Origin: an uncultured virus (IMG/VR IMGVR_UViG_3300025660_000004)
Taxonomy: Duplodnaviria > Heunggongvirae > Uroviricota > Caudoviricetes
DNA: 64,000 nt
Direction: 5' to 3' (one strand)
IMG/VR virus record: IMGVR_UViG_3300025660_000004
Shown here: piece by piece, positions 1-64,000 of the stretch
How the letters are laid out: each line of letters opens with the position of its first letter
Position numbering within the stretch: position 1 is the first letter of the stretch
The notes under the pieces: model-generated
Seen by the model: the letters and a program-made list of their open reading frames with translations, nothing else
Database searches by the model: none
What the model was told of the DNA's origin: nothing
Position numbers and translations under genes: made by a program

Positions 1-34
1 ACGGCCGATCACCGTACCCGGTCCGCCCTTGGGG

Positions 35-1324
35 TCAGTAGTAGACGCAGCCGGGGCGGCTCTGCGTGCAGAGCAGGCACGACACGACGCCGGGACTGCA
101 CCCACCGTCGATGCACGCCTGCCCGGTGTAGTGGTTGCAGTCGTCGTCAGGCTCACCGCCGCCGACGCCACCACCACCGTAGAAGGGGGGTGCCCAGTGC
201 TCCTTCTCGAAGCCGATGGGCTCCCGAGGCTTGGTGCTGCCGAGATCGTGCGCGTCAGCGTCCTCGTCCTCGCCGTCGCAGTCCTGGTGGCCTGTCTCGC
301 CGTCCAGGTCGCCCTCGAAACCACAGGCCGGGTTCACGCACATATCCGTACCGGCCCCTGTGTAGAACCAGCCGTAGGTGCCCATCTCGAACCCGCAGCC
401 GGGACAGCCGTTGGCGGGGTCGGCTGCCCATGTTGAACCAGCCGCGTTGGACTGCATGGTCAGGTAGAGGTACCCGGCCGCTCCGATGCCGACGAGCACG
501 AGGCCCCCGGTCAGGCAGGCGAACGCCTCTGCGGTGAGCATCCCGCCGCCGAACAGGACGGTCGAGGGGGTGCTGATGTAGTAGGTCACGCCTGCGATGG
601 TGGCGACCCCGCCGCTGATCATCCCGAAGCTGGCCACGGAGATGAGCCGGTCGAACTCAGCGTCGATGGCGTCCTGATAGCCGTCCGATGCCTTCCGCAT
701 CGCGTTGCAGGACAGGGAGCAGCCACCGGGGGCTGTCACGTCGTACAGGCCCTCCCCGAGCATCTCGTTGGCGAGGACCCAGTCCATGTAGTCGTCGTAG
801 TCGTCCTGCACATCGACCTTGGTGGCCCCTGCGCTGATGGGGCGTTCCGTGATCGGGGTGTCCGACACCCACACCTCGGCGTCACCGTTCGCCGTGGGGC
901 CGTAGTAGAGCCACAGGTCAGAGGCCCCGCCCAAGAAGACCTCGGCGGTGGCCGTCACGGCGGACAGGGTGACCCACCGCTGATCGGTGGTGGTGTCCTC
1001 GTAGAAGCCCACGTAGACGCCGTGGTCATAGGTCAGCCCCATGGGGTTCGGGTTCGGGGTGATGACGAAGTCCGCATGAGCAGCGGACACCATTCCGAGG
1101 GTCAGCCCGATGAGGATCAGGCCCGCACCGACGAAGGTGAGGGGGTGACGAGCCCACCCCTTCCAGAGCACCCCACCCACACCGATGAGCGATGCCACCG
1201 TCACGGCAGTTGCCGCTACGAAGTAGCCCTGGACGGCCAGGATGAAGCTGATGATGGCGAGGGCAGCGAGCCCCACCGCGATTCCGCGTCGTACTCGTGT
1301 CGTCTCTGTCGAAGTGGGCGACAT
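35..1324 (-). CDS. hypothetical membrane protein with Cys-rich C-terminus
   Basis: Long ORF; ATG 1324 preceded by GGAGG; several hydrophobic segments; promoter motif upstream. Confidence 0.7.
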   Translation of the reverse strand: MSPTSTETTRVRRGIAVGLAALAIISFILAVQGYFVAATAVTVASLIGVGGVLWKGWARHPLTFVGAGLILIGLTLGMVSAAHADFVITPNPNPMGLTYDHGVYVGFYEDTTTDQRWVTLSAVTATAEVFLGGASDLWLYYGPTANGDAEVWVSDTPITERPISAGATKVDVQDDYDDYMDWVLANEMLGEGLYDVTAPGGCSLSCNAMRKASDGYQDAIDAEFDRLISVASFGMISGGVATIAGVTYYISTPSTVLFGGGMLTAEAFACLTGGLVLVGIGAAGYLYLTMQSNAAGSTWAADPANGCPGCGFEMGTYGWFYTGAGTDMCVNPACGFEGDLDGETGHQDCDGEDEDADAHDLGSTKPREPIGFEKEHWAPPFYGGGGVGGGEPDDDCNHYTGQACIDGGCSPGVVSCLLCTQSRPGCVYY

Positions 1325-1395
1325 GATGTCGTCCTCCAGCACGCGGACGCCTCGGTCCGAACGTGCCGACACCATTGAATAGGTGTCACCCACCA

Positions 1396-1423
1396 ACTAC
1401 GGGGCGCTGGTTTCTTCTGAGCC
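1396..1423 (-). promoter_or_regulatory. phage promoter motif GGCTCAGA-N14-CGTAGT
   Basis: Exact motif and 14-nt spacer; points into 35..1324. Confidence 0.75.
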
Positions 1424-1630
1424 GTTCCTGGCGATTTTGTCGAGGATGGCGAAGACCCGTGCGTCCTCTACCCGGTTCAGGTGGTGGATGGACTGGCTCT
1501 CCAGCATGTGCAGCGCGGCAGAGCTGGTCGAGAAGCGAGTCGGCCCTTCCATGAGGGTCGCGTCCGCCAGCGTCCAGCCCGTGACGAAGCCGAGGACCAC
1601 CGGCTCATCTTCACCAGAATGAGGGATCAA
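1397..1630 (-). CDS. hypothetical protein
   Basis: 77-aa ORF translationally coupled to upstream gene. Confidence 0.55.
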   Translation of the reverse strand: MIPHSGEDEPVVLGFVTGWTLADATLMEGPTRFSTSSAALHMLESQSIHHLNRVEDARVFAILDKIARNGSEETSAP

Positions 1631-1941
1631 GGGGCATCGTCGTCCTTGAGGTAGTAGAGGGAGGCCCCGGACGGCTCCGGCATCTTCTGGATGGGGAACA
1701 GCGACTTGCCGATGTCCATCATGTTGAGCCGTCGTCGCCCGGTGTCCACCTTGGCGAATTGCTCGATGATCGCCTGTGTGGACTTCGCGTCCTGCTCGCT
1801 GTAGTCCCGCAGGGCCTTCTCTACTTCCGCCTGCTTCGCCACTTGGGCCGCGAGGCGCAGCTCCATCTGGTCGTAGTCGTTGACGATGAAGACGCGGGGC
1901 TCTGGCTCCGGCTCATCCCAGAAGGTCGGGTCAAGGGGCAT
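1627..1941 (-). CDS. MPLDPxFW-tag protein; motif mosaic (PolA motif A-like, ExoIII-like, capsid-like)
   Basis: N-terminus MPLDPTFWDEPEP; contains DYDQMELRLAA and YSEQDAKST. Confidence 0.75.
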   Translation of the reverse strand: MPLDPTFWDEPEPEPRVFIVNDYDQMELRLAAQVAKQAEVEKALRDYSEQDAKSTQAIIEQFAKVDTGRRRLNMMDIGKSLFPIQKMPEPSGASLYYLKDDDAP

Positions 1942-2275
1942 CGGGGTCTCCCTTGGCCTTGGCCAGCAGGCGGTCCAGTAGCTTCCCGCTGACGATCAGG
2001 GGCACGACCCTGCCGTGCTCATCCACGGTGTTCACCAGCGTCTTCACCGTCGCCATCTTCTTGTCGAGGATGGCCTTGATGCGGTCGTCGGGGCTTCGAT
2101 TCTTGAGGTTGGTCCAGACCAGCGGCCGGTGCTTGTCCGGGTTGTGGATGGTCGTGACCATGTCGGCCTGGCGGCTGTCGAACGGCGGGAAGCTGATGGT
2201 CTTGGCGAGGTGTCGCAGCGACTTCCAGTCGAACGGCTCCGGCTCCTCGATCCAGAATGAGGGGTCAAGTGGCAC
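1931..2275 (-). CDS. MPLDPxFW-tag protein; motif mosaic (PolA motif B-like, DnaB-like, SNF2-like)
   Basis: N-terminus MPLDPSFWIEEPEP (GTG start); contains LRHLAKTISF, QADMV..LKNR. Confidence 0.75.
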   Translation of the reverse strand: MPLDPSFWIEEPEPFDWKSLRHLAKTISFPPFDSRQADMVTTIHNPDKHRPLVWTNLKNRSPDDRIKAILDKKMATVKTLVNTVDEHGRVVPLIVSGKLLDRLLAKAKGDPDAP

Positions 2276-2771
2276 GGGTGGCTCCGAGCAGCAGGGCGTA
2301 CAGCCGCTTGTCAGCAGCGGTCGTGGTCGGCTGCCGGATGTGCTCCATCACCTTCTGTTCAAGGTAGCTCTGACCGGGGCTGGTGGCCGGGTCAAGGGCG
2401 ATGAGCGAGTCCATGACGATGAGCTTGGAGTCGAGGCCGTTGGTCTCGAAGTCGAACGCCTTGATGGCGTCGAAGTTGGCCTGCGACATGAACGTGGTCT
2501 GTGGCTTGAGCTTCTGGTCGAGATACGCCTGCATCTGCTCCATGAGCGGCTTGCCGCTCGGCCAGCCGCCGGGCATCGGGTCCCACATCGTCTGAACCGG
2601 CTTGCTGGACGGGCCGGGGATCTCGCCGCAGGGGTTCGGCGTGTAGGGGACCTTGCAGCCCATCGACATCGACGTGGGCATCGCTGGCTTCGGCGTCAGG
2701 TCCGGCCACGGTGGCATCGGACGCGGCGGCTCCGGGTCCTCGATCCAGAATGATTCAGGCAGGGGCATCAA
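2265..2771 (-). CDS. MPLxxSFW-tag protein; motif mosaic (RNR-, RecA-, ExoI-like)
   Basis: N-terminus MPLPESFWIEDPEP; contains NPCGEIP, AFDFETNGLD, LIVMDSLIAL. Confidence 0.75.
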   Translation of the reverse strand: MMPLPESFWIEDPEPPRPMPPWPDLTPKPAMPTSMSMGCKVPYTPNPCGEIPGPSSKPVQTMWDPMPGGWPSGKPLMEQMQAYLDQKLKPQTTFMSQANFDAIKAFDFETNGLDSKLIVMDSLIALDPATSPGQSYLEQKVMEHIRQPTTTAADKRLYALLLGATRAT

Positions 2772-2973
2772 TGCTCTCGAAGTAGCTGACCATGTGCTCG
2801 ATGATGTACGCCTTGCTCATCGTCTTGCCCTCGCCCCTGTCGTGCCACTGGACCGTGCCAAGGGTCTCGGCCAAGGCCAGCAGCTCTGTGCGGGTCATCA
2901 GCAGCAGCTTCTTGCGCCAGTTGTCGTACCAAGGAACGGTGTCCTCGATCCAGAACGAGGGGTCAAGGGGCAT
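2755..2973 (-). CDS. MPLDPSFW-tag protein with Rho-N/HeH-like helical domain
   Basis: Tag followed by LLLMTRTELLALAETLG...MSKAYIIEHM pattern. Confidence 0.7.
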   Translation of the reverse strand: MPLDPSFWIEDTVPWYDNWRKKLLLMTRTELLALAETLGTVQWHDRGEGKTMSKAYIIEHMVSYFESIDAPA

Positions 2974-2977
2974 CGGT

Positions 2978-3184
2978 CTAGTCCCCCTTGAGGATGCCCT
3001 GCCGGGTGAGGGCCGTGATCATGTCCCTGATGTAGTGCTCGCGCTCTGGCTCCGACGTGGGGACCTCGCCCTCCGGGCGTCCACAGGCCACCGACACCCG
3101 CTCGGGGAACAGGCGGACGAAGTTCGGGGCGATGCTCCACGAGAGCATGATCGGCTCATCCCAAAATGAGGGGTCAAGCGCCAT
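2978..3184 (-). CDS. MALDPSFW-tag small protein
   Basis: N-terminus MALDPSFWDEP; overlaps neighbour in operon. Confidence 0.7.
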   Translation of the reverse strand: MALDPSFWDEPIMLSWSIAPNFVRLFPERVSVACGRPEGEVPTSEPEREHYIRDMITALTRQGILKGD

Positions 3185-3491
3185 CGTCGGTGTCCTTGCA
3201 GACGGGGCAGTCCTCTGGTCCGGGGACGTGACAGCCCATCGAGGTCATCGGGACGGGCTGCTGCGGGTTGAGCACCCGATCTATGGCCAGCACGGTCAAG
3301 TTGGCCTCGATGCCATTCTCGGTGATCTCGATGTCGGAGACCGTGCAGTCGTGCTTGTCGCCCGCAGGATCGGTGACGCTGACGGTGCCCTTGGCAGCCA
3401 GGTCAGCGGCGACCGACTCCAGCACGTCGTCTTCGATGATCGTCATGCCGTCCTTCGACGCACGGGGGACCATGAGGGCGTGGAAGCTCAC
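3174..3491 (-). CDS. hypothetical protein
   Basis: GTG start overlapping upstream stop; contains TSMGCHVP and CPVC. Confidence 0.6.
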   Translation of the reverse strand: MSFHALMVPRASKDGMTIIEDDVLESVAADLAAKGTVSVTDPAGDKHDCTVSDIEITENGIEANLTVLAIDRVLNPQQPVPMTSMGCHVPGPEDCPVCKDTDDGA

Positions 3492-3742
3492 TGGCGATGT
3501 ACCTCTTTCCCGAACCACTCGGCGCAGGAGACGCTGGTGCTCGATGCGAACCCGCGCTTCCCCTGGCCCCAACTGCACTCTATGGCACAAGCCGGGTGGG
3601 CGTCGGAGGCGTTGAACTGGACGACCGTGCAGCTCACCTCATCGGGTGTCTCCACCGGGAAGACGTGCATGTCACCCTAGCCCTGATGGGCTAGGGACGC
3701 GGCGAGGCCAACGCCTGCCAAGAGCCATTGCCACCACTTCAT
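3488..3742 (-). CDS. putative exported small protein with an in-frame TAG at codon 22 (or 60-aa ORF 3488..3670 alone)
   Basis: MKWWQWLLAGVGLAASLAHQG-TAG-GDMHVF... in one frame; GGAG upstream. Confidence 0.45.
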
Positions 3743-3762
3743 CAGAGGATCTCCATTCTTCG

Positions 3763-3791
3763 ACTACTCGGCATCAGGTGTTCCTGAGCCC
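3763..3791 (-). promoter_or_regulatory. phage promoter motif
   Basis: GGGCTCAGG-N14-AGTAGT. Confidence 0.7.
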
Positions 3792-4637
3792 CTCCTGCTG
3801 CCCGTACAGCAGCAACCACTCGAAGAGCTTGCTGGCGTACAGCTTCTCGCACCGTTCGATGCCCTCTCGACCGTCCTTGCAGACCGTCGTGGCTGCCTCA
3901 TGCTTGAACTTCAACGTGACCGGCGGGAGGGAGAAGAACGTGCTGATGCTGGCGAGCTGGATTTCTCCACCGTACCGCCAGTGGTCGCCCTTCCGCTGAA
4001 CGCCGAGCATCCCGACCTTCTTGCCCTTCCGCAGAATGTGGCAGGCGTGGGCACCTCGGCCCTTGCCCGCTACCCACGGCAGCCGTTGGATGATGAGGTC
4101 CTCCACGTCGATCCACGTCGCGTTGATCAGGTGCAGGTCGTACCCCGCCCTGAACGCCATCGACGTGTTGCCCATGAAGGCGTCCGGGTGCAATGCGCTG
4201 CGGATCGTCTCCAGCGCGGTCTTGCAGATGCCCCGGTGGACCCACGACAGCCAGGCCGCCAGGCCCGCGTCTGACTTGATGCGACGGGTCGCGCACTCGA
4301 TGGTCGCTCCCCGTCGCCCGGTGCGTCCACGGGCGTCCACGTGGCCTAGGACAGCCACGTTCTGCCGCCAGAAACCCTCGTACATCGTGTCGTGGTCTGT
4401 CGGTCGCGTGGTACCGACGATGCCGACCCAATGGCTCCCGATCTGCGACGCGACCGTCCACGGGCCTCGTGCCGTGTTCGGCTCAATCACGCCATGCGGG
4501 AACACGGCCTTCAGCAAGGCGATGAAGCCGGGAGCACGGTCGTCCGCACCGCGCAGCTTCATCGCCTCCTGCGCAGCCTCTATCGGGTCCTGCTCAAGAT
4601 CGTCGTCCCAAAAGGAGTCGGGGAAGCCGCTCATCAC
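3774..4637 (-). CDS. tag-family protein (MSGFPDSFWDDD), function unknown
   Basis: 287-aa ORF with variant tag. Confidence 0.7.
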   Translation of the reverse strand: MMSGFPDSFWDDDLEQDPIEAAQEAMKLRGADDRAPGFIALLKAVFPHGVIEPNTARGPWTVASQIGSHWVGIVGTTRPTDHDTMYEGFWRQNVAVLGHVDARGRTGRRGATIECATRRIKSDAGLAAWLSWVHRGICKTALETIRSALHPDAFMGNTSMAFRAGYDLHLINATWIDVEDLIIQRLPWVAGKGRGAHACHILRKGKKVGMLGVQRKGDHWRYGGEIQLASISTFFSLPPVTLKFKHEAATTVCKDGREGIERCEKLYASKLFEWLLLYGQQEGLRNT

Positions 4638-5260
4638 ACCTCTCGCTTGACCACCTCACCGTCATCCAGACGGTAGGCAGCCATGAACAGGTCACGGAAC
4701 CGACCGTGGATGGCCGTCAGCCGGGCCACGTCGTCCGCCACGTACTCCAGGGGAGGGGTGCGGTCGCTCGCGTCGATCATCGGGTCATCGAACCTGCCGA
4801 TGCCGTTGATCAGCGAGTCCAGCTCCGATGCCAGATTCTTCTCCCACTCACCGTGGGAGTCGAACATCGTCGTGTCGCGCTCCCGGAGCCGTCGAAGCTC
4901 TGCGACCGACTCGGCCGCATCCTCGTGGCCATCGGTGGCGAGCAGTTCCAGCTTGCGGATCAGGGCCTCGTAGTGCCGGGCGGCGGACTCTCGCGTCCAC
5001 CGCTTCGTCAGGAACTTCTCGGCGAGGTAACCGGGGTCCAGCTCACCGACGAAGTCGGACAGCGGGATGTCGCTCGGCCACCCACGCTTCAGATCGATGC
5101 GCTGAAGGACCACACCCGCAGGCGTAGCCGTCACCATGACGGAGTTGAAGTCGGTGATGTTGGGGGGTCGGATGCTCCAGCACTTCACCGGCCTGTCATC
5201 AACGATGACCGCCAGCGTGTGCCCGGCGAACATCGTGACGTAGTGCTCGGTGGGTTCCAC
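4634..5260 (-). CDS. hypothetical protein
   Basis: 208-aa ORF, GGAG RBS, promoter upstream. Confidence 0.7.
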   Translation of the reverse strand: MEPTEHYVTMFAGHTLAVIVDDRPVKCWSIRPPNITDFNSVMVTATPAGVVLQRIDLKRGWPSDIPLSDFVGELDPGYLAEKFLTKRWTRESAARHYEALIRKLELLATDGHEDAAESVAELRRLRERDTTMFDSHGEWEKNLASELDSLINGIGRFDDPMIDASDRTPPLEYVADDVARLTAIHGRFRDLFMAAYRLDDGEVVKREV

Positions 5261-5297
5261 GGGTTCTCCAGATCGGGTTTCTTACAGTCTCATCCGT

Positions 5298-5326
5298 ACT
5301 ACTCGCGGGCGTGACTGTCTGAGCCC
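5298..5326 (-). promoter_or_regulatory. phage promoter motif
   Basis: GGGCTCAGA-N14-AGTAGT. Confidence 0.75.
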
Positions 5327-5329
5327 TCC

Positions 5330-6340
5330 CTACTTCCGCTTCGGGCCACAGGGGCGGTCGTAGCTCTTGTCCAGCACGGCATCGACGGTCGCCGTGGGGT
5401 GCCGGAGCCGCCAGCGGCGGACGATCTCGCTGATGGGGTGGTCGCCTCGCAGGAACATCTTGGGGTTGGTCGCCAGGGCCGTTGCCTCGTAGGCCACCAC
5501 CTCCGCGAACTTCGCGGGGTCGATGACCGACAGGCACCAGAACCAGCCGTTCGGCTGGAAGTGGCAGGCGACGCAGCCGGACTTCCGTGTGCCGTTGAGC
5601 CGCCGGGTGCGGAGGATGGCTGCTTCGTCGGCCTTGTTGATGCCTGCCTCGACCAGCGGGTAGGCCGCTACGACGCAGGGGTTCTCCTTCTGTGCCTTGC
5701 CGTCCACGGCCTTGATGCGGCCAGCTTCGTCGGCTGCGTAGCCGATGAGGACGATGTGCTGCTCTCGCTCACCCGCCTTCATCGCCTTGGCCCAGCCTCG
5801 GTTGTCGAGGCCGAACCGCTGCTTGCAGAGGTCACCCATGAAGCGCCCGTTGATGGGCCTGATCTTGTGGTTGGTGGTGCAGCCCGCCGACTTGCGGATC
5901 GTGATGGACTCCGTTCGCCGGTAGTCCTCCATGATCGGAGCGCGTCGGTGGTAGTAGCCGCCCGCTGCCTTCTGCTCGATGGTCGCACCCTTGAGCGCCT
6001 GGACCCACTTCGGGACGGAGCGGATGCCGACGACACCTTCGGCCACGTCCTTGAGCCGCTGCCGCCAGCCCAGCGGGCCAGTCTCGGGGGGCTTGGCGAG
6101 GACGTAGAAGGGGATGCCTGCCGTCTCGCACATCTTCCGCAGACGGGCGATCAGCTTGTAGCTGTGCTCCCACTCGGCTCCGGGGTCGGAGAAGCACACC
6201 CCGTCCACGTCGCGGGGGCCGCAGAGCACGCCGTTGATCAACAGCTTCCCGGCCAGCAGCAACACGATCATGGCGACCGAATCGCGGCCAAGGCCGAGGG
6301 AGAGGATGATCAGGCGTCGAGCATTGAGGGGGCGTCTCAT
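5330..6340 (-). CDS. PAPS-reductase-like / PP-loop adenine nucleotide alpha-hydrolase family protein
   Basis: PP-loop-like SLGLGRDS, CTTNHKIRP, YPL, KSGCVACHF; ATG 6 nt after promoter box. Confidence 0.65.
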   Translation of the reverse strand: MRRPLNARRLIILSLGLGRDSVAMIVLLLAGKLLINGVLCGPRDVDGVCFSDPGAEWEHSYKLIARLRKMCETAGIPFYVLAKPPETGPLGWRQRLKDVAEGVVGIRSVPKWVQALKGATIEQKAAGGYYHRRAPIMEDYRRTESITIRKSAGCTTNHKIRPINGRFMGDLCKQRFGLDNRGWAKAMKAGEREQHIVLIGYAADEAGRIKAVDGKAQKENPCVVAAYPLVEAGINKADEAAILRTRRLNGTRKSGCVACHFQPNGWFWCLSVIDPAKFAEVVAYEATALATNPKMFLRGDHPISEIVRRWRLRHPTATVDAVLDKSYDRPCGPKRK

Positions 6341-6346
6341 GCCCCT

Positions 6347-6375
6347 ACTACGGCTACGTCGAGCGTTCTGAGCCC
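6347..6375 (-). promoter_or_regulatory. phage promoter motif (leaderless)
   Basis: GGGCTCAGA-N14-CGTAGT-N6-ATG. Confidence 0.75.
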
Positions 6376-6941
6376 CACACCGCCCACCAGCGGGAGTCCT
6401 TGCTCTCGGCCGAGGGGTCACGGAACCGGAGCCCCTTGTAGTCCTCCAGCCGGAAGGTCACGCCGGATTCTTCGGCCGCACGGAGCTGCGGGGTCGGGTC
6501 GGCCAGGAGGTCAGATGGCCAGCGGACCGTCTCGGTCGCTGATGAGTCGAGCAGCTCCAGGTGCAGCATCACCATCGGTCGGCCCTTGAAGGACTTCAGG
6601 ACGGGCTTCTCCACGGAGCCTAGGAGCCAGCTCTGCCCGACGACATCACCCACCTGGACGTAGGGCTGTACCTCGCCGTAGACGACCACACCGGAGGCCC
6701 CACGGACCAGGATGGCGAAGGTCTCGTTCCACCAGGGCGTCTCGCGGGGCCGGGAGTTCGGGCCGGTGAAGGTCTCGATGCCGATCACGACACCGGCTTC
6801 GACGGCGACGACCGGCTGGCTGAGTTCGCAGTAGATGTCCACGCCGGAGTGTGTGTCGAAGCGACGCACGGCACCGTAGCGGCCTGGCTCATCGGGGAAC
6901 ACTCGCTCGGCCCCAGGTAGGGGCCACACCCACTTCGTCAC
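6354..6941 (-). CDS. M23 family metallopeptidase
   Basis: HSGVD (HxxxD) and LHLE motifs; VVAVEAGVV. Confidence 0.75.
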   Translation of the reverse strand: MTKWVWPLPGAERVFPDEPGRYGAVRRFDTHSGVDIYCELSQPVVAVEAGVVIGIETFTGPNSRPRETPWWNETFAILVRGASGVVVYGEVQPYVQVGDVVGQSWLLGSVEKPVLKSFKGRPMVMLHLELLDSSATETVRWPSDLLADPTPQLRAAEESGVTFRLEDYKGLRFRDPSAESKDSRWWAVWGSERST

Positions 6942-6964
6942 ATCGTCTCCGTTGTCTTCTGAAC

Positions 6965-7501
6965 CTACGCCTTCGTGCCCTGACGGGCCTTCCGCAGCGC
7001 CTCTGCCGCGAACGGCTCGGCGACCCGCTCGACTTCGTGCAGGGCATCGTCGCAGGAGTCGCAGTAGAGGGGGTCAACGTGCTGCGTGACGACTCCCCGG
7101 CCCTTGCTGGCTGCCTCCTTCAGCAGGAGGTCTCGACGGTCCACAGGGCCGGTCTTGCCGCCCTCCGCACGCTCCTGCTTCGCGATGCGCCAGGACCAGC
7201 CCCACGGCCACCAACTGCTCTGGTACTCGCCGCCAGGGTGGACCAGCTTGCCGTCCGTGAAGACGCGGACCCGGTGCCATTCGCCACCACCCCACGACAC
7301 GCAGACGCGCATCTGGTGGCCCCCAAGCTCGACTTCGGGCGAGAGGGTCCAGGTCACGCCGGATGACCAGTCCTGCTTCTCGACGGTCTTCGGCCAGTCG
7401 GCTCCGACGCCTCTGTACTCGGCCTTGCCGCCGAGCCATATCTCGCGTCGGGTCAGCTTGAAGATGGCCTTGGCTAGCTGCCTGAGTTGCTTGGCGCTCA
7501 C
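6965..7501 (-). CDS. hypothetical protein
   Basis: 178-aa ORF in operon. Confidence 0.6.
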   Translation of the reverse strand: MSAKQLRQLAKAIFKLTRREIWLGGKAEYRGVGADWPKTVEKQDWSSGVTWTLSPEVELGGHQMRVCVSWGGGEWHRVRVFTDGKLVHPGGEYQSSWWPWGWSWRIAKQERAEGGKTGPVDRRDLLLKEAASKGRGVVTQHVDPLYCDSCDDALHEVERVAEPFAAEALRKARQGTKA

Positions 7502-7704
7502 GGGTGGGTCACGACGGGCTTGCCGAAACGGAGCCAGAACTCATCGAACGTCTCCTGGTCGGCCTTGTCCACCACGACCATCTTCTCGGCGTAGTTGTCG
7601 CACTTCGGGTCGTGCCCCTTGTGGCTGCACGTCCGACCGTGCTGTGCGCAGGAGTCCGGGTGGTTGAACCAGGTGGCCGTGAAGGGGACCTTCGGGAGCT
7701 TCAT
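7498..7704 (-). CDS. small Cys/His-rich hypothetical protein
   Basis: 68-aa ORF coupled to neighbours. Confidence 0.55.
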   Translation of the reverse strand: MKLPKVPFTATWFNHPDSCAQHGRTCSHKGHDPKCDNYAEKMVVVDKADQETFDEFWLRFGKPVVTHP

Positions 7705-7707
7705 TGC

Positions 7708-7893
7708 CTAGTCCCGGCAGGCTCGGCAGTGGCTCTGGTTGGTGATCACGTCGCCGCCGTGCTTGCCTTTCACGCCCATCTTGCGGAGTCCGAAGTCGTC
7801 CAGGGGCTTCTCGACCTTGCACTTGGGGCACAGGCGGTAGGTCACTCCGTCGCGGAGCCCTGTCGCCTTGATCCGAATCTCGTCGCGTTCCAT
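7708..7893 (-). CDS. small zinc-finger protein
   Basis: CPKC...CRAC; AAGGAG RBS before ATG 7893. Confidence 0.65.
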   Translation of the reverse strand: MERDEIRIKATGLRDGVTYRLCPKCKVEKPLDDFGLRKMGVKGKHGGDVITNQSHCRACRD

Positions 7894-7907
7894 GTTCTGC
7901 TCCTTGG

Positions 7908-8558
7908 TCAGCCCTCGACTGTGATGCCGAGGCCCTCGGCCACCTCCAGCCAGATCGGCAGGTTCGCGGCGGGGTAGAGGTAGAAGGTCACGTCGATGGG
8001 CCAGTCGCGGTAGTCGTGGGCGAGCTGGAGAGCCACCTCGGCACAGACATCGACCGGGCATCCGTAGTCGCCTGCACTGATGGCCGGGTAGGCGATGCTG
8101 GTGCAGCCCATCCCCACAGCGGTCAGCAGCGGCATCTTGTAGCAGGCCCGCAGCGTCGTCCGGGCGACGGTCTCGGCCAGGATGCCCTTCACGCCGATCT
8201 TCATCTGGTTGCCCGCGAGGGCGGACATCGGGTTGTTGGCGATGTAGAGCTTCGCGTCGGGGTCAGACGGCCACACCGGGCCAGCCGTGTGAATGACCCA
8301 CCGGCAGGGCAGGTCGAAGGCGGGGACCGGGATCGCTCCACCGTTCGGGACGCGGATGTTGGTGATGGGGGAGAGGCCGGGGCCGTAGCCCTCGCCCTCT
8401 GTGAAGGGCAGCGTCAGGCAGGCTGCGAGCAGACCCGGACCAGCCGCACGGTGGATGGCTCCATCGGCCCCGCCGCCGCCGAGTCCCGCGTTGTTGGCCG
8501 GGTTGACGATGGCGTCGCCGCCGAACGTGGTGATGTCGCCTGCGATGAGTCTGATCAT
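7908..8558 (-). CDS. macrodomain protein (ADP-ribose binding/hydrolase, YmdB-like)
   Basis: GDIT, DAIVNPAN, GGGGADGAIHRAAG, VIHTAGP, SIAYPAISAGDYG. Confidence 0.92.
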   Translation of the reverse strand: MIRLIAGDITTFGGDAIVNPANNAGLGGGGADGAIHRAAGPGLLAACLTLPFTEGEGYGPGLSPITNIRVPNGGAIPVPAFDLPCRWVIHTAGPVWPSDPDAKLYIANNPMSALAGNQMKIGVKGILAETVARTTLRACYKMPLLTAVGMGCTSIAYPAISAGDYGCPVDVCAEVALQLAHDYRDWPIDVTFYLYPAANLPIWLEVAEGLGITVEG

Positions 8559-8848
8559 GCTGCCTTCGTGGTTGCGGGGAACAGGTACTTGGCCGCTGCT
8601 TTGAGGGTGTTGGTCGCCACGATGGGGCTCGCGTGCATGGTCTTGCCCGTCTCCCGCCAGGAGTGGTAGCCACCGTCAGTCTGGAACCACGCGAAGTCGA
8701 GCACCTTCCAGCCCCGCTCCGTGGTCATCAGGGAGAGCGCCTGGCCCTTGCCCATGCTGCCGACGCCGACGCTGGTGGTCGTGATGCGCAGCTTCTCCCC
8801 GGTGGGGGTCGTCGCGAAGGTGCTGTCGCCGATGAGAGTCCACTTCAT
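8555..8848 (-). CDS. hypothetical protein
   Basis: 97-aa ORF, GGAG RBS, promoter upstream. Confidence 0.65.
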   Translation of the reverse strand: MKWTLIGDSTFATTPTGEKLRITTTSVGVGSMGKGQALSLMTTERGWKVLDFAWFQTDGGYHSWRETGKTMHASPIVATNTLKAAAKYLFPATTKAA

Positions 8849-8878
8849 GTCCGTGCTCCGTGGTTGTCGTCCACCCCT

Positions 8879-8907
8879 ACTACTGGCAGGGGCGGACGAC
8901 TGAGCCC
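8879..8907 (-). promoter_or_regulatory. phage promoter motif
   Basis: GGGCTCAGT-N14-AGTAGT. Confidence 0.72.
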
Positions 8908-9186
8908 CTAGAAGCTACCGCTCGAACCGCCGTAGCCACCGCCTCCGAAGCCGCCGGAGGAGCCGCCGTAGCCGCCCCCACCGAAGCTGCTGGACGATGA
9001 CGATGACGACGAGTAGCTGTCCCGACGACGACGTGCCGCAGCCTCATCGGCCTGTCGCTGACGTTCCCGGCGACGTGCTGCCTCCGCATCACGACGGGCC
9101 TGCTCCTCTGCCTCGCGGATGCGACGGAGCCGGGTCTGCTCGGCGTCGTAGGCACGCTCGGCTCGACGGGTCGTGGTCGGGCTCAT
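8908..9186 (-). CDS. coiled-coil protein with Ser/Gly-rich tail
   Basis: ORF ending SSSS..FGGGGYGGSSGGFGGGGYGG. Confidence 0.6.
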   Translation of the reverse strand: MSPTTTRRAERAYDAEQTRLRRIREAEEQARRDAEAARRRERQRQADEAAARRRRDSYSSSSSSSSSFGGGGYGGSSGGFGGGGYGGSSGSF

Positions 9187-9401
9187 CGTGCGTACTCCTC
9201 ACGGAACAGGTTGGAGGCGTGGTCGGTCTGTGCCGCCGTGGCACCCGACCGCCGGTAGCTTCGCTGCAAGTGGGCCAGAGCGTCGTCGAGCGTGATGGCC
9301 TCTGCGACGTAGAGGCGGGCGCTGCCACGAATGCGCTCGCTGTTCATGTGGGCCACGTCAGCGGCTTCGGGCTTCCAGATGTAGGGGACTCCGATTCTCA
9401 T
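9183..9401 (-). CDS. hypothetical protein (leaderless)
   Basis: ATG 6 nt after promoter box. Confidence 0.6.
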   Translation of the reverse strand: MRIGVPYIWKPEAADVAHMNSERIRGSARLYVAEAITLDDALAHLQRSYRRSGATAAQTDHASNLFREEYAR

Positions 9402-9407
9402 GCTGCT

Positions 9408-9436
9408 ACTACGCCTCCGTGCCGGTGTCTGAGCCC
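9408..9436 (-). promoter_or_regulatory. phage promoter motif (leaderless)
   Basis: GGGCTCAGA-N14-CGTAGT-N6-ATG. Confidence 0.75.
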
Positions 9437-9825
9437 CATGCGGGGTGCATCGGGACCAGCACGCCTTCGATGCTGTCGGGCAGCAGGGCAAGCTCATCCG
9501 CGTCGTCGTCGAAGTGCTTGACTACGCCGAGGGCCACCAGCATCGGGGCCTTGTCCTCGCCGTTCGTGAAGATGATGAGATCGGCAGGGAGGTCGTGCTT
9601 CACGACGAAGTCGGCAATCGCCATCCGCTCGGTCCACCCGTGCGTCACGACCCCCTCGAACTTCTCGCACCGGGAGGTGACGATGAGCACGGTGTCACCC
9701 GCTGCCTTGTGCTCCCGCATCAGGGCGATGATGGGCTCGTTCGGCCCCGCCTCGATCAACCCCTGATCGCCGTCCGGGACGGTCTGGAGCAGGGTGTCAT
9801 CGAAGTCGAAGCTCACGCGGGCCAT
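9409..9825 (-). CDS. HAD-superfamily phosphatase
   Basis: SFDFDDTL, IVTSR, K, HFDDD motifs. Confidence 0.75.
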   Translation of the reverse strand: MARVSFDFDDTLLQTVPDGDQGLIEAGPNEPIIALMREHKAAGDTVLIVTSRCEKFEGVVTHGWTERMAIADFVVKHDLPADLIIFTNGEDKAPMLVALGVVKHFDDDADELALLPDSIEGVLVPMHPAWGSDTGTEA

Positions 9826-9827
9826 GT

Positions 9828-10109
9828 CTAGTTCCAGTCGTGTGCCGGGCGGTTGCGCTGCTCGATGTTGCCAGCCGACATCGAGCCGTTCTTGTGGGCC
9901 GTGACGACGACCCCGCTCCATGGCTTCACAGCCTTGCTGGGGCCTTCCGAGCCGTTCGCCCATGCCAGTACATCAGCCGCGAGGGCACACCAGTCAGGGA
10001 ACGACAGAGGGGCCTGTGAGCCCCTGACCATGTGGTCCTGATCGGTCAGTTCCCATTTGTTCGTGTCCTTCGCCAGGAAGAGCGCGAATCGAAGGGGCTT
10101 GCGGGCCAT
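9828..10109 (-). CDS. hypothetical protein
   Basis: AGGAGG RBS; 93 aa. Confidence 0.65.
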   Translation of the reverse strand: MARKPLRFALFLAKDTNKWELTDQDHMVRGSQAPLSFPDWCALAADVLAWANGSEGPSKAVKPWSGVVVTAHKNGSMSAGNIEQRNRPAHDWN

Positions 10110-10118
10110 GTCGTCCTC

Positions 10119-10484
10119 CTACGCCGCCATGCGACGGGCGATGCTCTTGCGGCTGGCTCGCCACTCCCAGGTGTCCATCAGGAGATCCTCGGCAGCTTCG
10201 GCGTCGGCCAGCTCGCGGGCCACCGCTGCCGCCTCGTCCGCAAGCTCCTGTGCGGCCCACGCAGCCTCGTCCGCCGCCTCGATGGCCCCCCACATCGCCA
10301 GCTCCTCGTCAGAGGGGCAGAGGGCGTCCACGGCCTCCCAGATGGCCTCGGTGGAGGTGCCTTCCCACCGCATCCAGCGGGGGCGGATGCCGTTGTAGTC
10401 CTTGTAGCAATCCGAGTACGCCGAGATGGCGGCACTGCGGTCGGAGTCGGCGGGGGCGGCGGTCTGGTTGGCGGTGTTGCTCAT
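10119..10484 (-). CDS. hypothetical protein (leaderless)
   Basis: YSDCYKDYNGIRPRW; ATG 6 nt after promoter box. Confidence 0.7.
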   Translation of the reverse strand: MSNTANQTAAPADSDRSAAISAYSDCYKDYNGIRPRWMRWEGTSTEAIWEAVDALCPSDEELAMWGAIEAADEAAWAAQELADEAAAVARELADAEAAEDLLMDTWEWRASRKSIARRMAA

Positions 10485-10490
10485 GCCCCT

Positions 10491-10519
10491 ACTACGGGGC
10501 TCTTACGGGTTCTGAGCCC
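10491..10519 (-). promoter_or_regulatory. phage promoter motif (divergent pair)
   Basis: GGGCTCAGA-N14-CGTAGT. Confidence 0.75.
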
Positions 10520-10573
10520 CTTTCCTTGCACCACGCTCATTTAGATTCTTGCCCTGCAATTTCCCGCAGATAG

Positions 10574-10602
10574 GGGCTCAGAACCCGGAACACGTCCGTA
10601 GT
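10574..10602 (+). promoter_or_regulatory. phage promoter motif (divergent pair)
   Basis: GGGCTCAGA-N14-CGTAGT. Confidence 0.75.
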
Positions 10603-10638
10603 AGGGGTGTAAGCGACAGACAACGAGTGGAGCCTCTG

Positions 10639-10950
10639 ATGACCGCGACCCGCACGACCCTGACCGCCCTCCAAGCCAACTTCGCCGAGTGGCGTCGGCA
10701 GGCACGCATCGAAGGCTTCAAGGGCACCAACGCCGACTTCCGGCAGGCGTGTCAGGCCCACATGCAGGGCGAGCCCACCCCCGAGGCGTGGGTCGCAGCA
10801 GCCGAGAACGTCCACTGGGACAACTACGTCGAGAGCCACTTCGACGAGTTGATGGGCGACGGCGATGACGACGACTACTACGAGCCCGAAGGCCCCGGCA
10901 TCACGGAGCCCTGGGAGTGCGCCTACGGCCCCCGTGAGGTGGCCTTCTAG
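10639..10950 (+). CDS. hypothetical protein
   Basis: GGAG RBS, acidic C-terminal half. Confidence 0.65.
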   Translation: MTATRTTLTALQANFAEWRRQARIEGFKGTNADFRQACQAHMQGEPTPEAWVAAAENVHWDNYVESHFDELMGDGDDDDYYEPEGPGITEPWECAYGPREVAF

Positions 10951-10951
10951 G

Positions 10952-10980
10952 GGGCTCAGAAGCCTGACCGCAAGCGTAGT
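10952..10980 (+). promoter_or_regulatory. phage promoter motif
   Basis: GGGCTCAGA-N14-CGTAGT. Confidence 0.75.
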
Positions 10981-11003
10981 GACACTGGACGACGGAGACG
11001 ACG

Positions 11004-11450
11004 ATGCCTTTTGACGACGAAGACTACGAAGACCGACGCGCTGACCTCCGGGCCGAGTACGCCGAAGAGCTGGCCGCAGAGCGCAACAGCCGACGTGGCC
11101 GCTACAACTGCGGCGGCTTCGCATCGTGGGATGGCCCCTGCGGAGCCACGGACTGCTGCTCCTGCTACCCCGGTGGCTGCGATGAGGACGAGCCCGACGA
11201 GTCCGATGAGGATGAGGAGCTGGTGGTCCAGACCATCAAGTTCGTGACGGCCCGCAAGGCTCGCCCCGCCTTCTACGGCAAGTCAGAGATCCGCATCGGT
11301 GACCGGGTACGAGTCACCAGCGGCTTCACCTACGAGGAAGGCGGACCCCGGACGGGCTACTTCCGCTCCTACAATCTCGTCACCAAGGGGCCTGCGTGGA
11401 ACGTCGCCCCCGCCATCGTCACCGCCGACGACAACGACATCCCCTGGTAG
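11004..11450 (+). CDS. hypothetical Cys-cluster protein with SSB-like acidic tail
   Basis: CGATDCCSC; ends DDNDIPW. Confidence 0.7.
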   Translation: MPFDDEDYEDRRADLRAEYAEELAAERNSRRGRYNCGGFASWDGPCGATDCCSCYPGGCDEDEPDESDEDEELVVQTIKFVTARKARPAFYGKSEIRIGDRVRVTSGFTYEEGGPRTGYFRSYNLVTKGPAWNVAPAIVTADDNDIPW

Positions 11451-11454
11451 GACC

Positions 11455-11709
11455 ATGACCACCGACAAGACCAAGATCGCCATCCTCGGCACCCCCGGAT
11501 TCGGCAAGACCGCCCTGCTGGACGCCATCCTCAAGGCCGCCGGGCTCGACCCCGACCAGCGGGTCATCCTCGTGTCCCCCCACGAGGCGACTCCCGGCAA
11601 CGCCATCTTCCTCCAGACCAAGGGATCTGCCCCCTACCTCGGTACGGACACGCTGGATGCAGGGATCTCTGCCCGGTGGCAGGGCATCCAGTTTCCCAAG
11701 GACGACTGA
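11455..11709 (+). CDS. small P-loop-containing protein
   Basis: GTPGFGKT Walker A in an 84-aa ORF. Confidence 0.55.
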   Translation: MTTDKTKIAILGTPGFGKTALLDAILKAAGLDPDQRVILVSPHEATPGNAIFLQTKGSAPYLGTDTLDAGISARWQGIQFPKDD

Positions 11710-12389
11710 TGGGCTACTCGCTGTCCCTCCCCTGCAAGTCGAGTCCGGCCCGCGACAAGCTGGCCGGATTCCTGCGGGCGAACCTCCGACGCTTCACCCT
11801 CGTCTGCGACGAAGAGGTAGCGATCCGGGATGAGTGGACGGCGGATGCCATGACCCGACCGGGCCGACGCACCCTCGACCTCCCGGACTCCAACCGGAGC
11901 TACGACCCGACCCGTGAGATCATGGTCGGACGCCAGCTCGCCTACGGAGCATCCACCAGCAAGATCGGGTTCAACTTCTCGACGGCGGGCGACTTCTCCA
12001 TCTACATGCACGCGGTCCTCTCGTGGGGCGCTCTGCACAGTGGGCGTCGCAAGGGCTTGAACGCCCTCTCGGTCGTCGGCCACGCCGATCAGGCCGTCCA
12101 CTACATCACCCACGACCGCACCCCCATCCCCGTCCTGACCGTCGAGGACATGGCCGAGTGGGACCCCAGGGACCGCGAGTACGGTGAGATGCAGTGGCAG
12201 GTGGATGCCCTAGGGCTCCGGGTGCTCAAGGACGCCGACTACTACGCCCTCCACAGCTTCGGAGCAGCCATGCGGGAGGTCGAGCATCGACCCCTGATCG
12301 AACGCATCTTCCGACGTGAGCAGGCCCTCCACCGCATCACCGCACGGGAGATGCAGCGGCTCGACACCCTCTGGAAGGACTACCCCTGA
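11709..12389 (+). CDS. hypothetical protein
   Basis: TGATG-coupled ORF. Confidence 0.65.
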   Translation: MGYSLSLPCKSSPARDKLAGFLRANLRRFTLVCDEEVAIRDEWTADAMTRPGRRTLDLPDSNRSYDPTREIMVGRQLAYGASTSKIGFNFSTAGDFSIYMHAVLSWGALHSGRRKGLNALSVVGHADQAVHYITHDRTPIPVLTVEDMAEWDPRDREYGEMQWQVDALGLRVLKDADYYALHSFGAAMREVEHRPLIERIFRREQALHRITAREMQRLDTLWKDYP

Positions 12390-12586
12390 TGGCCGACGAA
12401 GAGCCCTCCCTCCCGCCCCACACCGATGAGACGGGTCACGTCTTCATCCCCCACCCGCCCGGAAGCGGCGGGCTGGAGTGTGTGATCGGGTGCAACCCGA
12501 TGTGGGACGGCGTCCGGCACCATCCCGACTGCCCCAAGCTCCAGGGCTGGAGGGCAGCTCTGGCGAACGTGAGGACCCGCGAATGA
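12389..12586 (+). CDS. hypothetical protein
   Basis: TGATG-coupled 65-aa ORF. Confidence 0.55.
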   Translation: MADEEPSLPPHTDETGHVFIPHPPGSGGLECVIGCNPMWDGVRHHPDCPKLQGWRAALANVRTRE

Positions 12587-12939
12587 CCCCCGACCAGCGA
12601 ACCGACCTCGTGGACCTGGTGACCCTCATCGCCGAGCTTGACATGCCCGTGAACAACACCGAAGCCGCCCTGGTCCGGCGTTCCGGCATGTCCGAAGAAA
12701 CCGTCGCATGGGGCCTCGACGTGCTGTTCAACGACGGCAAGGGCTGGCTCGATGCCCACGATCACCCGAAGACCGACGAGCGGGGCTACCTGCTCAACGC
12801 CAGATTCGATGACGACGGCGACATCGAGGATCTGTTCGCCCGCTGGTCCGCAGCACAGGCTGATGCCCTCGTCTTCGATGCTGACGACGAGGACCCCGAC
12901 GACGAGTGGGCCGACATCGACGATGAGGACGACGACTGA
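12583..12939 (+). CDS. acidic hypothetical protein
   Basis: ATGA-coupled ORF with Asp-rich tail. Confidence 0.65.
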   Translation: MTPDQRTDLVDLVTLIAELDMPVNNTEAALVRRSGMSEETVAWGLDVLFNDGKGWLDAHDHPKTDERGYLLNARFDDDGDIEDLFARWSAAQADALVFDADDEDPDDEWADIDDEDDD

Positions 12940-13259
12940 TGAAGTGCCTGACCTGGTTTCTTGGGGTGCTCGGACTGGAAGAGCCGATGGAGCCGCGTGG
13001 CGTGCTCTCCGATGGGCAGCGGGTCGAGATGCTCGTGGACTTCGTGGGCCTCGCCATGGATGAGGACTGCCAGGGGGTCGCCCTCTCCGACGACATGGAG
13101 ACGGTCGAGCGGTGGATCGCGGCCTACTGCTGGCTCCAGGACGACGCGAACAAGGAGCGGCCCGACGTGTACCAAGAGGAGCTGGAGGGTCTCGAAGCCA
13201 TCGAACGTCGCTGGTTGGAGGCTCAGAAGAATCCCGTGGGGAGTAGTGACGGAACATGA
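12939..13259 (+). CDS. hypothetical protein
   Basis: TGATG-coupled ORF. Confidence 0.55.
   Translation: MKCLTWFLGVLGLEEPMEPRGVLSDGQRVEMLVDFVGLAMDEDCQGVALSDDMETVERWIAAYCWLQDDANKERPDVYQEELEGLEAIERRWLEAQKNPVGSSDGT
13220..13247 (+). promoter_or_regulatory. phage promoter motif
   Basis: GGCTCAGA-N14-AGTAGT. Confidence 0.7.
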
Positions 13260-13644
13260 GCACAGATCCATCTGACATGCCTGCCGCCGACCTGCTCAGA
13301 CCGCTCTAGGGCGGGCCTGGGCCGTCCTAGACGGCATCATCGACCACTGGACGGAGTGGTGGATTCCCCCGACGTGGTTCCGGGGTCGAGGGAATCCCTC
13401 CGACCCGCTGGACGAGGTGGACCGCAACTGGTCGATCGATGAGGTGGTGAAGTGGTCGCAGACGGGAGAGGCCGACCCGAGCGACCTGTTCGATCTGTTC
13501 GCCCCACCCGGCCACGAGAATGGCTGCATGAGGTGGGGCCTCTGTGAGACCGTTGCGTCCGCTGGCGACATGCCCTGGTCACAGGTCGAAGAAGACCTCG
13601 CCCCGGTGCCCGCAGCCCCCGTGAAGGGGCCGCAGACAGACTAG
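13256..13644 (+). pseudogene. probable remnant of a PAPS-reductase-like gene (C-terminal part)
   Basis: ATG 13256 frame stops early; another frame encodes IDEVVKWSQT..DLF..CMRWGLCE with no upstream start except GTG 13417. Confidence 0.4.
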
Positions 13645-13659
13645 AGGCCGCAGTCGGCC

Positions 13660-13890
13660 TTACAGGTCGCGTCGCGTGCTCTTCGAGGCGCTGAAGCGCA
13701 GGACGCTGCGAGCGGGCACGTGGACCTCGCCGCCGGTCTGCGGGTTGCGGGCCGTCTTCGCGGCGACCTGCTTGCGCGCGAACGAGCCGAAGCCGCGCAG
13801 CATCAGGGTGTCCCCGTCGCTGTTGGTCTCGCGCTCGATCAGCTCGATGGCGTCCTTGATGGTCTTCTTCTCTGCGGTGCTCATAGCCAT
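13660..13890 (-). CDS. hup: HU/IHF family DNA-binding protein
   Basis: LRGFGSF, ARNPQTG, VPAR..LRFSASK. Confidence 0.92.
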   Translation of the reverse strand: MAMSTAEKKTIKDAIELIERETNSDGDTLMLRGFGSFARKQVAAKTARNPQTGGEVHVPARSVLRFSASKSTRRDL

Positions 13891-13969
13891 GGGTCAGTGT
13901 CTCCGTACCCGTTGTGGGTCGAGCACCTTACCCATGCTGGGCACGGGATAGACCCCCCCGACGCGATCT

Positions 13970-14776
13970 TCAAATCCGGTCAGGGAGGGGCTCCAGGGAT
14001 CTGTCGTCGAATGGGAGCCCCAGAAGCACCCGCAACTTCATGCGAAGCGGCTGTTCCCGCCACCACTCCATCTGTTCCCGCTGGTGTTGACGGCGTTTCG
14101 GCCGGGACTTCCAGAAGTAGGCTGGCAGCAGGGGGTCGATGCTCCGGTTGACGGTGCGGTACTCCAGCGTTGTCTGGATCCCGAGTCTCCGGCAGCGAGC
14201 ACCAAGCTCGTTCAGGCTCATGTCAAGGCTCCTGGTGCCTGCTGGTGGGACTCGTATGCCTGGTGGTACGGCAGCAGCAAACTGGTTGGGCCAGCGCCGT
14301 ACCCATTCGTCGTAGTGCGTGTCGATGTAGGTCTCGACATCGAAGTCGGGGTGGGGTGGTCCTCGGCGACGAGGTGGCTGGCGTACACGCTGCTTTCCTG
14401 TCGCCCGTGGGGTGGGTGCCGCGTTGGCCACGGGTGGCTGTAGGAGAGCGTTGATCTCCTGAAGCCCCCGCAGGATCTCGCGCTGATTCGCAAGTACCTG
14501 TGGCGAAGGGTCCTCGGGGGTTGCTCGTTCTCGGCCCTCTTCCATGGCGTAGGTGATGGTCCGTGTGCCCCTGAGCTTCTGAGAGGGTCCCTTGAGCCCA
14601 TCGACGATCTCGCTGATCAGTTGAATACGCCCCTGCCTGCATCGAAGCGGTAGATCAATGAGCTTGATGACCTTGCGCTGGAGACCCACCGAAATCGACT
14701 GGTCCCGGAGGAGGGCCTCCAGCGCGAAAGGGGCCAGGACTCGCAGCAGCCGAGATACCTGGTCCGGTCTACTCAT
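13970..14776 (-). CDS. hypothetical protein coupled to ParA
   Basis: 268-aa ORF, ATGA overlap with parA. Confidence 0.6.
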   Translation of the reverse strand: MSRPDQVSRLLRVLAPFALEALLRDQSISVGLQRKVIKLIDLPLRCRQGRIQLISEIVDGLKGPSQKLRGTRTITYAMEEGRERATPEDPSPQVLANQREILRGLQEINALLQPPVANAAPTPRATGKQRVRQPPRRRGPPHPDFDVETYIDTHYDEWVRRWPNQFAAAVPPGIRVPPAGTRSLDMSLNELGARCRRLGIQTTLEYRTVNRSIDPLLPAYFWKSRPKRRQHQREQMEWWREQPLRMKLRVLLGLPFDDRSLEPLPDRI

Positions 14777-15831
14777 CGAAAGAACCGGGCTCGGCTGACC
14801 ACGCTGTTGTTCCGGTTCTTGGCCCGGACCTCACGGACCTTGAGCCGCAGGTCTTCCGGGTTGAATGCGGTGCTCTGGAGCCAGTCCGGGAACGCCGGAA
14901 TGCTCTGGTCGCTGATGCGTGAGAACACCTCGGCACAGAGCCGCCGGTAGTCGTGCTTGGCGACGGCCGTCATGGCTCGCCACGTGTCGCCGGGCTGCGA
15001 GGTGCGCTCCGGGCTCAGGGTCGTCCGTACAGCCGCCGGGATGAAGTGCTTCGGGAACGCCTCGTACATGACCTGGAACCACTCTTCGGCCTTGACGCCG
15101 TAGGGTCCGACCGGAGTGGCCTTCGGAATCGGCAGGTACTTGCCCACGGTGAAGTAGAGCTGAAGCGGGGCATCACCTCGCAGAACCCGCTCATGGTTGG
15201 CCGTCTGGATGATCGGCAGGAGGTTGAGCATCCCGATGATCGCGTCGGTGCCGTCGATGGGCATGATGATCACGTCAGCGGCGTGCAGCGTGAGATCCAC
15301 CGTCAATCCCCGGAGGGACGGCGGGGTGTCGATGAAGATGTAGTGGTAGTAGGGGCGAAGCTCGTCCAGCGCCTCCTTGAGGCGGAAGACGATGCTTGGG
15401 TCACGACGACGGCGGTACTCCAGAAGGAGCAGCGTCTCCTCGAAGGAGGTGTCGCCCGCCACGAGGTCGTAGCGCATGGCAATCGAGGGCACCTTCGTCG
15501 TCGTCACGTTCTCGCTGTAGTGCTCGGGCGTCCATCCGTCCATCGACTCCAGCAGCGCCCTGCTGATGTTGCCGTTGGCCTCCTCCGAGTACGTCAGGTG
15601 GCTCGTCATGTTCGCCTGGGCGTCCAGGTCAACGGTCAGGGTCGTGTCCCCGTGGTTGTGAACCCGGTCCATGTTCAGGGTGGCGGTCACCGTGGTCTTT
15701 GCACACCCACCCTTCGGGGACAGGGTTCCGACCACCACGCACTCTGGCTCGGGTTCGACGCCCGGGATCGGCTGATCCCCATCTTCTGGCCGGTGGAGGG
15801 GGCGGCGTCCTACATAGGGCTGTCGAGTCAT
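14773..15831 (-). CDS. parA: ParA/Soj family ATPase
   Basis: Deviant Walker A PKGGCAKTT, VDLDAQANMT, YIFIDTPP, AADVIIMP. Confidence 0.88.
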   Translation of the reverse strand: MTRQPYVGRRPLHRPEDGDQPIPGVEPEPECVVVGTLSPKGGCAKTTVTATLNMDRVHNHGDTTLTVDLDAQANMTSHLTYSEEANGNISRALLESMDGWTPEHYSENVTTTKVPSIAMRYDLVAGDTSFEETLLLLEYRRRRDPSIVFRLKEALDELRPYYHYIFIDTPPSLRGLTVDLTLHAADVIIMPIDGTDAIIGMLNLLPIIQTANHERVLRGDAPLQLYFTVGKYLPIPKATPVGPYGVKAEEWFQVMYEAFPKHFIPAAVRTTLSPERTSQPGDTWRAMTAVAKHDYRRLCAEVFSRISDQSIPAFPDWLQSTAFNPEDLRLKVREVRAKNRNNSVVSRARFFR

Positions 15832-16005
15832 GGGCTGCTCCTGGGTCGAAGGGCTGACACAGCGGTCAACCGCTCGTGGGTTCAAAAGCCTTACCCGTGA
15901 GCAAAAACCCATGAACCCCCCGTGTGAGCCCCTGGATGATTTTTTCCCTGCCCACCGCATGTGCGGGGGTCCAAAAGCGCCTACACGTTTTTTTAGACCC
16001 CCTCG

Positions 16006-16506
16006 TCAGTCTCCGAAAGACGCCCAGATAGCCTCGACCAGCCGAACGCACGTCGGCCCGTCGAACTTGGCGATGTGGGCGTCCTCGACGTTGAGGCCCA
16101 TCGCCTGCTGCATCCAGTGGTAGGCCGCAGACCGGCTGTCGAAAACCGTCTCATCCCCATTCCACAGCGGGTCGAAGGCGTTGTGGGCAGCCATCCGCAG
16201 TTTCTTCGTCCGGTGCGTCGCCGGGACACCCAAGGGCGTGCCGTCCGGGTGGGCTCCGTGGCTGCCCCGGCACTCAGGCCATGAGGTGCAGCCGTAGAAC
16301 AAGCCGTACTGCGACGACTTGAGCCTCATCGGCTCCCCGCACTCCGGGCAGGACAGTGGAACAGGGTGGAGAGCCGTCTGAGGAACGGTGGCCGTCTGGC
16401 CGTGGGCATCCCGGATGTGATCAGCCAGGCCGACCTTCCGCTTGCCACAGTGGGGGCACTGCTGCTTCGTGGGGCGAGGTAGACCGGGGATGTGCGACGG
16501 CCTCAC
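16006..16506 (-). CDS. zinc-finger protein (topoisomerase C4 zinc-ribbon plus DUF3268-like)
   Basis: CPECGEPMRLKSSQYGLFYGC; GTPLG..AHNAFDPLW..RSAAYHW..AHIAKFD. Confidence 0.7.
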   Translation of the reverse strand: MRPSHIPGLPRPTKQQCPHCGKRKVGLADHIRDAHGQTATVPQTALHPVPLSCPECGEPMRLKSSQYGLFYGCTSWPECRGSHGAHPDGTPLGVPATHRTKKLRMAAHNAFDPLWNGDETVFDSRSAAYHWMQQAMGLNVEDAHIAKFDGPTCVRLVEAIWASFGD

Positions 16507-16724
16507 TTCGAGATCGACCAGTAGGCCCCACCGGGCACTGGCGTCATCTCGGTCAGGTCACCCATCGTCGCCAGCAACGCTTTCAAGCGGTTGCCGGACT
16601 GCTCCCCGAAGTGCTCCTTGAGCTGTCGGTACGTCTGGCCGTTGGCCTCTCGCAGCCGGTCGAGGACTTCCTCCCGTGTGGGGCTGGTCTCGCGGTCGTC
16701 CCAAAAGGTCGCAGGCAACGGCAT
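16503..16724 (-). CDS. tag-family protein (MPLPATFWDD) with winged-helix-like domain
   Basis: Tag; short helical domain; promoter upstream. Confidence 0.7.
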   Translation of the reverse strand: MPLPATFWDDRETSPTREEVLDRLREANGQTYRQLKEHFGEQSGNRLKALLATMGDLTEMTPVPGGAYWSISK

Positions 16725-16745
16725 CAGGCGTACTCCTCCCCCTCT

Positions 16746-16773
16746 ACTACGGGCCGGGTAGCCGGTCTGAGCC
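16746..16773 (-). promoter_or_regulatory. phage promoter motif
   Basis: GGCTCAGA-N14-CGTAGT. Confidence 0.75.
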
Positions 16774-16775
16774 TG

Positions 16776-17195
16776 TCAAGCTCCGGTGAGCAGATCGTCA
16801 ATGCCGAGCACCTGCGGCACCGGCTTGCGCTTCAGAGCCCGGTTGATGGCCTGCACGATGCCGAGCAGGTACTCCCTCGACCCCCTGATGGCCTTCATCA
16901 GCTCCTTGGGGTCCTGCGTCCGCATCTCGGTGATGAGCAGCTTCGTGGCCTTCTTGCGGCCTGCTGGCTTGATGCGCTGCATGAACCGGAAGTGGATGTC
17001 CCGCGTCTTCGACCTGGTGCCCGACAGGATCACCCGGATCTCGTACTCGTTGAACGTCACCTCCGCATGGTGGCTACCACCCAGCGTCCGGGGGCACAGC
17101 ACGTCGCAGCCCTTGTAAACGTCCTCCAAGGCCGCCTTCACGTCGAGGATGCCTAGACCCTCTGCCATGCCTTTGCGGTCGTCCTTGTCGCTCAT
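16776..17195 (-). CDS. hypothetical protein
   Basis: GGAGGAG RBS; 139 aa. Confidence 0.7.
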   Translation of the reverse strand: MSDKDDRKGMAEGLGILDVKAALEDVYKGCDVLCPRTLGGSHHAEVTFNEYEIRVILSGTRSKTRDIHFRFMQRIKPAGRKKATKLLITEMRTQDPKELMKAIRGSREYLLGIVQAINRALKRKPVPQVLGIDDLLTGA

Positions 17196-17479
17196 CGCTC
17201 CTCCGGGGGTGTCTCTGATCTACCCGCGAGGACAGCCGTGACGACCCCCTCCACGTCATCATCGTCCACGGGACCCCCGTTGAGTCGCGCCTCCCGGACA
17301 GCCCGGAGCCGGAGCCGCTCGGTCGCCTGCTTGCTCTTCTGGACCGCGAGCCGGGCGTCAAGGCGTGCCTGCTGGCCGAGCTGTTTCTTCGCCAGCTCTG
17401 CCAGTTCGTACACGTCCGAACGGTCGTACTCGTCGTGGACGAGCACCTGTTCGATCAGCTTGTCGAGCCTTGAGGCCAT
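17192..17479 (-). CDS. hypothetical protein
   Basis: MASRLDKLIEQ ORF coupled to downstream gene. Confidence 0.6.
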   Translation of the reverse strand: MASRLDKLIEQVLVHDEYDRSDVYELAELAKKQLGQQARLDARLAVQKSKQATERLRLRAVREARLNGGPVDDDDVEGVVTAVLAGRSETPPEER

Positions 17480-17961
17480 CGTTCCCTGATGTGGAAGACC
17501 CGCTGTTGCAGCGTGGCCCACTTGTTGAAGTCCCGCTTGTGCAGGTTCTTGAGGATGCTGTGGTCGCACACGGCCACCCGCGAATCGTGCTCGGGTCTCC
17601 ACTCGATCACGAAGTCATGCTCCACAGGGGAGTCCGACAAGCCGTCGAACGTCTCGCGGAGGAGAGCAGCCAGCGACGGAGCCAGCCTGGTCCACCCCAT
17701 CGGGAGGGCCACGGCAGAGAGGCCCTTCAAGTCCTCCGGCCACAGCACCAGCATCGCGTACACGCACTGGCCTTGGACATCGGCTTGAGCGGCGAATGGT
17801 TGGTCGCCGTCCATGATGAAGCTCACCCGCTGCGGGCTGTCCTTGGGCAACCGGATGTAGTCCCTCGGAGCCGTCACCGAGAGCAACGGATTCGTGGGCC
17901 AGCCCGTCCACGGGGGCGGCAGGGGTGCGGGCTCGTGCCAGAAGGAGGCGGGGAGGGCCAT
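17455..17961 (-). CDS. tag-family protein (MALPASFWHE)
   Basis: TGATG-coupled start at 17961; tag at N-terminus. Confidence 0.7.
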   Translation of the reverse strand: MALPASFWHEPAPLPPPWTGWPTNPLLSVTAPRDYIRLPKDSPQRVSFIMDGDQPFAAQADVQGQCVYAMLVLWPEDLKGLSAVALPMGWTRLAPSLAALLRETFDGLSDSPVEHDFVIEWRPEHDSRVAVCDHSILKNLHKRDFNKWATLQQRVFHIRERWPQGSTS

Positions 17962-18491
17962 CAGAACTGCTCGCCTCCCATGAGGCGGTTGGCGAGGTCG
18001 TCCAGGTCGCCCTGGAAGCCGCAGACCACCCCGTTGTAGGCGTTCTTGCAGGGGTCGAACCGGACGCTGGCGAACGTCCCGTGAACGCGGGTCATCAGCA
18101 TGTCGTGAGCGTCCGGCCGCCACTCCTGGAGCACGTTGCGCAGGTCCACCACGGCTTTCCTGCTCATCCCTACGAAGCCGACCTTGAAGTCCACCCGGCT
18201 CGCCGCAGGCGGCAGTTGGGGCTGGCTGACGGCAGCCACGACGTAGTGCCGGGTGTAGGGCTTGCTCGACACGCCCTGCTCCTGCCTCTGGAACAGGAGA
18301 GCATTCCCCGTGTTCTTGTCCGTGAAGAACGACAGGCGGACCTGGTCGCCCTGCTTGAGCTTGACCCAGTCGGGCGACACACGCGAGGGCGGCAGGTCCC
18401 CCAAGGCCAGGTCCGCGAAGGAGAACGGCTTGGTGGGCGGCAGGGGTGCCACAGGGACCTTCTCGTCCCAAAACCAGTCAGGCAACGGCAT
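17961..18491 (-). CDS. tag-family protein (MPLPDWFWDE), possibly degenerate ssDNA-binding-like domain
   Basis: Tag; promoter upstream; SSB resemblance is weak inference. Confidence 0.65.
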   Translation of the reverse strand: MPLPDWFWDEKVPVAPLPPTKPFSFADLALGDLPPSRVSPDWVKLKQGDQVRLSFFTDKNTGNALLFQRQEQGVSSKPYTRHYVVAAVSQPQLPPAASRVDFKVGFVGMSRKAVVDLRNVLQEWRPDAHDMLMTRVHGTFASVRFDPCKNAYNGVVCGFQGDLDDLANRLMGGEQF

Positions 18492-18512
18492 CGGCTACAC
18501 CTCTCCAGCCAG

Positions 18513-18541
18513 ACTACGCCCCGACCTACTGCTCTGAGCCC
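18513..18541 (-). promoter_or_regulatory. phage promoter motif
   Basis: GGGCTCAGA-N14-CGTAGT. Confidence 0.75.
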
Positions 18542-19470
18542 TCGCCGTAGGGGCCGGTCAGGGTCAGGACGTGGCGGGACACCTCGTCCGCCGGACGCAA
18601 GAAGGTGACGTTGACCTTGCCATCCGTGTTCCCGACCCAGATGAGCTGGCCCGGAGGCATCAGCCTCTCGGCCTCGTAGCGCAAGGCGTAGTGGTCACCC
18701 CGGTCCTCGATGCAGACGGCCGGACCGAATCGCGCAGACGTGATCCAGCAGCCGGGGACGATGGCCGTGGGGTCGGTCGGCACACCGCCGAGGATCTCGG
18801 CAACCCGAACCGACAGGTCTGCGAGCGTGCCGTCGTTGTGGACGTGGTAGTCCACGAGAGCCTGAAACTCCGGGCTCTGGCGGGCCGTCTCGCTCCTGTG
18901 CCCCAGGGCCTCTGCGGAGAGCTGCTTGCGAGCTGCCTCCCGGTGGGTCTCGATGATGATCCCGCCCGCTGCCTTGACGGCCTCGATGTCCCGCAAGAAT
19001 CGACAGTCCGTGATGACGGCGAGTCCTTGGTGGACCGAGGCGGCCCGAGCCGCCCGGACGGCGTAGATCGCAGGGAAGGTGGCCTCGGCGAACTCCCCGC
19101 CGAGCTGCTGCATCGCGTGGCGAGGGGTCAGGTAGATGACGGCCTCCCCCTTGCAGACGGGGCAGGGCTGCCAGTTCGGCTCCGAGTAGCCCATGATGTC
19201 GGTGGACACGTCGCGGTAGCCCGGCCGGGGATTCTTCCCGTAGGGGCCGACCACGCAGTTGTGGCAGTCGCGCGGGTACCGCTCGTCCGGCACGTCCTTG
19301 AGGTCGCCGTCCGTGTGCTCCACGGTCCAGTCGTAGAGGTCCCGCAGGAACGCCTTGAGCGGTCCAGCGATCTGGATGCGCAGCAGGTTGTCCGTGGGAT
19401 GCAGAGCTTCGAGAGCGTTCGCCACGCTGTCCTTGCCGCTGCGGGCGATGCCAGTGAGTCCTACGATCAT
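18526..19470 (-). CDS. deoxynucleoside monophosphate kinase (phage dNMP kinase-like)
   Basis: GLTGIARSGKDS, TPRHAMQQLG, VITDCRF, HRSE, NDGTL. Confidence 0.85.
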   Translation of the reverse strand: MIVGLTGIARSGKDSVANALEALHPTDNLLRIQIAGPLKAFLRDLYDWTVEHTDGDLKDVPDERYPRDCHNCVVGPYGKNPRPGYRDVSTDIMGYSEPNWQPCPVCKGEAVIYLTPRHAMQQLGGEFAEATFPAIYAVRAARAASVHQGLAVITDCRFLRDIEAVKAAGGIIIETHREAARKQLSAEALGHRSETARQSPEFQALVDYHVHNDGTLADLSVRVAEILGGVPTDPTAIVPGCWITSARFGPAVCIEDRGDHYALRYEAERLMPPGQLIWVGNTDGKVNVTFLRPADEVSRHVLTLTGPYGEGSEQ

Positions 19471-19473
19471 GCG

Positions 19474-20301
19474 CTACACGTCCAGTCCGGCCTCTGTCGG
19501 GATCTCGATGCCGACCACGGACTTGATCGACTCCTTCCACTTGATGCGGGGCTCGTCCTTCAGCCGGGCGTACAGCGCGAGGATGCGCTCGTCCCTCTGC
19601 GACTCGACCAGGGCCTCGGCCGCCCGCATCAGCTTCACGTCGTCGCCGAAGCCGTTGCGCTTCAGCCTCTCCGTGGCCTTGTTCATCTTGCCGAGCCACA
19701 CGGCGTCGGTGACGAAGGGGACGACGGAGCGGAACGTGTGGACGATGCGCTCCTCCTGCGTGTCGAGCATCGGCTCCATCGACACAGAGGTCTTGAACCC
19801 CTGTCGGTGGGCGTGCTTGAGGGCACCAAGCCGCTCCTGGAAGTCCGGGGCTCCGGGCTCCCACAGGGTCAGCGTGTCGTCGTTGCACGACCCGATGGTG
19901 AACCGGAAGAGGATCTGGTCCTTGTAGGCGGCGTAGGCCGCGCACATGGTCTCGACCGTCAGCCGGTGGGGCTTGCTGACCACCAGCACGTCGTTGCCCT
20001 TGGCCAGCAGCCGACCGAGGATCAGGAGGGTGTGCTCCATGTTCGCCGGAGTGATGTCGTGCGTGGTCGGGAACATGACCGTCCCCTTCCGCTTGCTGAA
20101 GCCCTTGCGGAGCAGCTTCGGCTGGACGACCTCATCGGCCCACTGGCCGGGCTCGACCCGTCCGAAGCGGCGGGCAGACGACCGGGCGTAGCAGTAGCGG
20201 CAGTCGTGCTCACAGCCGAGCATGACGTTCACGTTGCTGGACGCCCACTCGCGGGTGCCGGTGGCCGCTCTCGGGGCCTTGGGGGTCTTCGGGTCGGTCA
20301 C
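19474..20301 (-). CDS. radical SAM protein (Gp37/Gp68 or spore-photoproduct-lyase-like)
   Basis: CEHDCRYC (CxxxCxxC), SVSMEPML. Confidence 0.8.
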   Translation of the reverse strand: MTDPKTPKAPRAATGTREWASSNVNVMLGCEHDCRYCYARSSARRFGRVEPGQWADEVVQPKLLRKGFSKRKGTVMFPTTHDITPANMEHTLLILGRLLAKGNDVLVVSKPHRLTVETMCAAYAAYKDQILFRFTIGSCNDDTLTLWEPGAPDFQERLGALKHAHRQGFKTSVSMEPMLDTQEERIVHTFRSVVPFVTDAVWLGKMNKATERLKRNGFGDDVKLMRAAEALVESQRDERILALYARLKDEPRIKWKESIKSVVGIEIPTEAGLDV

Positions 20302-20312
20302 GGTCTTCTCTC

Positions 20313-21386
20313 CTAGCAGTCCAGCAGCCCGCCGACCCCGTCGATGGGGCCACCGGCTGCCAGCTTGTCGCTGGCCTTGTCCAGCTTGAGGGCGGCAGCA
20401 TCCACGCGGGCCACGGCATCGGTCAAGGCGGTCTTGAGCACGTCACCGAAGGCCGCCTGGATGACTGCCTTCCGACTCTCGTTGTTGTCCATCCGGTTGA
20501 GGGCGATGGTCGCCAGCTTCGCCAGTCGGTCGGTCATCGGGCTGCGAGGGATGAAGACACCGTGCGAGTCCCGCATCGTCGTCAGCTTGCCCTGCGGCAC
20601 CATCAGGTCGAACCCGGAGCCGTCCGGGGCGAACTTCGGGCGTCCGCCGTTGGCTCCGATGTCGTCCACCTCGAAGATGCGGAGACCGCTGCGTCCGTTG
20701 TCGAAGCGGTCATTGCGTCGGAGGCGGCCCACATGGAGGGATGGGAGGCGCGTGTTCACGATCCAGCACTCCTGCCCGTCCACCGGGGGGATGTCCCCGA
20801 TCCACGTCCCGCCGCTGCTGCTGTCGGTGATGATCTTGAACCGGGAAGCCGTGCCGCAGTCGGCCACATGCTCGAAGACCACCCGGTCTCCGTGGTAGTC
20901 GGCGTAGCGCGATGCAGCTTCCGACGCCGCGCTGAAATGCTCGACCTCTGCCTTGTGGGCCAGCCACTCAGCTTCGAGGATGGGGGCGACCAGTGCGGCG
21001 GCAGCATCGGCAACCAGCAGGTTCCGACGCTGCTTCACCTCATCGCGCCAGCCGTGGCCCTTGGCGATCTGCTCCGGCGTCGGCTGCGGGATGTCGGCGT
21101 AGGGGATGGTCTGGTCGTGCTCGGCCGTGCCGTGGGTCAGCACGATGGTGATGGAGCCGTCGAGTGCCTCGACCACGAGGGTCGCGTGACCTTTGATGAG
21201 GGGGAAGGTGCAGGTGCGGCCGACGACCATGTGGTTCCCGTCCACGTCCGCCCACTTGGCCTTGGTGTCCGGCTTGCCGGAGGCACCGGGGAAGCGGGAG
21301 GGCAGCACCTTGCTGACTGCCTCGACCACCCGGCAGCACATGGTCTGCTGGTCGGCTGGGCTCGTCTCGGCGGCTACGTCGGTCAT
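20313..21386 (-). CDS. hypothetical protein
   Basis: 357-aa ORF with promoter upstream. Confidence 0.7.
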   Translation of the reverse strand: MTDVAAETSPADQQTMCCRVVEAVSKVLPSRFPGASGKPDTKAKWADVDGNHMVVGRTCTFPLIKGHATLVVEALDGSITIVLTHGTAEHDQTIPYADIPQPTPEQIAKGHGWRDEVKQRRNLLVADAAAALVAPILEAEWLAHKAEVEHFSAASEAASRYADYHGDRVVFEHVADCGTASRFKIITDSSSGGTWIGDIPPVDGQECWIVNTRLPSLHVGRLRRNDRFDNGRSGLRIFEVDDIGANGGRPKFAPDGSGFDLMVPQGKLTTMRDSHGVFIPRSPMTDRLAKLATIALNRMDNNESRKAVIQAAFGDVLKTALTDAVARVDAAALKLDKASDKLAAGGPIDGVGGLLDC

Positions 21387-21420
21387 GGTCGTGGTCCCGT
21401 CGTCCAGAGGGTTCAGCTTG

Positions 21421-21448
21421 ACTACGGGTCGGGCTCCTCGTCTGAGCC
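21421..21448 (-). promoter_or_regulatory. phage promoter motif
   Basis: GGCTCAGA-N14-CGTAGT. Confidence 0.75.
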
Positions 21449-21472
21449 GTCAGCTTCGTCGTCGTCGGGCTC

Positions 21473-23452
21473 CTAGGGTCGGCCACCGAGCCGGGTCCAC
21501 ATCTCCTCGATGTCGATGATCTCGACCCCGTACTTGCGGGCCTTGGCGAGCTTCCCGCTGGTGCCCTTCGGGTCCTTGGCGACCAGGATGGTCAGGGCCT
21601 TGCCGACGCCGGACTTGACCGTCCCGCCAGCAGCCTCGATGGCCGTCTCGCAGGTGGCGTCCCGGACGTTGGTGAAGCACACCGACTTGCCCGAGAAGGC
21701 CCCTGTCGCCTGCGCTGCGATGGTGATGTGGGCCAGCAGGCCAGCGATGACGCCCCGGTCCAGGAGGTCCCAGAAGCCGTCCACGAAGGACTCAGCGCGG
21801 GTCTGACCCATGCCGGGGATGGCCGCGACCGTGGACACCTTGACCTTGCTCATCTTGTTGAGCGAGTCGAGCCCCGCGTCCACCAGCGTCTTCGCTGTCG
21901 AGCGACCGACGAGCGGGATGCCGAGGGAGCCGATGAAGACGTGCAGCGGGAGGGTCGTCTTGGCGTGCAGGTTGCGGAAGGCCTTGTCCGCCGTCCCGCC
22001 GACCTTGCGTCCGCCGATGTTCATCGCGGCGACCTTGGCCGGGTCCAGGGTGTAGAGGTCACCGATGCGCTCGACCGTGCCCGTCTCGCAGAGCATGTCG
22101 ATGAGGCTCGTCCCGAAGTGCAGGACGCCGATCTTGCTGATCCATCGCTTCATGGCTCCGCTGATCTGCGCGGGGCAGGAGTCCCCGTTCGGGCAGATCA
22201 GGTAGGCACCGTTGCGCTCGACGGCGGCGGCACAGTCGGGGCACTCGGTCGGGATGCTGAAGACGACGGCGTTGGCGTCGTCGTTCGGCTCCGTGACCGA
22301 CTCGACGTAGGGGATCACGTCGTTGCGGCGGGCCACCATGATCTCGTCACCGACCGAGAGGTTGGTCTGCCCGGCGTCGCCAGCCAGCTCGTCCATGTAG
22401 CCGATGTTGTGCAGACTGGCCTTGGAGACGTTCGCCCCCGCGAGGTTCACGGTGTCGAAGTCGGCCACCGGGGTCAGGCGACCAGACTTGCCGACCTGCC
22501 AGCGAATCGCCCGCAGGATGGTGACCTTCTGTGCATGGGGGAACTTCAGAGCGCGGGCACCGTTCGGCCGCATGTTGTGGCTGCCGAGGGCCTCACGCTC
22601 ATCCCGGTCGTTCAAGTCCACGACCAGCCCGTCGATGATCCAGTCCAGCTTGTCCCGCTCCGTGGCGACGTACTCATCGAAGACCGCGACCAACTCGTCG
22701 ATGGTGCTGACCAGGGCACACGGGGGAGTCACGAAGCCCATGTTCTCCAGAGCGTCGATCTCGGCGGACTTGGTGACGAGGGGGACGCCATCGGGGAGGA
22801 GCTGGTAGGCGACGACCGTGAGGTACTGGCACATGGACGAGTCGGTCTGCGACTTCGACTTGCCGGATGCCGTGTTCCGCTCGTTGGACTCGCCGGGGAA
22901 GTGGACCTTGAACTTGCTCCGGCGGACGACGATCTCGCCCCGGACGTTCACGCTGTCGGGCATCGACGCGGGGAGCACCCGGACGGCACCCTCCATCAGC
23001 AGGACGTTCCGCGTGATGTCCTCACCCGTGCTGCCGTCGCCTCGCGTGATGGCCTGGACCAGCTTCCGATGCCGGTACACCAGGTCGATGCTGATGCCGT
23101 CGAGCTTGTGGGTGATCGCCTTCTGGCCCTTGGCCTTGACCTTCGGCCACCACGACCGGAGGTCCGTGTGACCGTCAGAGGCGTTGGAGGCGTCCGCTGC
23201 CACGTCGGCCTCGAACTGGCACTTGTCCAGCGAGCCCATCGGGATTGCGTGAGCCGCCTTGGGCCACGAACCGCCAGAGGGGACCGCGACTCCCACCGTG
23301 TTCCACACGGCGTTGGTCGGGTCCAGCACCTTGAGGGCTGCCTCCTCCGTGTCGAACACCGCATCCGACACGAGGGGGGTACCACTGCGGTAGGCAGCGT
23401 TCCACCGTGCGAGGCGGGCGAATCGGTCAGCGAGGGAAAGGGGCTTGCTCAT
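21473..23452 (-). CDS. ligA: NAD-dependent DNA ligase
   Basis: KLDG adenylation motif, TRGDG.GEDIT, VRGE, DGLV, WQVGKSGRLTPVA, C4 zinc finger, HhH, C-terminal BRCT. Confidence 0.96.
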   Translation of the reverse strand: MSKPLSLADRFARLARWNAAYRSGTPLVSDAVFDTEEAALKVLDPTNAVWNTVGVAVPSGGSWPKAAHAIPMGSLDKCQFEADVAADASNASDGHTDLRSWWPKVKAKGQKAITHKLDGISIDLVYRHRKLVQAITRGDGSTGEDITRNVLLMEGAVRVLPASMPDSVNVRGEIVVRRSKFKVHFPGESNERNTASGKSKSQTDSSMCQYLTVVAYQLLPDGVPLVTKSAEIDALENMGFVTPPCALVSTIDELVAVFDEYVATERDKLDWIIDGLVVDLNDRDEREALGSHNMRPNGARALKFPHAQKVTILRAIRWQVGKSGRLTPVADFDTVNLAGANVSKASLHNIGYMDELAGDAGQTNLSVGDEIMVARRNDVIPYVESVTEPNDDANAVVFSIPTECPDCAAAVERNGAYLICPNGDSCPAQISGAMKRWISKIGVLHFGTSLIDMLCETGTVERIGDLYTLDPAKVAAMNIGGRKVGGTADKAFRNLHAKTTLPLHVFIGSLGIPLVGRSTAKTLVDAGLDSLNKMSKVKVSTVAAIPGMGQTRAESFVDGFWDLLDRGVIAGLLAHITIAAQATGAFSGKSVCFTNVRDATCETAIEAAGGTVKSGVGKALTILVAKDPKGTSGKLAKARKYGVEIIDIEEMWTRLGGRP

Positions 23453-23490
23453 TCGTGGTGCTCCGTGAGGGTCGGTGCCCTCTCTTCACT

Positions 23491-23519
23491 ACTACTCGCG
23501 CGGGCCGGGATCTGAGCCC
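23491..23519 (-). promoter_or_regulatory. phage promoter motif
   Basis: GGGCTCAGA-N14-AGTAGT. Confidence 0.75.
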
Positions 23520-23716
23520 CTGACGGGGACTCGGGTGGTCCACTTGTGGCCGTTCGCACACTCGAATCGGGTGATGACGATGCCGTCCACCGTCTTGCCC
23601 CCGATGTAGTGGGTCTTCGAGGGCTCTGTGCAGGTCTCGCACTTCGGGTCGTTCGGTGCTCCCGTCGCCGGGGCGTCGTGAACCAGGTGCCAGTCGTATC
23701 GTCCGCGACCGCCCAT
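23492..23716 (-). CDS. small zinc-ribbon protein
   Basis: CETC...CANGHKW. Confidence 0.6.
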   Translation of the reverse strand: MGGRGRYDWHLVHDAPATGAPNDPKCETCTEPSKTHYIGGKTVDGIVITRFECANGHKWTTRVPVRGSDPGPRE

Positions 23717-23853
23717 CAGGAGCCTCTGACTCGGCTGATCAGCTTGCGGAGGTAGTTGCGGGCCATCCCCAGGCCGACCGTGATGCCAGCGAGGCTCGGG
23801 AGGAGCATCTGCTCCCCGCAGCCGCCGCCGAAGATGTGCAGGAGGTGTTCCAT
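23716..23853 (-). CDS. small hydrophobic protein
   Basis: 45-aa ORF MEHLLHIFGGGC..., GGAG RBS, TGATG coupling. Confidence 0.55.
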   Translation of the reverse strand: MEHLLHIFGGGCGEQMLLPSLAGITVGLGMARNYLRKLISRVRGS

Positions 23854-23872
23854 CTGTCTCCGTTCGCGGGTC

Positions 23873-23901
23873 ACTACGCGGCGGGTGCCCCGTCTGAGCC
23901 C
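23873..23901 (-). promoter_or_regulatory. phage promoter motif
   Basis: GGGCTCAGA-N14-CGTAGT. Confidence 0.75.
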
Positions 23902-24485
23902 TACGCCAGCGGGGCGTGGTTGGTGAGGGGGGCGTCGTTGACGAGGTAGGAGGCTGCCACCCAGGCCACGTCCATCCGGCGTCCGTTGCCGTCCTTGCGA
24001 CCCGTCAGGTCGAGGCCGACGCGGGTGGGCTTGCGGAGGTCGTCCATCCAGAAGACCTGACCGACCGTACCCTTGCGGACCTTGCGACCGGCGACGACTC
24101 GCATCGTCTTGCCACGGGCCACCCGGTTGTGGGCGTCCTGTGCCCGCTGGCGGGACTGCTGGACTCGCCGGGCTTCGCTGGCGACCTTGGCCGCTCGGGC
24201 GGCGATGTCGCGCTCCTGCTTGATGGTCTCCAGCACCGCGTCAGAGGCGTCGATGGTCGAGTGACCGTAGGTGCTGTTGCACTCGAACTGGTAGCCGAGG
24301 CTGACGGTCTCGACCTGCTTGGTCTCGGGGTTCCAGACGTTGACGTAACTCACGTCGCAGTACACGTCCGACATTGCACGGACTTCGCGGGTCCAGCTCT
24401 CGCTCACCACCAGACCCTCATGGGTCGTCCATCGCTTGATGACTTCGCGGCTGTTCACCTTGTACTGGGTCCAGTCAATCGCCAT
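23901..24485 (-). CDS. hypothetical protein with C-terminal KOW/SH3-like segment
   Basis: GKTMRVVAGRKVRKGTVGQVFW. Confidence 0.7.
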   Translation of the reverse strand: MAIDWTQYKVNSREVIKRWTTHEGLVVSESWTREVRAMSDVYCDVSYVNVWNPETKQVETVSLGYQFECNSTYGHSTIDASDAVLETIKQERDIAARAAKVASEARRVQQSRQRAQDAHNRVARGKTMRVVAGRKVRKGTVGQVFWMDDLRKPTRVGLDLTGRKDGNGRRMDVAWVAASYLVNDAPLTNHAPLA

Positions 24486-24521
24486 GTCGTCTCTCCGTCT
24501 CGGGTTCTCGCTTACACCCCT

Positions 24522-24550
24522 ACTACGGGCCGGTTCCGGGTTCTGAGCCC
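24522..24550 (-). promoter_or_regulatory. phage promoter motif (divergent pair)
   Basis: GGGCTCAGA-N14-CGTAGT. Confidence 0.75.
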
Positions 24551-24556
24551 CAATCG

Positions 24557-24582
24557 TATTCGCTATTCGCGAATAGCGAATA
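24557..24582. repeat. perfect 26-bp palindrome
   Basis: TATTCGCTATTCGCGAATAGCGAATA. Confidence 0.9.
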
Positions 24583-24642
24583 TCCAGCGTTTACGCGGAC
24601 TTGCGCGGGCGGTGGGCAAGAATCTGGAATACCTGCGGACCG

Positions 24643-24671
24643 GGGCTCAGAACCTCGACCCCCTCCGTAGT
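24643..24671 (+). promoter_or_regulatory. phage promoter motif (divergent pair)
   Basis: GGGCTCAGA-N14-CGTAGT. Confidence 0.75.
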
Positions 24672-24709
24672 AGGGGTGCAAGAGAGAACGACCCCGACCG
24701 GAGACGACG

Positions 24710-24925
24710 ATGGCACAGCCCCGAGGACGAGCAGCACGACGCGACACGCAGAGCAAGGCCAAGGGCCGAGCAGCGCGGCAGCTCCGTGCGATGGGGCTGG
24801 ACAGCGGAGCGGGTGCGGCGGGACGACGAGCCAACCACGGCAGCTTCCGCACCTCGGAGCCCTACAAGCGAAACGGCCTCGACCTCCGCAGGCCACGGAT
24901 GACCAACGAAGACTGGAGCGAGTGA
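24710..24925 (+). CDS. small Arg-rich protein
   Basis: MAQPRGRAARR; GGAG RBS. Confidence 0.6.
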   Translation: MAQPRGRAARRDTQSKAKGRAARQLRAMGLDSGAGAAGRRANHGSFRTSEPYKRNGLDLRRPRMTNEDWSE

Positions 24926-25182
24926 TGGCAAAGCCCCGAGGACGCGCGGCACGACGCGCACAGGTTGACCGAGCGAAGGATCGCAGCCGCCGCACCTGGC
25001 GTGAGATTGATGCGCAGGACGGGAACCGCACCACCCACGGACGCGACCAGGACCCCCGCTGGGTCGGTATGCGGGCCACCACCCGCACCTTCGCGTCTCA
25101 GGAGGATCGCTCCTGGCGAGGCGCTCACAAGCGGGCTGCTGTCGCCCACGACACCGCAGAGCAGGTCCGAGAGGCTCAGTAG
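24925..25182 (+). CDS. small Arg-rich protein (paralogous N-terminus)
   Basis: MAKPRGRAARR; TGATG coupling. Confidence 0.6.
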   Translation: MAKPRGRAARRAQVDRAKDRSRRTWREIDAQDGNRTTHGRDQDPRWVGMRATTRTFASQEDRSWRGAHKRAAVAHDTAEQVREAQ

Positions 25183-25200
25183 CCCCGACCGGCCCGTAGT
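25173..25200 (+). promoter_or_regulatory. phage promoter motif
   Basis: GGCTCAGT-N14-CGTAGT. Confidence 0.7.
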
Positions 25201-25211
25201 GACCACGGACG

Positions 25212-25619
25212 ATGGAGACAACGACGATGCGAGACGCTTCCGAATACTTCGCCAAGACCGTGCTCAAGGTCATCGCCCCCGATGGCAGCGAGCGCGTCTA
25301 CCAGGCCGGACAGGTGGTCCGCCGCCTCAACCAGACCGACCGCTGGTCTGACTGCCTCATCCTCGGCTTCAGCGCCCCCGACAAGTACGGCACGGTCGGC
25401 GTCAAGATGGTCCGCCCCTTCGCCTACGCCTCCTGCATCGGAACGACCTGCCCCGGTGGCCTGTTCGGACACGAGGACATCACCGTCACGATGACGGATC
25501 TGGTGGAGCGGTTCACGGTGCCCGGAACCGAACACCCGATGGTCAGCGGCTCTGTCGCCCCCATCGACCGCCCCTACACCGACGAAGTCCTCGACCTCCG
25601 ACCGGGGGCTCAGAAGTAG
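25212..25619 (+). CDS. hypothetical protein
   Basis: 135-aa ORF after promoter (start may be the second Met). Confidence 0.65.
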   Translation: METTTMRDASEYFAKTVLKVIAPDGSERVYQAGQVVRRLNQTDRWSDCLILGFSAPDKYGTVGVKMVRPFAYASCIGTTCPGGLFGHEDITVTMTDLVERFTVPGTEHPMVSGSVAPIDRPYTDEVLDLRPGAQK

Positions 25620-25634
25620 CCACCCGCGAGTAGT
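25606..25634 (+). promoter_or_regulatory. phage promoter motif
   Basis: GGGCTCAGA-N14-AGTAGT. Confidence 0.75.
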
Positions 25635-25679
25635 AGAGGCACAGGACGACCAGCAAGCATCAACGGAGTGAACGAAGAC

Positions 25680-27233
25680 ATGGCCCCCAAGATCGTCAGA
25701 CAATGCACCCTTCAGAACACCGACCTCACCGGCAAGGTGAGCGGTTGCACGACCCTCGGATCGAACAAGTTCTGGAAGGGCTGGGTCGAGGATCTCGGCA
25801 ACGGCTCCGCGAACTTCTGCTGCCAGTGGGGAGCCACGGGCACCCCCGGCAAGACCACCGGCTCCAAGCACGGCATCAGCCTCTCCGCTGCCATCGCCCT
25901 CTACGACAAAAAGCGCAAGTCGAAGCTGTCGCCCAAGAAGGGTTACACGGAGCTGGAAGTCCGCGACGACGCCGAAGAGGCCGCCAAGGCGAAGGCCGCT
26001 GGAGTCGTCATCCCCACCAAGGCCAAGGCGAAGGCCAAGGCGGTCAAGGCCCGCACCTTCGACCCGGCGGTGTCCACCCTCCTTCACACCATCTACCAGT
26101 CCACGGCGAACACCGTCCGACGCGGCCTCTCCGCGCAGGCGGGTTCCACCGACGACAACCCCATCGGCAACCTCTCCGACCGTCAACTCGACATCGGCGG
26201 TGGCCGACTGGACGAAGTCGAAGCCGTGCTGGTCGCTGAGTTCGGTCGCGAGACGGCTGACAACAAGGGCCAGACGCTCCCGCTGGGCCGCGACGGTGCC
26301 CCCTCCGACCGCATCATCACCCTGACCAACGAGTACATGAGCAACGTCCCCCGGAGCATCGACCGGGCGGATCGTGGCCTTCGGAACCTCCACCGTCTCG
26401 TCATCAGCAGCTTCGAGCGGCTGGCCGAGCAGCGGCGATTCCTTCAGCTTCTCCGCGACGCCCACGTCGCCAAGGCGGTCTTCGCACAGGCGGCGGTCCA
26501 GACATCGACGGGCGGCAAGGAGGCGGTCTGGTACGACGGTCTCGGCTGCGACATCGAGGCTCTGCGACCCGGAAGCGACGACTACAAGTTCGTGGCCCGC
26601 GTGTTCAACAACCAGCAGTCCCGCCACAACGCGAACTGGTGGCGTGGCAGCAAGTCCCGCCTCCGCATCGTCCGGGTCTTCAAGTTCAGCCGTCAGGGCA
26701 CCGAGGCTGCGTTCCTGAAGTACGCCAAGAGCGTCAAGGCCAAGCGGGGAGCCACCGGCAACATCTTCGCCTGGCACGGCACCCGCACCCCGAACCTGCT
26801 CGGCATCGGTAAGAGCGGGCTCCTGATGCCCGAAAACCTGCCTCGCGGCGTCCACACGACCGGCAAGGCGTTCGGCAACGGCATCTACCACGCCCCCGCG
26901 TGGAACGCGACCGACACCAAGATCGTCGCCGGGAACAAGACCGATGGGACCAACGGTGCCCTGAAGTCCATGAACTACACCGGCCACCACGCCAGCTACT
27001 ACGGAGGCTCCGGCACCGGCAACGCCTTCATGTACCTCCAGGAGGTCGCTCTCGGCATCCCGGACGTGCGGCACTCGGCCTGCTTCAACCAGCGACGCCC
27101 GAACGGCTGGCCCCAGAAGGACTGGACCTACGCCAACGCGGGCGGCTGCCGCACCCTGACCCACGACGAAGTCGTGACCTACGACGAGAACGCGCAGATG
27201 TTCCGCTACCTCGTCGAAATCGCGGTGGACTAG
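25680..27233 (+). CDS. WGR-domain poly(ADP-ribose) polymerase-like ADP-ribosyltransferase
   Basis: WGR-like SNKFW..QWG..KKGY; regulatory-like PIGNLS..LTNEYMSNVP; catalytic WHGTR, GKAFGNGIY, KSMNY, DEVVTY (H-Y-E triad). Confidence 0.9.
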   Translation: MAPKIVRQCTLQNTDLTGKVSGCTTLGSNKFWKGWVEDLGNGSANFCCQWGATGTPGKTTGSKHGISLSAAIALYDKKRKSKLSPKKGYTELEVRDDAEEAAKAKAAGVVIPTKAKAKAKAVKARTFDPAVSTLLHTIYQSTANTVRRGLSAQAGSTDDNPIGNLSDRQLDIGGGRLDEVEAVLVAEFGRETADNKGQTLPLGRDGAPSDRIITLTNEYMSNVPRSIDRADRGLRNLHRLVISSFERLAEQRRFLQLLRDAHVAKAVFAQAAVQTSTGGKEAVWYDGLGCDIEALRPGSDDYKFVARVFNNQQSRHNANWWRGSKSRLRIVRVFKFSRQGTEAAFLKYAKSVKAKRGATGNIFAWHGTRTPNLLGIGKSGLLMPENLPRGVHTTGKAFGNGIYHAPAWNATDTKIVAGNKTDGTNGALKSMNYTGHHASYYGGSGTGNAFMYLQEVALGIPDVRHSACFNQRRPNGWPQKDWTYANAGGCRTLTHDEVVTYDENAQMFRYLVEIAVD

Positions 27234-27262
27234 GGGCTCAGACCCCACCACCCGCGAGTAGT
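27234..27262 (+). promoter_or_regulatory. phage promoter motif
   Basis: GGGCTCAGA-N14-AGTAGT. Confidence 0.75.
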
Positions 27263-27366
27263 ACAGATACCCAAGGGGGCGGCTTCCGAGCCAAAGCGTT
27301 GCTGACGCCCGGAAGCGCCCTCCCACAACCCCCCGCCTCCGTGGCAAGGACCAGAGGAACAAGACC

Positions 27367-28266
27367 ATGTGTGAAATCTCCCCCGACAACGGCAACGGCA
27401 ACGTCGCCGCCTCCCCCTTCTCCTCCGCGCAGGGTGCTGCCGATGCCGCACAGACCGCGCAGGAGGGTGCCTGCTTCCTGGCCGAGTTCTGGGTCGAGCA
27501 GGGGGTGTGCTTCACCTCCGGCCACATCGTCCACGCTCTCCGCGAGGCTCGCGGTCGCAGCCTGATGGTGAACCAGCGCCCCACCGGGCAGGCCCTCCAG
27601 GACTACTTCACCTCCGGCGACCTGCCCTCGTTCGACGACGGCCTCGGCGGCGACGGTGAGCGTCCGGTCCGCAAGCTCCGCTCGACCAGCCGCACCGACA
27701 CCCGGACGCCCGTGGGCACCGAGGTCTTCGTCTACGGCCCCTCCGAAGACGACATCGACTGCTTCGAGTTCGAGCTGAACATCGCGGAAGCCCCGCTGGT
27801 GGACGACGGCCAGGGCGGCACGACCTCCCCCGCCGCTGCCCTGCTCAACGCCACGCCGAACCTCGCGGCGGGAGCCCCGGGCTCCTCCGTCATCCCCCCG
27901 GTCCAGCCCAGCGGCACCGTCGCCACGGCCCACGGCAAGATGGTCCCCGGCACGCCCCTGGCGGTCATCCACACGCGGGGCAAGGGTCAGGTCCGCCTGA
28001 CCATCCCGCGCATCGCCTTCGAGGCTCTGGCCTTCGAGACCGGCGACCCGATCACGGGCGGACAGCCGCTCTACGTCGCGGACAACGGCGGGGTCGTGAC
28101 GGTCTGCCAGGACCAGGCCAACAACAACGGGACGGCCTACAACCCGACGACCGACCGCCTCCGGCTCCACCTGCCGGTCACCCTGCCCCTGACGGTCGGC
28201 ACCGAGTTCAGCATCGTGGTCGGCACGGACGGCCTGACCATCGACCTCAACGACCCGCGCCCCTAG
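27367..28266 (+). CDS. hypothetical protein
   Basis: 299-aa ORF with GC3-biased codon usage. Confidence 0.7.
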   Translation: MCEISPDNGNGNVAASPFSSAQGAADAAQTAQEGACFLAEFWVEQGVCFTSGHIVHALREARGRSLMVNQRPTGQALQDYFTSGDLPSFDDGLGGDGERPVRKLRSTSRTDTRTPVGTEVFVYGPSEDDIDCFEFELNIAEAPLVDDGQGGTTSPAAALLNATPNLAAGAPGSSVIPPVQPSGTVATAHGKMVPGTPLAVIHTRGKGQVRLTIPRIAFEALAFETGDPITGGQPLYVADNGGVVTVCQDQANNNGTAYNPTTDRLRLHLPVTLPLTVGTEFSIVVGTDGLTIDLNDPRP

Positions 28267-28315
28267 GAAACGAACGCCGGGGCTGCTCCGTCGTCCAACT
28301 CCGTCGCCCCGGCGG

Positions 28316-28954
28316 TCAGAAGGCCCGGTCACCCGTCAAGGGGGCCGGGTCTTCGCCCTTTGGGGTCGGATACCACTTGCTGTAGGTGTAGGCCTCCGCA
28401 GCGCGAACGGCCTCGCGGTAGTAGGCCTCCCGGTCGCCTAGGTCCGTGACGGCCGGATCTTGGGGTCGTGGGGTCACATGGACGGGCTTCATCCCCATCA
28501 CCAGCTCGCGGTCGTACTCGACCCCGGCGAGGTCGAGGGCCGAGCACAGGTCTTCGCGGAGGTGCTCCTGACGGCCCACGAACTCGATCCCATCGACGTA
28601 CAGGTCGAACCAGCGTCCGACCCACCCGGGGAGGTGGGCCAGGTACAGATCGAGGAACTCGGTCAGCGTCTCGGCCCGGCACACCTGGTCCAGATCACGG
28701 GACGGATGCCAGCCTCGCCTCTGTCGGTGTAGGTAGTAGGACCGCAGGAAGTCGAAGGGGTCCCGCACGAACCCAAAAAGGAAAGCATCCGGCTCCCGCC
28801 GACGTACTTTCGGGAGCTGGCTATGGGTGAGGCCAATTTCGTTGCCTGCGACCCCTATGGCCTTGAGGGTATGACGCACCCACATCCCTCCGGTCTTGTG
28901 GAGGTGCATGAATACAACCGGACGGTCCCCGGCACTCTTTACTCGCAGAGCCAT
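28316..28954 (-). CDS. sulfotransferase family protein
   Basis: FMHLHKTGG (5'-PSB), FVRDP..RSYY (3'-PB). Confidence 0.75.
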   Translation of the reverse strand: MALRVKSAGDRPVVFMHLHKTGGMWVRHTLKAIGVAGNEIGLTHSQLPKVRRREPDAFLFGFVRDPFDFLRSYYLHRQRRGWHPSRDLDQVCRAETLTEFLDLYLAHLPGWVGRWFDLYVDGIEFVGRQEHLREDLCSALDLAGVEYDRELVMGMKPVHVTPRPQDPAVTDLGDREAYYREAVRAAEAYTYSKWYPTPKGEDPAPLTGDRAF

Positions 28955-29022
28955 GGTTGTCCCCGCCCGTATGGGCTTGAACCTACCCCGCTGGGTAAGG
29001 TGCTCCTGCGAAGGAGATGGGC

Positions 29023-29595
29023 ATGAAGAAACGACCGCTCCAGATTCACATCCCCAAGACGGCAGGGGCTTCTGTGCGGCAGGCCCTTGGGGTCAAAGAC
29101 CCGGAGCACTTGCGGGGCGATCAACTGCGGGCACACGTCGGAGAGGACCAGTGGGCTGCGGGCTTCAAGTTCACGTTCGTTCGGAACCCCTACGACCGCT
29201 TGCTGATCTTCTACTTCTGGGGATGCTCTACCAAACGCCGGGTGCGGCGCTCTACCAAACGCTGGAGCGCATCCCGGTTCGTTGCAAAGTGGCCCACCTT
29301 CAATGAGTTCGCGACTGACATGATGCGGCAGGCCCTCGACGGCAGGACCCCCGCCGCCGCTCTGACGCAGCTCTACTGGATTGGCGGTGTTGATCTGGAC
29401 ATGGTGGGGCGCTTCGAGGACATGGACCGCGATTGGCCCCTCGTCTGTGAACACCTCGGCGTCCCCAACATCGTGCTGCCAGAGGTTCATGTCACTCAGC
29501 ATGAGCCCTACCCCGCCTACTACGATGCAGAGGCCCGCGAGCTGGTGCGGCGGGTGTTCCAAGGCGATCTAGACGCCTTCGGATACTCCTTCTAG
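29023..29595 (+). CDS. sulfotransferase family 2 protein
   Basis: IHIPKTAGAS, FVRNPYDRL, VGRFEDM, DLDAFGY. Confidence 0.85.
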   Translation: MKKRPLQIHIPKTAGASVRQALGVKDPEHLRGDQLRAHVGEDQWAAGFKFTFVRNPYDRLLIFYFWGCSTKRRVRRSTKRWSASRFVAKWPTFNEFATDMMRQALDGRTPAAALTQLYWIGGVDLDMVGRFEDMDRDWPLVCEHLGVPNIVLPEVHVTQHEPYPAYYDAEARELVRRVFQGDLDAFGYSF

Positions 29596-32500
29596 TCACC
29601 CCCGGGCCTCGACAGCAGATACAGGGTCTTGGCGGGCTCCATCGGACAGGGCACCTCGGTGACCTGGATCTCCGGCGGCACCGTGAAGGGCCGGTAGAAG
29701 GTGTGCTTCGCAAAGGCCCCTTGGTACTTCTCGACGATCTTGTCGTTCCACGCGACGACCAGGGCCACCTTCTTGAATGAGCGGCAGACGTTGGCGATCA
29801 CCATGTCGTGCCGTCGCTGGGTGGACTGGTGGAACAGCACGTCGAAGCAGATCACCAAGTCGGCCTTGGCCGAGATCTTGCGGCCGAAGTCCTTGACCTT
29901 GAACGTCTGGTTCGGCAGGGCCTTCGTCTGGTTCAGCCGCACTGCGGTGGGTGAGATGTCAAGCCCTTGAAAGGACGCCAGCTCCGGCAGAGCCTTGCCC
30001 ACGGCGGTAGCGATGCGCCCGTCGCCACACCCCAGGTCCAGAATGCTGGCCACCCCGAACTGCTTGGCTGCCGCCACGACCTGCCGCACCTTCCAGCGGG
30101 CCTCCTTTCCCTCCGAACCTGAGCCGCTGCCCTTTCCACTCAGGTAGTTGTCCTCCCAGTACCCTGCCTCGGTGTACTCCGATGGCTTTCGGATGGCGAT
30201 GATGACGCCCTTGACGCCCTTGTCCCCGGACTGGAGGGGCTTGCCTTCCCAGTCGGTGCAGGCCACCACCGCCCCCAGAGGTTGCAAGACGCTGAGATAG
30301 TCGGCCACGGTGTTCTGGTGGATTTTGCCTGTCGGACGTGCGCCCGAGAAGGTGGTCACGATCTGGAGCACGAAGGTCCCACCCGGCTTGATCCACTCGA
30401 ACAGCCGTTCACAGCGGGCCGCGAGCTTCGCGTCCATGTTGTAGAGGAACCACGACATGCCCCGAGCGAAGATGCCGTCCACCGGCTCACTGGGGGTGTA
30501 CTTCTGCAACTGACCGGCCACGAAAGTCGGCCCCTTGTATTGAGCCTTCGCCGCCTCAATGCCCACGGAGGATTTGTCCAGCGCGGTCACCCGAAAGCCA
30601 AGCTCGTGCAACAGCGATGCGTGGAACCCCTTCCCGCACCCGACCTCAAGAATGTGCCCACCGGCAGGCCACCCTGCGGCCTTCGCCACCAGGTCGCGAA
30701 TGAGCGTGATCTGGGCGGGGCGCGTCGGTTCGTAGTTCCACCCGCCCTTTGCGTAGAAGCTGTCGTAGTAATCGCTCATGGGAGTCTCCGGGTGACTGAG
30801 GGTTTGTCGAACGCGCTGGTCGAACGCCCGCTCGCTGGGGAGCGGGAACAACGTCCACGGCATGTGCCGCTTGGTCAGCTTTGTTCTCGCCATCTCCACG
30901 TCCATCGAGGTGTTTGCGGCCTTGTCTGAATGGGAGAAGATGCTGTCAGCGTAGTAGTCGAGATTGCGGAGCCATCTGCCGGGATGGGCTAGGACCACCA
31001 GAGGCACCCGTTGTTGCTGGCTCAGAACCCCAAACCAGTTGTCGGCCATGTTCGGCAGGGCAAAGTCTGAGGGGCGGACGCGGATCGTGTCCGTGTGGAA
31101 GCCCGCGACCCCGGTGCCGAGGATGTGGGCTGGGGTGTCGCAGCTCAGGGGTTCAGAGAATCGAATGGACCGCTTGGACCGGATGTAGCTGTGGATGGGG
31201 GGGACCAGGACGTTGCCGTGGAACCCAACGGCGGCCTTGCGGTGGTACTTCTCGATGCCACGGACGACCTGGGCCACATAGTCCGGCGGGTAGATGATGT
31301 CGTCGTCGCAGGTCAGGTAGTACCCCTCATCCTGACCCGTCCAGAACATCTTGCCCGCGTCTCCGCGATCCCCGTGGTCCTGACTGCGGGCCACCGTGAT
31401 CCGAGGGTGCTTCAGAAACTCGGGTACATCTCCGTAGCCATTCAGGTACAGGCAAAGCCGATCCACTTGGGGCAGCAGCGACTCCACCACACGGGGCAAG
31501 GTCTTTGCCCTGGAAGGGATGCAGGCTAGAGCTGCGACGACCATGGTGTGATCGGGCATCAGATTCCCCGTGACCTTGCCGATGGCACCCCGCTCAGGGG
31601 ACAGGCAGGGAACGGGTTTGCCCCGCTTGTACCCGGCCTGATCCCTTTTGATCCTGCGGCTGTGCCGGAGGCGTACCGGCGATTTGTTGTTCGTGTCCTT
31701 GTGGCGGGTGAGCTGGCCACCGCTTTGCCGGGCGTCGTACAGCGACTCAGGAAGAACCTTGGAGCGCAGCCCCGCAGCGAACCCCCGCCTCACGAACTCC
31801 GAGTCAGCGGCACACCGCCAGTTGTAGTAGCCCCCAAGCCGATCCAGCACCTTCCGCCGGAACATCCAGACCCCGAAGGCCGGTCCCTTGACCAGCTCCG
31901 TTGCATGGTTCTCGCCCACCGTGGAGTACCACGAGTTCACGAACGAGAGGTTCGGGTTGGCCTCAAATGCTCGGATGAACTTGAACAACCTGCCGGGCGG
32001 GATGGTGTCATCGGCATCTACGGACTGCACCAGCTCACCCTGAGTGAATAGCTCCAAGGTGTTGCGGACGAAGTAGGGGCCACCATTGGTGACCATGTCC
32101 ACGACGCCGACCCTAGGGTCGTGGATGGCGTGGGCCACCTTCGAGGTGGCCGGGTGGTTGTCCACCCCAATCAACACCTGCAACCGCCACCCTGTCGGGA
32201 GCCGCTGTTCAAGAACCGACTCGACCGCCAAAGGCAACCACCGAACGGCATTGAAGGCTGCGATCAGGATAGTCAAGACCTGCTTTCGGATCACCCGCAA
32301 GGGTGGAGCCTGCGCCGTCCCGTGAAGCTGCCAGCGCGGCCAGCTCAGCACCGTTTGGGTGTTCACGTCGGAGGTGGACCGCCGGACATCCCTAGGCTCG
32401 GTCAACAGCTTGGGCTGGGCCGCGTGGGCGAAGATGCTGTTGCCGACTGTCCCTTTGATGAACCGCAGCCATCGGCCCTTGTGGGCCAGAACCAGCAAGG

Positions 32501-34226
32501 GGATGCGCTTGCGCTGCGCGACAAGGGCGAAGGCAACATCGACCATGTTGGGCACAGGGAAGTCAGCTCGCTGAAGGCGCAACAGGTCGGTGTGGTAGGC
32601 CAGAACTCCAGTGCCGATGACGTGGGCTGGCGTGTCAGCCCCGACGTGCTTCATGCAGTGCAGGACTTGGCGGGATGAATGGTAGGTCGAGATCGGGAAC
32701 CGAAGCCGACTTCCGTGGTACGACACCGCAGCCCGGTAGCCCTGCTTGGCCAACGACTGGGTGGTCCGCCGCACATAGTCCGGCGGGTAGATGATGTCGT
32801 CGTCGCAGACGAAGTGGAAGCCCGACAGGGCCTCGCACCAGAACATCTTGCCCGCTGCACCACGGTCCCCGTGGTCCTGACTGCGGGCCACTATGATCCG
32901 AGGGTGGTCCAGAAACTCGGGCACGTCGGCGTAGCCATTGAGGTACACGCAGAGCCGATCCACTTGGGGCAGTAGCGACGCCACCACCTGCTTCAGAGCT
33001 TTCCGCCGGGCTGGGATACTGGCCAGTGTTGCCGTGACCTCGTTCCAGCGGCCTCTGGGTGCCATCGTCAGCCCTTGGATGGACCGGATGATCTCAGCAG
33101 GCAGGTTCGCCGAGGTCCAGTGACCCTCACCGACGATGCTGAACTTGCCCTTCCTGCGCTTCTTGCCCTTCTTGGGGAACGGACGGGTGTTGATGTTGTT
33201 CCCGTGCTGGAGGCAGATGAGACCCTCACCGATGTCCCCGCTGATGTCGGCGAACCGGCCCGTGGTCGCCTTGGTGCGGATGCGGTATTCGAGGTGGCCG
33301 TCCTTGCCTGCGGCTACCGAGGGGTAGCCGCCCACCTTGAGGAAGAGCTGCCTCGTGATCGAGATGGAGGTGCCGACGTGACCGCTGATGGCCTTCCCGT
33401 CCCACCGAGCCATTGCTCCGGTGGTCGTGTTGAGGAACCGATGCAGCCCCGTACCTGACCACTGTGCCCCCTGGTCGAACGCGCGGACAGCAGCCGCTAG
33501 ACGGTTCGGTGGCTGAAGGTCATCGTCGTCGGCCATGAGCAGCAGCTCGGCCTCTGTGCTTTTGGCCAGGTGGTTGAGCTTGTCCGTGACCTTCGATGAC
33601 TCCGTCGCGAAGAATCTGGCTCTGGCGTAGCGGGTCACCACATCCTTGCCGGGGTCGTTCGCCTGACCAGCGACCATGATCTCGTAGTCCCACCCCGCAG
33701 GGACCTGCTGCAAGCTCAGGTGGTGGAGCACCGCCGCGAGAAGCTGCGGACGGTTGGACGTGGCGACGAGGAACACCGCCAGGCGGGTGCCTGGAGCCGG
33801 TGACCACTCGACCGGAGCTACCGGCCACTCGACCGGAGCCACCGGCCACTCAGCCACCACCGGCTCCAGGGGATGAAGGACCACCACAGGCTCACGGGGC
33901 TTCCATCCGAACTTCGGATAGGTCACCAGCTCAGGCAGACCGGGGATCAGCTCCCGGAGGTCAGCACCAGGCGGGACCAGCAAGGCGGGCGAGGCAGAGT
34001 CCGCCATGTACGCAGCGGCATCAGCACGGGTTCCTGGTTCCCCATGCCAGCCGTGTCGCCGGATGATCTTCCGCTCGGCCTTGTTGACCCCACCCCCACC
34101 GAAGACCCGGACCTGAAGTCGCCAGCCCTGCTGAACGGCAGAGGACAGCAGCGTGAGCTGCTCGATGGCCTCTCCGGGCCTCGTAGTCGTGATGACGATG
34201 AGGCGATGTGCTTGCTTGACGGCCAC
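29592..34226 (-). CDS. multidomain glycosyltransferase (several GT2/GT-A domains) fused to two SAM-dependent methyltransferase domains
   Basis: DxD motifs ADDDD, CDDD x2, VDADD; ILEVGCGKG and ILDLGCGDG. Confidence 0.85.
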   Translation of the reverse strand: MAVKQAHRLIVITTTRPGEAIEQLTLLSSAVQQGWRLQVRVFGGGGVNKAERKIIRRHGWHGEPGTRADAAAYMADSASPALLVPPGADLRELIPGLPELVTYPKFGWKPREPVVVLHPLEPVVAEWPVAPVEWPVAPVEWSPAPGTRLAVFLVATSNRPQLLAAVLHHLSLQQVPAGWDYEIMVAGQANDPGKDVVTRYARARFFATESSKVTDKLNHLAKSTEAELLLMADDDDLQPPNRLAAAVRAFDQGAQWSGTGLHRFLNTTTGAMARWDGKAISGHVGTSISITRQLFLKVGGYPSVAAGKDGHLEYRIRTKATTGRFADISGDIGEGLICLQHGNNINTRPFPKKGKKRRKGKFSIVGEGHWTSANLPAEIIRSIQGLTMAPRGRWNEVTATLASIPARRKALKQVVASLLPQVDRLCVYLNGYADVPEFLDHPRIIVARSQDHGDRGAAGKMFWCEALSGFHFVCDDDIIYPPDYVRRTTQSLAKQGYRAAVSYHGSRLRFPISTYHSSRQVLHCMKHVGADTPAHVIGTGVLAYHTDLLRLQRADFPVPNMVDVAFALVAQRKRIPLLVLAHKGRWLRFIKGTVGNSIFAHAAQPKLLTEPRDVRRSTSDVNTQTVLSWPRWQLHGTAQAPPLRVIRKQVLTILIAAFNAVRWLPLAVESVLEQRLPTGWRLQVLIGVDNHPATSKVAHAIHDPRVGVVDMVTNGGPYFVRNTLELFTQGELVQSVDADDTIPPGRLFKFIRAFEANPNLSFVNSWYSTVGENHATELVKGPAFGVWMFRRKVLDRLGGYYNWRCAADSEFVRRGFAAGLRSKVLPESLYDARQSGGQLTRHKDTNNKSPVRLRHSRRIKRDQAGYKRGKPVPCLSPERGAIGKVTGNLMPDHTMVVAALACIPSRAKTLPRVVESLLPQVDRLCLYLNGYGDVPEFLKHPRITVARSQDHGDRGDAGKMFWTGQDEGYYLTCDDDIIYPPDYVAQVVRGIEKYHRKAAVGFHGNVLVPPIHSYIRSKRSIRFSEPLSCDTPAHILGTGVAGFHTDTIRVRPSDFALPNMADNWFGVLSQQQRVPLVVLAHPGRWLRNLDYYADSIFSHSDKAANTSMDVEMARTKLTKRHMPWTLFPLPSERAFDQRVRQTLSHPETPMSDYYDSFYAKGGWNYEPTRPAQITLIRDLVAKAAGWPAGGHILEVGCGKGFHASLLHELGFRVTALDKSSVGIEAAKAQYKGPTFVAGQLQKYTPSEPVDGIFARGMSWFLYNMDAKLAARCERLFEWIKPGGTFVLQIVTTFSGARPTGKIHQNTVADYLSVLQPLGAVVACTDWEGKPLQSGDKGVKGVIIAIRKPSEYTEAGYWEDNYLSGKGSGSGSEGKEARWKVRQVVAAAKQFGVASILDLGCGDGRIATAVGKALPELASFQGLDISPTAVRLNQTKALPNQTFKVKDFGRKISAKADLVICFDVLFHQSTQRRHDMVIANVCRSFKKVALVVAWNDKIVEKYQGAFAKHTFYRPFTVPPEIQVTEVPCPMEPAKTLYLLSRPGGD
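33804..33851. repeat. 21-bp tandem repeat (2.3 copies) encoding PVAPVEW
   Basis: CCACTCGACCGGAGC(T/C)ACCGG x2 plus CCACTC. Confidence 0.85.
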
Positions 34227-34241
34227 TCGCCTCTCCCGCGT

Positions 34242-35198
34242 CTAGCCCCAGCTCACGCCGAAGACAGCATCCTTGGCCTCGTCCCAGTAGGCGAACCGCT
34301 TGCACTCGGCCAGCGTGTAGACCTTGAGCAGCTCCTCACCGAACGTCGAGGTGCCCTTGGTGAGCCCCTCCTCCCACTGGAAGTGCCACCACTCCGCGCC
34401 CATGTAGCTCCCGCCCTTGAAGAAGCTCTTGCGGCCCCGGATGGTGTTGAACCCGGCCTTGGCAGCCATCTCCGTGAAGTTCACCGCCCGGCCCGTCCAC
34501 TCGAAGGTCCTGAGCTGCGTGTACCGCGTGCCGTTGGCCCGCTTCAGAGACCTCGCCACCGTCGCCTGGAGCGTCACCACGGGGGCCTGGTCGGCCTTGA
34601 CCCACACCGTCCAGTTCCGCTCACCGTTGCGGACCACGATGAAGGGGTCGGTGTCGGCGTTGCTCATGCCGGAGTACGTCGCCAGGTCGAAGGCCCTGCC
34701 GGTGTAGTGAAAGCTCTTCTTCGAGCGAGAGGGGCTGGACTTCCCGCCGAGGCCCCGCTTGCCGCCCGCTGTGGTCAGGTAGCCGCCCAGGGCCTCGACC
34801 TCGTTGTGCAGCTTCTTGTAGGCCGTCGCCGTGTCCGACCGCAGGGTCAGCCGCTTGTAGCCGTGCCCGTTCGGCATCGGCGTCGCCGGGCACTTGATCC
34901 ATGCGAGCTTGTCGGTCCCGGTCTCCTCGACCGGGTCGGGTGCGACCTTCGGGTAGCCGAACTTGTAGTTCTGCTTGCCCTTGCTCTCGCAGTAGTCATT
35001 CCACGCGGCCATCGAGCCGTCGCCGAACACACCGTCCGGGTACAGCTTGACCTTGGCCTGCCATGCCTCGACTGCATCCTCGGTCTGCTGGCCGAAGATC
35101 CCGTCAGCGGCTCCGGGGTGGAAGCCGAAGTAGGCGAGCCCCGCCTGAAGGGTCTTGACCTGATTCTTGTCGTTCGATCGGCCCTTGCGAAGCAGCAT
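34242..35198 (-). CDS. endolysin-like protein: peptidoglycan-binding domain plus M15-type peptidase
   Basis: LLRKG..VKTLQ..ADGIFG..TE.AV..WQ..DG; SFHYTGRAFD and EWWHF zinc ligands. Confidence 0.85.
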   Translation of the reverse strand: MLLRKGRSNDKNQVKTLQAGLAYFGFHPGAADGIFGQQTEDAVEAWQAKVKLYPDGVFGDGSMAAWNDYCESKGKQNYKFGYPKVAPDPVEETGTDKLAWIKCPATPMPNGHGYKRLTLRSDTATAYKKLHNEVEALGGYLTTAGGKRGLGGKSSPSRSKKSFHYTGRAFDLATYSGMSNADTDPFIVVRNGERNWTVWVKADQAPVVTLQATVARSLKRANGTRYTQLRTFEWTGRAVNFTEMAAKAGFNTIRGRKSFFKGGSYMGAEWWHFQWEEGLTKGTSTFGEELLKVYTLAECKRFAYWDEAKDAVFGVSWG

Positions 35199-35252
35199 GT
35201 CGTTCTCCCGTGGGGTGCGCCTGCACCCTACGAGAGGAGTCGCATAGAACGA

Positions 35253-35666
35253 TCAGAGGAGCTTCAGATGGCCCGTGATGGGGTTGATGCTCTCGGCCTC
35301 GGCCGGGCCGATGGCGATGGCGGTCCGGGTCTTGACGCCCTTGAACACCGTCTTGCCGACATCCTCGACCAGGGCACAGGGGAGACCCGCCAGGGTGGCC
35401 TTGTTGAACAGGGCCATCAGCTCCTCTTCGGAGCCGACCTGGACGACGACCTTCGTGAAGATCCCCCCGACCCACTCGGCCATCGCCGGGGTCAGAGGGA
35501 CATCGAGCCAGTGCTCGTCCGGGATCTTGCCCTCAGGGTCCTCTGATGTCTGCACGGAGCATCGGGTGAAGAACACCTTCATGGAGGCGTGTGCCCCCTG
35601 CGCGATCATCTTCCCCGGCTCCATGCCGATGTCGGTTCGGATGACGATGATCTGCTTGGTGTTCAT
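35253..35666 (-). CDS. pth2: peptidyl-tRNA hydrolase type 2
   Basis: KQIIVIRTD..GKMIAQGAHAS, KVVV, D.G.T.F, TAIAIGP, ITGHLKLL. Confidence 0.92.
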   Translation of the reverse strand: MNTKQIIVIRTDIGMEPGKMIAQGAHASMKVFFTRCSVQTSEDPEGKIPDEHWLDVPLTPAMAEWVGGIFTKVVVQVGSEEELMALFNKATLAGLPCALVEDVGKTVFKGVKTRTAIAIGPAEAESINPITGHLKLL

Positions 35667-35908
35667 CGGACCAGCTCTCCAACGAGCAGCAGCTCGTAGT
35701 TCCAGTAGGGGGCCACCGTCTTCGTACCGTGCCGGACCCACACGAGGATGTGGTTTTCTTCAGAGGCGGTCGTCTCCAGCCCGATGATGCGGCCCGTGGC
35801 TCCGTCCTTCCGGGCGTCCATGTGCTCCGGGCCACACAGCATCCCCTTGGTCGAAGCGATGTGGGTGACGCGGACGATGTTGCCGACCGTCACCTCGTCA
35901 GACCGCAA
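35663..35908 (-). CDS. hypothetical protein
   Basis: 81-aa ORF coupled in operon. Confidence 0.5.
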   Translation of the reverse strand: MRSDEVTVGNIVRVTHIASTKGMLCGPEHMDARKDGATGRIIGLETTASEENHILVWVRHGTKTVAPYWNYELLLVGELVR

Positions 35909-36401
35909 ACTGCTCCTCCAGCATCTCGGCCAGCGTGCAGAGGGTTCGGGTCGTCACCGTCTCGCGGGCCTCGTTGCGGTCCAGCAAGTCGAGTTCGATC
36001 CGGCCACCCACGGAGAAGGGGCCGACGACGACGTTGAAGTAGGCGTGGGCCTCCGTGATGCCTGCCTCCGGCCAGGGCTCTGCGTAGCCCGTGACCGCGA
36101 TGACGCACTCGGCGTTCATGCGGTTCTGCGCACCGAGGCACATCTGGAGGGCGATCTCGTCGGAGACGCAGTTGCACGCGGCTGCCTGCTCGCGGTTCAC
36201 ACCGAGCAGCTCGACCTTCTGGTCGATGTTGTAGGCCACGATGCCACCCTGGAGGTACTTCGACGAGCCCGGCGTGTCGGCGATGGCGGCCGAGATCATC
36301 CCGGCGGTCAGGCTCTCGGCCGTTGCCACCCGGAAGCCCCGCGCGATGGCGATCCGGTGGATGGTGTTCAGGGCTCCGCGACGGTCTTGCGTGTTGCTCA
36401 T
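35898..36401 (-). CDS. cinA: CinA C-terminal domain protein (PncC-like NMN deamidase)
   Basis: ATAESLTAG, PGSS.Y..GGIVAY, K.ELLGV, IAVTGYA. Confidence 0.85.
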   Translation of the reverse strand: MSNTQDRRGALNTIHRIAIARGFRVATAESLTAGMISAAIADTPGSSKYLQGGIVAYNIDQKVELLGVNREQAAACNCVSDEIALQMCLGAQNRMNAECVIAVTGYAEPWPEAGITEAHAYFNVVVGPFSVGGRIELDLLDRNEARETVTTRTLCTLAEMLEEQFAV

Positions 36402-36601
36402 GCGACCCTGCTCCGGGCCTGGCCCGATGGTGTGAAGAACCACTCGTAGCGACCGACGATGTGGGCCTCGACCTCGGCGTGCAGCCGACCTTCGAGGACA
36501 GCATCGCCGTTGATTTCGAGGACGTAGTTGAGCTGCTGACGCTCTGCCGCGTCCAGACCGGGCTGCGTCAGCAGCTTCACCACCATGTCGTGCAGTGTCA
36601 T
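36398..36601 (-). CDS. hypothetical protein
   Basis: AGGAG RBS; ATGA coupling. Confidence 0.55.
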   Translation of the reverse strand: MTLHDMVVKLLTQPGLDAAERQQLNYVLEINGDAVLEGRLHAEVEAHIVGRYEWFFTPSGQARSRVA

Positions 36602-36608
36602 GGCTCTC

Positions 36609-36971
36609 CTACCCCGCCGGGTCAGCGATGAGGCTCCCCAAGCCCGTCTCTGGCAAGACCACCACGTTGCACCCCTCGTTCCTCAAGACCCCTGCCGCCG
36701 CCCGACGCAGATGATCCGTGTCGTCCACGATAGTCATCTTGTCGGGATGCCAGCCGTAGTCATCCATCCGGTCAAGGATGCTGGACCCCTTGCACCACTT
36801 CTCATCAGCGGCAGCGAGCAGGCCGGGGAACTTCCCCCGGATCTCGGAGCCGGTGCTGCCAGACCAGATGATCACCTTCACGTCCGGCTGCTCTTTGAGC
36901 TTCCGAACGAAGGCAACCGGGTCGTCAAGGGTGGTCAGGGTGCCCCTGAAGTCGAGAAGGATGAGGTGCAT
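36609..36971 (-). CDS. HAD-like protein
   Basis: LLDFRGTL, IIWSG, IVDD. Confidence 0.55.
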   Translation of the reverse strand: MHLILLDFRGTLTTLDDPVAFVRKLKEQPDVKVIIWSGSTGSEIRGKFPGLLAAADEKWCKGSSILDRMDDYGWHPDKMTIVDDTDHLRRAAAGVLRNEGCNVVVLPETGLGSLIADPAG

Positions 36972-36976
36972 GGTTC

Positions 36977-37522
36977 CTAACTGGTCAGGGCGATAGAAGC
37001 ATCAGGGGATTCGCCCATGAGCCGCTGGAACTCTGCCAGCGTCGGAGGAGTCCCCAAGGGCATCTCCTCGCCGTGGATGCCGGTCCAGACCGTGCGGGCC
37101 ATGGCTCGCGTCTCCTTGTCGTCCGACTTGAGGCACTTCTTGAGCAGTGCGTTGAGCGGGCCGTCCTGACGCCCTGCGGCTCCGGGGCCTTCCACCTCGA
37201 TGATGTCGGGCAGCGTCGATGGGTCGAAGTCGGGGACCTTCGCCTGCTCGTAGAGCCAGACCAGGAACGGCTGGAACAGCACGCTGATCCAGATCTGGTG
37301 CTTGCGGAGGTCGGAGCGCACGTTGCCATGTGGCGAGAAGAGGGCTCCCTCGTTCGTTTCGAGGTCGAGCACCAGGAGGCATCGGGGGTCGTGGGCTCCA
37401 AGGATGAGGCTCTCGAAGCCCTTGATGGCCGAGCGGTGTGTCCACTCGTCCGGTCCGAACCGGGCGACTAGGAACTTCGACCAGCACCCGCCGCCGAGCG
37501 CCTCGATGATCTTCCCTTCCAT
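36977..37522 (-). CDS. hypothetical protein (possibly leaderless)
   Basis: ATG 7 nt after promoter box. Confidence 0.7.
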   Translation of the reverse strand: MEGKIIEALGGGCWSKFLVARFGPDEWTHRSAIKGFESLILGAHDPRCLLVLDLETNEGALFSPHGNVRSDLRKHQIWISVLFQPFLVWLYEQAKVPDFDPSTLPDIIEVEGPGAAGRQDGPLNALLKKCLKSDDKETRAMARTVWTGIHGEEMPLGTPPTLAEFQRLMGESPDASIALTS

Positions 37523-37529
37523 CCCCTCA

Positions 37530-37557
37530 ACTACGGAGCAGGCTCCTCTTCTGAGCC
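37530..37557 (-). promoter_or_regulatory. phage promoter motif
   Basis: GGCTCAGA-N14-CGTAGT. Confidence 0.75.
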
Positions 37558-38100
37558 GTCAACCACCCTCTCCAGCGACCGCTCCTTGACCTCCAGCATC
37601 AGCGCCCACACGGTCGCGTTGTGCGGCTGGCGGGCGAGCTGCTCGGCATCCGAGTCCGGGTCGAGATGACGAAGCCGCTTCTCGGCCTCGTACTTGTAGA
37701 TGCGGACGTTCTGCTTCTCCGTCATCGTCCACGCCAGCACGACCTGAGCGTCACCCGTCAGGTCGTCAGGTGACTCGATCTCATCCGCGAAGCGGGCCAT
37801 CACCGCCTGCGCGACGCCCTCGGCCTCCGGCTGCCGACCTTCGTAGATGCCCTCGAACATGGGGCTCCACACGCCGGTCTCCGCATCGGAGAGGAGGTAG
37901 TTCACCCCGTTGCAGAGCCAGAAGACGTACTCATCGTCCGTGATGTCCGGGACATCGACACCCCCGGCCATCAGTGCAGCGGCCTCCGCTGCCTTGCGGG
38001 CGTGGGCCTTCATCCGCTGCCGCTGGGCCTTGAACTTCGCGACGCGGGCCTTGCGGTTGCGCTTGCGCTTCGCCAGTTTCTTCTGCGATGGCTTGCCCAT
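37531..38100 (-). CDS. hypothetical protein with basic N-terminus
   Basis: TGATG-coupled to tmk. Confidence 0.7.
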   Translation of the reverse strand: MGKPSQKKLAKRKRNRKARVAKFKAQRQRMKAHARKAAEAAALMAGGVDVPDITDDEYVFWLCNGVNYLLSDAETGVWSPMFEGIYEGRQPEAEGVAQAVMARFADEIESPDDLTGDAQVVLAWTMTEKQNVRIYKYEAEKRLRHLDPDSDAEQLARQPHNATVWALMLEVKERSLERVVDGSEEEPAP

Positions 38101-38705
38101 CAGAGCCTCAATGCCCCGCACACCAGAGCGTGAACCTCGTCCGGGGTGCCGAAGGCATTGACCAGGTTCATCGTCCCTCCGTCCGCCAGGAACGGCTCTG
38201 CCTGCGTGACCAGGTCCAGGTAGCGGGTGCGGTTGCGCTGCTGGATCTCCAGCTTCTCGTAGAACTCGTTGTGCCCCGGCCGCCGGGTGGCCCGCTGAAG
38301 GGCGACGGCGGGGTCGAGGTCCAGGACGATCAGGTCAGAGGCTCGCACGGGGAGCTGGCGGTGGATGTCCATCAGCCAGTCCAGAGGCCAGTTCTCCTGC
38401 TGGTAGACCAGCGTGCTCATCCACGACCGCACCGAGACGACTGCGTGCCCCGCCGCCAGGGCCGGGCGGACCTTCTCGGCCAGCATCGCCATCCGGTCAG
38501 CCAGGAACATCGCCGCGTGGGCCTCGATGTAGGTCCCCTCCTTGAGCATCTGCCGGAGCAGCTTCCCGGTCGGCAGGTCGTTGTCGGGCTCGTTGACCCG
38601 CAGGACCGTCCGCCCGGACTCATAGAGCTTCGAGACCAGCAGATCGGCCTGGGTGTCCTTCCCCGTGCCGTCGATGCCCTCGATGATGATGTAGGTGTCC
38701 GCCAT
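38100..38705 (-). CDS. tmk: thymidylate kinase
   Basis: IEGIDGTGKDTQ, EP, FLADR, STLVYQ, LDLDP. Confidence 0.92.
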   Translation of the reverse strand: MADTYIIIEGIDGTGKDTQADLLVSKLYESGRTVLRVNEPDNDLPTGKLLRQMLKEGTYIEAHAAMFLADRMAMLAEKVRPALAAGHAVVSVRSWMSTLVYQQENWPLDWLMDIHRQLPVRASDLIVLDLDPAVALQRATRRPGHNEFYEKLEIQQRNRTRYLDLVTQAEPFLADGGTMNLVNAFGTPDEVHALVCGALRL

Positions 38706-38769
38706 GCTGCTCTCCTGGTTCGCACAACCCTACCCGCCGTGCGATGGGGCTCATCCCCCGCTCTCTCGT

Positions 38770-38919
38770 CAAAGTGTCGAGCAAAGTGTCGCGAAAGCCT
38801 CCCGGGTTCATGGAGCCTGAGCGTCTCTAGTCACTTTGCTCGACAAAGTGATGAGCTAGCTGTCAGGACTCCGGCTCCACGGCGTCTCTCATCACGAACC
38901 CCATCAAAGTGTCGAGCAA
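38770..38919. repeat. cluster of CAAAGTGTCGAG-type 12-mers, direct and inverted
   Basis: Copies at 38770, 38782 and 38905, plus inverted/palindromic TCACTTTG-N5-CAAAGTGA at 38831-38851. Confidence 0.8.
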
Positions 38920-38926
38920 CCGACCG

Positions 38927-38955
38927 GGGCTCAGCCTGCGCATCACCAGCGTAGT
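38927..38955 (+). promoter_or_regulatory. phage promoter motif
   Basis: GGGCTCAGC-N14-CGTAGT. Confidence 0.7.
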
Positions 38956-38977
38956 GTTTCAACGCACGGAGAGACCC

Positions 38978-39547
38978 ATGACCGCCATCCACATCAACAG
39001 CTTCGTCCGCCGCCAGACCGCTGACTCCCGCTTCGGCCACACCAGCCAGAGCGACGATGAGCTGCTGGCCGAGCTGCACGCCAACTTCGAGAAGGCCACG
39101 CCCGGCTACCGCGACGGCGTCTGCCTCGTGCCCGTGGCCCCCGAAGGATGGTTCACCAGCACCACTCTGCTCGTCGAGGGGATGCCGCTCAAGGCCACCT
39201 ACGAGCCCCGCAGGGAGGGTGAGACGCCTCGCCTGCACGTCGGGGCCGCTGTGGACGACTACGAAGCTGCGAAGCTGCCTGCGGTCGCTGTGGACGTGGT
39301 GCTCTACGCCTCGACCACCCTGGCAGAGGACGGGAGCAACGAACTGCCTGCCGTCGAGGGGAACTGGGAGATCGTCTCGCTCAACCCCCGGCTGTTCGTG
39401 GAAGACGAGCCGATCCGTCCCGGCGTGTTCATGGCCAACCACTTCGGGGACGACGGGGGCTCTGCGACCGGCATGACCGCCGAAGAGTTCGTGGAGCAGC
39501 TCCGCATCAGCCGGGCCTACTGGATGGACAAGGTCGATCTCGGCTAG
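38978..39547 (+). CDS. DUF3228-like protein
   Basis: YEPRREGE.P, VDVVLY, WEIVS, EPI.P, GGS pattern recalled from the family. Confidence 0.6.
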   Translation: MTAIHINSFVRRQTADSRFGHTSQSDDELLAELHANFEKATPGYRDGVCLVPVAPEGWFTSTTLLVEGMPLKATYEPRREGETPRLHVGAAVDDYEAAKLPAVAVDVVLYASTTLAEDGSNELPAVEGNWEIVSLNPRLFVEDEPIRPGVFMANHFGDDGGSATGMTAEEFVEQLRISRAYWMDKVDLG

Positions 39548-39576
39548 GGGCTCAGACCCGACCCCCGGCGAGTAGT
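39548..39576 (+). promoter_or_regulatory. phage promoter motif (drives non-coding region)
   Basis: GGGCTCAGA-N14-AGTAGT. Confidence 0.75.
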
Positions 39577-39734
39577 CCCGTCAGGCGACCATGGGGGACT
39601 GTAAACCCCCCGAACGGTAGCTGTACGTCAAGTCTTCGTGCGTGGCGGGTGGAGTCGGCCTTTGGTGGTCGGACCCCGTTCTCGTCTGCGTAGTGGAGCG
39701 GGAGATCGGCCGTCGTCGAGGAGACTGAGCCCCC

Positions 39735-39807
39735 TGGCGTGTAGCTCAACTGGCTAGAGCGCCGAGAACAAACCTTGGGTGTGTGGGTTCGAGTCCCACC
39801 TTGCCGA
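39735..39807 (+). tRNA. atypical tRNA (nominal anticodon CAA, loop AACAAAC lacking U33)
   Basis: TAGCTCAACTGGCTAGAGC D-arm; GTGGG-TTCGAGT-CCCAC T-arm; imperfect acceptor stem; no CCA. Confidence 0.6.
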
Positions 39808-39813
39808 TAAAGG

Positions 39814-39842
39814 GGGCTCAGTCTCCATCCCTCGCCCGTAGT
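39814..39842 (+). promoter_or_regulatory. phage promoter motif
   Basis: GGGCTCAGT-N14-CGTAGT. Confidence 0.72.
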
Positions 39843-39871
39843 AGGGGTGAACGACGGATACGGAGACGACC

Positions 39872-40561
39872 ATGAGCGAGCCCACCCCCCTGACCGACAT
39901 CGAGAAGCAAGTACAGGCACGCCTGTGCAGCCGCCGCAGCCGTGGCTACGGGGGCAGGCCCTCCCACATGCAGCGAGCCGACGCCAGCACGCTCGGCTAC
40001 CGCTTCGCGGACGCCCACCGGGGCGGCCCCATCTACTCGCCCTTCGGCGGGTTCGATGTCGACCAGCAGGTCGAGTGGGCCATGCGGGTCCTCAACTACC
40101 TCACCGAGCAGCACATCACCGTGCCCGGCCACCCCACCACCCCTTGCGGCTACGACTCCAAGTGGGCCGACGCCAAGGCCCGCATCGAGGCTCTGTACGC
40201 CGAGCAGTTCGAGGCTGCCCGCACCGAACTCCAGGAGGAGTACGACGCTGACCCCAAGGGCTTCCGTGGATGGAACGAAGATGCCACCGTCGAGGATGGC
40301 AAGGTCACGAACCCGTGGGCCACGACCTTCACCGCCGCTGCCGACTGGTTCCTGGCGAACATGACGCAGTACACGGTGTTCACCGTCTGGCAGGCCTGCT
40401 TCGACGCTGCCGAAGAGTGCGTCCGCGAGAACCTCGGCCTCTGGGCCGAAGGCGGCACCGACTCCAACCCGCAGCAGGAGGCCGCTGATACCTTCGAGGC
40501 GTCGATGCGGAACCTCTCCGAGTACATCGACGCCTGCGTCAAGGAGGCCGCTGCCGCGTGA
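39872..40561 (+). CDS. hypothetical protein
   Basis: GGAG RBS; 229 aa. Confidence 0.7.
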   Translation: MSEPTPLTDIEKQVQARLCSRRSRGYGGRPSHMQRADASTLGYRFADAHRGGPIYSPFGGFDVDQQVEWAMRVLNYLTEQHITVPGHPTTPCGYDSKWADAKARIEALYAEQFEAARTELQEEYDADPKGFRGWNEDATVEDGKVTNPWATTFTAAADWFLANMTQYTVFTVWQACFDAAEECVRENLGLWAEGGTDSNPQQEAADTFEASMRNLSEYIDACVKEAAAA

Positions 40562-41064
40562 AGGTCGTCTTCCTCGACTTCGATGGAGTCATCAACCGCA
40601 ACAGCGGTCGGTGGCTCGTTGAGCTTGTGGAGCGGCTGAACCGCATCACCGACCAGACCGGAGCCAAGATCGTCGTCCACTCATCGTGGCGGGCCGACCG
40701 TTCCGTGGAGGAGCTACGCCGGGTCCTGACCACCTACCACTACGGCCAACCCGTGACCGGCGAGGTCTACGACGCCACCCCCTTCCCCGTCCACAGCATG
40801 ACGCCTGCGGGCATCTGGGTGGACGACGGCGGGTGGGCCGACTTCAAGGGAGACATCGAGAGCAACGACGAGCGGTGCATCTCCATCCAGCGGTGGCTCG
40901 ACGCCCATCCCGGCCTTGTGACGAAGTACGTGATTCTTGATGACTCCCCGGACCTGGGCCACTTCGTCGGCACCCCGGCCTACATCCAGACCATCCAGAA
41001 CGTCGGCCTGACCGACAGCCACGTCATGCGGGCCGTCTACCACCTCAACGGAGTGACCTGGTGA
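40558..41064 (+). CDS. HAD-domain protein (Swiss Army Knife RNA-repair HAD-like)
   Basis: VFLDFDGVI, IVVHSSWR, YVILDD, GLT. Confidence 0.8.
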   Translation: MKVVFLDFDGVINRNSGRWLVELVERLNRITDQTGAKIVVHSSWRADRSVEELRRVLTTYHYGQPVTGEVYDATPFPVHSMTPAGIWVDDGGWADFKGDIESNDERCISIQRWLDAHPGLVTKYVILDDSPDLGHFVGTPAYIQTIQNVGLTDSHVMRAVYHLNGVTW

Positions 41065-41504
41065 CCTGGTTCGCCCGCCTGAAGGCCCTCGTCACCGGCT
41101 GGCTCCACACGCCAGAAGGCGATGACCCCTTCGCGGAGCTGGAGGCCGCTGGCTTCCAGCGCGTCTACCTCATGGGCAAGGACGGGCAGCACTACGTCGC
41201 CTCCGACCTGGTCGGCCTGTGGGTCGAGGACCACGGCCGCTGCCTGCGGTTCAAGGCCAGCGTCTACGACCCGGAAGCCTGGCCCGTGCTGAAGAATCCG
41301 CTGTTCGGCAGCACGATCCGACCGGGCGAGCTGATCCGCCAGTACGTCGCCGACCCCCACCAGTGCTGGTGGAGCGAGGACACCCTGGTCCTGCACCCCT
41401 GCTCGCCAGCACAGCTCCTTGAGCGGCTGGTCGAGGCACCGGGGGAGTGGGAAGTTGCGGCCCGCCACCTGGGCGTTGGCACGCTCCAGTGGTGGGCTCG
41501 CTGA
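41061..41504 (+). CDS. hypothetical protein
   Basis: GTGA-coupled 147-aa ORF. Confidence 0.6.
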   Translation: MTWFARLKALVTGWLHTPEGDDPFAELEAAGFQRVYLMGKDGQHYVASDLVGLWVEDHGRCLRFKASVYDPEAWPVLKNPLFGSTIRPGELIRQYVADPHQCWWSEDTLVLHPCSPAQLLERLVEAPGEWEVAARHLGVGTLQWWAR

Positions 41505-41508
41505 TAGG

Positions 41509-41704
41509 TACACGCGGGAGGACTCGAACCTCCACCCTTCACGCCTCACGGGCATCCGCAGTCTTCCAGGGAGCGACCCCTTCCAGCCTGCTTGAACCCG
41601 AGGTCTGACACCGCACAGTGGAGGCCGAGGGTGGAACCCCCACACGGCCTGTTGCGCTTGGTCTTGCCTGGACGTGACGCTCTACCACTTGGAGCTACAC
41701 GCGC
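41509..41704 (-). ncRNA. tRNA-scaffold RNA with ~130-nt insert replacing the anticodon loop
   Basis: Acceptor GCGCGTG/CGCGTGT, D-arm GCTC..GAGC, TCACG/CGTGA stem, GGAGG-TTCGAGT-CCTCC T-arm. Confidence 0.7.
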
Positions 41705-41710
41705 AAAAGA

Positions 41711-41911
41711 TACGCTGGGGAGGACTCGAACCTCCGACCCCCAACGGTGGCCCCGGTGCTTGGATGATTGAGGAGCGACCCCGTCCGCACACCTTCGGGT
41801 TTCCCCTTCGTGACCAGCCCACTCGCAGGGGGTGACGCCCCCCATCTGCGACCGAACTGGTCAGTCCGGTTTCACCACCCCTGGCGCTCTAACCAACTGA
41901 GCTACCAGCGC
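41711..41911 (-). ncRNA. tRNA-scaffold RNA with ~135-nt insert replacing the anticodon loop
   Basis: Acceptor GCGCTGG/CCAGCGT, TAGCTCAGTTGGTTAGAGC, GGAGG-TTCGAGT-CCTCC. Confidence 0.7.
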
Positions 41912-41916
41912 ATAGG

Positions 41917-41990
41917 CGCGAGGGGTGGGATTTGAACCCACGGCCGACCGGATTTAGAGTCCGGCTGCTGAGCCACTCAGCTTCCCTCGC
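41917..41990 (-). tRNA. amber suppressor tRNA (CUA)
   Basis: Cloverleaf; anticodon arm GCCGGA-CTCTAAA-TCCGGT; T-loop TTCAAAT. Confidence 0.8.
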
Positions 41991-41991
41991 A

Positions 41992-42076
41992 TGGCGCACC
42001 GAGAAGGGATTGAACCTCCGGCCTCCCGACTTGACCCGAAGGCCTATCGGTCGCTCTACCACTGAGCTATCGGTGC
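41992..42076 (-). ncRNA. anticodon-less tRNA-like RNA (UUCG hairpin arm), CCA end
   Basis: GCACCGA/TCGGTGC-GCCA; arm contains GGCC-TTCG-GGTC. Confidence 0.8.
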
Positions 42077-42077
42077 A

Positions 42078-42163
42078 TGGTGCAGGAGGGAGGACTTGAA
42101 CCTCCGACCGTCCGAACGAGCCCGAAGGCTGATCGGCAGCTCTACCAACTGAGCTACTCCTGC
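42078..42163 (-). ncRNA. anticodon-less tRNA-like RNA (UUCG hairpin arm), CCA end
   Basis: GCAGGAG/CTCCTGC-ACCA; arm contains AGCC-TTCG-GGCT. Confidence 0.8.
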
Positions 42164-42164
42164 G

Positions 42165-42250
42165 TGGTGCCGAGGGAAGGGGTTGAACCTCCGACCCCCT
42201 GTCGTCACCCCGAAGGGGCGACAGGCGCTCTACCACTGAGCTACCTCGGC
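42165..42250 (-). ncRNA. anticodon-less tRNA-like RNA (UUCG hairpin arm), CCA end
   Basis: GCCGAGG/CCTCGGC-ACCA; arm CCTGTCG-CCCC-TTCG-GGGTGA-CGACAGG. Confidence 0.8.
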
Positions 42251-42251
42251 A

Positions 42252-42328
42252 TGGTGCGGGGACCGGGAGTTGAACACCGGGCCTACGGCTGGCGAGCCAG
42301 CCGTCGCTCTGCACTGAGCTATCCCCGC
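42252..42328 (-). ncRNA. anticodon-less tRNA-like RNA (closed hairpin arm), CCA end
   Basis: GCGGGGA/TCCCCGC-ACCA; arm ACGGCTGG-CTCG-CCAGCCGT. Confidence 0.78.
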
Positions 42329-42337
42329 AAGACTTCA

Positions 42338-42640
42338 CTACGCAGCCCTCCGTTCCTCCTGCCCGAGCAGGGGCAGGTTCATGCGGCCAGCGTCCGTAGC
42401 GAACGCGGTGGCCTGGTCCTTGAGGTCCGGCTCCCGCCAGAGGATCGTTCGGCCCCCATCGGGCACCAGGTCGAGAAGCTCCCGTTCGGAGCCGACCCCG
42501 TAGACGATGACGGTGCCCCGCTGCGGGCCGTACCGGGCCGACCACTCATCCATCGCGTGAATCGCCTGGGCCATCGCCCGCCCCAACCCCACATCGGTCC
42601 GCACGACGAAGTACAACCGATTGGTTGTCTTGACGCTCAT
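42338..42640 (-). CDS. Pth2-like protein (divergent)
   Basis: LYFVVRTDVGLGRAMAQAIHA, VIVY.V.SE.EL, WREPDL..TA. Confidence 0.7.
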   Translation of the reverse strand: MSVKTTNRLYFVVRTDVGLGRAMAQAIHAMDEWSARYGPQRGTVIVYGVGSERELLDLVPDGGRTILWREPDLKDQATAFATDAGRMNLPLLGQEERRAA

Positions 42641-42681
42641 GCTGCCCTCCCCGTACACTCGTGACGCAAGCGGGAGGCTAC

Positions 42682-43386
42682 ATGAAGATCGTCCCAGGAA
42701 TGGTGTTCCACCACCTCGAAGTCCTTCACCAGGGACCGTCCGACCCGTCGCGCACGACCCGCTGGTTCTGTGGTTGCATCTGCGGAGCTGAGACTCTGGT
42801 GCGCTCTTCGGCCCTGCGGAGCGGGCACTCGCAGTCGTGCGGCTGCATGGGCAAGGCCCGCCTTGAGCGGGACAAGACCTACAACGCCTGGAGTGCCATG
42901 CGGCAGAGGTGCCGTAACCCGAACAATCCTGCGTGGCCGAACTACGGTGGCCGGGGCATCTCGGTAGCCCCGGAATGGGACGACTTCGAGACGTTTCTTC
43001 GGGAGGTTGGCCCAGCTCCGAGTCTCCAGTTCAGCCTCGACCGGAAGGACCACAACGGCAACTACGAGCCCGGCAACGTGCGATGGGCGAGTTCCCGCCA
43101 GCAAGCCCGGAACCGCCGTAGCAACTGCGTGGTGGAGTTCAACGGTGTGACACAGACCCTCGCGGCCTGGTCCGAGCAAACGGGCATCTCCCGTGCGGTG
43201 CTTCAGTGGCGGCTGAAGAACTGGGACATCCCGCGTGCTCTCACTACTCCGGTGAAGTCCAGGAGGGCTCCCCGCAGGGCGGCGGAGGACAAGGCCAAGC
43301 TCATCACTCGTGCTGAGACCGAGGTTGAGGCGGCTCGGACCGCCCTCCGGGTAGCCGAACAGCGGTTGGCCGAAGTCCGGGCCTAG
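42682..43386 (+). CDS. HNH-type homing endonuclease
   Basis: CICG..L.SG.SQSCGC, W.AM.QRC.NP, YGGRGI, SLDRKDHNGNYEPGNVRWA..QARN. Confidence 0.88.
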   Translation: MKIVPGMVFHHLEVLHQGPSDPSRTTRWFCGCICGAETLVRSSALRSGHSQSCGCMGKARLERDKTYNAWSAMRQRCRNPNNPAWPNYGGRGISVAPEWDDFETFLREVGPAPSLQFSLDRKDHNGNYEPGNVRWASSRQQARNRRSNCVVEFNGVTQTLAAWSEQTGISRAVLQWRLKNWDIPRALTTPVKSRRAPRRAAEDKAKLITRAETEVEAARTALRVAEQRLAEVRA

Positions 43387-43455
43387 CTGCGCGGCCCGGC
43401 GGCCCTCACCGATGTCGGTGCGGGTCACGAAGTAGAGGCGGTCGTCGCGGGCCAT
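43384..43455 (-). pseudogene. N-terminal fragment of a Pth2-like paralog abutting the HNH gene
   Basis: MARDDRLYFVTRTDIGEGRRAAQL matches the N-terminus of 42338..42640. Confidence 0.6.
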
Positions 43456-44186
43456 CAGCTTGCCTGCCGGAACAGGTCAGCGATGCCGTCCGTGGGTCGG
43501 GTGTCTTCGGCCTCCTGGGCCTCCTCCAGCTCGCGCTTCGCAGCCCACCACGCCTCGTTCGCCACCCGGACTCTGGCAGCGGAGGCGTCGTAGTCCGCCT
43601 GCCTCCGCTCGACCGTCTTCTGGGCCGCACGGAGCGCGGAGGAGGCAATCCCGCAGCGACGGGTCTGCTCGTCGAACTCGCCCTTGAGCTTCGCGATCTC
43701 GGACCGCTTCTGGTCGAGCGCGACGAGGCCAGCGATGCCCTTGTCCTGGATGTAGGAGAGGCGCAGGTTGCCGCTCTTCAGCCACGCCTGGGCGATGGCC
43801 TCGGAGTGCTTCTGCTCGCCTGCGGGGAGGTGGGGACGGATGTACCCGCCGATGACCGTGAAGTCGGCGTCGGGGGTCTTGTGGGGGTTCCGCTTCGACT
43901 CGCACTGCTCGTAGGTCTTCCCGTTGAGAAGGGCCGCCGCGAGATGCGCGTGCCGCCGTTCGTTTCGGGAGTCCTCGGCCTGGTCGAGGAGGTCGATGCC
44001 CGCCGTGTGGCGGCACCAGCCCTGAGCGATGAGACGCTCGGCCTTGACCTTGTTGCTGTCGCGGAGTTCGCGGCCGTCCTTGCGGAGCTTGCGGCCGGAG
44101 ATGATGAGGCGAGACGCCTCGTGACGCTGGGCCGCCGTGAGGCGGCTGTTGACGTTGATCTGTGAGCTGAGGGCGCTGTGAATCAT
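43455..44186 (-). CDS. hypothetical protein with coiled-coil C-terminus
   Basis: GGAG RBS; RHAHLAAALLNGKTYEQCE. Confidence 0.7.
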   Translation of the reverse strand: MIHSALSSQINVNSRLTAAQRHEASRLIISGRKLRKDGRELRDSNKVKAERLIAQGWCRHTAGIDLLDQAEDSRNERRHAHLAAALLNGKTYEQCESKRNPHKTPDADFTVIGGYIRPHLPAGEQKHSEAIAQAWLKSGNLRLSYIQDKGIAGLVALDQKRSEIAKLKGEFDEQTRRCGIASSALRAAQKTVERRQADYDASAARVRVANEAWWAAKRELEEAQEAEDTRPTDGIADLFRQAS

Positions 44187-44308
44187 GGGGTTCTCCCGGT
44201 GTTGTGGTTTCGCGCATCGTCAAGGACGGAAGCGAATCCACAGGGAGGACCCCTAGAGGCCTGTACCTACGTGAAGGTGGTCGCGGCGGTGTAGCTCATC
44301 ATGTCTCC

Positions 44309-44336
44309 ATCCTAATGACCCCGGAGGGTCTGTCAA
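44309..44336 (-). promoter_or_regulatory. possible sigma70-type promoter
   Basis: TTGACA-N16-TAGGAT. Confidence 0.4.
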
Positions 44337-44353
44337 CAGTGTTTCTGCTTGTC

Positions 44354-44382
44354 ACTACTCGGGGGCGATCACTTCTGAGCCC
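44354..44382 (-). promoter_or_regulatory. phage promoter motif
   Basis: GGGCTCAGA-N14-AGTAGT. Confidence 0.75.
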
Positions 44383-44524
44383 CCGTGGTGGTTTTCCTAG
44401 AGCAAGCCCGTCTTGACGCCACTCAGGATCTTCGCCAGGGCGGACAGGTAGAGCCTGTCGGCCATGTTCGAGCCAGCCGATGAGGATGCCTCCAGTGGGT
44501 GCCCCGGCATGGGGCTGTGGTGGG

Positions 44525-44552
44525 ACTACGGGGCGGGGTGGTGGACTGAGCC
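44525..44552 (-). promoter_or_regulatory. phage promoter motif
   Basis: GGCTCAGT-N14-CGTAGT. Confidence 0.7.
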
Positions 44553-44560
44553 GTTGAAGT

Positions 44561-44637
44561 TGGTGCTCTCGGCGGGACTCGAACCCGCGACCTACGGATT
44601 TAGAGTCCGTTGCATCTACCAACTGAGCTACGAGAGC
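44561..44637 (-). tRNA. amber suppressor tRNA (CUA) with encoded CCA
   Basis: GCTCTCG/CGAGAGC-ACCA; ACGGA-CTCTAAA-TCCGT; GCGGG-TTCGAGT-CCCGC. Confidence 0.9.
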
Positions 44638-44656
44638 GTGGGGTCATCTATTGCGG

Positions 44657-45346
44657 TCAGGCTTCGGCGTTCGCGGTGATCTCCGCGTCGATCTCGGCCT
44701 GGTTGGCGATGTAGTAGGAGCGGGCTGCTTCCAGGGCGGGGATGCTGATGGCAGGGAACGCGGCCTTCGCGTCGATCCACCAGATGAGGATGCTGTGGTA
44801 GCCGTCCTTGAGCACCACCGGCTTGACGGTCCGCTGGAGCATGAACTCCACGATGGTCCGCACGGTGATTCGGGTGCCGCCGAGCCGGGCCGACCCGCCG
44901 CAGACGCCTTCGGTCTTCACGACCGACGCGACGTGGAAGGGTCGAAGGCAGCTCTCCGGGACGCCCCGCTGGATGCGGTGGGAGCAGAGATCGAGGATGG
45001 TGAAGTTCTGCCAGGCTTCCGGGTCCCAGCCGTTCGGAGCCGCCTTGTCCCTCAACTGCTGATCGGCCTGCGTGAAGTGCTCCCACATGGGGATGTCGTA
45101 GGTCTTGTGCTCCTTGTAGGGGGAGAGCACGTACTCGGGGTCGTAGTCGCCGTCGTCGGGGTCGCCGCATCCCTGCCCCTCGTGGCCGATGACGTAGCAG
45201 GTCACCTGGCCTTCGATGCCGGGCATGAAGTAATCGAACTGGTCCGCGTCCTCGTGGCCCGTCAACGCCTCCGTCAGCGGAAGGGTCATCCCGAGCTTCG
45301 TGCCCAGGGGGATCTTGTGTGTCATCAGTCGCGGGTCAGCAGTCAT
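44657..45346 (-). CDS. DUF433-domain protein
   Basis: GVCGGSARLGGTRITV..FP.IS..ALEAARSYY. Confidence 0.7.
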   Translation of the reverse strand: MTADPRLMTHKIPLGTKLGMTLPLTEALTGHEDADQFDYFMPGIEGQVTCYVIGHEGQGCGDPDDGDYDPEYVLSPYKEHKTYDIPMWEHFTQADQQLRDKAAPNGWDPEAWQNFTILDLCSHRIQRGVPESCLRPFHVASVVKTEGVCGGSARLGGTRITVRTIVEFMLQRTVKPVVLKDGYHSILIWWIDAKAAFPAISIPALEAARSYYIANQAEIDAEITANAEA

Positions 45347-45369
45347 TGGTGTCTCCATCGTCCACCTCA

Positions 45370-45398
45370 ACTACGCACGGGGAGCCGTTTCTGAGCCC
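45370..45398 (-). promoter_or_regulatory. phage promoter motif (divergent pair)
   Basis: GGGCTCAGA-N14-CGTAGT. Confidence 0.75.
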
Positions 45399-45407
45399 CA
45401 AAGATCA

Positions 45408-45436
45408 GGGCTCAGAATGCCCATGCCGTCCGTAGT
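45408..45436 (+). promoter_or_regulatory. phage promoter motif (divergent pair)
   Basis: GGGCTCAGA-N14-CGTAGT. Confidence 0.75.
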
Positions 45437-45442
45437 AGGGCT

Positions 45443-45637
45443 GTGAGGCGCTGATGAGGGCTAACGCCCTGCCGGTTGCGAATCCCGGCTCCCCTTGAGG
45501 GGGAGGTGCTCTTAGGCAGTCAGTGACACGAACGCGGAGGGCCGCTGAGTAGCTGGGGAGGAACCCCCGTTGCGAAAGGACCCCGAAGCTGGAAGGTAAG
45601 CCAGGCCGGTCACCCCGGCGTTCCCCTGGTCCCTCAC
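45443..45637 (+). ncRNA. putative structured RNA or long 5' leader
   Basis: GTGAGG/CCTCAC closing stem plus internal hairpins directly after promoter. Confidence 0.45.
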
Positions 45638-45665
45638 GCCCCTCAATCAGGTCAGGAGACAGGCG

Positions 45666-46037
45666 ATGGACAAGGGAACCAGTTATGTAGCCATCTTCCT
45701 GCTCGCGGCCTTCGTGGTCGGAGCCTGGGTGTACGGCACCGAGATGAGGTGGGCCTGGCAGCGAGCCGAGAGCATGGACCGCTCGGCCCTCTCGCGGGAC
45801 ATCGACGACAAGATGGCCCGGCACTCCCGGACCACGTCGATGGACCTGTACGGCCGATGGGCCGTCACCCTCCAGCCCCTCAAGGGCGGGATGGAGACCG
45901 GCGTGGTCCAGGCCTGGCTCGATGGCCCCTGCTACGCCTACGTCAGCAACGAGAGAGGGCTGTCCAGCCACCCCGTCGAGTGCCCCGCCTGGCTCCTACA
46001 CGACCCCCGCTACCTGCCGTCCGGTGGCTCCAGGTGA
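45666..46037 (+). CDS. hypothetical membrane-anchored protein
   Basis: AGGAG RBS; N-terminal hydrophobic helix. Confidence 0.65.
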   Translation: MDKGTSYVAIFLLAAFVVGAWVYGTEMRWAWQRAESMDRSALSRDIDDKMARHSRTTSMDLYGRWAVTLQPLKGGMETGVVQAWLDGPCYAYVSNERGLSSHPVECPAWLLHDPRYLPSGGSR

Positions 46038-46483
46038 ACTCGATCGCTCTGGTCCACCCAGCCCACCTGGGCCTTGATCCCCACACCCCGGACGGCCTCG
46101 ACGCGACCTCGCAGGAGGTCGTTGCTGGCTGACGGGGTGACCCCGCTCGCTGTGCTGATGGTGACGTGCGGTACCCGGCCCGGAGTCACCCGGAACTTCG
46201 TGGGAACCTCGACCACCACAGCCTGCGCACGGTCGTCCTGTGCGTGCCCTACGACCTTCATGGTGACCGTCTTGCCCCAGGGCAGGTCCGGTCGCTCCCG
46301 GCTGTCGTGGAAGTGCCAGAGCGTCAGGTGATGGACCCACACGGTCGGGTGGACCGGCGGGAAGTAGGCCAGCAGTTTCTTCCCGGCCATCTTCGGCAGG
46401 AACCACCCGACGTAGATCACGCCGTCGTCCGGCTGGAGAGCCGCCCGGAGGTACCGTGCTGCGAGTCGCCCGACCGGGTCCAT
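46010..46483 (-). CDS. 2H phosphoesterase-like protein (tRNA-ligase phosphodiesterase-like)
   Basis: Two HxT motifs, HHLTL and PHVTIS; GGGAGG RBS. Confidence 0.7.
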   Translation of the reverse strand: MDPVGRLAARYLRAALQPDDGVIYVGWFLPKMAGKKLLAYFPPVHPTVWVHHLTLWHFHDSRERPDLPWGKTVTMKVVGHAQDDRAQAVVVEVPTKFRVTPGRVPHVTISTASGVTPSASNDLLRGRVEAVRGVGIKAQVGWVDQSDRVHLEPPDGR

Positions 46484-46494
46484 GGGTCCTCCCG

Positions 46495-47106
46495 CTACGG
46501 GGTTGTCGAGATCCATCCGAGCAGCTCGCCCACCTTGACGACGGCGGCGACACCACCCGCAAGGGCGAACAGACCACCCACGAGGTAGGCCAGGCCGACC
46601 CAGCCCCGCTTCATCCACTTGACGCCTTCACCGGCCTCCAGCAGGGGCTTGATGGCGAGGGCCTGGTCGTCGATCAGTTTCTTGTTCGCTGCCGTGGCAT
46701 CGGCCAGTTCGGTCTTGCACTCCACGAACTTCGCGTCGATGACCCCCACGAGGTCGTCCCGCAGTTCCTGGACCCCGCTCGTCAGACCACCAGCGGCTCC
46801 GGTCTTTGCGGCGTCGATGTCGCTCCCCACCTGCCGGAGCCGCTCGGAGACACGGACACCTGCCGCACGGTTCTCAACGATCCGTGCGTTGCAGGCGATC
46901 TGGCATTCGTTGATTCGGTTGCTTGTGGCGTCCAGCCGCATGTTCACGCCGGTCTTGTGCCCAGCGAAGTCGATCTCCATCTGCCGAAGCAGATCTGTCA
47001 ACCGCCCGACCTGATGCGTGAGCCCATCATCCTGTGGGCGGAAGATCTCCGGCAACCGGCTCGCCAACATCTGGTCGAGCAAGTCCCTGCGCGGATCGTT
47101 AGACAT
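46495..47106 (-). CDS. coiled-coil protein with C-terminal transmembrane segment
   Basis: Heptad pattern; GLAYLVGGLFALAGGVAAVV. Confidence 0.6.
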   Translation of the reverse strand: MSNDPRRDLLDQMLASRLPEIFRPQDDGLTHQVGRLTDLLRQMEIDFAGHKTGVNMRLDATSNRINECQIACNARIVENRAAGVRVSERLRQVGSDIDAAKTGAAGGLTSGVQELRDDLVGVIDAKFVECKTELADATAANKKLIDDQALAIKPLLEAGEGVKWMKRGWVGLAYLVGGLFALAGGVAAVVKVGELLGWISTTP

Positions 47107-47163
47107 CGGCTCTCTCTGGTTCTGGATCTGCAACGACAATCTACGTTGCCATCTGTGCGACTG

Positions 47164-47673
47164 CTACGGGAGAGACGTGCCTGTGGCGTCCTTTGTCGCC
47201 GTGACGGGCCATGCTGCGTGGGTCGCCGTCGCGACCTCATGCAGCTTGTGTTCGACTTTGGCCAGCATCCGTGTCACTCCCGCCATGTAGGTGACCGCCG
47301 CCCGCACCGCATCGACGATCTGTGACGCGGGGTGGATCGGCTTCAGGAGCCATTCTTGCGCCTGATGGACGCCAAGAGTTTGCGGAACCTCCGCGTAGCC
47401 GGTCACGACGACAAGCGGGATGCCCAAGGACACCTCTCGGATGGCCTCGATGGACTTGCCATCGTTCGCCTCCTCCAAGGACACGTCGGGCAGCAGCAGA
47501 TCGAGGACGACACAGTCGAAGACGACGTGCTTCATCGCCCGTAGGGCAGCAGCCAGCGTCGTCACGACGGTGACCTGCATCCCACCGTCTTCGAGGAACT
47601 GGCCGTGGAGGCGGGCCACATCACTGTTGTCTTCGACCAGAAGGACGGTGCCTGTCCAGTTCAAGAAGCCCAT
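47164..47673 (-). CDS. response-regulator receiver domain protein
   Basis: LLVEDN, VLDLLLPD, VVVTG, LLKP. Confidence 0.85.
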   Translation of the reverse strand: MGFLNWTGTVLLVEDNSDVARLHGQFLEDGGMQVTVVTTLAAALRAMKHVVFDCVVLDLLLPDVSLEEANDGKSIEAIREVSLGIPLVVVTGYAEVPQTLGVHQAQEWLLKPIHPASQIVDAVRAAVTYMAGVTRMLAKVEHKLHEVATATHAAWPVTATKDATGTSLP

Positions 47674-47729
47674 GGTTCCATCCTTCTACTGCCCCCCTAC
47701 AAAGACGATTGCCGATGATCCCGGTGGGG

Positions 47730-48743
47730 TCAATCGGACTTCTGGGAGGCGATCCAGCGACGGGCTACACGGTCCACGCGAACGGGGTCCTGAGTGCTGG
47801 CGATGACTCTGGCAGCCATCTTGACCACCTGGACGGCCGGAGCCGGACCATGCCCATCCCACGGCTTGCCGGGGGACTTCGCCTCGTCGATGACCTCGGA
47901 GAACCATCGCTGGTCGAAGTCCCGCATGTACCCCTCGTCGGAGTCCATCTGCGCGGGGCCTTCGATCTTGCCGATCTCCTTGGGGTCGGTCTCGAAGGCC
48001 GCTCGCTTCTGGTTGCAGGTCGAGAGCTGACCGTCGAGGTAGCTCATCAGCCGCGAGAGGGCCGTCTTCCAGTTCTTGATGGCTCCGGTGTCGATCTCGC
48101 CACCCAGGAGGGCGTCCGCCCGGCCCTGCATGTGCGCGATGTTGTCCTTGATCTTCTTGGCCATGGACGAGTCAGCGGAGGCCAGCTCACGGGCCGCCAG
48201 CGAAGCTGCGTCGTTGAGGGCATCGGAGGCGTCACCGAACTGCATCCGGTTCAGGAACCCCTGCGCCTCCTCCAGGTTGAAGCGGATGTGCCGGAGGGCC
48301 GGGATGCAGAAGGCCGCGTCCTGCACGCCCCACCCGAAGGCCGGGTTGCGGGTCAGACCGATGGGGTACTGCCCACGAGGCAGTTTCTTGCCGTTGGGGG
48401 AGACGTGGCGGGAGCCCCACACGTCGATGTAGCCCTTGCCGGTCTTGGCCCGGTACTTCTTCTGGAGCGCGGCCTGGGCCTGCGACTTGCCGAGGTGGGC
48501 GAACTTGCCGTCCCACTTCGCACCGTCGATGCGCCCGGTGAAGCCGGAGTCGGTCAGGGCACCCCACCGGAACGTGACGCTCCACGTCCCGTCGTCGTTC
48601 TCCAGCATCAGCCCCTCGTAGAACTTCGAGTGGTTCGCACCCGCGTCGATCCAGTAGAGGGCAAAGCCCTCACCCGCACTGACCTTGCGGGCGTCGAGGC
48701 CCTTGTTCGTGAGGATGGGCTTGTTGGCGACCTTGGAGTTCAT
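47730..48743 (-). CDS. WGR-domain protein
   Basis: NHSKFYE..VTFRWGA..KY.AKTGKGY. Confidence 0.75.
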   Translation of the reverse strand: MNSKVANKPILTNKGLDARKVSAGEGFALYWIDAGANHSKFYEGLMLENDDGTWSVTFRWGALTDSGFTGRIDGAKWDGKFAHLGKSQAQAALQKKYRAKTGKGYIDVWGSRHVSPNGKKLPRGQYPIGLTRNPAFGWGVQDAAFCIPALRHIRFNLEEAQGFLNRMQFGDASDALNDAASLAARELASADSSMAKKIKDNIAHMQGRADALLGGEIDTGAIKNWKTALSRLMSYLDGQLSTCNQKRAAFETDPKEIGKIEGPAQMDSDEGYMRDFDQRWFSEVIDEAKSPGKPWDGHGPAPAVQVVKMAARVIASTQDPVRVDRVARRWIASQKSD

Positions 48744-48809
48744 GCTCGACCTCGCATCACGGAGCGATACGCTCTCACTCTCTGGCCATCATAGGCTGGA
48801 TAACGGAGG

Positions 48810-49232
48810 TCAGATCAAGTCAGTTACGTCGATGTCATCGCCCAAGAGGCTGATCTTCACCGGGGTGCCTTTCCTGCCGCAGACGCGACTCAACCCGTGC
48901 GACAGGCCGAGCAGCTCCTCCCGCAGAGTGTCCAGTGCTTCGCAGGCTTCGACCCACCCGCTGCCGTGCTTCCGCCACAGAGCTGCGCTCGACCCCCCGA
49001 CCGCCTGGCGGATGCCTCGCACCTCGATCACCAGGCCGTCCACGTTCGGCTTGTAGCTCGGGGTGCCGTGGAGCTTCGTGTCCCAAACGCGAATGCCCAC
49101 CTCGACGAAGCCCACCCGGAAGGTGTCCTCGAATCCGGTGGGTAGCTCCTTGCGGTGGCGGCGGGCCTTCGGGAATCTGGCCTGTACGGCTCGGTCGAAA
49201 TCGCCCCGGTCCGTGATGTCCCCGTCGTCCAT
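48810..49232 (-). CDS. hypothetical protein
   Basis: 140-aa ORF. Confidence 0.6.
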   Translation of the reverse strand: MDDGDITDRGDFDRAVQARFPKARRHRKELPTGFEDTFRVGFVEVGIRVWDTKLHGTPSYKPNVDGLVIEVRGIRQAVGGSSAALWRKHGSGWVEACEALDTLREELLGLSHGLSRVCGRKGTPVKISLLGDDIDVTDLI

Positions 49233-49259
49233 GCCCGGACTACTCGGCTGGGCCAGGAG

Positions 49260-49604
49260 TCAGGCCCCGATGGTCGGGCGGACGGCGGTGATGATCTCGT
49301 CCAGCGAGATGCCGGACTGGACTGCGTCATCCAGAGCCTTGCCGACATTCTTGACGGCCCACGCGACCGCTGCCCAATCCGGTAGCTCGTCGGCGCTCTC
49401 CAGGCCCGCCAGGAGGGTCGCTATGGCCTTCTGGACCACGGCGGGGTCAGTGAGCGTGGGGTGCGCGAAAGCGACTGCCATCGCGCTCTGGGTGTCCCTG
49501 ACGGCACGATCCAGCCGGAGCTTGTTCATGGCGACGACGTTGCCCGTGTCTTCGGGTTCATCCTCATCGTCAAAGCAGCCGTCGCAGAAGGGGTCGCCGT
49601 TCAT
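49260..49604 (-). CDS. hypothetical protein
   Basis: 114-aa ORF in operon. Confidence 0.6.
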   Translation of the reverse strand: MNGDPFCDGCFDDEDEPEDTGNVVAMNKLRLDRAVRDTQSAMAVAFAHPTLTDPAVVQKAIATLLAGLESADELPDWAAVAWAVKNVGKALDDAVQSGISLDEIITAVRPTIGA

Positions 49605-49606
49605 GG

Positions 49607-49870
49607 TCAGTCGGCCTTGTCGAAGGGTGGGGTGCCTTCACGCCAGCCCTTCCAGGCGGTGTCGAGGTACGCGGTGGCCTCCCGGATGTGGGTCTGGTCA
49701 ACCCGGTGCCCCTGCTCGACTCCCATGATGTACGCGAACCGGATGATCGCCATGAGCGGGTCGGCTCGCATCTCATCCTGCTGGAGGGCGAGCTTCTCCC
49801 TTGGCGTGAGTGAGGTGGCCCAGATCGGAGCCGTCATGTCCCCGAGGTCATCCTGGAACGGGAAGGTCAC
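49607..49870 (-). CDS. hypothetical protein
   Basis: 87-aa ORF; start uncertain. Confidence 0.55.
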   Translation of the reverse strand: MTFPFQDDLGDMTAPIWATSLTPREKLALQQDEMRADPLMAIIRFAYIMGVEQGHRVDQTHIREATAYLDTAWKGWREGTPPFDKAD

Positions 49871-49915
49871 GGGCTCGCCGGGTGTGCTCAGTTCGGCGTG
49901 GACTCGTTGCAGCGC

Positions 49916-50053
49916 CTAGAAGAGCCGGGCCGCGAGGAACGTGGGGGACGCCTTGCCTGCCCTCTCGACAAAGCGGGCCATGATCTCGCGGGGGATGTCC
50001 CGCAGCTCTGCGATGTGCTCGGGGGAACCCCAGGGGGCCAGGTCGTCCGCCAT
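49916..50053 (-). CDS. small hypothetical protein
   Basis: 45-aa TGATG-coupled ORF MADDLAPWVPP. Confidence 0.5.
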   Translation of the reverse strand: MADDLAPWGSPEHIAELRDIPREIMARFVERAGKASPTFLAARLF

Positions 50054-50301
50054 CAGCTCGCCGGAGCCGGGCGGTTGACCCCTGCGAGGAGCTGCCGGGC
50101 TCGCTTCACGACGTAGCGTTCGTAGTCGTCGGTCGAGTCATCGTCGTACAAGCGGACCAGGCACCAGCCGGTGTGGGCGTCCATGCGGCCGACATCCCGG
50201 CCGTCCTGGGTCAGCACCCGGCCGGACTGCGCCCCGGAGTCGTCCTTGCGGCTGTCGAGGCCGCGCGTCCGCAGGGCGTCGTGAAGGGTGGGGCCGGACA
50301 T
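50053..50301 (-). CDS. hypothetical protein
   Basis: TGATG-coupled 82-aa ORF. Confidence 0.6.
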   Translation of the reverse strand: MSGPTLHDALRTRGLDSRKDDSGAQSGRVLTQDGRDVGRMDAHTGWCLVRLYDDDSTDDYERYVVKRARQLLAGVNRPAPAS

Positions 50302-50948
50302 CAGGTCATCTCCTGCAATTCGATGGCGACGGCCATCATGGTCTTCTGGAATGCGGTCGGCCGGTACGCCTCGACATCCTCGGCGTCCCAGATACAGAGA
50401 CGGCCGAGCCGCTCGATGTCCGCGAGCATGTCGGTGACCTTCTGCTCTCGCTTGGCCTCGTAGTCGTTGAGGATCTGCAAGGCCAGCTCGACGGTCAGGG
50501 CCGGGGCGGTCGGTCGCCGGGCTCTGAGGAGATCCCGGTTCTGGTGGAAGTAGGGCTTGGCGTCTTCGTGATCGGGGTCGCAGACGACGTGCCCGTCGTG
50601 CTGGTCGTAGCGGAGGTAGTCCACGGACGGGTCGCCATCATCGAGGATGTGGTAGCCGATGAAGTGGGCCATCCACGCCATGAGGCCGCAGGGTGAGTCC
50701 GACGAGGCGTAGCCCGAGAAGCTCACGATGTCGCTGTCGGGGTCCTGCGTGTACCCGCCGAACACTTCATGGCGAGTCATGGGGCTGATGGTCAGCATCC
50801 TGACGGCCAGCTTGCGGATGGGGTCGTTGTCCTGCCCCTTGAGGTTCGGGTAGTGGATGTACCGCATCGCCGCCGTGACGGCCTTGTCCCACTCGGCGGA
50901 AGCTGCCTTGAGGTGGGCTGCGTGCAGGTTGAAGAGGCTGGTCATCAT
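50301..50948 (-). CDS. hypothetical protein
   Basis: GGGAG RBS; 215 aa. Confidence 0.7.
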   Translation of the reverse strand: MMTSLFNLHAAHLKAASAEWDKAVTAAMRYIHYPNLKGQDNDPIRKLAVRMLTISPMTRHEVFGGYTQDPDSDIVSFSGYASSDSPCGLMAWMAHFIGYHILDDGDPSVDYLRYDQHDGHVVCDPDHEDAKPYFHQNRDLLRARRPTAPALTVELALQILNDYEAKREQKVTDMLADIERLGRLCIWDAEDVEAYRPTAFQKTMMAVAIELQEMT

Positions 50949-50981
50949 CGTCTCCCGTGGTGGGCGGCGGACGCGCCGGTT

Positions 50982-51028
50982 CTGACGGGGTCCTGTGCAG
51001 GCGCTTGGTCCTGCACAGGACCCGTCAG
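50982..51028. repeat. strong intergenic inverted repeat (about 19-bp stem)
   Basis: CTGACGGGGTCCTGTGCAGG / CCTGCACAGGACCCGTCAG; no U-tract. Confidence 0.75.
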
Positions 51029-51041
51029 GTGGCTCGCGCCG

Positions 51042-51824
51042 CTAGGAGGCGTTCGACCGCTTGATGGCGTCGCGGATCTCGGGGGTGAAGTGGATGCCCG
51101 CCTTCTCGGCTTCGACCTGCGCGGTGCCGCCGCAGCGGAGCAGGAAGTCATCGCCGGGCTGGAGGCGGTAGCTGACGTACTTGCTGATGGGCAGGCGGTT
51201 GGTCAGGAGACGCTTGGCGACCGACTTCGGGGCGGACTTGCTCGCGGGGAGCTGGCCGTTCGCGGCGGGGGTGATGACCCGGCTGCTGACCTTGAGGCCC
51301 TGGAGGTAGATGGTGCCGACCTTGGCGGCGGGCTTGACCCCGGCCTTGGCGGCGGCATCGGTCTGGCCGGTGTAGACGCGGGCTCCACGGACGGGCTTGC
51401 CGTCCTTGACCAGCGGCTCGAACACGTCGTCGGTCGTGCTGCTGTTCGTACCGTCGATGCTGCTCTGGTAGCTGGCCACCAGTTCGGCACGGGCGGCGGC
51501 GAAGTCGGCGGCGGTCAGTTCGACCTGGACGGCGTTTTTGCCGCGCCCGTTCCAGCCCTTGATGCCCTTGTCCTGCGCAGCGGCGAGGACTTCGGCGTCC
51601 GTGACGGTCGCCAGCATTTCGAGGCTGCGCTCGACGAGGCCGATGTACTTGAAGCCGGTGAAGATGCAGACGTGGACGGTGTCGTCGCCGTAGCGAACCT
51701 TGTTGCCCTTGGGGCCGCGCTCGGCTCCACGCTTCGTGGTCACGAGGCCGGTGAAGGTTCCGACGCGGGAGTCGGCGAGGAGGGCGGCGATGAGGTTGCT
51801 GTTGGCGTTGGTCTTGGCGTTCAT
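51042..51824 (-). CDS. hypothetical protein, paralog of 56490..57260
   Basis: Shared YGDD.VHV.I.TGF.Y, GTIY.QG.K and YRLQP blocks. Confidence 0.8.
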   Translation of the reverse strand: MNAKTNANSNLIAALLADSRVGTFTGLVTTKRGAERGPKGNKVRYGDDTVHVCIFTGFKYIGLVERSLEMLATVTDAEVLAAAQDKGIKGWNGRGKNAVQVELTAADFAAARAELVASYQSSIDGTNSSTTDDVFEPLVKDGKPVRGARVYTGQTDAAAKAGVKPAAKVGTIYLQGLKVSSRVITPAANGQLPASKSAPKSVAKRLLTNRLPISKYVSYRLQPGDDFLLRCGGTAQVEAEKAGIHFTPEIRDAIKRSNAS

Positions 51825-51867
51825 GGTCGAAGTCTCCGGGCGGGTGGTTGCTCCCGCGTTCACAGTC

Positions 51868-51896
51868 ACTACGGAGGGGTCAGGGTTTCTGAGCCC
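51868..51896 (-). promoter_or_regulatory. phage promoter motif
   Basis: GGGCTCAGA-N14-CGTAGT. Confidence 0.75.
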
Positions 51897-52251
51897 CTGT
51901 TCGACGACCGGCCCTACGATTCCGCAGAAAGTCGCGGATGCTCCACACGGCCCATGCGAGGCCGAGAGCCTCGAAGATGAGCAGGACCCACAGCGGGTCG
52001 CGCATGTGCTCGATGAAGGGTGCCGCGAGGAGAGCGGTGACCAGAAACACGTTCACGAACCCCGTCTTGATCTTGCCGTCCGCGAGGCTGAGGTAGACGG
52101 CGAAGTACGCGGAGAAGAGCCAGGTGCCCACCGTGACCTCTCCGGGCTTCCACTGGCCGTACAGGAACAGGAACACCGCGTAGACGAGGACGGCCACGAT
52201 GCCGACCTTGCTGAAGTGGCGGCCGAAGCCTCTGGGGGTGGGGTCGGTCAC
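51880..52251 (-). CDS. four-helix membrane protein
   Basis: GGAG RBS, GTG start; four hydrophobic segments. Confidence 0.65.
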   Translation of the reverse strand: MTDPTPRGFGRHFSKVGIVAVLVYAVFLFLYGQWKPGEVTVGTWLFSAYFAVYLSLADGKIKTGFVNVFLVTALLAAPFIEHMRDPLWVLLIFEALGLAWAVWSIRDFLRNRRAGRRTGAQKP

Positions 52252-52262
52252 GTCGTCTCCGT

Positions 52263-52448
52263 TCAGGCCTGGGCTGCGAGCCAGCCAAGACCGAGCATGG
52301 CTACGGTCCAGATCAGGCCGAAGCCGATCCACTTGAGGGATCGCCGGGGGATGGTGGGCTCACCGCACATCATCCAGAGGAGGGCAGGGCCAGCGAGGAT
52401 GGCCCCGAGGATGCGCCTGACGATGTTCGGGGGGGCCTTGTCGCTCAT
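52263..52448 (-). CDS. small two-helix membrane protein
   Basis: GGAG RBS; two hydrophobic segments. Confidence 0.6.
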   Translation of the reverse strand: MSDKAPPNIVRRILGAILAGPALLWMMCGEPTIPRRSLKWIGFGLIWTVAMLGLGWLAAQA

Positions 52449-52473
52449 GCCGTCTCCGTTGGCGTTCCCCTGC

Positions 52474-52501
52474 ACTACGGGTGGCTAACCCGATCTGAGC
52501 C
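52474..52501 (-). promoter_or_regulatory. phage promoter motif (divergent pair)
   Basis: GGCTCAGA-N14-CGTAGT. Confidence 0.75.
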
Positions 52502-52510
52502 GTCGATTTA

Positions 52511-52539
52511 GGGCTCAGAACGGTGGGGGTCTGCGTAGT
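52511..52539 (+). promoter_or_regulatory. phage promoter motif (divergent pair)
   Basis: GGGCTCAGA-N14-CGTAGT. Confidence 0.75.
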
Positions 52540-52592
52540 GGGGGCAGAGAGGGAAAGCCTCTCCAATATTTTCAGACGATTGAGACATCACC

Positions 52593-52982
52593 ATGAGCAA
52601 GATCGACCGCATCGACCGTTCCGCCTGCCGAGTCATCACCGACAAGGCCGAAGCCGCCCTCAAGGTCCTCGCTGACGAGTTGGGCATGACCCTCTCCCGC
52701 GAGACGAGTCGGTACGGCACCGACACGGTGACCGTCAAGATGACCTTCAAGGTGACGGGAGCCAACGGAGTCGCCACGGCAGACGCCAACAACGCTGTGC
52801 TGCTCGGACTCCCCGCCGACGTGATCGGTCAGACCTTCCGCGCTGGCGGCACCCTCTACACCGTCTCCGGCATCGTGATGCGCCGTCGCAAGTACCCCGT
52901 CAGCGCGACCGGACCGCAGGGTGGTCGCTACAAGTTCGAGACGAGCCGAGTGCTGGCCGGACTCACCAAGGTCGCCGCCTAG
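52593..52982 (+). CDS. hypothetical protein
   Basis: 129 aa; RRRKYPV..GGRYKF. Confidence 0.7.
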   Translation: MSKIDRIDRSACRVITDKAEAALKVLADELGMTLSRETSRYGTDTVTVKMTFKVTGANGVATADANNAVLLGLPADVIGQTFRAGGTLYTVSGIVMRRRKYPVSATGPQGGRYKFETSRVLAGLTKVAA

Positions 52983-52985
52983 CGG

Positions 52986-53014
52986 GGGCTCAGACCCATC
53001 CCCCAGGCCGTAGT
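52986..53014 (+). promoter_or_regulatory. phage promoter motif
   Basis: GGGCTCAGA-N14-CGTAGT. Confidence 0.75.
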
Positions 53015-53033
53015 AGAGGCACACGGAGACACC

Positions 53034-53447
53034 ATGTACCGGCGAATCGGCTGCACCACCATCGACCCCGACCGCGAAGCCCAACGGGCCGAAGAGAAGG
53101 CCCAGCGTCGGGAAGATGCGAGGGCCGAGCGAGCCGCCCCGGCTCCGACCAGGGACCCGATGGACTTCGATGGACTCGACGCCAACGACGACGAGTTCGG
53201 CAGCGTCGAGGACTTCGCAGAGTGGATGGTGGACGACGACCGTGAGGAGTTTGACCACCGGGAACTCCAGTGCCTCAACTACCGGCTCAACGTCTCCGTC
53301 CCGTCCATCCGCAAGCGGCTGGAGTCGTGGGGCTTCTCCCTCGCCAAGCGGGGCCAGCAGCGACGCATCCGGGGCTTCAACGCGAACAACCACGACCGCT
53401 GGTATGGCCCCGGCTCCGATGCCACCCACGGTGGGAGCGGCTTCTAG
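53034..53447 (+). CDS. hypothetical protein
   Basis: GGAG RBS; 137 aa. Confidence 0.7.
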   Translation: MYRRIGCTTIDPDREAQRAEEKAQRREDARAERAAPAPTRDPMDFDGLDANDDEFGSVEDFAEWMVDDDREEFDHRELQCLNYRLNVSVPSIRKRLESWGFSLAKRGQQRRIRGFNANNHDRWYGPGSDATHGGSGF

Positions 53448-53465
53448 TCCACCAAGGAGACGACG

Positions 53466-53882
53466 ATGCCGATCACAGAAGCAGAGGTGCTGGCTGAGTA
53501 CCGCTACCGCATGAGGCTGGCCGCCGACTGGGCGAGGACGTGTGAACGTCAGGGCAGGGTGCAGATGAAACCGCCGTCCCCGGACGAGAAGCGGTGGCAC
53601 TACTCGCCAAAGCCCGGCTGCTTCATCGGCCGGGTGGAGACCAAGCTCGGCCGCAAGAAGTCGGTCGTGTGGTGGGCGACGTGGGGCAACCCAGACGCAC
53701 CCTCCTACCGACGTTGTGGAGGCGGACGCCATCGTGGCCCCGGCCTCGCTGATGTGCTGACGTGGCTGAATGAGCACATCGGTGATGGTGCTGCACAGGC
53801 CAAGGCAGACGAGAAGCGCGCGGAATGGGTGCGTGCAGCCAACAACACCAGCGGCCGGAGGCAATGGAAGGCCCAGATGTGA
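53466..53882 (+). CDS. hypothetical protein
   Basis: AAGGAG RBS; 138 aa. Confidence 0.65.
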   Translation: MPITEAEVLAEYRYRMRLAADWARTCERQGRVQMKPPSPDEKRWHYSPKPGCFIGRVETKLGRKKSVVWWATWGNPDAPSYRRCGGGRHRGPGLADVLTWLNEHIGDGAAQAKADEKRAEWVRAANNTSGRRQWKAQM

Positions 53883-53898
53883 ACGGGACACCGATTAG

Positions 53899-53927
53899 GG
53901 GCTCAGAACGCTGGACTGCTCCGTAGT
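53899..53927 (+). promoter_or_regulatory. phage promoter motif
   Basis: GGGCTCAGA-N14-CGTAGT. Confidence 0.75.
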
Positions 53928-53950
53928 AGGAGTGAAGGACGGGAACACAG

Positions 53951-54121
53951 ATGCTCGACGCCTACATCATCAAGCAGCAGGAACAGCAGCGACGCGAACG
54001 CGAGTGGCAACCCCAGCCCCTCCACCTCCCCGTCGCCCCCCTCCCCGAGTACCCCTCGCAGGACCGTGAGCCTCGACCCGAACCGGGCACCGAGCGCGGC
54101 GTCACCACCATCCAGCTCTGA
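53951..54121 (+). CDS. small protein MLDAYII...ERGVTTIQL
   Basis: 56-aa ORF directly after promoter, below ORF-track cutoff. Confidence 0.65.
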   Translation: MLDAYIIKQQEQQRREREWQPQPLHLPVAPLPEYPSQDREPRPEPGTERGVTTIQL

Positions 54122-54130
54122 TTGAAGACC

Positions 54131-55015
54131 ATGCCCACCCCCGACATCAAGCTCGACATCAAGGCCCTGAAAGCCGCCGTCGAGGCAGCCCTCGGTCACC
54201 CGATCTATCAGGGTGACTCGCAGGGCTACAAGAGCTTCAGTCACGGGATGGCCGTGGTCCGCATCTACGGGAACACCTGGAACTTCAACGGAGTCCTCAA
54301 CTTCCGCTGCGAAGGCTCCGGCCACCCGGTCGGGCAGACCCCGGACGAAGTCCTCATCCCCATGGACATCCCGCACTGGTTCGACCTCGTGGTCGGGCAG
54401 ATTGTCGAAGTCCTCTCCACCGGACGCACCGTCGAAGTCGGCAAGGGCATCGGACAGCGGGGCTGGATCTTCGAGGTCCGCGACCAGTACGTCTCCGAAC
54501 CGTGGGACGATCTGGTCTTGCAGATTCGTGGCCAGGCCGACCGCACCCGCACGGAGCCGTGGGATCTCAACCCCGACTACCAGCGTGGGGCCGTCTGGAC
54601 GAAGCGCCAGCAGGAGCGGTACATCGGCCACATCCTGTCCGGCGGAACCTCCCCCCTCATCTACTGCCAGCGGTACGACCGCAACACCAACGCCCCCAAG
54701 GGCACCGACTACATGCACCTCCCCATCGAAGTCATCGACGGGCAGCAGCGGCTCCGGGCCGTCTGTGCCTTCATCGACGGTGACATCGGCGGGCAGGTCT
54801 TCCATGACCGGGAGTGGCACACCTACTTCTACGCCGACATGGACGAGGTCGAGCGGCGGTTGGGGAGGATGAGCGAGCAGGTCGTCTACGTCGATATGTC
54901 CCGGCAGGACCGGCTCCGCTTCTACCACCGGCTCAACGGAGGCACGGCCCACACCGAAGAGGAGCTGGCCCGTGTCGCCCAGATGATCATCGACGAGTTC
55001 GGGGAGGGCGAGTAG
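54131..55015 (+). CDS. DUF262 (ParB/Srx-fold, GmrS-like) domain protein
   Basis: PDYQRGAVW, VIDGQQRL, FYHRLNGG. Confidence 0.85.
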   Translation: MPTPDIKLDIKALKAAVEAALGHPIYQGDSQGYKSFSHGMAVVRIYGNTWNFNGVLNFRCEGSGHPVGQTPDEVLIPMDIPHWFDLVVGQIVEVLSTGRTVEVGKGIGQRGWIFEVRDQYVSEPWDDLVLQIRGQADRTRTEPWDLNPDYQRGAVWTKRQQERYIGHILSGGTSPLIYCQRYDRNTNAPKGTDYMHLPIEVIDGQQRLRAVCAFIDGDIGGQVFHDREWHTYFYADMDEVERRLGRMSEQVVYVDMSRQDRLRFYHRLNGGTAHTEEELARVAQMIIDEFGEGE

Positions 55016-55582
55016 ATGCCCCTCGACCCGTCCTTCTGGGGGGCCGACCCCACCAAGCTGCTCAAGGACCGCAGGCACGGCCACCTCTACCTCGACGTGG
55101 TGCTGTACCGCAGGATCGGCTGGCCCGAAGTCTGGACGCCCGAAGCGATCTGGCACCACCCCGACCTGCGCGACATTGCCGTGTGGTTCATCGGGCCGAA
55201 CAGCGACGGAGGCGTGTCCGGCTACCAGGCCCTTGAAGTCACGGCGAACTGGTGCGGCAAGGGGAAGCATCGAGTCGAAGGCCGCTTCTCTGGCTGGACC
55301 CTCGGCCCGGATGAGCCGGAGATGCCCTGTGGGCGCGATGCCCTCCGAAGGCGGACGACCCTCGACGTGGATGACCTCGCGTGGATGTTCGCCCACTGGA
55401 ACCCGGAGCGCCCCTACCCCCTGGACGAGTGGTGGCGGGAGAAGCAGCAGCGGGTGGCCAAGCTCGGCCTGCACGCTGATGCCGCCACCCTCATCGAAAT
55501 GGCCATCGAGGAATCAAAGGGGCTCAGAACGACGATGCCGTCCGTAGTAGAGGGGACGACGACACAGGGCGTAAGCCCCTGA
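55016..55582 (+). CDS. MPLDPSFW-tag protein
   Basis: N-terminus MPLDPSFWGADP; ATG immediately after upstream TAG. Confidence 0.7.
   Translation: MPLDPSFWGADPTKLLKDRRHGHLYLDVVLYRRIGWPEVWTPEAIWHHPDLRDIAVWFIGPNSDGGVSGYQALEVTANWCGKGKHRVEGRFSGWTLGPDEPEMPCGRDALRRRTTLDVDDLAWMFAHWNPERPYPLDEWWREKQQRVAKLGLHADAATLIEMAIEESKGLRTTMPSVVEGTTTQGVSP
55520..55548 (+). promoter_or_regulatory. phage promoter motif
   Basis: GGGCTCAGA-N14-CGTAGT. Confidence 0.75.
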
Positions 55583-55603
55583 AACAACACGGAGATTCCC
55601 CTC

Positions 55604-55858
55604 ATGGCCGCTCGACTGATTGCTGTCCCCTTCCAGATCACCCCCACCCACACGACCGCCGCTGAGGCCTACGCCAAGCTCTTCCGCACCATCCACCCGT
55701 CCCGCTCGAAGACCTCGCCCCTGACGGCCGAACAGCAGATGGACGTGTACGACCTGGCCGGTGGCTACGGCTGGGACCGCATCATCGACGCCAACGACTT
55801 CACCACGATGGCGATGGCCGAGCGAGTGGACGAGATGATCCGCGAGCAGGCCGCCTGA
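55604..55858 (+). CDS. hypothetical protein
   Basis: GGAG RBS; 84 aa. Confidence 0.65.
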   Translation: MAARLIAVPFQITPTHTTAAEAYAKLFRTIHPSRSKTSPLTAEQQMDVYDLAGGYGWDRIIDANDFTTMAMAERVDEMIREQAA

Positions 55859-55861
55859 TCA

Positions 55862-56203
55862 ATGGCCCTGACCGCAGCCGAGACGGAGACCGGCAAGATC
55901 TACCGCCGGACGCGGAACAGCTACCCCGGCACCTACTACAAGCGACCGAACCTCTCCGTCGCGAAGTTCATCGCCCGGCTCCGACGCAGGGCGAACCCGC
56001 TCTGCCGCGAGGTCTTCATGCTCCAGCAGCACAGATCCCACCCGGATCTGGTGCTGCTGTCGCGCTACAACAGGGGTACCGACCCCCTGACCGGCGACCG
56101 CTACGAGTACCAGGCCTACGTCTTCGTACAGCCCGAGATGATGCTCCGCGAAGTGGCGAAGCCCCCGGGCTACAGGAGGCCCGCCAAGGGAAACGACCGA
56201 TGA
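55862..56203 (+). CDS. hypothetical basic protein
   Basis: 113-aa ORF in operon. Confidence 0.65.
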   Translation: MALTAAETETGKIYRRTRNSYPGTYYKRPNLSVAKFIARLRRRANPLCREVFMLQQHRSHPDLVLLSRYNRGTDPLTGDRYEYQAYVFVQPEMMLREVAKPPGYRRPAKGNDR

Positions 56204-56493
56204 ACCCCTTTCTCGACATCGCCATCAGCCACGCCATCGACAGCGGAGACTTGCAGGCGGCCCTCCGGCTCGCCCGAGCGGAGGAGCCCGGAGAGGGTTT
56301 GATCGCCATCGCGTTGTCGGAGCACGCCCCGCCGAAGGTCATCCCGGTCCCGGAGGACCGGAAGACGACGGGCGGGGGCCTGTTCAAAAACCTGTTCATC
56401 CTGGTGCTGGACCAGCGCCTCATCGACCGGCTTCAGCACTCGCTGACCGGCGAGCGGAACATCCGTGAGATCCTCTTCGGGGACGACGACTAG
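56200..56493 (+). CDS. hypothetical protein
   Basis: ATGA-coupled; ends ILFGDDD. Confidence 0.6.
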   Translation: MNPFLDIAISHAIDSGDLQAALRLARAEEPGEGLIAIALSEHAPPKVIPVPEDRKTTGGGLFKNLFILVLDQRLIDRLQHSLTGERNIREILFGDDD

Positions 56494-57260
56494 GGCGCGA
56501 TCTTGAACAGGTTGCGCAGCGCGTCAGGGTCGATGCCGATCTTCTCGGCCTTCGCCGCCTTCGATGCCGCAGCCCCGACCGCCAGCCCGCTCGACCGTTC
56601 CGGCTGAAGCCGGTACTGGCAGTAGAGCCCGACCGGCAACGACTCCTTGATGATGTTCTTCGCCAGCGTCTTCGGCTTGCTGTTCGGACGCCACGGCCCG
56701 TTCGGGGCAGGCGTCACGACCTTCTCCCCCAGCTTCACACCCTGCACGTAGATGGTCCCCGGCACCGGAGCCCGGTCGTCCTCCGGGCGGTCCGGCCCGT
56801 TGTAGATGCGGCTGCCCCGCACCTTCACCCCGTCGATCTCCAGCGGCTCCCACACGCTCCCAAGCGGAGGGGCACCCGGACCACAGGTGTCGCCCGCCAG
56901 CACCTTGCGGAACCACTCGCGGGTTTCTTGCAGGGCCTCGCACACGTCCTCGATGGTCGCCCCTTCGTGCTCCTCCAGGGTGGCCCGAGCCAGCCGCTCG
57001 ATGTAGCCGCCCTTGGCGAGCTGCTGGTTGAGCATCTTGTGGGAGCGGGCGATCAACGCCCGGTACGAGAAGCCCGTCCAGATGATGACGTGGACCTGGT
57101 CGTCTCCGTAGATGACCTTCGACCCGTTGCTCCCCCTGGCGTCACCCATCTTGCGAACGACGACCGTGAGCAGCGTGCCCTGGTCGAGTTCGGTGAGGGC
57201 CGCCAGCGTGGCTGCGGTGGTGGGCTCGGTCGCGTTGGTCTGGACTGCGGGGGTCGTCAT
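56490..57260 (-). CDS. hypothetical protein, paralog of 51042..51824
   Basis: Shared conserved blocks; AGGAG RBS. Confidence 0.8.
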   Translation of the reverse strand: MTTPAVQTNATEPTTAATLAALTELDQGTLLTVVVRKMGDARGSNGSKVIYGDDQVHVIIWTGFSYRALIARSHKMLNQQLAKGGYIERLARATLEEHEGATIEDVCEALQETREWFRKVLAGDTCGPGAPPLGSVWEPLEIDGVKVRGSRIYNGPDRPEDDRAPVPGTIYVQGVKLGEKVVTPAPNGPWRPNSKPKTLAKNIIKESLPVGLYCQYRLQPERSSGLAVGAAASKAAKAEKIGIDPDALRNLFKIAP

Positions 57261-57292
57261 GGTGGACATCTCCTGTCCCATCTACCCACTGG

Positions 57293-57322
57293 GGGCTCAG
57301 ATGCACCGCCTACGCGAGTAGT
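57293..57322 (+). promoter_or_regulatory. phage promoter motif (15-nt spacer variant)
   Basis: GGGCTCAGA-N15-AGTAGT. Confidence 0.6.
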
Positions 57323-57350
57323 ATGTCCCGTCAAGCTGACTGGAGACCCT

Positions 57351-57923
57351 ATGCGACCCCGTACCGCCCACCGAATCGTCAGCCGCGTCCAGACCGGCAA
57401 GGTCAAGGCCACCTCGTACACCCGCGAGGATGTGACCAGAGCGTTCGAGACGCTCAAGGTCGATCTGCCCGATGGCCTGCTCAAGCCGTGGGACGATGCC
57501 GACGCGGAGCGTGAGCGCCTGAAGGCACAGCGAGAGGCAGACGCCCCGCTCGTCGCCGAGCGGAAGGCTGCCAAGGTGGCGAAGTTCGCTGAGAAGCAGG
57601 CCGCCAAGGACGCGAAGGCTGCCCGGAAGCAGGCGTTGGAAGCCCAGCAGCGGGCGGACTTCCTGGAGCGGTTCGGCCCCCAGGCCCAGGTCGCCGCAGC
57701 CGCCGGACGCGAGGCGTTCCAGCAGGCCGTCGAGGGGGAGATCGATGAGCTGCCCGAGAGCATCGAACTCGAAGAGGTCGTGACACCGGCTCCGGCCCCC
57801 GACATCAGCGGCATGAACCGCGACGAGCTGCGTGCCGAGTGCAAGCGACGCGGCATGAAGGGCTATTCGTCCTTGAACAAGGCCGGACTCGTCGCCAAGC
57901 TGAAGGCTGACGACGGGCTGTAG
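57351..57923 (+). CDS. protein with C-terminal Rho-N/SAP-like domain
   Basis: ISGMNRDELRAECKRRGMKGYSSLNKAGLVAKL. Confidence 0.7.
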   Translation: MRPRTAHRIVSRVQTGKVKATSYTREDVTRAFETLKVDLPDGLLKPWDDADAERERLKAQREADAPLVAERKAAKVAKFAEKQAAKDAKAARKQALEAQQRADFLERFGPQAQVAAAAGREAFQQAVEGEIDELPESIELEEVVTPAPAPDISGMNRDELRAECKRRGMKGYSSLNKAGLVAKLKADDGL

Positions 57924-58009
57924 CCCTCGTCGGAGCGGCACCATGACCTTCGATCCCACCAAGTACTCCACACCCGAGCGGGTAGCGCCCGCTCTTCGTG
58001 GAGAACAGC

Positions 58010-58357
58010 ATGGGACTCGAATCTCGTCATGGCCGCAGGCGTCGTCTCACCGAGACGATTGCCCGCCGCCGCCGCTCTGACTTCATCCACAGGTGCCTCG
58101 ACGGCGACTCGTCAGGCCACCTGTGGACGACCTCCCCCTACTACTGGGCCAAGAACAGCACCGACCCGTGCAGGTGCGCGAAGCGTCGTCATGGCGTGCC
58201 GCGTCTGTGCAAGGGGATGTGCTGCATCGGTGAACGCAGCCGCATCTACCGGCTCCGGGCACAGGCCCTCGAACTCAAACGGCTGATCCGCCGTGGTGCG
58301 GATCTGGATGGGGACGACGTGGCCTTGCTGTCGCGTGCCCTTGTGAGACCGACATGA
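58010..58357 (+). CDS. basic Cys-containing hypothetical protein
   Basis: GGAG RBS; ATGA overlap with release-factor gene. Confidence 0.6.
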   Translation: MGLESRHGRRRRLTETIARRRRSDFIHRCLDGDSSGHLWTTSPYYWAKNSTDPCRCAKRRHGVPRLCKGMCCIGERSRIYRLRAQALELKRLIRRGADLDGDDVALLSRALVRPT

Positions 58358-59035
58358 AGATCATCATCGAAATCCGTAGTGGCGAGGGCGGCAAGGACGC
58401 CAAGCTCCTCGTGCGCGATCAGGTCGCTCTCTATACGAAATTCGCTGCCCGGAGGTCACTTTGACCTCGACATCCTCACCGACCTCCCCGGTCAGGTCAC
58501 CCTGGTGGCATCGGGCAAGGGCGTCGAACGGGCCTTCCACAACGAGGCAGGAGGCCACCGATACCAGCGGGTCCCGCCGACTGAGAAGCGAGGCAGGGTT
58601 CACACCAGCACCGTCACTGTCGCGGTCCTCGCTGTCCCCGAACAGCGGGAGCTGCGCATCGACCAGAAGGACCTGGAGTGGAAGACCTGCCGGGGCTCTG
58701 GAGCTGGAGGTCAGCACCGGAACACCACCGACTCTGCCGTGCAGCTCACCCACCTCCCCACCGGGGTCAGTGTCCGCTGCGAGAGCGAGAGGAGCCAGCA
58801 CCAGAACAAGGCGTTGGCCCTCGACGTGCTGCGGGCTCGAATCGGCCAGGCTCAGGCGGCAGAGGTACGGACCGGAAGAAACGCGGCTCGGCGGCAGCAG
58901 GTCGGGAGCGGGATGCGGGCCGACAAGGTGCGGACCATCGCCATCCAGCGGGACCAGGTACATGACCACCGGACCGGACGGAGGATGTCGGCCAAGGCGT
59001 ACCTGCGAGGCTCAGTCGATGGGCTGTGGGCCTAG
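58354..59035 (+). CDS. prfA: class I peptide chain release factor homolog (RF1-type, lacking domain 1), requires +1 frameshift at 58459-58465
   Basis: Frame 0 [13 protein letters not shown]..; +1 frame [39 protein letters not shown]. Confidence 0.88.
58451..58465 (+). promoter_or_regulatory. prfB-type programmed +1 frameshift signal
   Basis: GGAGG-TCA-CTT-TGA-C (internal SD, 3-nt spacer, CUU UGA C). Confidence 0.88.
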
Positions 59036-62000
59036 CCGTCGCCGTCGCGGATGGAGGCGTGGACGTGGACGGTGGCCCGGCGGTTGCCCTGGGTGATGCT
59101 GACCCCCTCGACATCCCTCCACCTCATCTTGTTCGGGACGAGCCAGCCCAGGCCTTCGGCCGGGTAGTCCATCATCCAGTCGGTGTTGCCGTCGTCGTAG
59201 TCGTCATCATCGTCGCCGTAGTCGTCATCGTCGTCCCATGATGCGTAGCGAGACGGGGCACCGGCTGGTCTCGGGGTCTTTGAGGGGGCCTTCGCCTGGA
59301 CCTGATCCCAGTTGTTCTTGAGCCACTTCTCGATGAGCTTGTCCGGCACCTTCTTCGCCGTCCGCAGCATCAGCGTGATGGTCAGGCTGGTGTCGTGCCA
59401 CTCGTCGATGTCCTCGAAGTCGGCGGTGACCGTGAGCACACGGTTCACCACCGCCTCCGGGGTCAACTTGCCCATGAAGAAAGCTGCCTCGCCGGGGTCG
59501 ATGGTCTTCAGGCCCTTGCGGATGAACGCCTGCACCTTCGCCTTGTTCGACATGAACTTCAGGACGGCAGCCATGCTGCGGAACTTCTGCTCGACCATGA
59601 ACGAGGTGGCCATGTACTGCTTGCGCGGCACGTCCCACCCGGCCTGGAACGGGATCTCCTTGCTCGTGAAGATTCCCATGTAGTGCCCCTGGTCAGGGAG
59701 CTGGTAGCGCAGCCAGGTCTGCGTCGGAGCCGGGGTGTGGGAGTAGGCGAAGTAGCCCGGCCAGGTCTTCGCGCTGGTGTCGTCCAGGTCGAGGCCAGGG
59801 AGCTGTGCCCGGACGGCTCCCGCAGCGACTCCCCCGGCCTCCGCGACCGACTTCGCCGACCAGGCGACGGCTGCTGCCTCCCGCTCCTTCAGGTACTTGC
59901 TCCGGGCCTCCGTGGGGAAGTCCATCGCCAGGAGCACCTGGTCGGCCAGCTTCTCGATTCGGTTGTCCATGTTGCTCCCTGCTCGCTTGGTCACTTTGCC
60001 GTCTGACTTGATCTCGCGGATGCCCTTGGCAGCCTCCAGTGCAGCACCAGCCGAGGGGTGGCCCTCCAGAGCCCAGACGCCCTTGCCGCTGACCGGATAC
60101 CACTTCTTGTCCCCGTGGACGTTCTGCCGAACGGTGTGGGGAGCGAACTTGCTGGTGGGCTTCCCCGGCACCTGCTGAACGGAGCCTGCCGCCAGGAGGA
60201 TGCTGCGAGCCGTGAACGCCCGCTCACGGCGTCGGGCCGCCTGCTTGGGACTCGCGGTTGCCGAGGCCACCCGGACGCCACCATGACGCTGCTGGAGCAG
60301 GTAGAGGGTCGTCTCGTGGTTGTTCGCCAGTGTCCGCAGGAAGTCGTCCAGCCCGAGCGAGAGCTGACCGAGCCCTTCGAGTTCCGCCACGATGTCCTTC
60401 AGCACCACCTGGAACACCCGCTCGCCGTGGAGCCCACGCTCGAAGGGGCAGGAGATGGCGGCCAGAGCCGTCACCATCTTGTGCATCGCGGCTGCCTGGT
60501 TCTCGGGGTCCACCGCCGAGGGGCCGAACGTGCCGACGAGCTTCTCAGCCAGGTCGTCAACCTCGCCCACGGTGGCTCCGTAGATGCGGTCGAAGAGCTG
60601 GTGGTCGCCGTAGCTGGAGTCGCCGCTGATCTGCCAGTGACTCGCCAGGTGGTTCCACTGGAGAGCACGGAGGAGGGCCAGCACCGTGCTCATCTGCCCC
60701 TTGGCCGCGTTGACGGCTCCGGGCCGGGGCTCCGTGAAGCCCCGCTTCCACATGGCAGTCCGGGGCAGGCCCTTCTTGAACATGCCCGGGCTGTACGAGC
60801 GGACCATCCCGTACTTGAGATCCTCGTACCAGGTGGATGAGTCGTACTGCGAGCTGCCCGGCCCCGTACCCTTCTTGGGGCTGGTCCTGCGGGGTCGAAG
60901 CGGCTTGGCGATGAACGGAGCACCCTCCCCGAAGGTGGGTCGCCCCACGTAGACCAGGACCGCGTTCCAGACCCCGTCCCGCTGCTTCTCGTAGACGTAG
61001 TAGCGCCAGTCCTGACCGGAGACGCCCCGGTTCGGGGCCAGCATCACCTTCGCACCGGGCGGGGCCTTGTCGATGAACTTGTAGTCCAGGGTCTTCGACG
61101 TACTCAGATCGAGCACACCTTCAGCAGAGGCCGCCTTGACCCGCTTGCCCTTGTTCCGGGTGTCGTTGACCCACCGCCAGAAGGCCCCGATGGGCATCGC
61201 TGTGTACTCGTCCTTGAGGAAGAATCCGGGCCGGTCGTACTGCTTCTTGTAGAGGCCGATGGCCTCCTCGACCGACTCGCAGCCGATGACGACCTTGTCC
61301 TCGTCGTAGGCTCCGTCCCAGGGGTTGTGCTGGTGGATGACGACGACGATGGAGCTGTCGTGGTTGTCGCCGACGTACACGTCCAGCATGTCGCCGTCCG
61401 TGCCTTCGGTCCCACGGATCTCGCCGTAGTGGGCGTGCATGAACGTGGACCAGTCACCCTCCGGCCCGGTGCCGGAGCGGGTGCCGCCCTTGACGTTCTC
61501 CACGTCGATCTTGATGCCCTGGAAGTCGATGTAGCCCTCGAACGGGTACTGCTTGCGGACCTTCTTGGGCGGCTCCAGATTGACCGCGTGGAAGGTGTTC
61601 GGCACCTCGACGACCTTGGCGTTGGTCCTGGCGGTCTTCGAGCCCTTGGGGGATGGCACCTTTATGGCCTTGCCGTCCGATGTGCCCACCCACAGGGGGA
61701 CCTGGTGGAGAGCTGGGAAGTGAGACGGCAGGTTCCTGCGACCGACCAGACCTCGGAAAGCCCGGAGCCCTAGCTTGACCGCCTGCGAGTCGGACAATCC
61801 GGTGTAGATGAACCAGCCCTTGTGCGGGCGGACGTAGCGGAACATGCCGCCCACCAAAGTCACCACCTTGGCGTCCCGCATGAGCTTGCGCTCCATCGCC
61901 ATGATCTCGGATGACGAATGGATCTGCCGCTCGAAGTCGGCGACGGCCAGATCCTCTGGCGTCGCTGCGGGTGGGTCCTTGTCGAAGGTGTCCCAGTCGC

Positions 62001-62541
62001 CGAAGTCAAACCCTCCGGCGGCCCTCGTCATCTTGAAGTTGCCCGCCTTGACCTCGCTCCAGGCGTCCATCGCTTCCCGCTTCTTGCGGTAGCCAGAGGG
62101 TCGCCCGCCGACCTCCAGGTAGCGGCCGGTGTAGTCCGTGATGACCCACATCTTCGTCATCTGCCCCTGGACACCACCCGTTCGCCAGAGGACGTGCTTG
62201 TCGGTCTTGTCCACCAGCTTCTCAGCACGCTGTCCGCCGTGCGGGGGCTTCGGAGCTGCGGCGAGCTTCGCCTTGCCGTCGTGCTCGACCATGTCCTCGG
62301 CGAGCAAGAATCGGATGGCCAGCTCCTCGGCGGGGTCGGTCTTGGAGCCCCGCTTCTTGCCCTTCTCGTAGACGGCCCAGTCCTCTGCCGTGGGGAACTT
62401 GCGGAGCTGCGGGCTGACCAGCTTGACGGCACGCTCATCGGCGTCGTCGGCGTCGTTGGCCCGGAAGTCCTTCGTCCACAAGGGCTTGGTGTCCCTGGGG
62501 TCATTGCTGAAGAGGAAGACGGTGTAGGTCTTCGTGGGCAT
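59032..62541 (-). CDS. large multidomain (polyvalent-type) protein with phage inorganic-pyrophosphatase-like and ferritin/Dps-like domains
   Basis: IDVEN.KG.TRSG..YGEI.GT.G.DGD.LDVYVG..DEDK; HW.ISG..YGDH.LFDRIY..D.LAEK. Confidence 0.75.
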
Positions 62542-62551
62542 CAGGGGTTCC

Positions 62552-62998
62552 TCATTCCTGCCAGAAGTAGGCTTCAATCAGCGGGTACCCGATAACTTCG
62601 ACGCCAGGGGTGCCACCACCGATAGCCGTCACGCGCTGGAGACTGAACACTAGAAGATCGCCAGGAAGCACGTCGGGTAGCGCGATCTCGTGAACCACCA
62701 GAGCCTCTACGTCGTCGGTAGTACCACTTCCGGTGTACGCCTGCCCGTCTGTCGCCTCGGTCAGAGCCCCGCCAGCGCCGGGGATGTTGTCGCCTGCCTT
62801 GAAGCTCATGGGGACGAGACCGCCGTAGGTCAGGGTCACCTGCGGGTTCGGAACCGCTGTCGTAGGGGCTGGGATGTAGATGAACTCAGGGGCCAAACCA
62901 CGACGGCCACCCGAGGACTCCCCCCGGATGTCGTCCATCATCAAGTTCGATGCGCTGAGGCCCGTGTGGGTCAGACGAATCTGGATTCCCTCGGCCAC
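62552..62998 (-). CDS. hypothetical protein (beta-rich, possibly structural)
   Basis: AGGAGG RBS, GTG start. Confidence 0.6.
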   Translation of the reverse strand: MAEGIQIRLTHTGLSASNLMMDDIRGESSGGRRGLAPEFIYIPAPTTAVPNPQVTLTYGGLVPMSFKAGDNIPGAGGALTEATDGQAYTGSGTTDDVEALVVHEIALPDVLPGDLLVFSLQRVTAIGGGTPGVEVIGYPLIEAYFWQE

Positions 62999-63047
62999 GG
63001 TGTACCTCCTGCCATGCAGGCTCTACTTCGCGGCCGGGATAGGGAGA

Positions 63048-63386
63048 CTACCGCCCCCAGCCAGGTGGCCGACCACGCCTCCCGTCGTAGATCATCCGCT
63101 GCGTGCTGGTCGGCTTGTTCCGCCGGATGATGCCTTCCATCCGCATGATGCGCTGGTTAGCGGCCTGGTAGTCCCGGAGGGTGAACTCGATGGTCTCCTT
63201 GCGCTGGAGGGCCTTCGACGCCTCCCGGAGCATCACAGGATCGGGAAGCTGCCTGCGAGTATCGCCCCGTGGGTTCGGGAGCTGCTTCGTGAACTCCATG
63301 CCGTCGCCGGGCATCCAGCCGTGAGTGCTGGTGCGCTGGAGCACCTCGATGCGGGTGGCGAGTCTGTCGAGGTCGAGGGCGTGCAT
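63048..63386 (-). CDS. hypothetical protein
   Basis: GGAG RBS after promoter; MHALDL start. Confidence 0.65.
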   Translation of the reverse strand: MHALDLDRLATRIEVLQRTSTHGWMPGDGMEFTKQLPNPRGDTRRQLPDPVMLREASKALQRKETIEFTLRDYQAANQRIMRMEGIIRRNKPTSTQRMIYDGRRGRPPGWGR

Positions 63387-63408
63387 GGGGTCTCCGTCGT
63401 TCACCCCT

Positions 63409-63437
63409 ACTACGGAGAAGTCGGAGGTACTGAGCCC
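63409..63437 (-). promoter_or_regulatory. phage promoter motif
   Basis: GGGCTCAGT-N14-CGTAGT. Confidence 0.72.
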
Positions 63438-63751
63438 CATGTGCCGCGCTTCACCTTGCGGATGAGGCCCCGCCCGTGCAGCCCGTTGAGGGCGCTCCAG
63501 GCGCGGTTGCGGTGCTTCGGGTCATCGAACAGGGCCTCCGTGATCTCCGCAGTCGTCACCGTCTGCTCGGGAGGGAGCTGCTCGATGAGGGCGAGCACCT
63601 GGACCTGCACGGCCCCCAGCTTCTTGTCCTTCGATATGAAGCGGGGGTCGGGGCCTTCCGGCTCATCCAGGAGACCCCGGAGATCAGCGATGGCCTGGCG
63701 AACGTCCGCCTGGAAGGAGGGGCCGGACTGGATCTCGATGAGGACCCGCAT
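63410..63751 (-). CDS. winged helix-turn-helix protein
   Basis: VTTAEITEAL..AWSALNGLHGRGLIRKVKRGTW. Confidence 0.7.
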   Translation of the reverse strand: MRVLIEIQSGPSFQADVRQAIADLRGLLDEPEGPDPRFISKDKKLGAVQVQVLALIEQLPPEQTVTTAEITEALFDDPKHRNRAWSALNGLHGRGLIRKVKRGTWGSVPPTSP

Positions 63752-64000
63752 CAGTCGTCGAACAGGAAATCGAGCGGCCCGGGCTCGTCGTCTCCGTCGT
63801 CGCCATCGTCCGGCGGGGTGACCGTCTTGGCCCTGGCTGCTCGCTTCGCTGCCCTCCGTGCTTCGAGGTCTTCGTCCCGCTCGCTCACGCGGGGGTACTC
63901 AGCCCGGAGCTGGTGGTCGATGTCGATGAGGTAGTCGCGGCCGTAGTCGCCGTTCTCCAGCCCGTCGATGAGCACCTGCGGGAGTCCGTTGCCCGTCTCC
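63751..64000 (-). CDS. hypothetical protein, 5' end outside the window
   Basis: Open frame to window edge; ends LDFLFDD. Confidence 0.55.
   Translation of the reverse strand, partial: ETGNGLPQVLIDGLENGDYGRDYLIDIDHQLRAEYPRVSERDEDLEARRAAKRAARAKTVTPPDDGDDGDDEPGPLDFLFDD

Follow-up and report, generated by a model that had tools for sequence, protein, structure and literature searches.

A marine phage region with candidate devices coupled to stop-codon decoding and accessory tRNA-shaped RNAs

The 64-kb stretch of DNA analyzed here (64,000 nucleotides; hereafter the window) is best read, with a probability of about 0.6, as a section of a huge marine phage genome that follows the standard genetic code and carries at least two separately inherited devices coupled to stop-codon decoding, together with accessory tRNA-shaped RNAs. 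Device A consists of a suppressor tRNA, a leader ending in UAG and a masking box; these elements are seen in the sequence and in relatives, and we infer the mechanism that would join them. Device B is a frameshift-gated release factor that derives from RF1 and has no domain 1. No published description of these stop-codon-gated devices was found in the literature. The original prediction of a stop-codon switch holds insofar as the UAG-gated leader is conserved and its gate tracks the anticodon, whereas the single integrated circuit that it envisaged is only partly supported.

Genetic code and authenticity of the window

The stop codons of the 86 genes in the window, called with a GC3 heuristic, are TGA in 44, TAG in 41 and TAA in one, and read-through extensions are alike for TAG- and TGA-ended genes (Mann-Whitney p = 0.80). 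A 402-kb relative that carries the device A module (G006; 361 genes) has a coding coverage of 0.898 under the standard code and 0.895 with TAG as sense. Since TAG is an ordinary stop in the window and G006 is on the standard code, there appears to be no code change. The window sequence is real, as three other seawater studies have contigs with pieces identical to it (no differing letters in the pieces listed). Positions 44061-44280, which include the gate and the start of gene X, are also represented by a 220-nt contig in an RNA library, although carry-over of DNA is possible. The window is poor in structural genes.

A putatively UAG-gated leader precedes gene X

The two CUA tRNAs of the original prediction are real. 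tRNA-CUA-1 (44561..44637, minus strand; discriminator A, CCA encoded) and tRNA-CUA-2 (41915..41990, minus strand; discriminator G) are of the amber suppressor type, are detected by ARAGORN and by Rfam (67.2 and 54 bits, respectively) and present CUA within a normal 7-nt loop. As also predicted, no ordinary sense-codon tRNA was detected by ARAGORN and Rfam in the 64-kb window; relatives have 30-37 normal tRNAs elsewhere in the genome, so this absence may be confined to the window. Ten copies of the T-arm motif GGTTCRANYC are present where 2.5 are expected, a count reached in 0 of 100 shuffles.

Downstream of tRNA-CUA-1 is a leader ORF of 11 codons (MMSYTAATTFT; 44267..44302, minus strand) that ends in UAG, the gate codon (44269-44267). 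An anti-Shine-Dalgarno box (GGGGUCCUCCC; 44243..44253, minus strand) begins 16 nt past the gate codon's first base, with its CCUCC core from +21, and forms the 5' arm of a predicted masking hairpin; the 3' arm is the Shine-Dalgarno region of gene X (GGGAGAACCCC; 44187..44197, minus strand). Gene X (43455..44186, minus strand) encodes a helical protein of 243 residues that is a conserved partner in the module, with homologues in 14 loci. Its predicted model has a pLDDT of 92.4, and a search for a specific fold match to this model found none. Any function given below to gene X, the Pth2-like protein or the tRNA mimics is putative.

The GGNCCUCC box, 15-30 nt past the gate stop, is conserved in 14 of 15 loci and base-pairs with gene X at its start codon and Shine-Dalgarno site. 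Its proline codon is the rare CCU in 14 of the 15 despite a GC3 of ~0.9, which indicates constraint at the RNA level. By a duplex-energy test the pairing is present in 14 of 15 loci, where the observed energy is matched in 0-18 of 300 shuffles, and a separate analysis found the 15th locus paired as well. In the window, the duplex has an energy of -23.7 kcal/mol, equalled in one of 300 shuffles. There is one compensatory change in the hairpin (n = 1; CGCGG:CCGTG to CGTGG:CCATG). RNAalifold on a MAFFT alignment recovered just two pairs, so the support for the hairpin is that of per-sequence folds.

If the gate is read through, the frame in the window stops at a TGA (44185-44183) that overlaps the ATG of gene X. 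Across loci this frame ends on the gene X start (ATGA or GTGA) in five, is fused in frame to X in five, ends 21-34 nt upstream of the start in three and runs past it in two. To judge from the gene layout, gene X is translationally coupled to a Pth2-like gene in relatives, its stop overlapping or abutting the Pth2-like start in 13 of 14. In the window, a gene for an HNH homing-type endonuclease (42661..43386, plus strand; phrog_374, 2.9e-60) is inserted between the two. What remains next to gene X is a stranded 24-codon N-terminal piece of an older Pth2-like copy (MARDDRLYFVTRTDIGEGRRAAQL; 43384..43455, minus strand; three-frame reading, HMM match 1.8e-6), whose start is still coupled to the gene X stop (TGATG). 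Because the intact Pth2-like gene lies beyond the insertion and has a Shine-Dalgarno site of its own, the putative gate in the window can be claimed for gene X only.

The gate codon follows the tRNA anticodon

Across relatives the gate codon, as read from the aligned loci, follows the anticodon of the tRNA. The gate is TAG with anticodon CUA in 10 of 10 high-GC, non-redundant loci having both elements (the window, L047, L048, L050, L051, L052/53, L054, L058, L059 and L067) and TAA with anticodon UUA in two of two (L055 and L061); there are no discordant loci. In 200 bootstrap trees L055 and L061 never come out as sisters, but two origins are not required by any well-supported branch, and the two loci may share one.

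In all seven loci listed from low-GC relatives, tRNA-CUA is immediately followed by the Pth2-like ORF, which opens ATG-NNN-TAG and so has the TAG within it, at codon 3. One locus (L016) has an ATG four codons past the TAG, which could bypass the gate. These arrangements support a predicted control of a Pth2-like gene by the gate in relatives.

One canonical and one divergent Pth2 protein

Of the two Pth2-like hydrolases originally proposed, one is a true Pth2 and the other has a divergent Pth2 fold. The canonical peptidyl-tRNA hydrolase (35253..35741, minus strand) is a member of the archaeal/eukaryotic-type Pth2 family (Pfam PF01981, 2.6e-28, 99 bits; NCBIfam arch_pth2, 87.7 bits against a cut-off of 82), and its start is likely the Met 25 codons into the ORF. 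The divergent protein (42338..42658, minus strand; phrog_1866, 1.5e-6; 29 homologues) probably starts at the ATG at 42640, behind its own GGGGAGGG Shine-Dalgarno site. It has no Pfam match and fails the Pfam and NCBIfam models, yet the best 12 PDB matches listed for its predicted structure (pLDDT 87.7; ranks 1-13) are all Pth2-family chains, and hhalign places its invariant Asp 89 on the Asp of the EDVG motif of true Pth2. The catalytic Lys of Pth2 is Arg in this protein, and K, Q or L in a few homologues; with this residue replaced, hydrolase activity is not assured. The protein shares fold and aligned Asp with Pth2 but belongs to a family of its own, ~30 environmental sequences tied to suppressor tRNAs.

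A frameshift gates an RF1-type release factor

The RF1-like factor that had been set against the suppressor tRNAs is also real. Its gene (58354..59035, plus strand) encodes an RF1-type release factor without domain 1, of 226 residues after a +1 shift, in which the PPT and GGQ motifs are present. The 0 frame runs for 36 codons to a TGA; shifting by +1 at CTT TGA C (58459-58465) yields a protein that aligns unbroken to RF1 across the shift site and scores 231 bits with the NCBIfam model for prfA, 151 for prfB and 89 for prfH. The shift site belongs to a cassette, GGAGG TCA CTT TGA C (58451..58465, plus strand), with a 3-nt spacer after GGAGG. Immediately upstream, a Cys-rich ORF of 119 residues (57998..58357, plus strand) has a TGA that overlaps the ATG of the release factor gene (ATGA); it has a 60% identical homologue in L001, and a profile search for its family found none.

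L001-L004 and L015 share this cassette at the same position, and 13 of 21 related release factor loci require a +1 shift. The cassette stop is UGA in the window and five others, UAA in one and UAG in six, four of which have a tRNA-CUA nearby. The gene is uninterrupted in L008 and has two in-frame TGA codons in L010-L013; L014 was not translated, and three loci are partial.

The cassette resembles the programmed frameshift of prfB (RF2) in its GGAGG, 3-nt spacer, CUU UGA C and the need for a +1 shift to make the full protein. It differs in that the window gene is RF1-type (PPT motif; 231 against 151 bits) and lacks domain 1, that its site is at codon 36, in domain 2 of RF1, whereas that of prfB is at codon 26 in domain 1, and that UGA is not the factor's own codon, relatives having UAG or UAA. 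No programmed frameshift was found in cellular prfA, as far as the consulted portion of PMC12421855 goes. The frameshift sensor of the original prediction therefore stands as a prfB-style +1 cassette gating the release factor, but with UGA as its gate it would not sense UAG decoding. PrfH (RF-H), which accompanies RtcB2 in ribosome repair, is likewise a release factor homologue without domain 1 near RNA-repair genes. We rejected this identity, given a score of 89 bits where the cut-off is 167, and the absence of RtcB near the gene in a Pfam scan of the window; the factor is far closer to RF1 and retains PxT and GGQ.

tRNA mimics and RNA-healing enzymes

At least six tRNA mimics had been proposed, and four sealed RNAs, two with inserts of ~130 nt and one within a long hairpin are present. 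In the sealed-anticodon mimics 1-4 (42252..42328, 42165..42250, 42078..42163 and 41992..42076, all minus strand), a tetraloop-capped hairpin takes the place of the anticodon loop. Mimic 1, identified by sequence and fold, has an 8-bp stem, a CUCG tetraloop and CCA (Rfam 44.3 bits). Mimics 2, 3 and 4 have UUCG caps, the last on an extension, and encoded CCA (57.1, 53.6 and 52.5 bits), with 17 nt in mimic 2 where the model has 6. Of the insert-bearing RNAs, one (41711..41911, minus strand; sequence, fold z = -3.3 and homologue alignment) has the same acceptor stem, GCGCTGG, as a short sealed mimic in L047; the other (41507..41704, minus strand) carries its insert in the anticodon region, has three G-U pairs in its acceptor stem and was aligned with three homologues. 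The last tRNA-like RNA (39720..39826, plus strand; Rfam tRNA 39.4 bits, fold z = -3.7) is inside a 16-bp stem and has D, anticodon-like and T arms with an atypical A at position 33.

Compared with canonical tRNA (Rfam RF00005), the mimics share the acceptor, D and T arms and encoded CCA (44-57 bits) but have a sealed hairpin or 130-nt insert instead of the 7-nt anticodon loop. As predicted from this form, the sealed and insert-bearing RNAs cannot decode. Between the window and L047 the three shared arms are kept while the anticodon arm is freely replaced; the L047 homologue of mimic 1, for example, keeps the acceptor and T arms with a different 8-bp sealed stem. Matches to the Y-RNA-like YrlA lie across junctions in the tandem array and are below threshold (24-27 bits against 69). 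The sealed and insert-bearing mimics are co-oriented directly behind the Pth2-like gene, and such an array follows that gene in only three of the 15 relatives with at least 1 kb of downstream sequence, which argues against the mimics as part of a circuit. They may be processing signals, decoys or ligands for acceptor-end enzymes.

The RNA-healing enzymes are present as predicted: a HAD phosphatase of the 'Swiss Army Knife' RNA-repair type (40558..41064, plus strand; Pfam HAD_SAK_2, 7e-22) and a 2H phosphoesterase (46010..46618, minus strand; Pfam tRNA_lig_CPD, 4.6e-5) with two HxT motifs (HLT and HVT). Neither ligase nor kinase was found beside them in the window. For the true Pth2, as for the repair enzymes and mimics, no tie to UAG decoding was found, and a role in ribosome rescue is conjectural.

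Discussion

The original prediction joined suppressor tRNAs, the RF1-like factor, both Pth2 proteins, mimics and repair enzymes into one circuit for tuning UAG read-through and clearing stalled ribosomes, and expected its parts to co-occur in relatives. Instead, inheritance of the release factor gene is separate from that of the tRNA/gate/Pth2-like module: G006, which has terminal repeats, carries the module without the release factor, and a 313-kb genome rated 100% complete (G008) carries the factor without the Pth2-like gene; G009 has both. A 222-kb record rated 50% complete (G004) has the factor and 38 tRNA genes, none of them CUA, in the stretches scanned. The UGA gate of the factor in the window, the scarcity of mimic arrays beside the module and the unlinked Pth2 and repair enzymes also weigh against one circuit. 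All parts do lie within 24 kb, and a UAG gate necessarily weighs suppressor against RF1, so a phage RF1 would feed in; in low-GC relatives, moreover, the factor, tRNA-CUA and a gated Pth2-like gene fall within 2-4 kb in nine of 21 release factor loci, and the six UAG cassettes, four with tRNA-CUA nearby, fit as well. On balance we consider one circuit unlikely. An anti-defence kit against tRNA-attacking host toxins, in which the Pth2 enzymes would strip blocking groups from acylated tRNAs, cut ends would be healed by the 2H and HAD enzymes, the anticodon-less mimics would soak up toxins with a preference for the acceptor end or elbow and the gate would report whether charging of tRNA still functions, is somewhat less likely still. 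Transfer RNA that GNAT toxins have acetylated is detoxified by Pth, and phage tRNAs are able to evade anticodon nucleases; these facts, and the repair domains and the free exchange of the mimics' anticodon arm between the window and L047 agree with such a kit. However, PADLOC gave no informative neighbour, no ligase was found, most relatives of the module lack mimics, and a gate that is on when the tRNA works is the reverse of a damage alarm.

A late-infection reassignment of TAG by the suppressor tRNAs, unlocking late genes with in-frame TAG outside the window as proposed for recoded gut phages, is improbable. The window has few structural genes and late genes lie outside its view, and the examined part of one preprint describes 'code-change modules' of suppressor tRNA, release factor and aaRS in recoded phages (bioRxiv 10.1101/2021.08.26.457843). 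These likewise set a suppressor tRNA near a release factor, with an in-frame stop proposed as an expression gate; yet the modules as described there pair TAG recoding with RF2, not RF1, whereas the window factor matches the suppressed codon rather than complementing it. Further, 41 of 86 window genes end in TAG, in-frame continuation past TAG is not in excess, G006 is fully covered by standard-code genes, no more than one gate was found (in the leader or at codon 3), and no aaRS was detected among 88 predicted window proteins scanned against Pfam. Most improbable is a set of unconnected leftovers, with decaying CUA tRNAs and mimics, a frameshifted pseudogene for the factor and a chance leader ORF. 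The HNH insertion and stranded gene fragment do mark a region in flux, but the conservation seen in the sequences already contradicts this: the cassette is at the same place in 12 related genes, gate and anticodon covary, sealed arms are maintained with differing stem sequences, and identical sequence recurs in several studies.

Control by a leader ORF through Shine-Dalgarno masking and translational coupling is known from ermC, secM-secA and tnaC. Device A shares with these a short upstream ORF in which ribosome position would decide the opening of a hairpin over the next ribosome-binding site. The trigger differs, being not stalling by drug, amino acid or nascent peptide but read-through of the leader stop by an adjacent, dedicated suppressor tRNA, with the gate following the anticodon. 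Hairpin gating and tRNA-CUA function are here predictions from sequence and comparison.

Under the two-device reading, a release factor that ends the leader at UAG would keep the hairpin closed and X silent. If charged tRNA-CUA wins, the ribosome would traverse the box, open the hairpin and halt on the TGA overlapping the ATG of X, so that X is translated and, in relatives, the start-coupled Pth2-like gene as well. In the window, the HNH gene would have broken this coupling, and the intact Pth2-like gene would now use its own ribosome-binding site. For device B, full-length factor would be made solely by prfB-type +1 frameshifting; a PxT-type factor should not read the cassette UGA, so autoregulation is not expected in the window, and yield should track RF2 activity rather than its own.

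Device A would thereby be a readout of the ratio of suppressor to RF1 activity. Its Pth2-like output, presumably acting on the ester bond of aminoacyl- or peptidyl-tRNA, may limit the suppressor tRNA itself in a negative feedback, or may recycle peptidyl-tRNA upon faulty UAG decoding, while device B would provide additional termination at UAG and UAA for a phage that ends about half of its genes with TAG.

Stop-codon gate and masking hairpin

As in the original prediction, both ARAGORN and Rfam place CUA in a normal anticodon loop in two tRNAs: tRNA-CUA-1 at 44637-44561(-) and tRNA-CUA-2 at 41990-41915(-). Each of these putative suppressors has a cloverleaf and a 7-nt loop (CUCUAAA) with U33 and CUA, the features expected of a suppressor tRNA. 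Loci were fetched around homologues of the Pth2-like protein encoded at 42338-42658(-), 20 from metagenomes and 3 viral. In 13 of the 23, a suppressor tRNA lies on the same strand 0.5-4.6 kb upstream of the Pth2-like homologue, with the anticodon CUA in L047, L048, L050-L054, L058, L059, L067 and L068 and UUA in L055 and L061. The remaining loci, in which no suppressor tRNA was seen, are mostly short or cut contigs.

The order of elements in the relatives is suppressor tRNA, a leader ORF of 9-13 codons, a homologue of gene X (43455-44186(-) in the window) and the Pth2-like gene. The stop codon of the leader follows the anticodon of the tRNA: it is TAG with tRNA-CUA in all 10 non-redundant loci, the window included, and TAA with tRNA-UUA in both, and no locus is discordant. 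The tree of Pth2-like proteins lacks the resolution to support independent origins of the UUA/TAA pairs.

Between 15 and 30 nt past the leader stop is a box, GGNCCUCC, kept in 14 of 15 loci, in which the codon is always CCU, otherwise a rare one. Single-sequence folds and duplex calculations pair this box with the Shine-Dalgarno site of gene X and often with its start codon too; the duplex calculation finds the pairing in 14 of the 15 loci, and a separate fold analysis finds it in L066. The leader has its own Shine-Dalgarno site and the hairpin is conserved with compensatory change, although this amounts to one clear pair only (CGCGG:CCGTG versus CGTGG:CCATG), and these are the hallmarks of a leader switch that masks a Shine-Dalgarno site. 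RNAalifold returned just 2 pairs on the MAFFT alignment A2 because MAFFT misaligns the variable spacer. The frame opened by read-through ends on the gene X start (ATGA or GTGA) in five loci, continues in frame into gene X in five, ends 21-34 nt before the start in three and after it in two. Read-through of the leader stop would open the masking hairpin, and the device would report suppressor activity against that of RF1.

The two genes of the operon are coupled: in 13 of 14 relatives, the gene X stop overlaps or abuts the start of the Pth2-like gene. Among the homologues in L047-L066, many gene X proteins have EAA at the C-terminus, where GAG GCN GCG forms the Shine-Dalgarno site of the overlapping Pth2-like start. 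Low-GC relatives that carry the release factor (RF) gene are built differently: they are without gene X, and the Pth2-like ORF directly follows tRNA-CUA and begins ATG-NNN-TAG in all seven printed cases, with a possible bypass ATG four codons after the gate TAG in L016. Therefore, both architectures point to one rule, that the Pth2-like operon is translated only on read-through of the stop codon matching the neighboring tRNA.

In the window itself, an antisense HNH gene (42661-43386(+)) separates gene X from the intact Pth2-like gene, and the coupled start after gene X opens a 24-codon N-terminal remnant of a different Pth2-like allele. The HNH gene and remnant (42661-43455) look like homing with replacement of the 5' end of the Pth2-like gene. 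The intact gene comes with a ribosome-binding site of its own. Any claim for the gate in the window is therefore limited to gene X. Structure comparison of gene X gave only generic helical-hairpin matches with Z below 10, and the ESM Atlas gave no usable match for gene X or for 39872-40561.

Pth2 proteins and RNA-repair enzymes

Two Pth2-like hydrolases were originally predicted. The one at 35253-35741(-) stands as a true Pth2, scoring 99 bits against a gathering score of 23 (PF01981), whereas the one at 42338-42658(-) has no Pfam or NCBIfam match but a Pth2-like fold. Its predicted structure matches Pth2 structures exclusively among the 12 best listed (ranks 1-13), with query-normalized TM-scores of 0.50-0.58. 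The invariant Asp 89 aligns with the EDVG aspartate of the true Pth2, and the lysine is replaced by arginine. There are 29 environmental homologues of this protein; a scan of viral contigs with a single Pth2-like sequence gave none, and an alignment query then gave 3. Many Pth2-like proteins end in AA.

The window also encodes two end-healing enzymes, a HAD_SAK_2 protein and a 2H phosphoesterase. No ligase or kinase domain of an RNA healing/sealing system was found among the 88 window proteins scanned.

tRNA look-alikes

Seven tRNA-shaped genes run head to tail between 42328 and 41507 (-). In the first four, from 42328 onward, the acceptor, D and T arms are normal and CCA is encoded, but the anticodon arm is a closed hairpin, formed either by an 8-bp stem looped with CUCG or by an extension capped by UUCG. 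These are followed by tRNA-CUA-2, with its normal loop, and by two elements (41711-41911 and 41507-41704) whose acceptor and T arms enclose ~130 nt. Thus, the canonical 7-nt anticodon loop of RF00005 is missing from six elements, of which four are capped by tetraloops and two bear inserts. Together with a tRNA-like RNA at 39720-39826, which has A33 and no proper acceptor stem and sits inside a perfect 16-bp stem (GGAGACUGAGCCCCCU / AGGGGGCUCAGUCUCC), they bear out the claim of at least six tRNA mimics. Rfam gave nothing beyond a weak tRNA match for the A33 form.

The ~130-nt inserts of the window pair, L047 (2648-2842) and L062 (1975-2185) have blocks in common, for example GGGGUCGCUCC / GGGGUAGCUCC, and match no Rfam family. 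The first insert-bearing window element folds strongly (z = -3.3), the second does not (z = 0.3). Identity of the array with YrlA/Y-RNA was rejected, as the matches are below threshold and span junctions of tandem tRNAs.

Elements of tRNA type lie directly behind the Pth2-like gene in the window, L047 (seven), L054 (a second tRNA-CUA) and L062 (one insert-bearing); no other relative in which 1 kb or more is available downstream of the gene has one there. Those of L047 are homologous one by one to the window array. Between the two arrays, the mimics retain their acceptor and T arms, but the sealed arm is swapped for different sealed stems, which argues for selection on a non-decoding shape. The exact T-arm/acceptor pattern of mimic 1 occurs 0 times in viral contigs. 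At the array place matching window mimic 4 / tRNA-CUA-2, L047 has a tRNA-like RNA (2409-2482) with CUA in a loop of 6 or 8 nt (GUUCUAAU), a candidate for either a non-canonical decoder or a further sealed form.

The prediction that no ordinary sense tRNA is present holds within the window by both ARAGORN and Rfam. However, two longer relative records hold many elsewhere, G004 with 37 plus a tmRNA and G006 with 30 tRNA-model matches, so the lack is possibly confined to the window.

The genetic code is standard

Phage suppressor tRNAs are usually read as tools for code change or codon supply. Reassignment of TAG (a code 15-like code) was considered here. Using our own GC3-based gene calls, the 86 window genes end in TGA (44), TAG (41) or TAA (1), a TAG share unusually high for DNA of 65% G+C; in G006 the share is 21%. 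TAG-ended genes continue in frame past the stop no more than TGA-ended ones do (p = 0.80). Taking TAG as sense raises the summed ORF length from 46.8 to 50.8 kb, but the gain comes only from fused neighboring genes. G006, a 402-kb record with terminal repeats that carries the module of suppressor tRNA, gate and Pth2-like gene, is covered equally under both codes (0.898 standard, 0.895 with TAG as sense), and TAG ends 75 of its 361 genes. We therefore reject recoding, TAG being a common stop with no excess continuation.

A narrower alternative, in which programmed read-through fuses in-frame neighbors separated by TAG (for example 54122-55015 + 55016-55582), is rejected likewise, as such pairs show no excess over TGA-ended genes. 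The pair just named consists of a GmrSD_N/NsnA-like ORF of 297 aa ending in TAG and an in-frame ORF of 188 aa with a coding signature; 54122-55582 may encode a two-domain nuclease in split or read-through form. In the available text of a preprint on recoded phages, TAG recoding goes with RF2 and TGA recoding with RF1 (bioRxiv 10.1101/2021.08.26.457843).

Release factor and frameshift cassette

The RF1-like factor and the frameshift sensor of the original prediction are both confirmed as sequence features. The ORF from 58354 (P0001, 58354-59035(+)) meets TGA after 36 codons, and a +1 shift at CTT TGA C yields a protein of 226 aa. The cassette at 58451-58465 (GGAGG TCA CTT TGA C) comprises a Shine-Dalgarno-like element, a 3-nt spacer and CTT followed by the stop and C, as in prfB-type +1 frameshifting, and the alignment of P0001 to RF1 chains is unbroken across the shift. 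The protein scores 231 bits with prfA, 151 with prfB and 89 with prfH. It keeps the GGQ catalytic motif (SGAGGQHRN, aligned to RF1 chains) and the PPT tripeptide, and its decoding loop aligns with RF1 vqrvp(a/v)te..gr.hts. Domain 1 is absent, so that only positions 105-331 of the 347 in the prfA model are covered and the 231 bits stand against an equivalog cut-off of 400. By the tripeptide rule, the UGA of the cassette is presumably not the protein's own codon, its motif being PxT. A PrfH / RtcB2 identity was rejected, with 89 bits against a cut-off of 167, and no RtcB is found among the 47 window proteins scanned.

A +1 shift is needed in 13 of 21 related viral loci, at UGA in L001-L004 and L015, UAA in L005, and UAG in L006, L007, L016, L017, L018 and L020. 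The RF genes of the low-GC loci L010-L013 have, instead of a frameshift, a single frame as read with two in-frame TGA codons, one of which sits where other members have the shift-site stop. The gene is uninterrupted in L008 and partial in three loci. A Cys-rich ORF of 119 aa with no known family (57998-58357) overlaps the RF start by ATGA and has a homologue of 60% identity beside the RF gene in L001.

The RF1-type factor would serve the TAG-rich stop usage, and its level would be set by RF2 activity through the UGA cassette. According to the available text of a 2025 survey, prfA of cellular genomes lacks a programmed frameshift (PMC12421855), and that of a huge-phage survey mentions RF1 and RF2 genes without a frameshift feature (PMC7162821).

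The window and its relatives

The G+C content is 63-68% throughout the window. Matches to PHROG and Pfam indicate a large phage (NAD-dependent ligase, dNMP and thymidylate kinases, HNH endonuclease and an InPase-bearing virion-type protein). No near-identical known phage was found, and the best phage matches of the ligase are ~30% identical. The viral contigs closest by RF gene are 14-222 kb and rated 3-50% complete, implying genomes of ~450-550 kb.

The region 41400-44700 is represented in marine and seawater metagenomes, a habitat reading that leaves out runs with small shares. Pieces identical to the window occur in three studies besides the probable source, with no differing letters among those listed; joints, which are short tRNA-like matches from other organisms, were left out of this contig comparison. 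One 220-nt contig, from a metatranscriptome library of the probable source study, matches 44061-44280 exactly, a stretch that includes the gate, the gene X start and the masking box between them, but it may be DNA carry-over.

Several genes share an NAD/ADP-ribose theme (25668-27233, 7908-8558, 35898-36443, 47730-48743 and 21473-23452), their products being a PARP-like protein (WGR, PARP_reg and PARP catalytic domains), a Macro-domain protein, a CinA/PncC-type NMN deamidase, a second WGR-domain protein and the NAD-dependent DNA ligase. A 1544-aa protein (29592-34226) with two glycosyltransferase family 2 regions and two SAM methyltransferase domains adjoins a peptidoglycan-binding protein (34242-35198). 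PADLOC, run on 34 window proteins, returned only weak receiver-domain and NsnA-like matches.

Discussion

The original prediction joined these parts in a single circuit for UAG decoding and ribosome rescue, expected to co-occur across relatives. In G009 (362 kb, rated 100% complete), the RF and Pth2-like genes lie within 3.5 kb of each other, but G006 has the module and no RF homologue, and in G008 (313 kb, rated 100% complete) the RF occurs with no Pth2-like gene. In G004, the RF is joined by ordinary tRNAs, a tmRNA and a Pth2-like gene at a distance, and no tRNA-CUA was found in the scanned stretches of its 222 kb. The RF gene and the module are thus inherited separately. A single circuit could exist, as the gate is acted on by the tRNA as well as by any RF1 activity, but the data do not require it.

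One way in which the parts could work together is as a self-contained homeostat for UAG decoding run by the phage, to which we give a probability of only about one in five. The private suppressor tRNA would be mainly a trans-acting inducer rather than a decoder of phage genes, with the gate codon as its sole obligatory target. The gated Pth2-like enzyme would deacylate this tRNA, or peptidyl-tRNA that comes off at slow UAG stops, and in this way hold suppression at a set point against RF1 activity, part of which the frameshift-gated phage RF1 would supply. The sealed look-alikes would be competing ligands that tune the Pth2-like enzyme. Any functions of gene X, the Pth2-like protein and the mimics are ones that we infer.

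Our literature search found no description of a Pth2-like operon gated by a suppressor tRNA, of a frameshift-gated phage RF1 or of tRNA arrays with sealed anticodons. Termination is, to our knowledge, not a step of translation that viruses are known to control. Here, standard-code phages carry a suppressor tRNA linked to one stop codon, which tracks its anticodon, and this stop either would control a conserved operon through masking of a ribosome-binding site or is codon 3 of the controlled gene. If true, this would be a natural, orthogonal tRNA/stop-codon switch by which a virus measures the balance of termination and read-through in the infected cell. The small and portable parts may serve as genetic tools. 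The gate, together with an RF1-type factor that borrows the frameshift sensor of RF2, suggests that huge phages monitor and adjust termination.

What the first reader, a model, noticed from the sequence alone, without database searches (positions are those of the whole stretch)
41509..41911. Two ~200-nt RNAs: tRNA body with a large structured insert in place of the anticodon
Seen: both keep acceptor, D and T arms but carry about 130 nt between the anticodon-stem strands. The inserts differ except for GGGGTCGCTCC, found at the same offset (61 nt from the discriminator; plus-strand 41570-41580 and 41772-41782). The 41509-41704 RNA has G3:U70 and A73, the alanine identity used by tmRNA. The inserts are shorter than typical group I introns and I see no P7-type motifs. 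Inference: a new ncRNA class using tRNA as a processing or stability scaffold, a mini-tmRNA-like RNA, or an unknown small intron.
Basis: partly seen in the sequence, partly recalled or inferred. Interest (0 to 1): 0.82.

Follow-up and report, generated by a model that had tools for sequence, protein, structure and literature searches.

The report
Insert-bearing tRNA-shaped phage RNAs
Two neighbouring genes in a marine phage keep the whole tRNA body but carry a folded domain of about 130 bases where the anticodon should be, so they cannot read codons and are most likely stable tRNA-scaffolded RNAs like the still unexplained RNA C and RNA D of phage T4.

Summary
On the minus strand, 41704-41509 (196 nt) and 41911-41711 (201 nt) each have a 7-bp acceptor stem, a D arm and a T arm. 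Between the anticodon-stem strands lie 129-134 nt. Both share GGGGUCGCUCC 61 nt from the discriminator.

ARAGORN and Rfam report no tRNA, tmRNA, intron or other family there. No excision restores a U33 anticodon loop, so they are not intron-containing tRNAs. I found no tag frame, so the tmRNA reading has no support.

They close a seven-gene array in a marine phage. In four other members a UUCG/CUCG-capped hairpin replaces the anticodon loop, and only one member (CUA) can decode. The array starts 9 nt after a divergent PTH2-type peptidyl-tRNA hydrolase gene. Relatives of that gene in other viral contigs also sit beside capped, insert-bearing or otherwise odd tRNAs. The layout mirrors T4, whose tRNA cluster ends in the unexplained RNA D and RNA C.

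Best reading: non-decoding, tRNA-scaffolded stable RNAs. Their role is inferred only.

Limits: outside this window the 11-mer belongs to unrelated RNAs and defines no family. I found no homologue of the inserts and no RNA data. This scan noted similar RNAs earlier in two other phages.

The parts
41509..41704 (-). RNA #7, 196 nt. It has a full tRNA body (acceptor 1-7/189-195 with G1.U72, G3.U70 and U6.G67; D arm; T arm GGAGG-UUCGAGU-CCUCC; A73). The anticodon loop is replaced by a three-way junction with hairpin A (RNA positions 42-98) and hairpin B (105-156).
   Evidence: no ARAGORN or Rfam call; fold no better than shuffles
41711..41911 (-). RNA #6, 201 nt. It has a full tRNA body (G1.U72, G3-C70, A73). 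The anticodon stem is extended to about 10 bp and leads to hairpin A (49-101), a GGG-GAAA-CCC mini-hairpin (106-115) and hairpin B (119-157).
   Evidence: z -2.97 against shuffles. In the related strain, U57>C and C62>U both keep their pairs (G93, G88) in hairpin A (mapped).
41570..41580 (-). GGGGUCGCUCC in #7. It forms the tip of hairpin B (A124-U137 stem, loop UCGC/UCGCU), flanked by a GGA/GGA internal loop.
41772..41782 (-). GGGGUCGCUCC in #6. It forms the tip of hairpin B (GGGG/CCUC stem, UCGCU loop), at the same 61-nt distance from the discriminator.
41915..41990 (-). Array member #5: a tRNA with a canonical CUCUAAA loop (anticodon CUA) and an unusual 6-bp D stem with a 3-nt loop. It is the only member of the array able to decode.
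41992..42076 (-). Array member #4: a tRNA-like in which the anticodon loop is replaced by stem, internal loop, 4-bp stem and UUCG. CCA is encoded.
   Evidence: the tetraloop reads CUCG in the related strain
42078..42163 (-). Array member #3: the same kind of UUCG-capped tRNA-like, with encoded CCA.
42165..42250 (-). Array member #2: the same kind of UUCG-capped tRNA-like, with encoded CCA.
42255..42328 (-). Array member #1: a 74-nt tRNA-like whose anticodon arm is an 8-bp stem closed by CUCG. The cap is rebuilt in two related populations and ends in UUCG in both.
   Evidence: variants
42338..42658 (-). Divergent PTH2-type (peptidyl-tRNA hydrolase 2 fold) gene, 106 aa. It ends 9 nt before array member #1.
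   Evidence: phrog_1866 E 1.5e-6; family profile against PDB Pth2 1rzw/3erj E 3.9e-7; Pfam PTH2 in 3 of 5 family members; model pLDDT 80, and all six Foldseek matches at E <= 0.001 are Pth2 chains, best E 1.6e-4, TM 0.5-0.6
44309..44336 (-). Promoter-like site (TTGACA-16-TAGGAT) upstream of the minus-strand run 43455-44186, PTH2-like gene and array. This is a consensus match only.
   Evidence: 2 sites found against 0.1 expected; no terminator-like site

Best explanation
#6 and #7 are two paralogous genes for non-decoding, tRNA-scaffolded stable RNAs. They lie at the distal end of a seven-gene array of tRNA-shaped genes in a marine, 66% G+C tailed phage.

Shown: the acceptor, D and T arms are intact. 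The anticodon loop is replaced by a 129-134-nt multi-hairpin domain. The two domains have diverged except for one hairpin tip, GGGG-UCGCU-CC.

Inferred: the tRNA body serves as the maturation and stability module. RNase P would cut the 5' end, 3' trimming and CCA addition would finish the 3' end, and the elbow would protect the RNA. The insert, above all the conserved hairpin tip, would be the working part, a binding or decoy surface.

The whole array follows a PTH2-like hydrolase gene: four capped tRNA-likes, one amber suppressor and the two insert-bearing RNAs. It looks like a module of the phage-host conflict over tRNA. Which partner it binds is not known.
For: (1) Anatomy. Both RNAs pass a strict cloverleaf-frame test, and with the arms enforced each insert folds into one long and one shorter hairpin.

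(2) They are not decoders. ARAGORN and Rfam tRNA miss them. With stems fixed by the D and T arms, position 33 is C or G in #7 and G in #6 for every possible excision (read).

(3) Context. Four other array members have the anticodon loop replaced by a UUCG/CUCG-capped hairpin, so loss of decoding is the rule in this array and not an accident of two genes.

(4) Conservation pattern. Identity is 19/27 and 24/30 in the body, 13/14 in the motif block and 37/100 and 7/31 in the rest of the insert. In a 98-99% identical strain, the two changes in #6 stems are U.G>C-G and C-G>U.G, and the two changes in #7 fall in unpaired positions (mapped).

(5) Precedent. The T4 tRNA cluster ends tRNA-Arg, rnaD (119 nt), rnaC (139 nt) on the same strand. 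rnaC carries a CCGGG-UUCGAAU-CCCGG T arm and an acceptor-like closing stem. A 2022 paper still calls both RNAs 'of yet unknown functions' (PMC9697503, passages).

(6) The kind recurs.
- Two viral records rated 100% complete have such an anticodon-less gene as their only tRNA-family match.
- A 172-nt insert-bearing tRNA-like lies about 150 nt upstream of a PTH2-like gene in L306.
- L189 has 122- and 108-nt tRNA-likes with extra D-loop hairpins (the 122-nt one is an Rfam tRNA hit).

(7) Link to PTH2-like genes. Searching with three family members returned 23 loci, 18 of them unique. Of the 15 unique loci that were not seeds, 4 have a capped or insert-bearing tRNA-like, 9 have a tRNA with a 6-bp anticodon stem and an NUAAWGA loop, 4 have a CUA tRNA, and 2 have none of these within 2.5 kb.
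Against: There are no RNA data: no listed run holding the stretch is RNA.

No homologue of either insert was found in any collection, so there is no covariation test. The only variation comes from one near-identical strain: 4 changes, of which 2 are in stems and both are G-pair transitions, which are common neutral changes.

#7 folds no better than shuffled sequence.

#6 and #7 lack an encoded CCA, although #2-#4 have one.

The 11-mer could be shared through recent gene conversion and not through selection. Outside the window it turns up in unrelated RNAs at about the rate chance allows.

The PTH2-like link may only reflect that such genes live inside tRNA arrays. I had no matched control.

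The decoy or binding role is pure inference.
Confidence: 0.6

Rival explanations
1. They are dead tRNA genes. Two copies of a tRNA gene were disrupted in the anticodon arm by inserted DNA, through a mobile hairpin or cassette or through homing-endonuclease-driven repair, and they no longer make a functional RNA.
For: An HNH endonuclease gene lies at 42661-43386(+) (phrog_374, E 2.9e-60), about 750 bp from the two RNA genes and next to the array, flanked by a duplicated 5' fragment of the PTH2-like gene. The caps of array member #1 differ between closely related populations. #7 folds no better than shuffles. #7 has three G.U pairs in its acceptor stem.
Against: All three remaining arms are intact in both genes, and the 17-nt T arm is identical in the two. 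The body is better conserved than the insert. The related strain keeps both genes with pair-preserving changes. Anticodon-less tRNA-likes are the only tRNA-family gene in two complete phage records, which is hard to explain as debris.
Confidence: 0.17
2. They are tRNAs with an undescribed kind of intron, self-splicing or cut out by phage or host proteins, that is removed to give a working tRNA.
For: The insert sits where bacterial group I and archaeal tRNA introns sit. An RNA-repair-type HAD domain gene (HAD_SAK_2, 40558-41064, E 7e-22) lies 0.5 kb away. In metagenomes the same 11-mer occurs inside 108-nt inserts of tRNA(CCA)-like genes that carry box C/D-like motifs. I recall these as the archaeal tRNA-Trp intron type.
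Against: No group I or other intron family matches at E<=10. No excision leaves a 7-nt loop with U33 and a purine at 37 (sequence). No RUGAUGA/CUGA boxes or bulge-helix-bulge motif appear in #6 or #7 (read by eye). The four short members of the same array cannot give an anticodon loop either. The proteins of the window are of bacterial-phage type (RF-1 domain, PG_binding_1, Peptidase_M23).
Confidence: 0.07
3. They are mini-tmRNA-like RNAs, charged with alanine and acting on stalled ribosomes.
For: #7 has G3.U70 and A73 (sequence). The topology is that of tmRNA, with a tRNA-like domain whose anticodon stem runs on into a large domain. The window is rich in translation-rescue genes: a canonical PTH2 at 35253-35741 (E 2.6e-28), an RF-1-domain protein at 58379-59035 (E 1.1e-31) and the PTH2-like gene.
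Against: ARAGORN finds no tmRNA and Rfam finds none at E<=10. #6 has G3-C70 and no stop codon after RNA position 51. In #7 the only insert stops lie in the anticodon-stem strand, and the frame before them does not end like a degradation tag (sequence). A full D arm is kept, unlike in tmRNA.
Confidence: 0.04
4. It is a DNA-level element, such as an attachment site or a replication or packaging signal built on tRNA-gene sequence, and the RNA fold is irrelevant.
For: Integrases often use tRNA genes. Earlier notes of this scan list many tRNA-derived attachment scars.
Against: Complete 5' and 3' halves with matching acceptor strands are kept in both genes. They form one same-strand array with 1-6-nt spacers, like co-transcribed tRNA genes. 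None of the 70 window ORFs scanned against Pfam carried an integrase-family domain.
Confidence: 0.03

Closest known systems
Phage T4 RNA C (species 1, rnaC) and RNA D (species 2, rnaD)
   Same: They are two stable RNAs larger than tRNA, encoded one after the other at the distal end of the phage's same-strand tRNA gene array. rnaC ends in a T arm plus an acceptor-like stem. Their function is still unknown (PMC9697503, passages). A homing endonuclease gene sits in or beside the cluster in both phages: segB in T4 and an HNH gene here.
   Different: There is no sequence similarity; the phage-collection search gave only tRNA hits in Gordonia phage Jace. T4 rnaC shows no clear D arm, and rnaD shows no T arm in its fold. 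#6 and #7 keep the full cloverleaf body, and their insert sits exactly in place of the anticodon loop. No Rfam model exists for the T4 RNAs, so membership cannot be scored.
tmRNA (SsrA)
   Same: It has a tRNA-like domain whose anticodon stem is replaced by a long helix leading to a large structured domain. #7 carries the G3.U70/A73 alanine identity.
   Different: There is no tag reading frame and no ARAGORN or Rfam call. A full D arm is present. #6 lacks G3.U70. The size is about 200 nt, against roughly 350 nt for tmRNA (recalled).
Intron-containing tRNAs (bacterial group I introns in the anticodon loop; archaeal tRNA-Trp with a box C/D intron)
   Same: A large insert lies within the anticodon arm of a tRNA gene. 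The archaeal-type genes found in metagenomes even contain the same 11-mer, 25-28 nt before the T arm.
   Different: Those genes keep a readable anticodon loop (CUCCAG) and carry splice motifs. #6 and #7 have neither, and there is no group I match.
Capped, anticodon-less tRNA-likes of other viral contigs
   Same: They have the same body, and a closed hairpin or added hairpins in the anticodon or D loop. Several lie next to PTH2-like genes.
   Different: Most carry only a 10-25-nt cap. Only L306 (172 nt) has an insert of comparable size, and its sequence is unrelated.
tRNA-scaffolded RNAs elsewhere: the engineered tRNA scaffold for recombinant RNA, and the tRNA-like/pre-miRNA fusions of murine gammaherpesvirus 68 (both recalled, not looked up)
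   Same: A tRNA fold is used to obtain processing and stability for a passenger RNA.
   Different: One is man-made and the other is eukaryotic and pol III-driven. In the herpesvirus case the passenger lies behind the tRNA-like part, not inside it.

Membership tests
tRNA (Rfam RF00005) | Acceptor, D and T arms in cloverleaf register | tested here: met
   Scanner; constrained folds
tRNA (Rfam RF00005) | 5-bp anticodon stem closing a 7-nt loop with U33 and a purine at 37 | tested here: not met
   129-134 nt lie between the stem strands. No prefix/suffix combination gives U33 (sequence).
tRNA (Rfam RF00005) | Score at or above the gathering threshold (29 bits), or an ARAGORN call | tested here: not met
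   No hit for #6 or #7 at gathering or at E<=10. ARAGORN lists 6 genes in the window, neither of these among them.
tmRNA | tRNA-like domain with G3.U70 | tested here: inconclusive
   Present in #7 and absent in #6 (G3-C70); sequence
tmRNA | Internal tag reading frame ending in a stop codon; detection by ARAGORN or the Rfam tmRNA models | tested here: not met
   stop-codon positions read
Group I intron in a tRNA gene | Match to the group I covariance model (P3-P7 core) | tested here: not met
   No such match among the 16 listed at E<=10 for 41300-42500
Group I intron in a tRNA gene | Ligated exons give a canonical anticodon stem-loop | tested here: not met
   Enumeration on the sequence
Archaeal-type spliced tRNA (bulge-helix-bulge, box C/D intron) | Readable anticodon loop, bulge-helix-bulge at the exon-intron borders, RUGAUGA/CUGA boxes | tested here: not met
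   None seen in #6 or #7 (by eye). The boxes and the CUCCAG anticodon loop are visible in the metagenome tRNA(CCA)-like genes that share the 11-mer; their exon-intron borders were not checked for a bulge-helix-bulge.
T4 RNA C / RNA D kind | Larger-than-tRNA genes at the distal end of a phage tRNA array, on the same strand | tested here: met
T4 RNA C / RNA D kind | Stable, processed RNA in infected cells | not testable with these tools
   No RNA run is listed for this DNA
T4 RNA C / RNA D kind | Sequence or covariance-model homology | not testable with these tools
   No Rfam model covers rnaC or rnaD. blastn against phages gave no T4 hit.
YrlA / bacterial Y RNA | Score at or above the gathering threshold (69 bits); partner Ro/Rsr (TROVE) gene nearby | tested here: not met
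   Hits of 18-27 bits straddle junctions between adjacent genes. No TROVE domain in the 70 window ORFs scanned against Pfam.

The most novel reading that the evidence does not exclude
Large phages carry a so far undescribed module: a PTH2-type hydrolase gene together with non-decoding tRNA-shaped RNAs that are capped, decorated in the D loop or insert-bearing. The module would act as bait in the conflict over tRNA. The RNAs would offer an intact acceptor/T-arm body, and in #6 and #7 also a displayed UCGCU pentaloop, to host tRNA- or RNA-cutting immune effectors. The hydrolase would recycle whatever becomes esterified to their 3' ends. UCGCU is the pentad reported for one MazF-family endoribonuclease (review PMC5408214, passages). 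#6 and #7 would then be RNA anti-toxins on a tRNA scaffold.
Probability: 0.12. Interest if true: 0.85.

Novelty: new variant of a known kind. Interest (0 to 1): 0.62.

Why it matters
Phage tRNA genes have recently been shown to defeat tRNA-cutting host defences (abstracts listed: PMC10264068, PMC11464382, PMC11555353). All those cases concern tRNAs that still decode.

Here most members of a phage tRNA array cannot decode at all, and two carry large conserved-tip domains. If these RNAs are made, they point to a second, RNA-only use of the tRNA fold by phages. They would also give a handle on the 50-year-old question of what T4 RNA C and RNA D do.

The repeated neighbourhood with a PTH2-type hydrolase gives a concrete protein partner to test. 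That neighbourhood includes cultured mycobacteriophages, where the adjacent gene is annotated 'tRNA-OTHER'.

Annotation pipelines currently miss these genes or mislabel them. In this window ARAGORN called the capped ones tRNA-Ala and tRNA-Glu.

Tried and rejected
- Own genome: none is held for this window. Earlier notes near this place: none.

- RNA evidence: no RNA holder is listed among the 20 runs.

- Relatives of this phage:
  - The search for related loci with the 147-aa neighbour found none.
  - The same search with the window's PTH2-like protein found none.
  - With the HAD_SAK_2 protein it gave 11 distant loci (27-38% identity). ARAGORN found 5 tRNAs in 3 of them, and none is capped or insert-bearing.

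- The 11-mer as a family marker was rejected.
  - In IMG/VR it gave 1 hit with the T arm and 8 hits with the D arm, of which 2 are tRNA-likes and 6 look like coding DNA.
The commonest spacings were 12-13 nt (42 of 120), mostly a repeat family, and 25-28 nt (41 of 120), mostly tRNA(CCA)-like genes with 108-nt box C/D-like inserts.
  - In species genomes it gave 27 hits, mostly coding or ordinary tRNA flanks.
  - These numbers are about what chance plus one conserved unrelated family would give.

- sRNA-target idea: the complement of the 11-mer occurs nowhere else in the window. The one 1-mismatch site lies inside a coding region, not at a ribosome-binding site.

- Neighbour proteins: NCBIfam gave 0 families for 13 proteins. 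The protein atlas gave no usable hit for the 147-aa protein.

- TAG recoding as the reason for the two CUA tRNAs was rejected. Among 66 candidate ORFs, 36 end in TAG and 30 in TGA. Most TAG ends are followed by short stretches of low GC3, and the long high-GC3 extensions are those that run into the next gene in frame.

- Literature: six searches listed no paper on anticodon-less or insert-bearing phage tRNA-likes. Subscription journals are not covered by the library.

- Structure comparison of the two inserts by alignment: with only two sequences it cannot tell homology from chance, so I did not score it.
Full report
**What is there**

On the minus strand of 41509-42328 lie seven tRNA-shaped genes, separated by 1-6 nt. 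Rfam's tRNA model finds five of them: #1 42328-42255, #2 42250-42168, #3 42163-42081, #4 42076-41995 and #5 41990-41917, at 44-57 bits. ARAGORN finds four of these.

The two genes of the finding are #6 (41911-41711, 201 nt) and #7 (41704-41509, 196 nt). Neither program calls them, and no other Rfam family matches inside them at E<=10. The weak YrlA hits (18-27 bits, threshold 69) straddle the junctions between neighbouring genes and only reflect the T arm/acceptor/D arm order across two genes.

A scanner of my own asks for a 7-bp acceptor stem, U8, a 4-bp D stem and a 5-bp T stem with a TTCRA loop. In the whole window it recovers #2, #3, #4, #6 and #7, plus one doubtful frame at 39566-39807.

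With the three arms enforced, 129 nt (#7) and 134 nt (#6) lie between the strands of the canonical anticodon stem.

GGGGTCGCTCC occurs exactly twice in the window, once in each gene. Each copy ends 61 nt from the discriminator and 39 nt before the T-loop motif.

The two genes are paralogues. The body is 70-80% identical and the 17-nt T arm is identical. The inserts align at 37 of 100 and 7 of 31 columns, yet the motif block matches at 13 of 14.

#7 has G3.U70 and A73. It also has G1.U72 and U6.G67.

Only #6 is more stable than its shuffles (z -2.97). #7 is not (z 0.07).

**Fold of the inserts (predicted, not proven)**

In both RNAs the anticodon stem runs on for 8-10 bp into a junction. The junction carries a long 5' hairpin of 53-57 nt and a shorter 3' hairpin of 39-52 nt. 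The tip of the 3' hairpin is the shared motif, a four-pair G-rich stem closing UCGCU. #6 has an extra GGG-GAAA-CCC hairpin between the two.

**They are not intron-containing tRNAs**

The D and T arms fix which five bases form each strand of the anticodon stem. Any spliced product would therefore have a loop made of a prefix of the bases after the 5' strand and a suffix of the bases before the 3' strand.

In #7 the second loop base is C for every prefix of two or more bases, and G otherwise. In #6 it is always G. No product has U33. The same holds for #2-#4, where the base is G, C and A respectively.

No group I match appears at E<=10. I saw no box C/D and no bulge-helix-bulge.

**They are not tmRNA-like in any testable respect**

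There is no ARAGORN or Rfam tmRNA call. Only one of the two RNAs has G3.U70. #6 has no stop codon after RNA position 51. The stops in the #7 insert lie in the anticodon-stem strand.

**The array as a whole does not decode**

#2-#4 replace the 7-nt loop by a stem, a small internal loop, a 3-4-bp stem and a C(UUCG)G cap, and they encode CCA. #1 has an 8-bp stem closed by CUCG. Only #5 has a normal loop (CUCUAAA, anticodon CUA), together with an odd 6-bp D stem.

**Origin and natural variation**

No genome is held for the window. Its DNA is found in marine and seawater metagenome runs of 17 studies. Four runs, which may be the source, hold all sampled words. The genes are phage-like, and several act on nucleotides, tRNA or translation:
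- NAD-dependent DNA ligase
- dNMP kinase and thymidylate kinase
- an endolysin-type peptidoglycan-binding domain
- an InPase-domain giant protein
- a PARP/WGR pair and a Macro-domain protein
- a canonical PTH2
- an RF-1-domain protein
- a HAD domain of the RNA-repair 'Swiss army knife' type

One seawater run holds a 98-99% identical strain at a mean word depth of about 4,700. In that strain:
- #6 has U57>C and C62>U. Both lie opposite G in hairpin A, so both pairs are kept. It also has a D-loop change.
- #7 has two changes, both in unpaired positions.
- The tetraloop of #4 reads CUCG instead of UUCG.
- The cap of #1 is rebuilt with six added bases into a 5-bp stem, a 2x2 internal loop, a 3-bp stem and UUCG, the same design as #2-#4.

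A more distant population in two other runs again has UUCG on #1, with several uncompensated stem changes. The caps thus turn over quickly while the body stays. The inserts of #6 and #7 are as conserved as their surroundings, so this comparison is too shallow to test them.

**The 11-mer outside the window gives no family**

- IMG/VR gave one hit with the T arm and two tRNA-likes among eight hits with the D arm.
- The metagenome scan stopped at 120 rows. One common class is a repeat family. The other is a set of 177-nt tRNA(CCA)-like genes with a 108-nt insert after a readable CUCCAG loop, carrying GUGAUGA and CUGA motifs. I recall this type as the archaeal tRNA-Trp box C/D intron.
- The species-genome scan gave 27 hits, mostly coding DNA or ordinary tRNA flanks.

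Given the number of tRNA genes in these collections, this is roughly what chance and one conserved unrelated family would give. I do not count it as support.

**Non-decoding tRNA-likes are common in viral contigs**

Of these, 18 (16 unique) pass the full cloverleaf test.

Two records that IMG/VR rates 100% complete have such a gene as their only tRNA-family match. G001 carries a 95-nt gene with a hairpin in the D loop and a pentaloop anticodon arm. G003 carries an 82-nt UUCG-capped gene.

L189 carries 122- and 108-nt versions with one or two extra hairpins in the D loop plus a UUCG cap. L306 carries a 172-nt version with an insert of about 100 nt in the anticodon arm. Rfam's tRNA model scores the capped, D-loop-decorated and odd-loop tRNA-likes at about 41-61 bits, including the 122-nt gene of L189. 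It does not list the 172-nt L306 gene or the 108-nt L189 gene.

**A recurring neighbour**

The ORF that ends 9 nt before #1 (42338-42658, 106 aa) matches phrog_1866. The same family lies beside the capped tRNA-like in L184, L186 and L208, and the related L199 neighbour aligns with it.

The family is a divergent PTH2 (peptidyl-tRNA hydrolase 2):
- Its profile matches solved Pth2 proteins, 1rzw/3erj at E 3.9e-7 and 2zv3 at E 2.4e-6.
- Pfam PTH2 matches 3 of 5 members.
- A model of the window's protein (pLDDT 80) has six Foldseek matches at E <= 0.001, all Pth2 chains; the best is E 1.6e-4, and TM-scores are 0.5-0.6.

Searching IMG/VR with three members gave 23 loci, 18 of them unique, of which 3 are the seed contigs. 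In the 15 other unique loci:
- 4 have a capped or insert-bearing tRNA-like just upstream of the PTH2-like gene (L294, L305, L306, L312).
- 9 have a tRNA with a 6-bp anticodon stem and an NUAAWGA loop, which ARAGORN reads as anticodon AAU or AAA.
- 4 have a CUA tRNA.
- 2 have none of these.

In cultured phages the family occurs in 231 records, 206 of them Mycobacterium phages, where it is annotated as peptidyl tRNA hydrolase. I inspected two, Phabba and Cane17. In both it is followed by a gene annotated 'tRNA-OTHER'.

I had no matched control. Part of this link may only mean that the gene lives inside tRNA arrays.

**Closest known**

The T4 tRNA cluster ends, on the same strand, with tRNA-Arg, rnaD (119 nt) and rnaC (139 nt). 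rnaC ends in a regular T arm closed by an acceptor-like stem. Rfam has no model for either. A 2022 transcriptome paper still calls them RNAs 'of yet unknown functions' (PMC9697503, passages).

Both clusters also hold a free-standing homing endonuclease gene. In T4 it is segB. Here it is an HNH gene at 42661-43386(+) (phrog_374, E 2.9e-60).

This scan had already noted insert-bearing tRNA-shaped RNAs in a gut phage and in a Pseudomonas phage, with the same comparison to T4. I checked the T4 layout myself. I did not check those other windows.

**How it most likely works**

Shown: the anatomy, the loss of decoding, the array context and the neighbour gene.

Inferred: the array is transcribed from the minus strand, and a promoter-like site lies at 44336-44309. 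It would be cut into units by RNase P and 3' processing as tRNA precursors are, and the tRNA body would make the units stable.

For #1-#4 the body itself must be what matters, because the caps are free to change. For #6 and #7 the insert, and above all the conserved hairpin tip, is the likely working surface.

A role as bait or binding platform in the conflict over tRNA is attractive, given the neighbouring PTH2-like gene, PTH2, RF-1-domain protein, RNA-repair-type HAD and two CUA tRNAs. Nothing here tests it.

The loop UCGCU equals the pentad reported for one MazF-family endoribonuclease (review PMC5408214, passages). Five bases is a weak coincidence, and I give it only as a testable idea.

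**Verdict**

This is a real and well-delimited pair of non-decoding tRNA-shaped genes. They are not a known family, an intron or a tmRNA, and they are best seen as a new variant of the T4 RNA C/D kind. The wider point of interest is that whole sets of capped and decorated tRNA-likes, often next to a PTH2-type gene, recur in phages and go unannotated.

The weak points are the lack of any RNA evidence, the lack of homologues of the inserts, and a function that is only inferred.

Noticed in passing
window 41992-42328 (-): Four tRNA-like genes have an anticodon loop replaced by a hairpin closed with UUCG or CUCG. Three encode CCA. ARAGORN labels three of them tRNA-Ala, tRNA-Ala and tRNA-Glu by reading the cap as an anticodon.
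   Followed up: yes
window 42661-43386 (+) and 43380-43455 (-): A free-standing HNH endonuclease gene (phrog_374, E 2.9e-60) lies between a 25-residue 5' fragment of a PTH2-like gene and the full PTH2-like gene. This looks like a homing-endonuclease insertion with target duplication. The 272-aa minus-strand ORF over this stretch is probably not real.
   Followed up: partly
window 41915-41990 (-) and 44561-44637 (-): There are two tRNAs with a CUA (amber-reading) anticodon in a genome where 36 of 66 candidate ORFs end in TAG, 30 in TGA and none in TAA. Most TAG ends behave as true stops. I have no explanation for why a phage that ends most of its genes in TAG carries amber suppressors.
   Followed up: partly
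window 58379-59035 (+), with an ORF-poor 1.1 kb at 57282-58378: A release-factor-like protein (RF-1 domain E 1.1e-31, partial PCRF) has a PPT tripeptide at the place of the RF1 'PxT' motif (the motif is recalled). Its N-terminal part seems to be missing or broken, because the upstream frame has six TGA and one TAG.
   Followed up: partly
window 39566-39826 (+): A composite region. It holds a weak tRNA (39735-39807, 39 bits) whose loop AACAAAC has A at position 33, enclosed by a 14-bp inverted repeat (39722-39735 / 39812-39825). It is preceded by a hairpin that looks like a tRNA-Tyr anticodon arm (GGGGGACUGUAAACCCCC) and by a second acceptor-like 5' strand at 39567.
   Followed up: partly
window 7908-8558 (-), 25668-27233 (+), 35253-36443 (-), 40558-41064 (+), 47730-48743 (-): A dense set of NAD/ADP-ribose and RNA-end genes: a Macro domain, a PARP with WGR and regulatory domains, a second WGR protein, CinA, a canonical PTH2 and an RNA-repair-type HAD domain.
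   Followed up: no
L294, L295, L296, L299, L300, L302, L305, L306, L309, L312, L313 (IMG/VR), just upstream of PTH2-like genes: These loci hold tRNAs with a 6-bp anticodon stem and a conserved loop NUAAWGA (UUAUCGA in L302). ARAGORN reads the anticodon as AAU, AAA or AUC, that is, with A at position 34. This is an odd and recurrent partner of the PTH2-like gene. In four other loci a CUA tRNA takes its place.
   Followed up: partly
L001 (record G001) and L005 (record G003): Two viral records rated 100% complete have an anticodon-less tRNA-like as their only tRNA-family gene. In G001 it lies between an ORF with an acidic C-terminal tail and, after a short ORF, an ORF opening MKLNIDFETRS that I read by eye as a polymerase/exonuclease gene; neither ORF was run through a tool.
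   Followed up: partly
L017, L019 and about 30 further metagenome loci: These are 177-nt tRNA(CCA)-like genes with a 108-nt insert that contains box C/D-like motifs and the same 11-mer. In L019 such a gene lies about 110 nt behind a fragment of eukaryotic-type LSU rRNA (329 bits), which may be a chimeric contig.
   Followed up: partly
L316 2846-2931 (Mycobacterium phage Phabba): The annotated 'tRNA-OTHER' after the peptidyl tRNA hydrolase gene folds as a three-armed mini tRNA-like: an acceptor stem, one hairpin and a T arm, ending in ACCA. A terminator-like hairpin precedes it.
   Followed up: no
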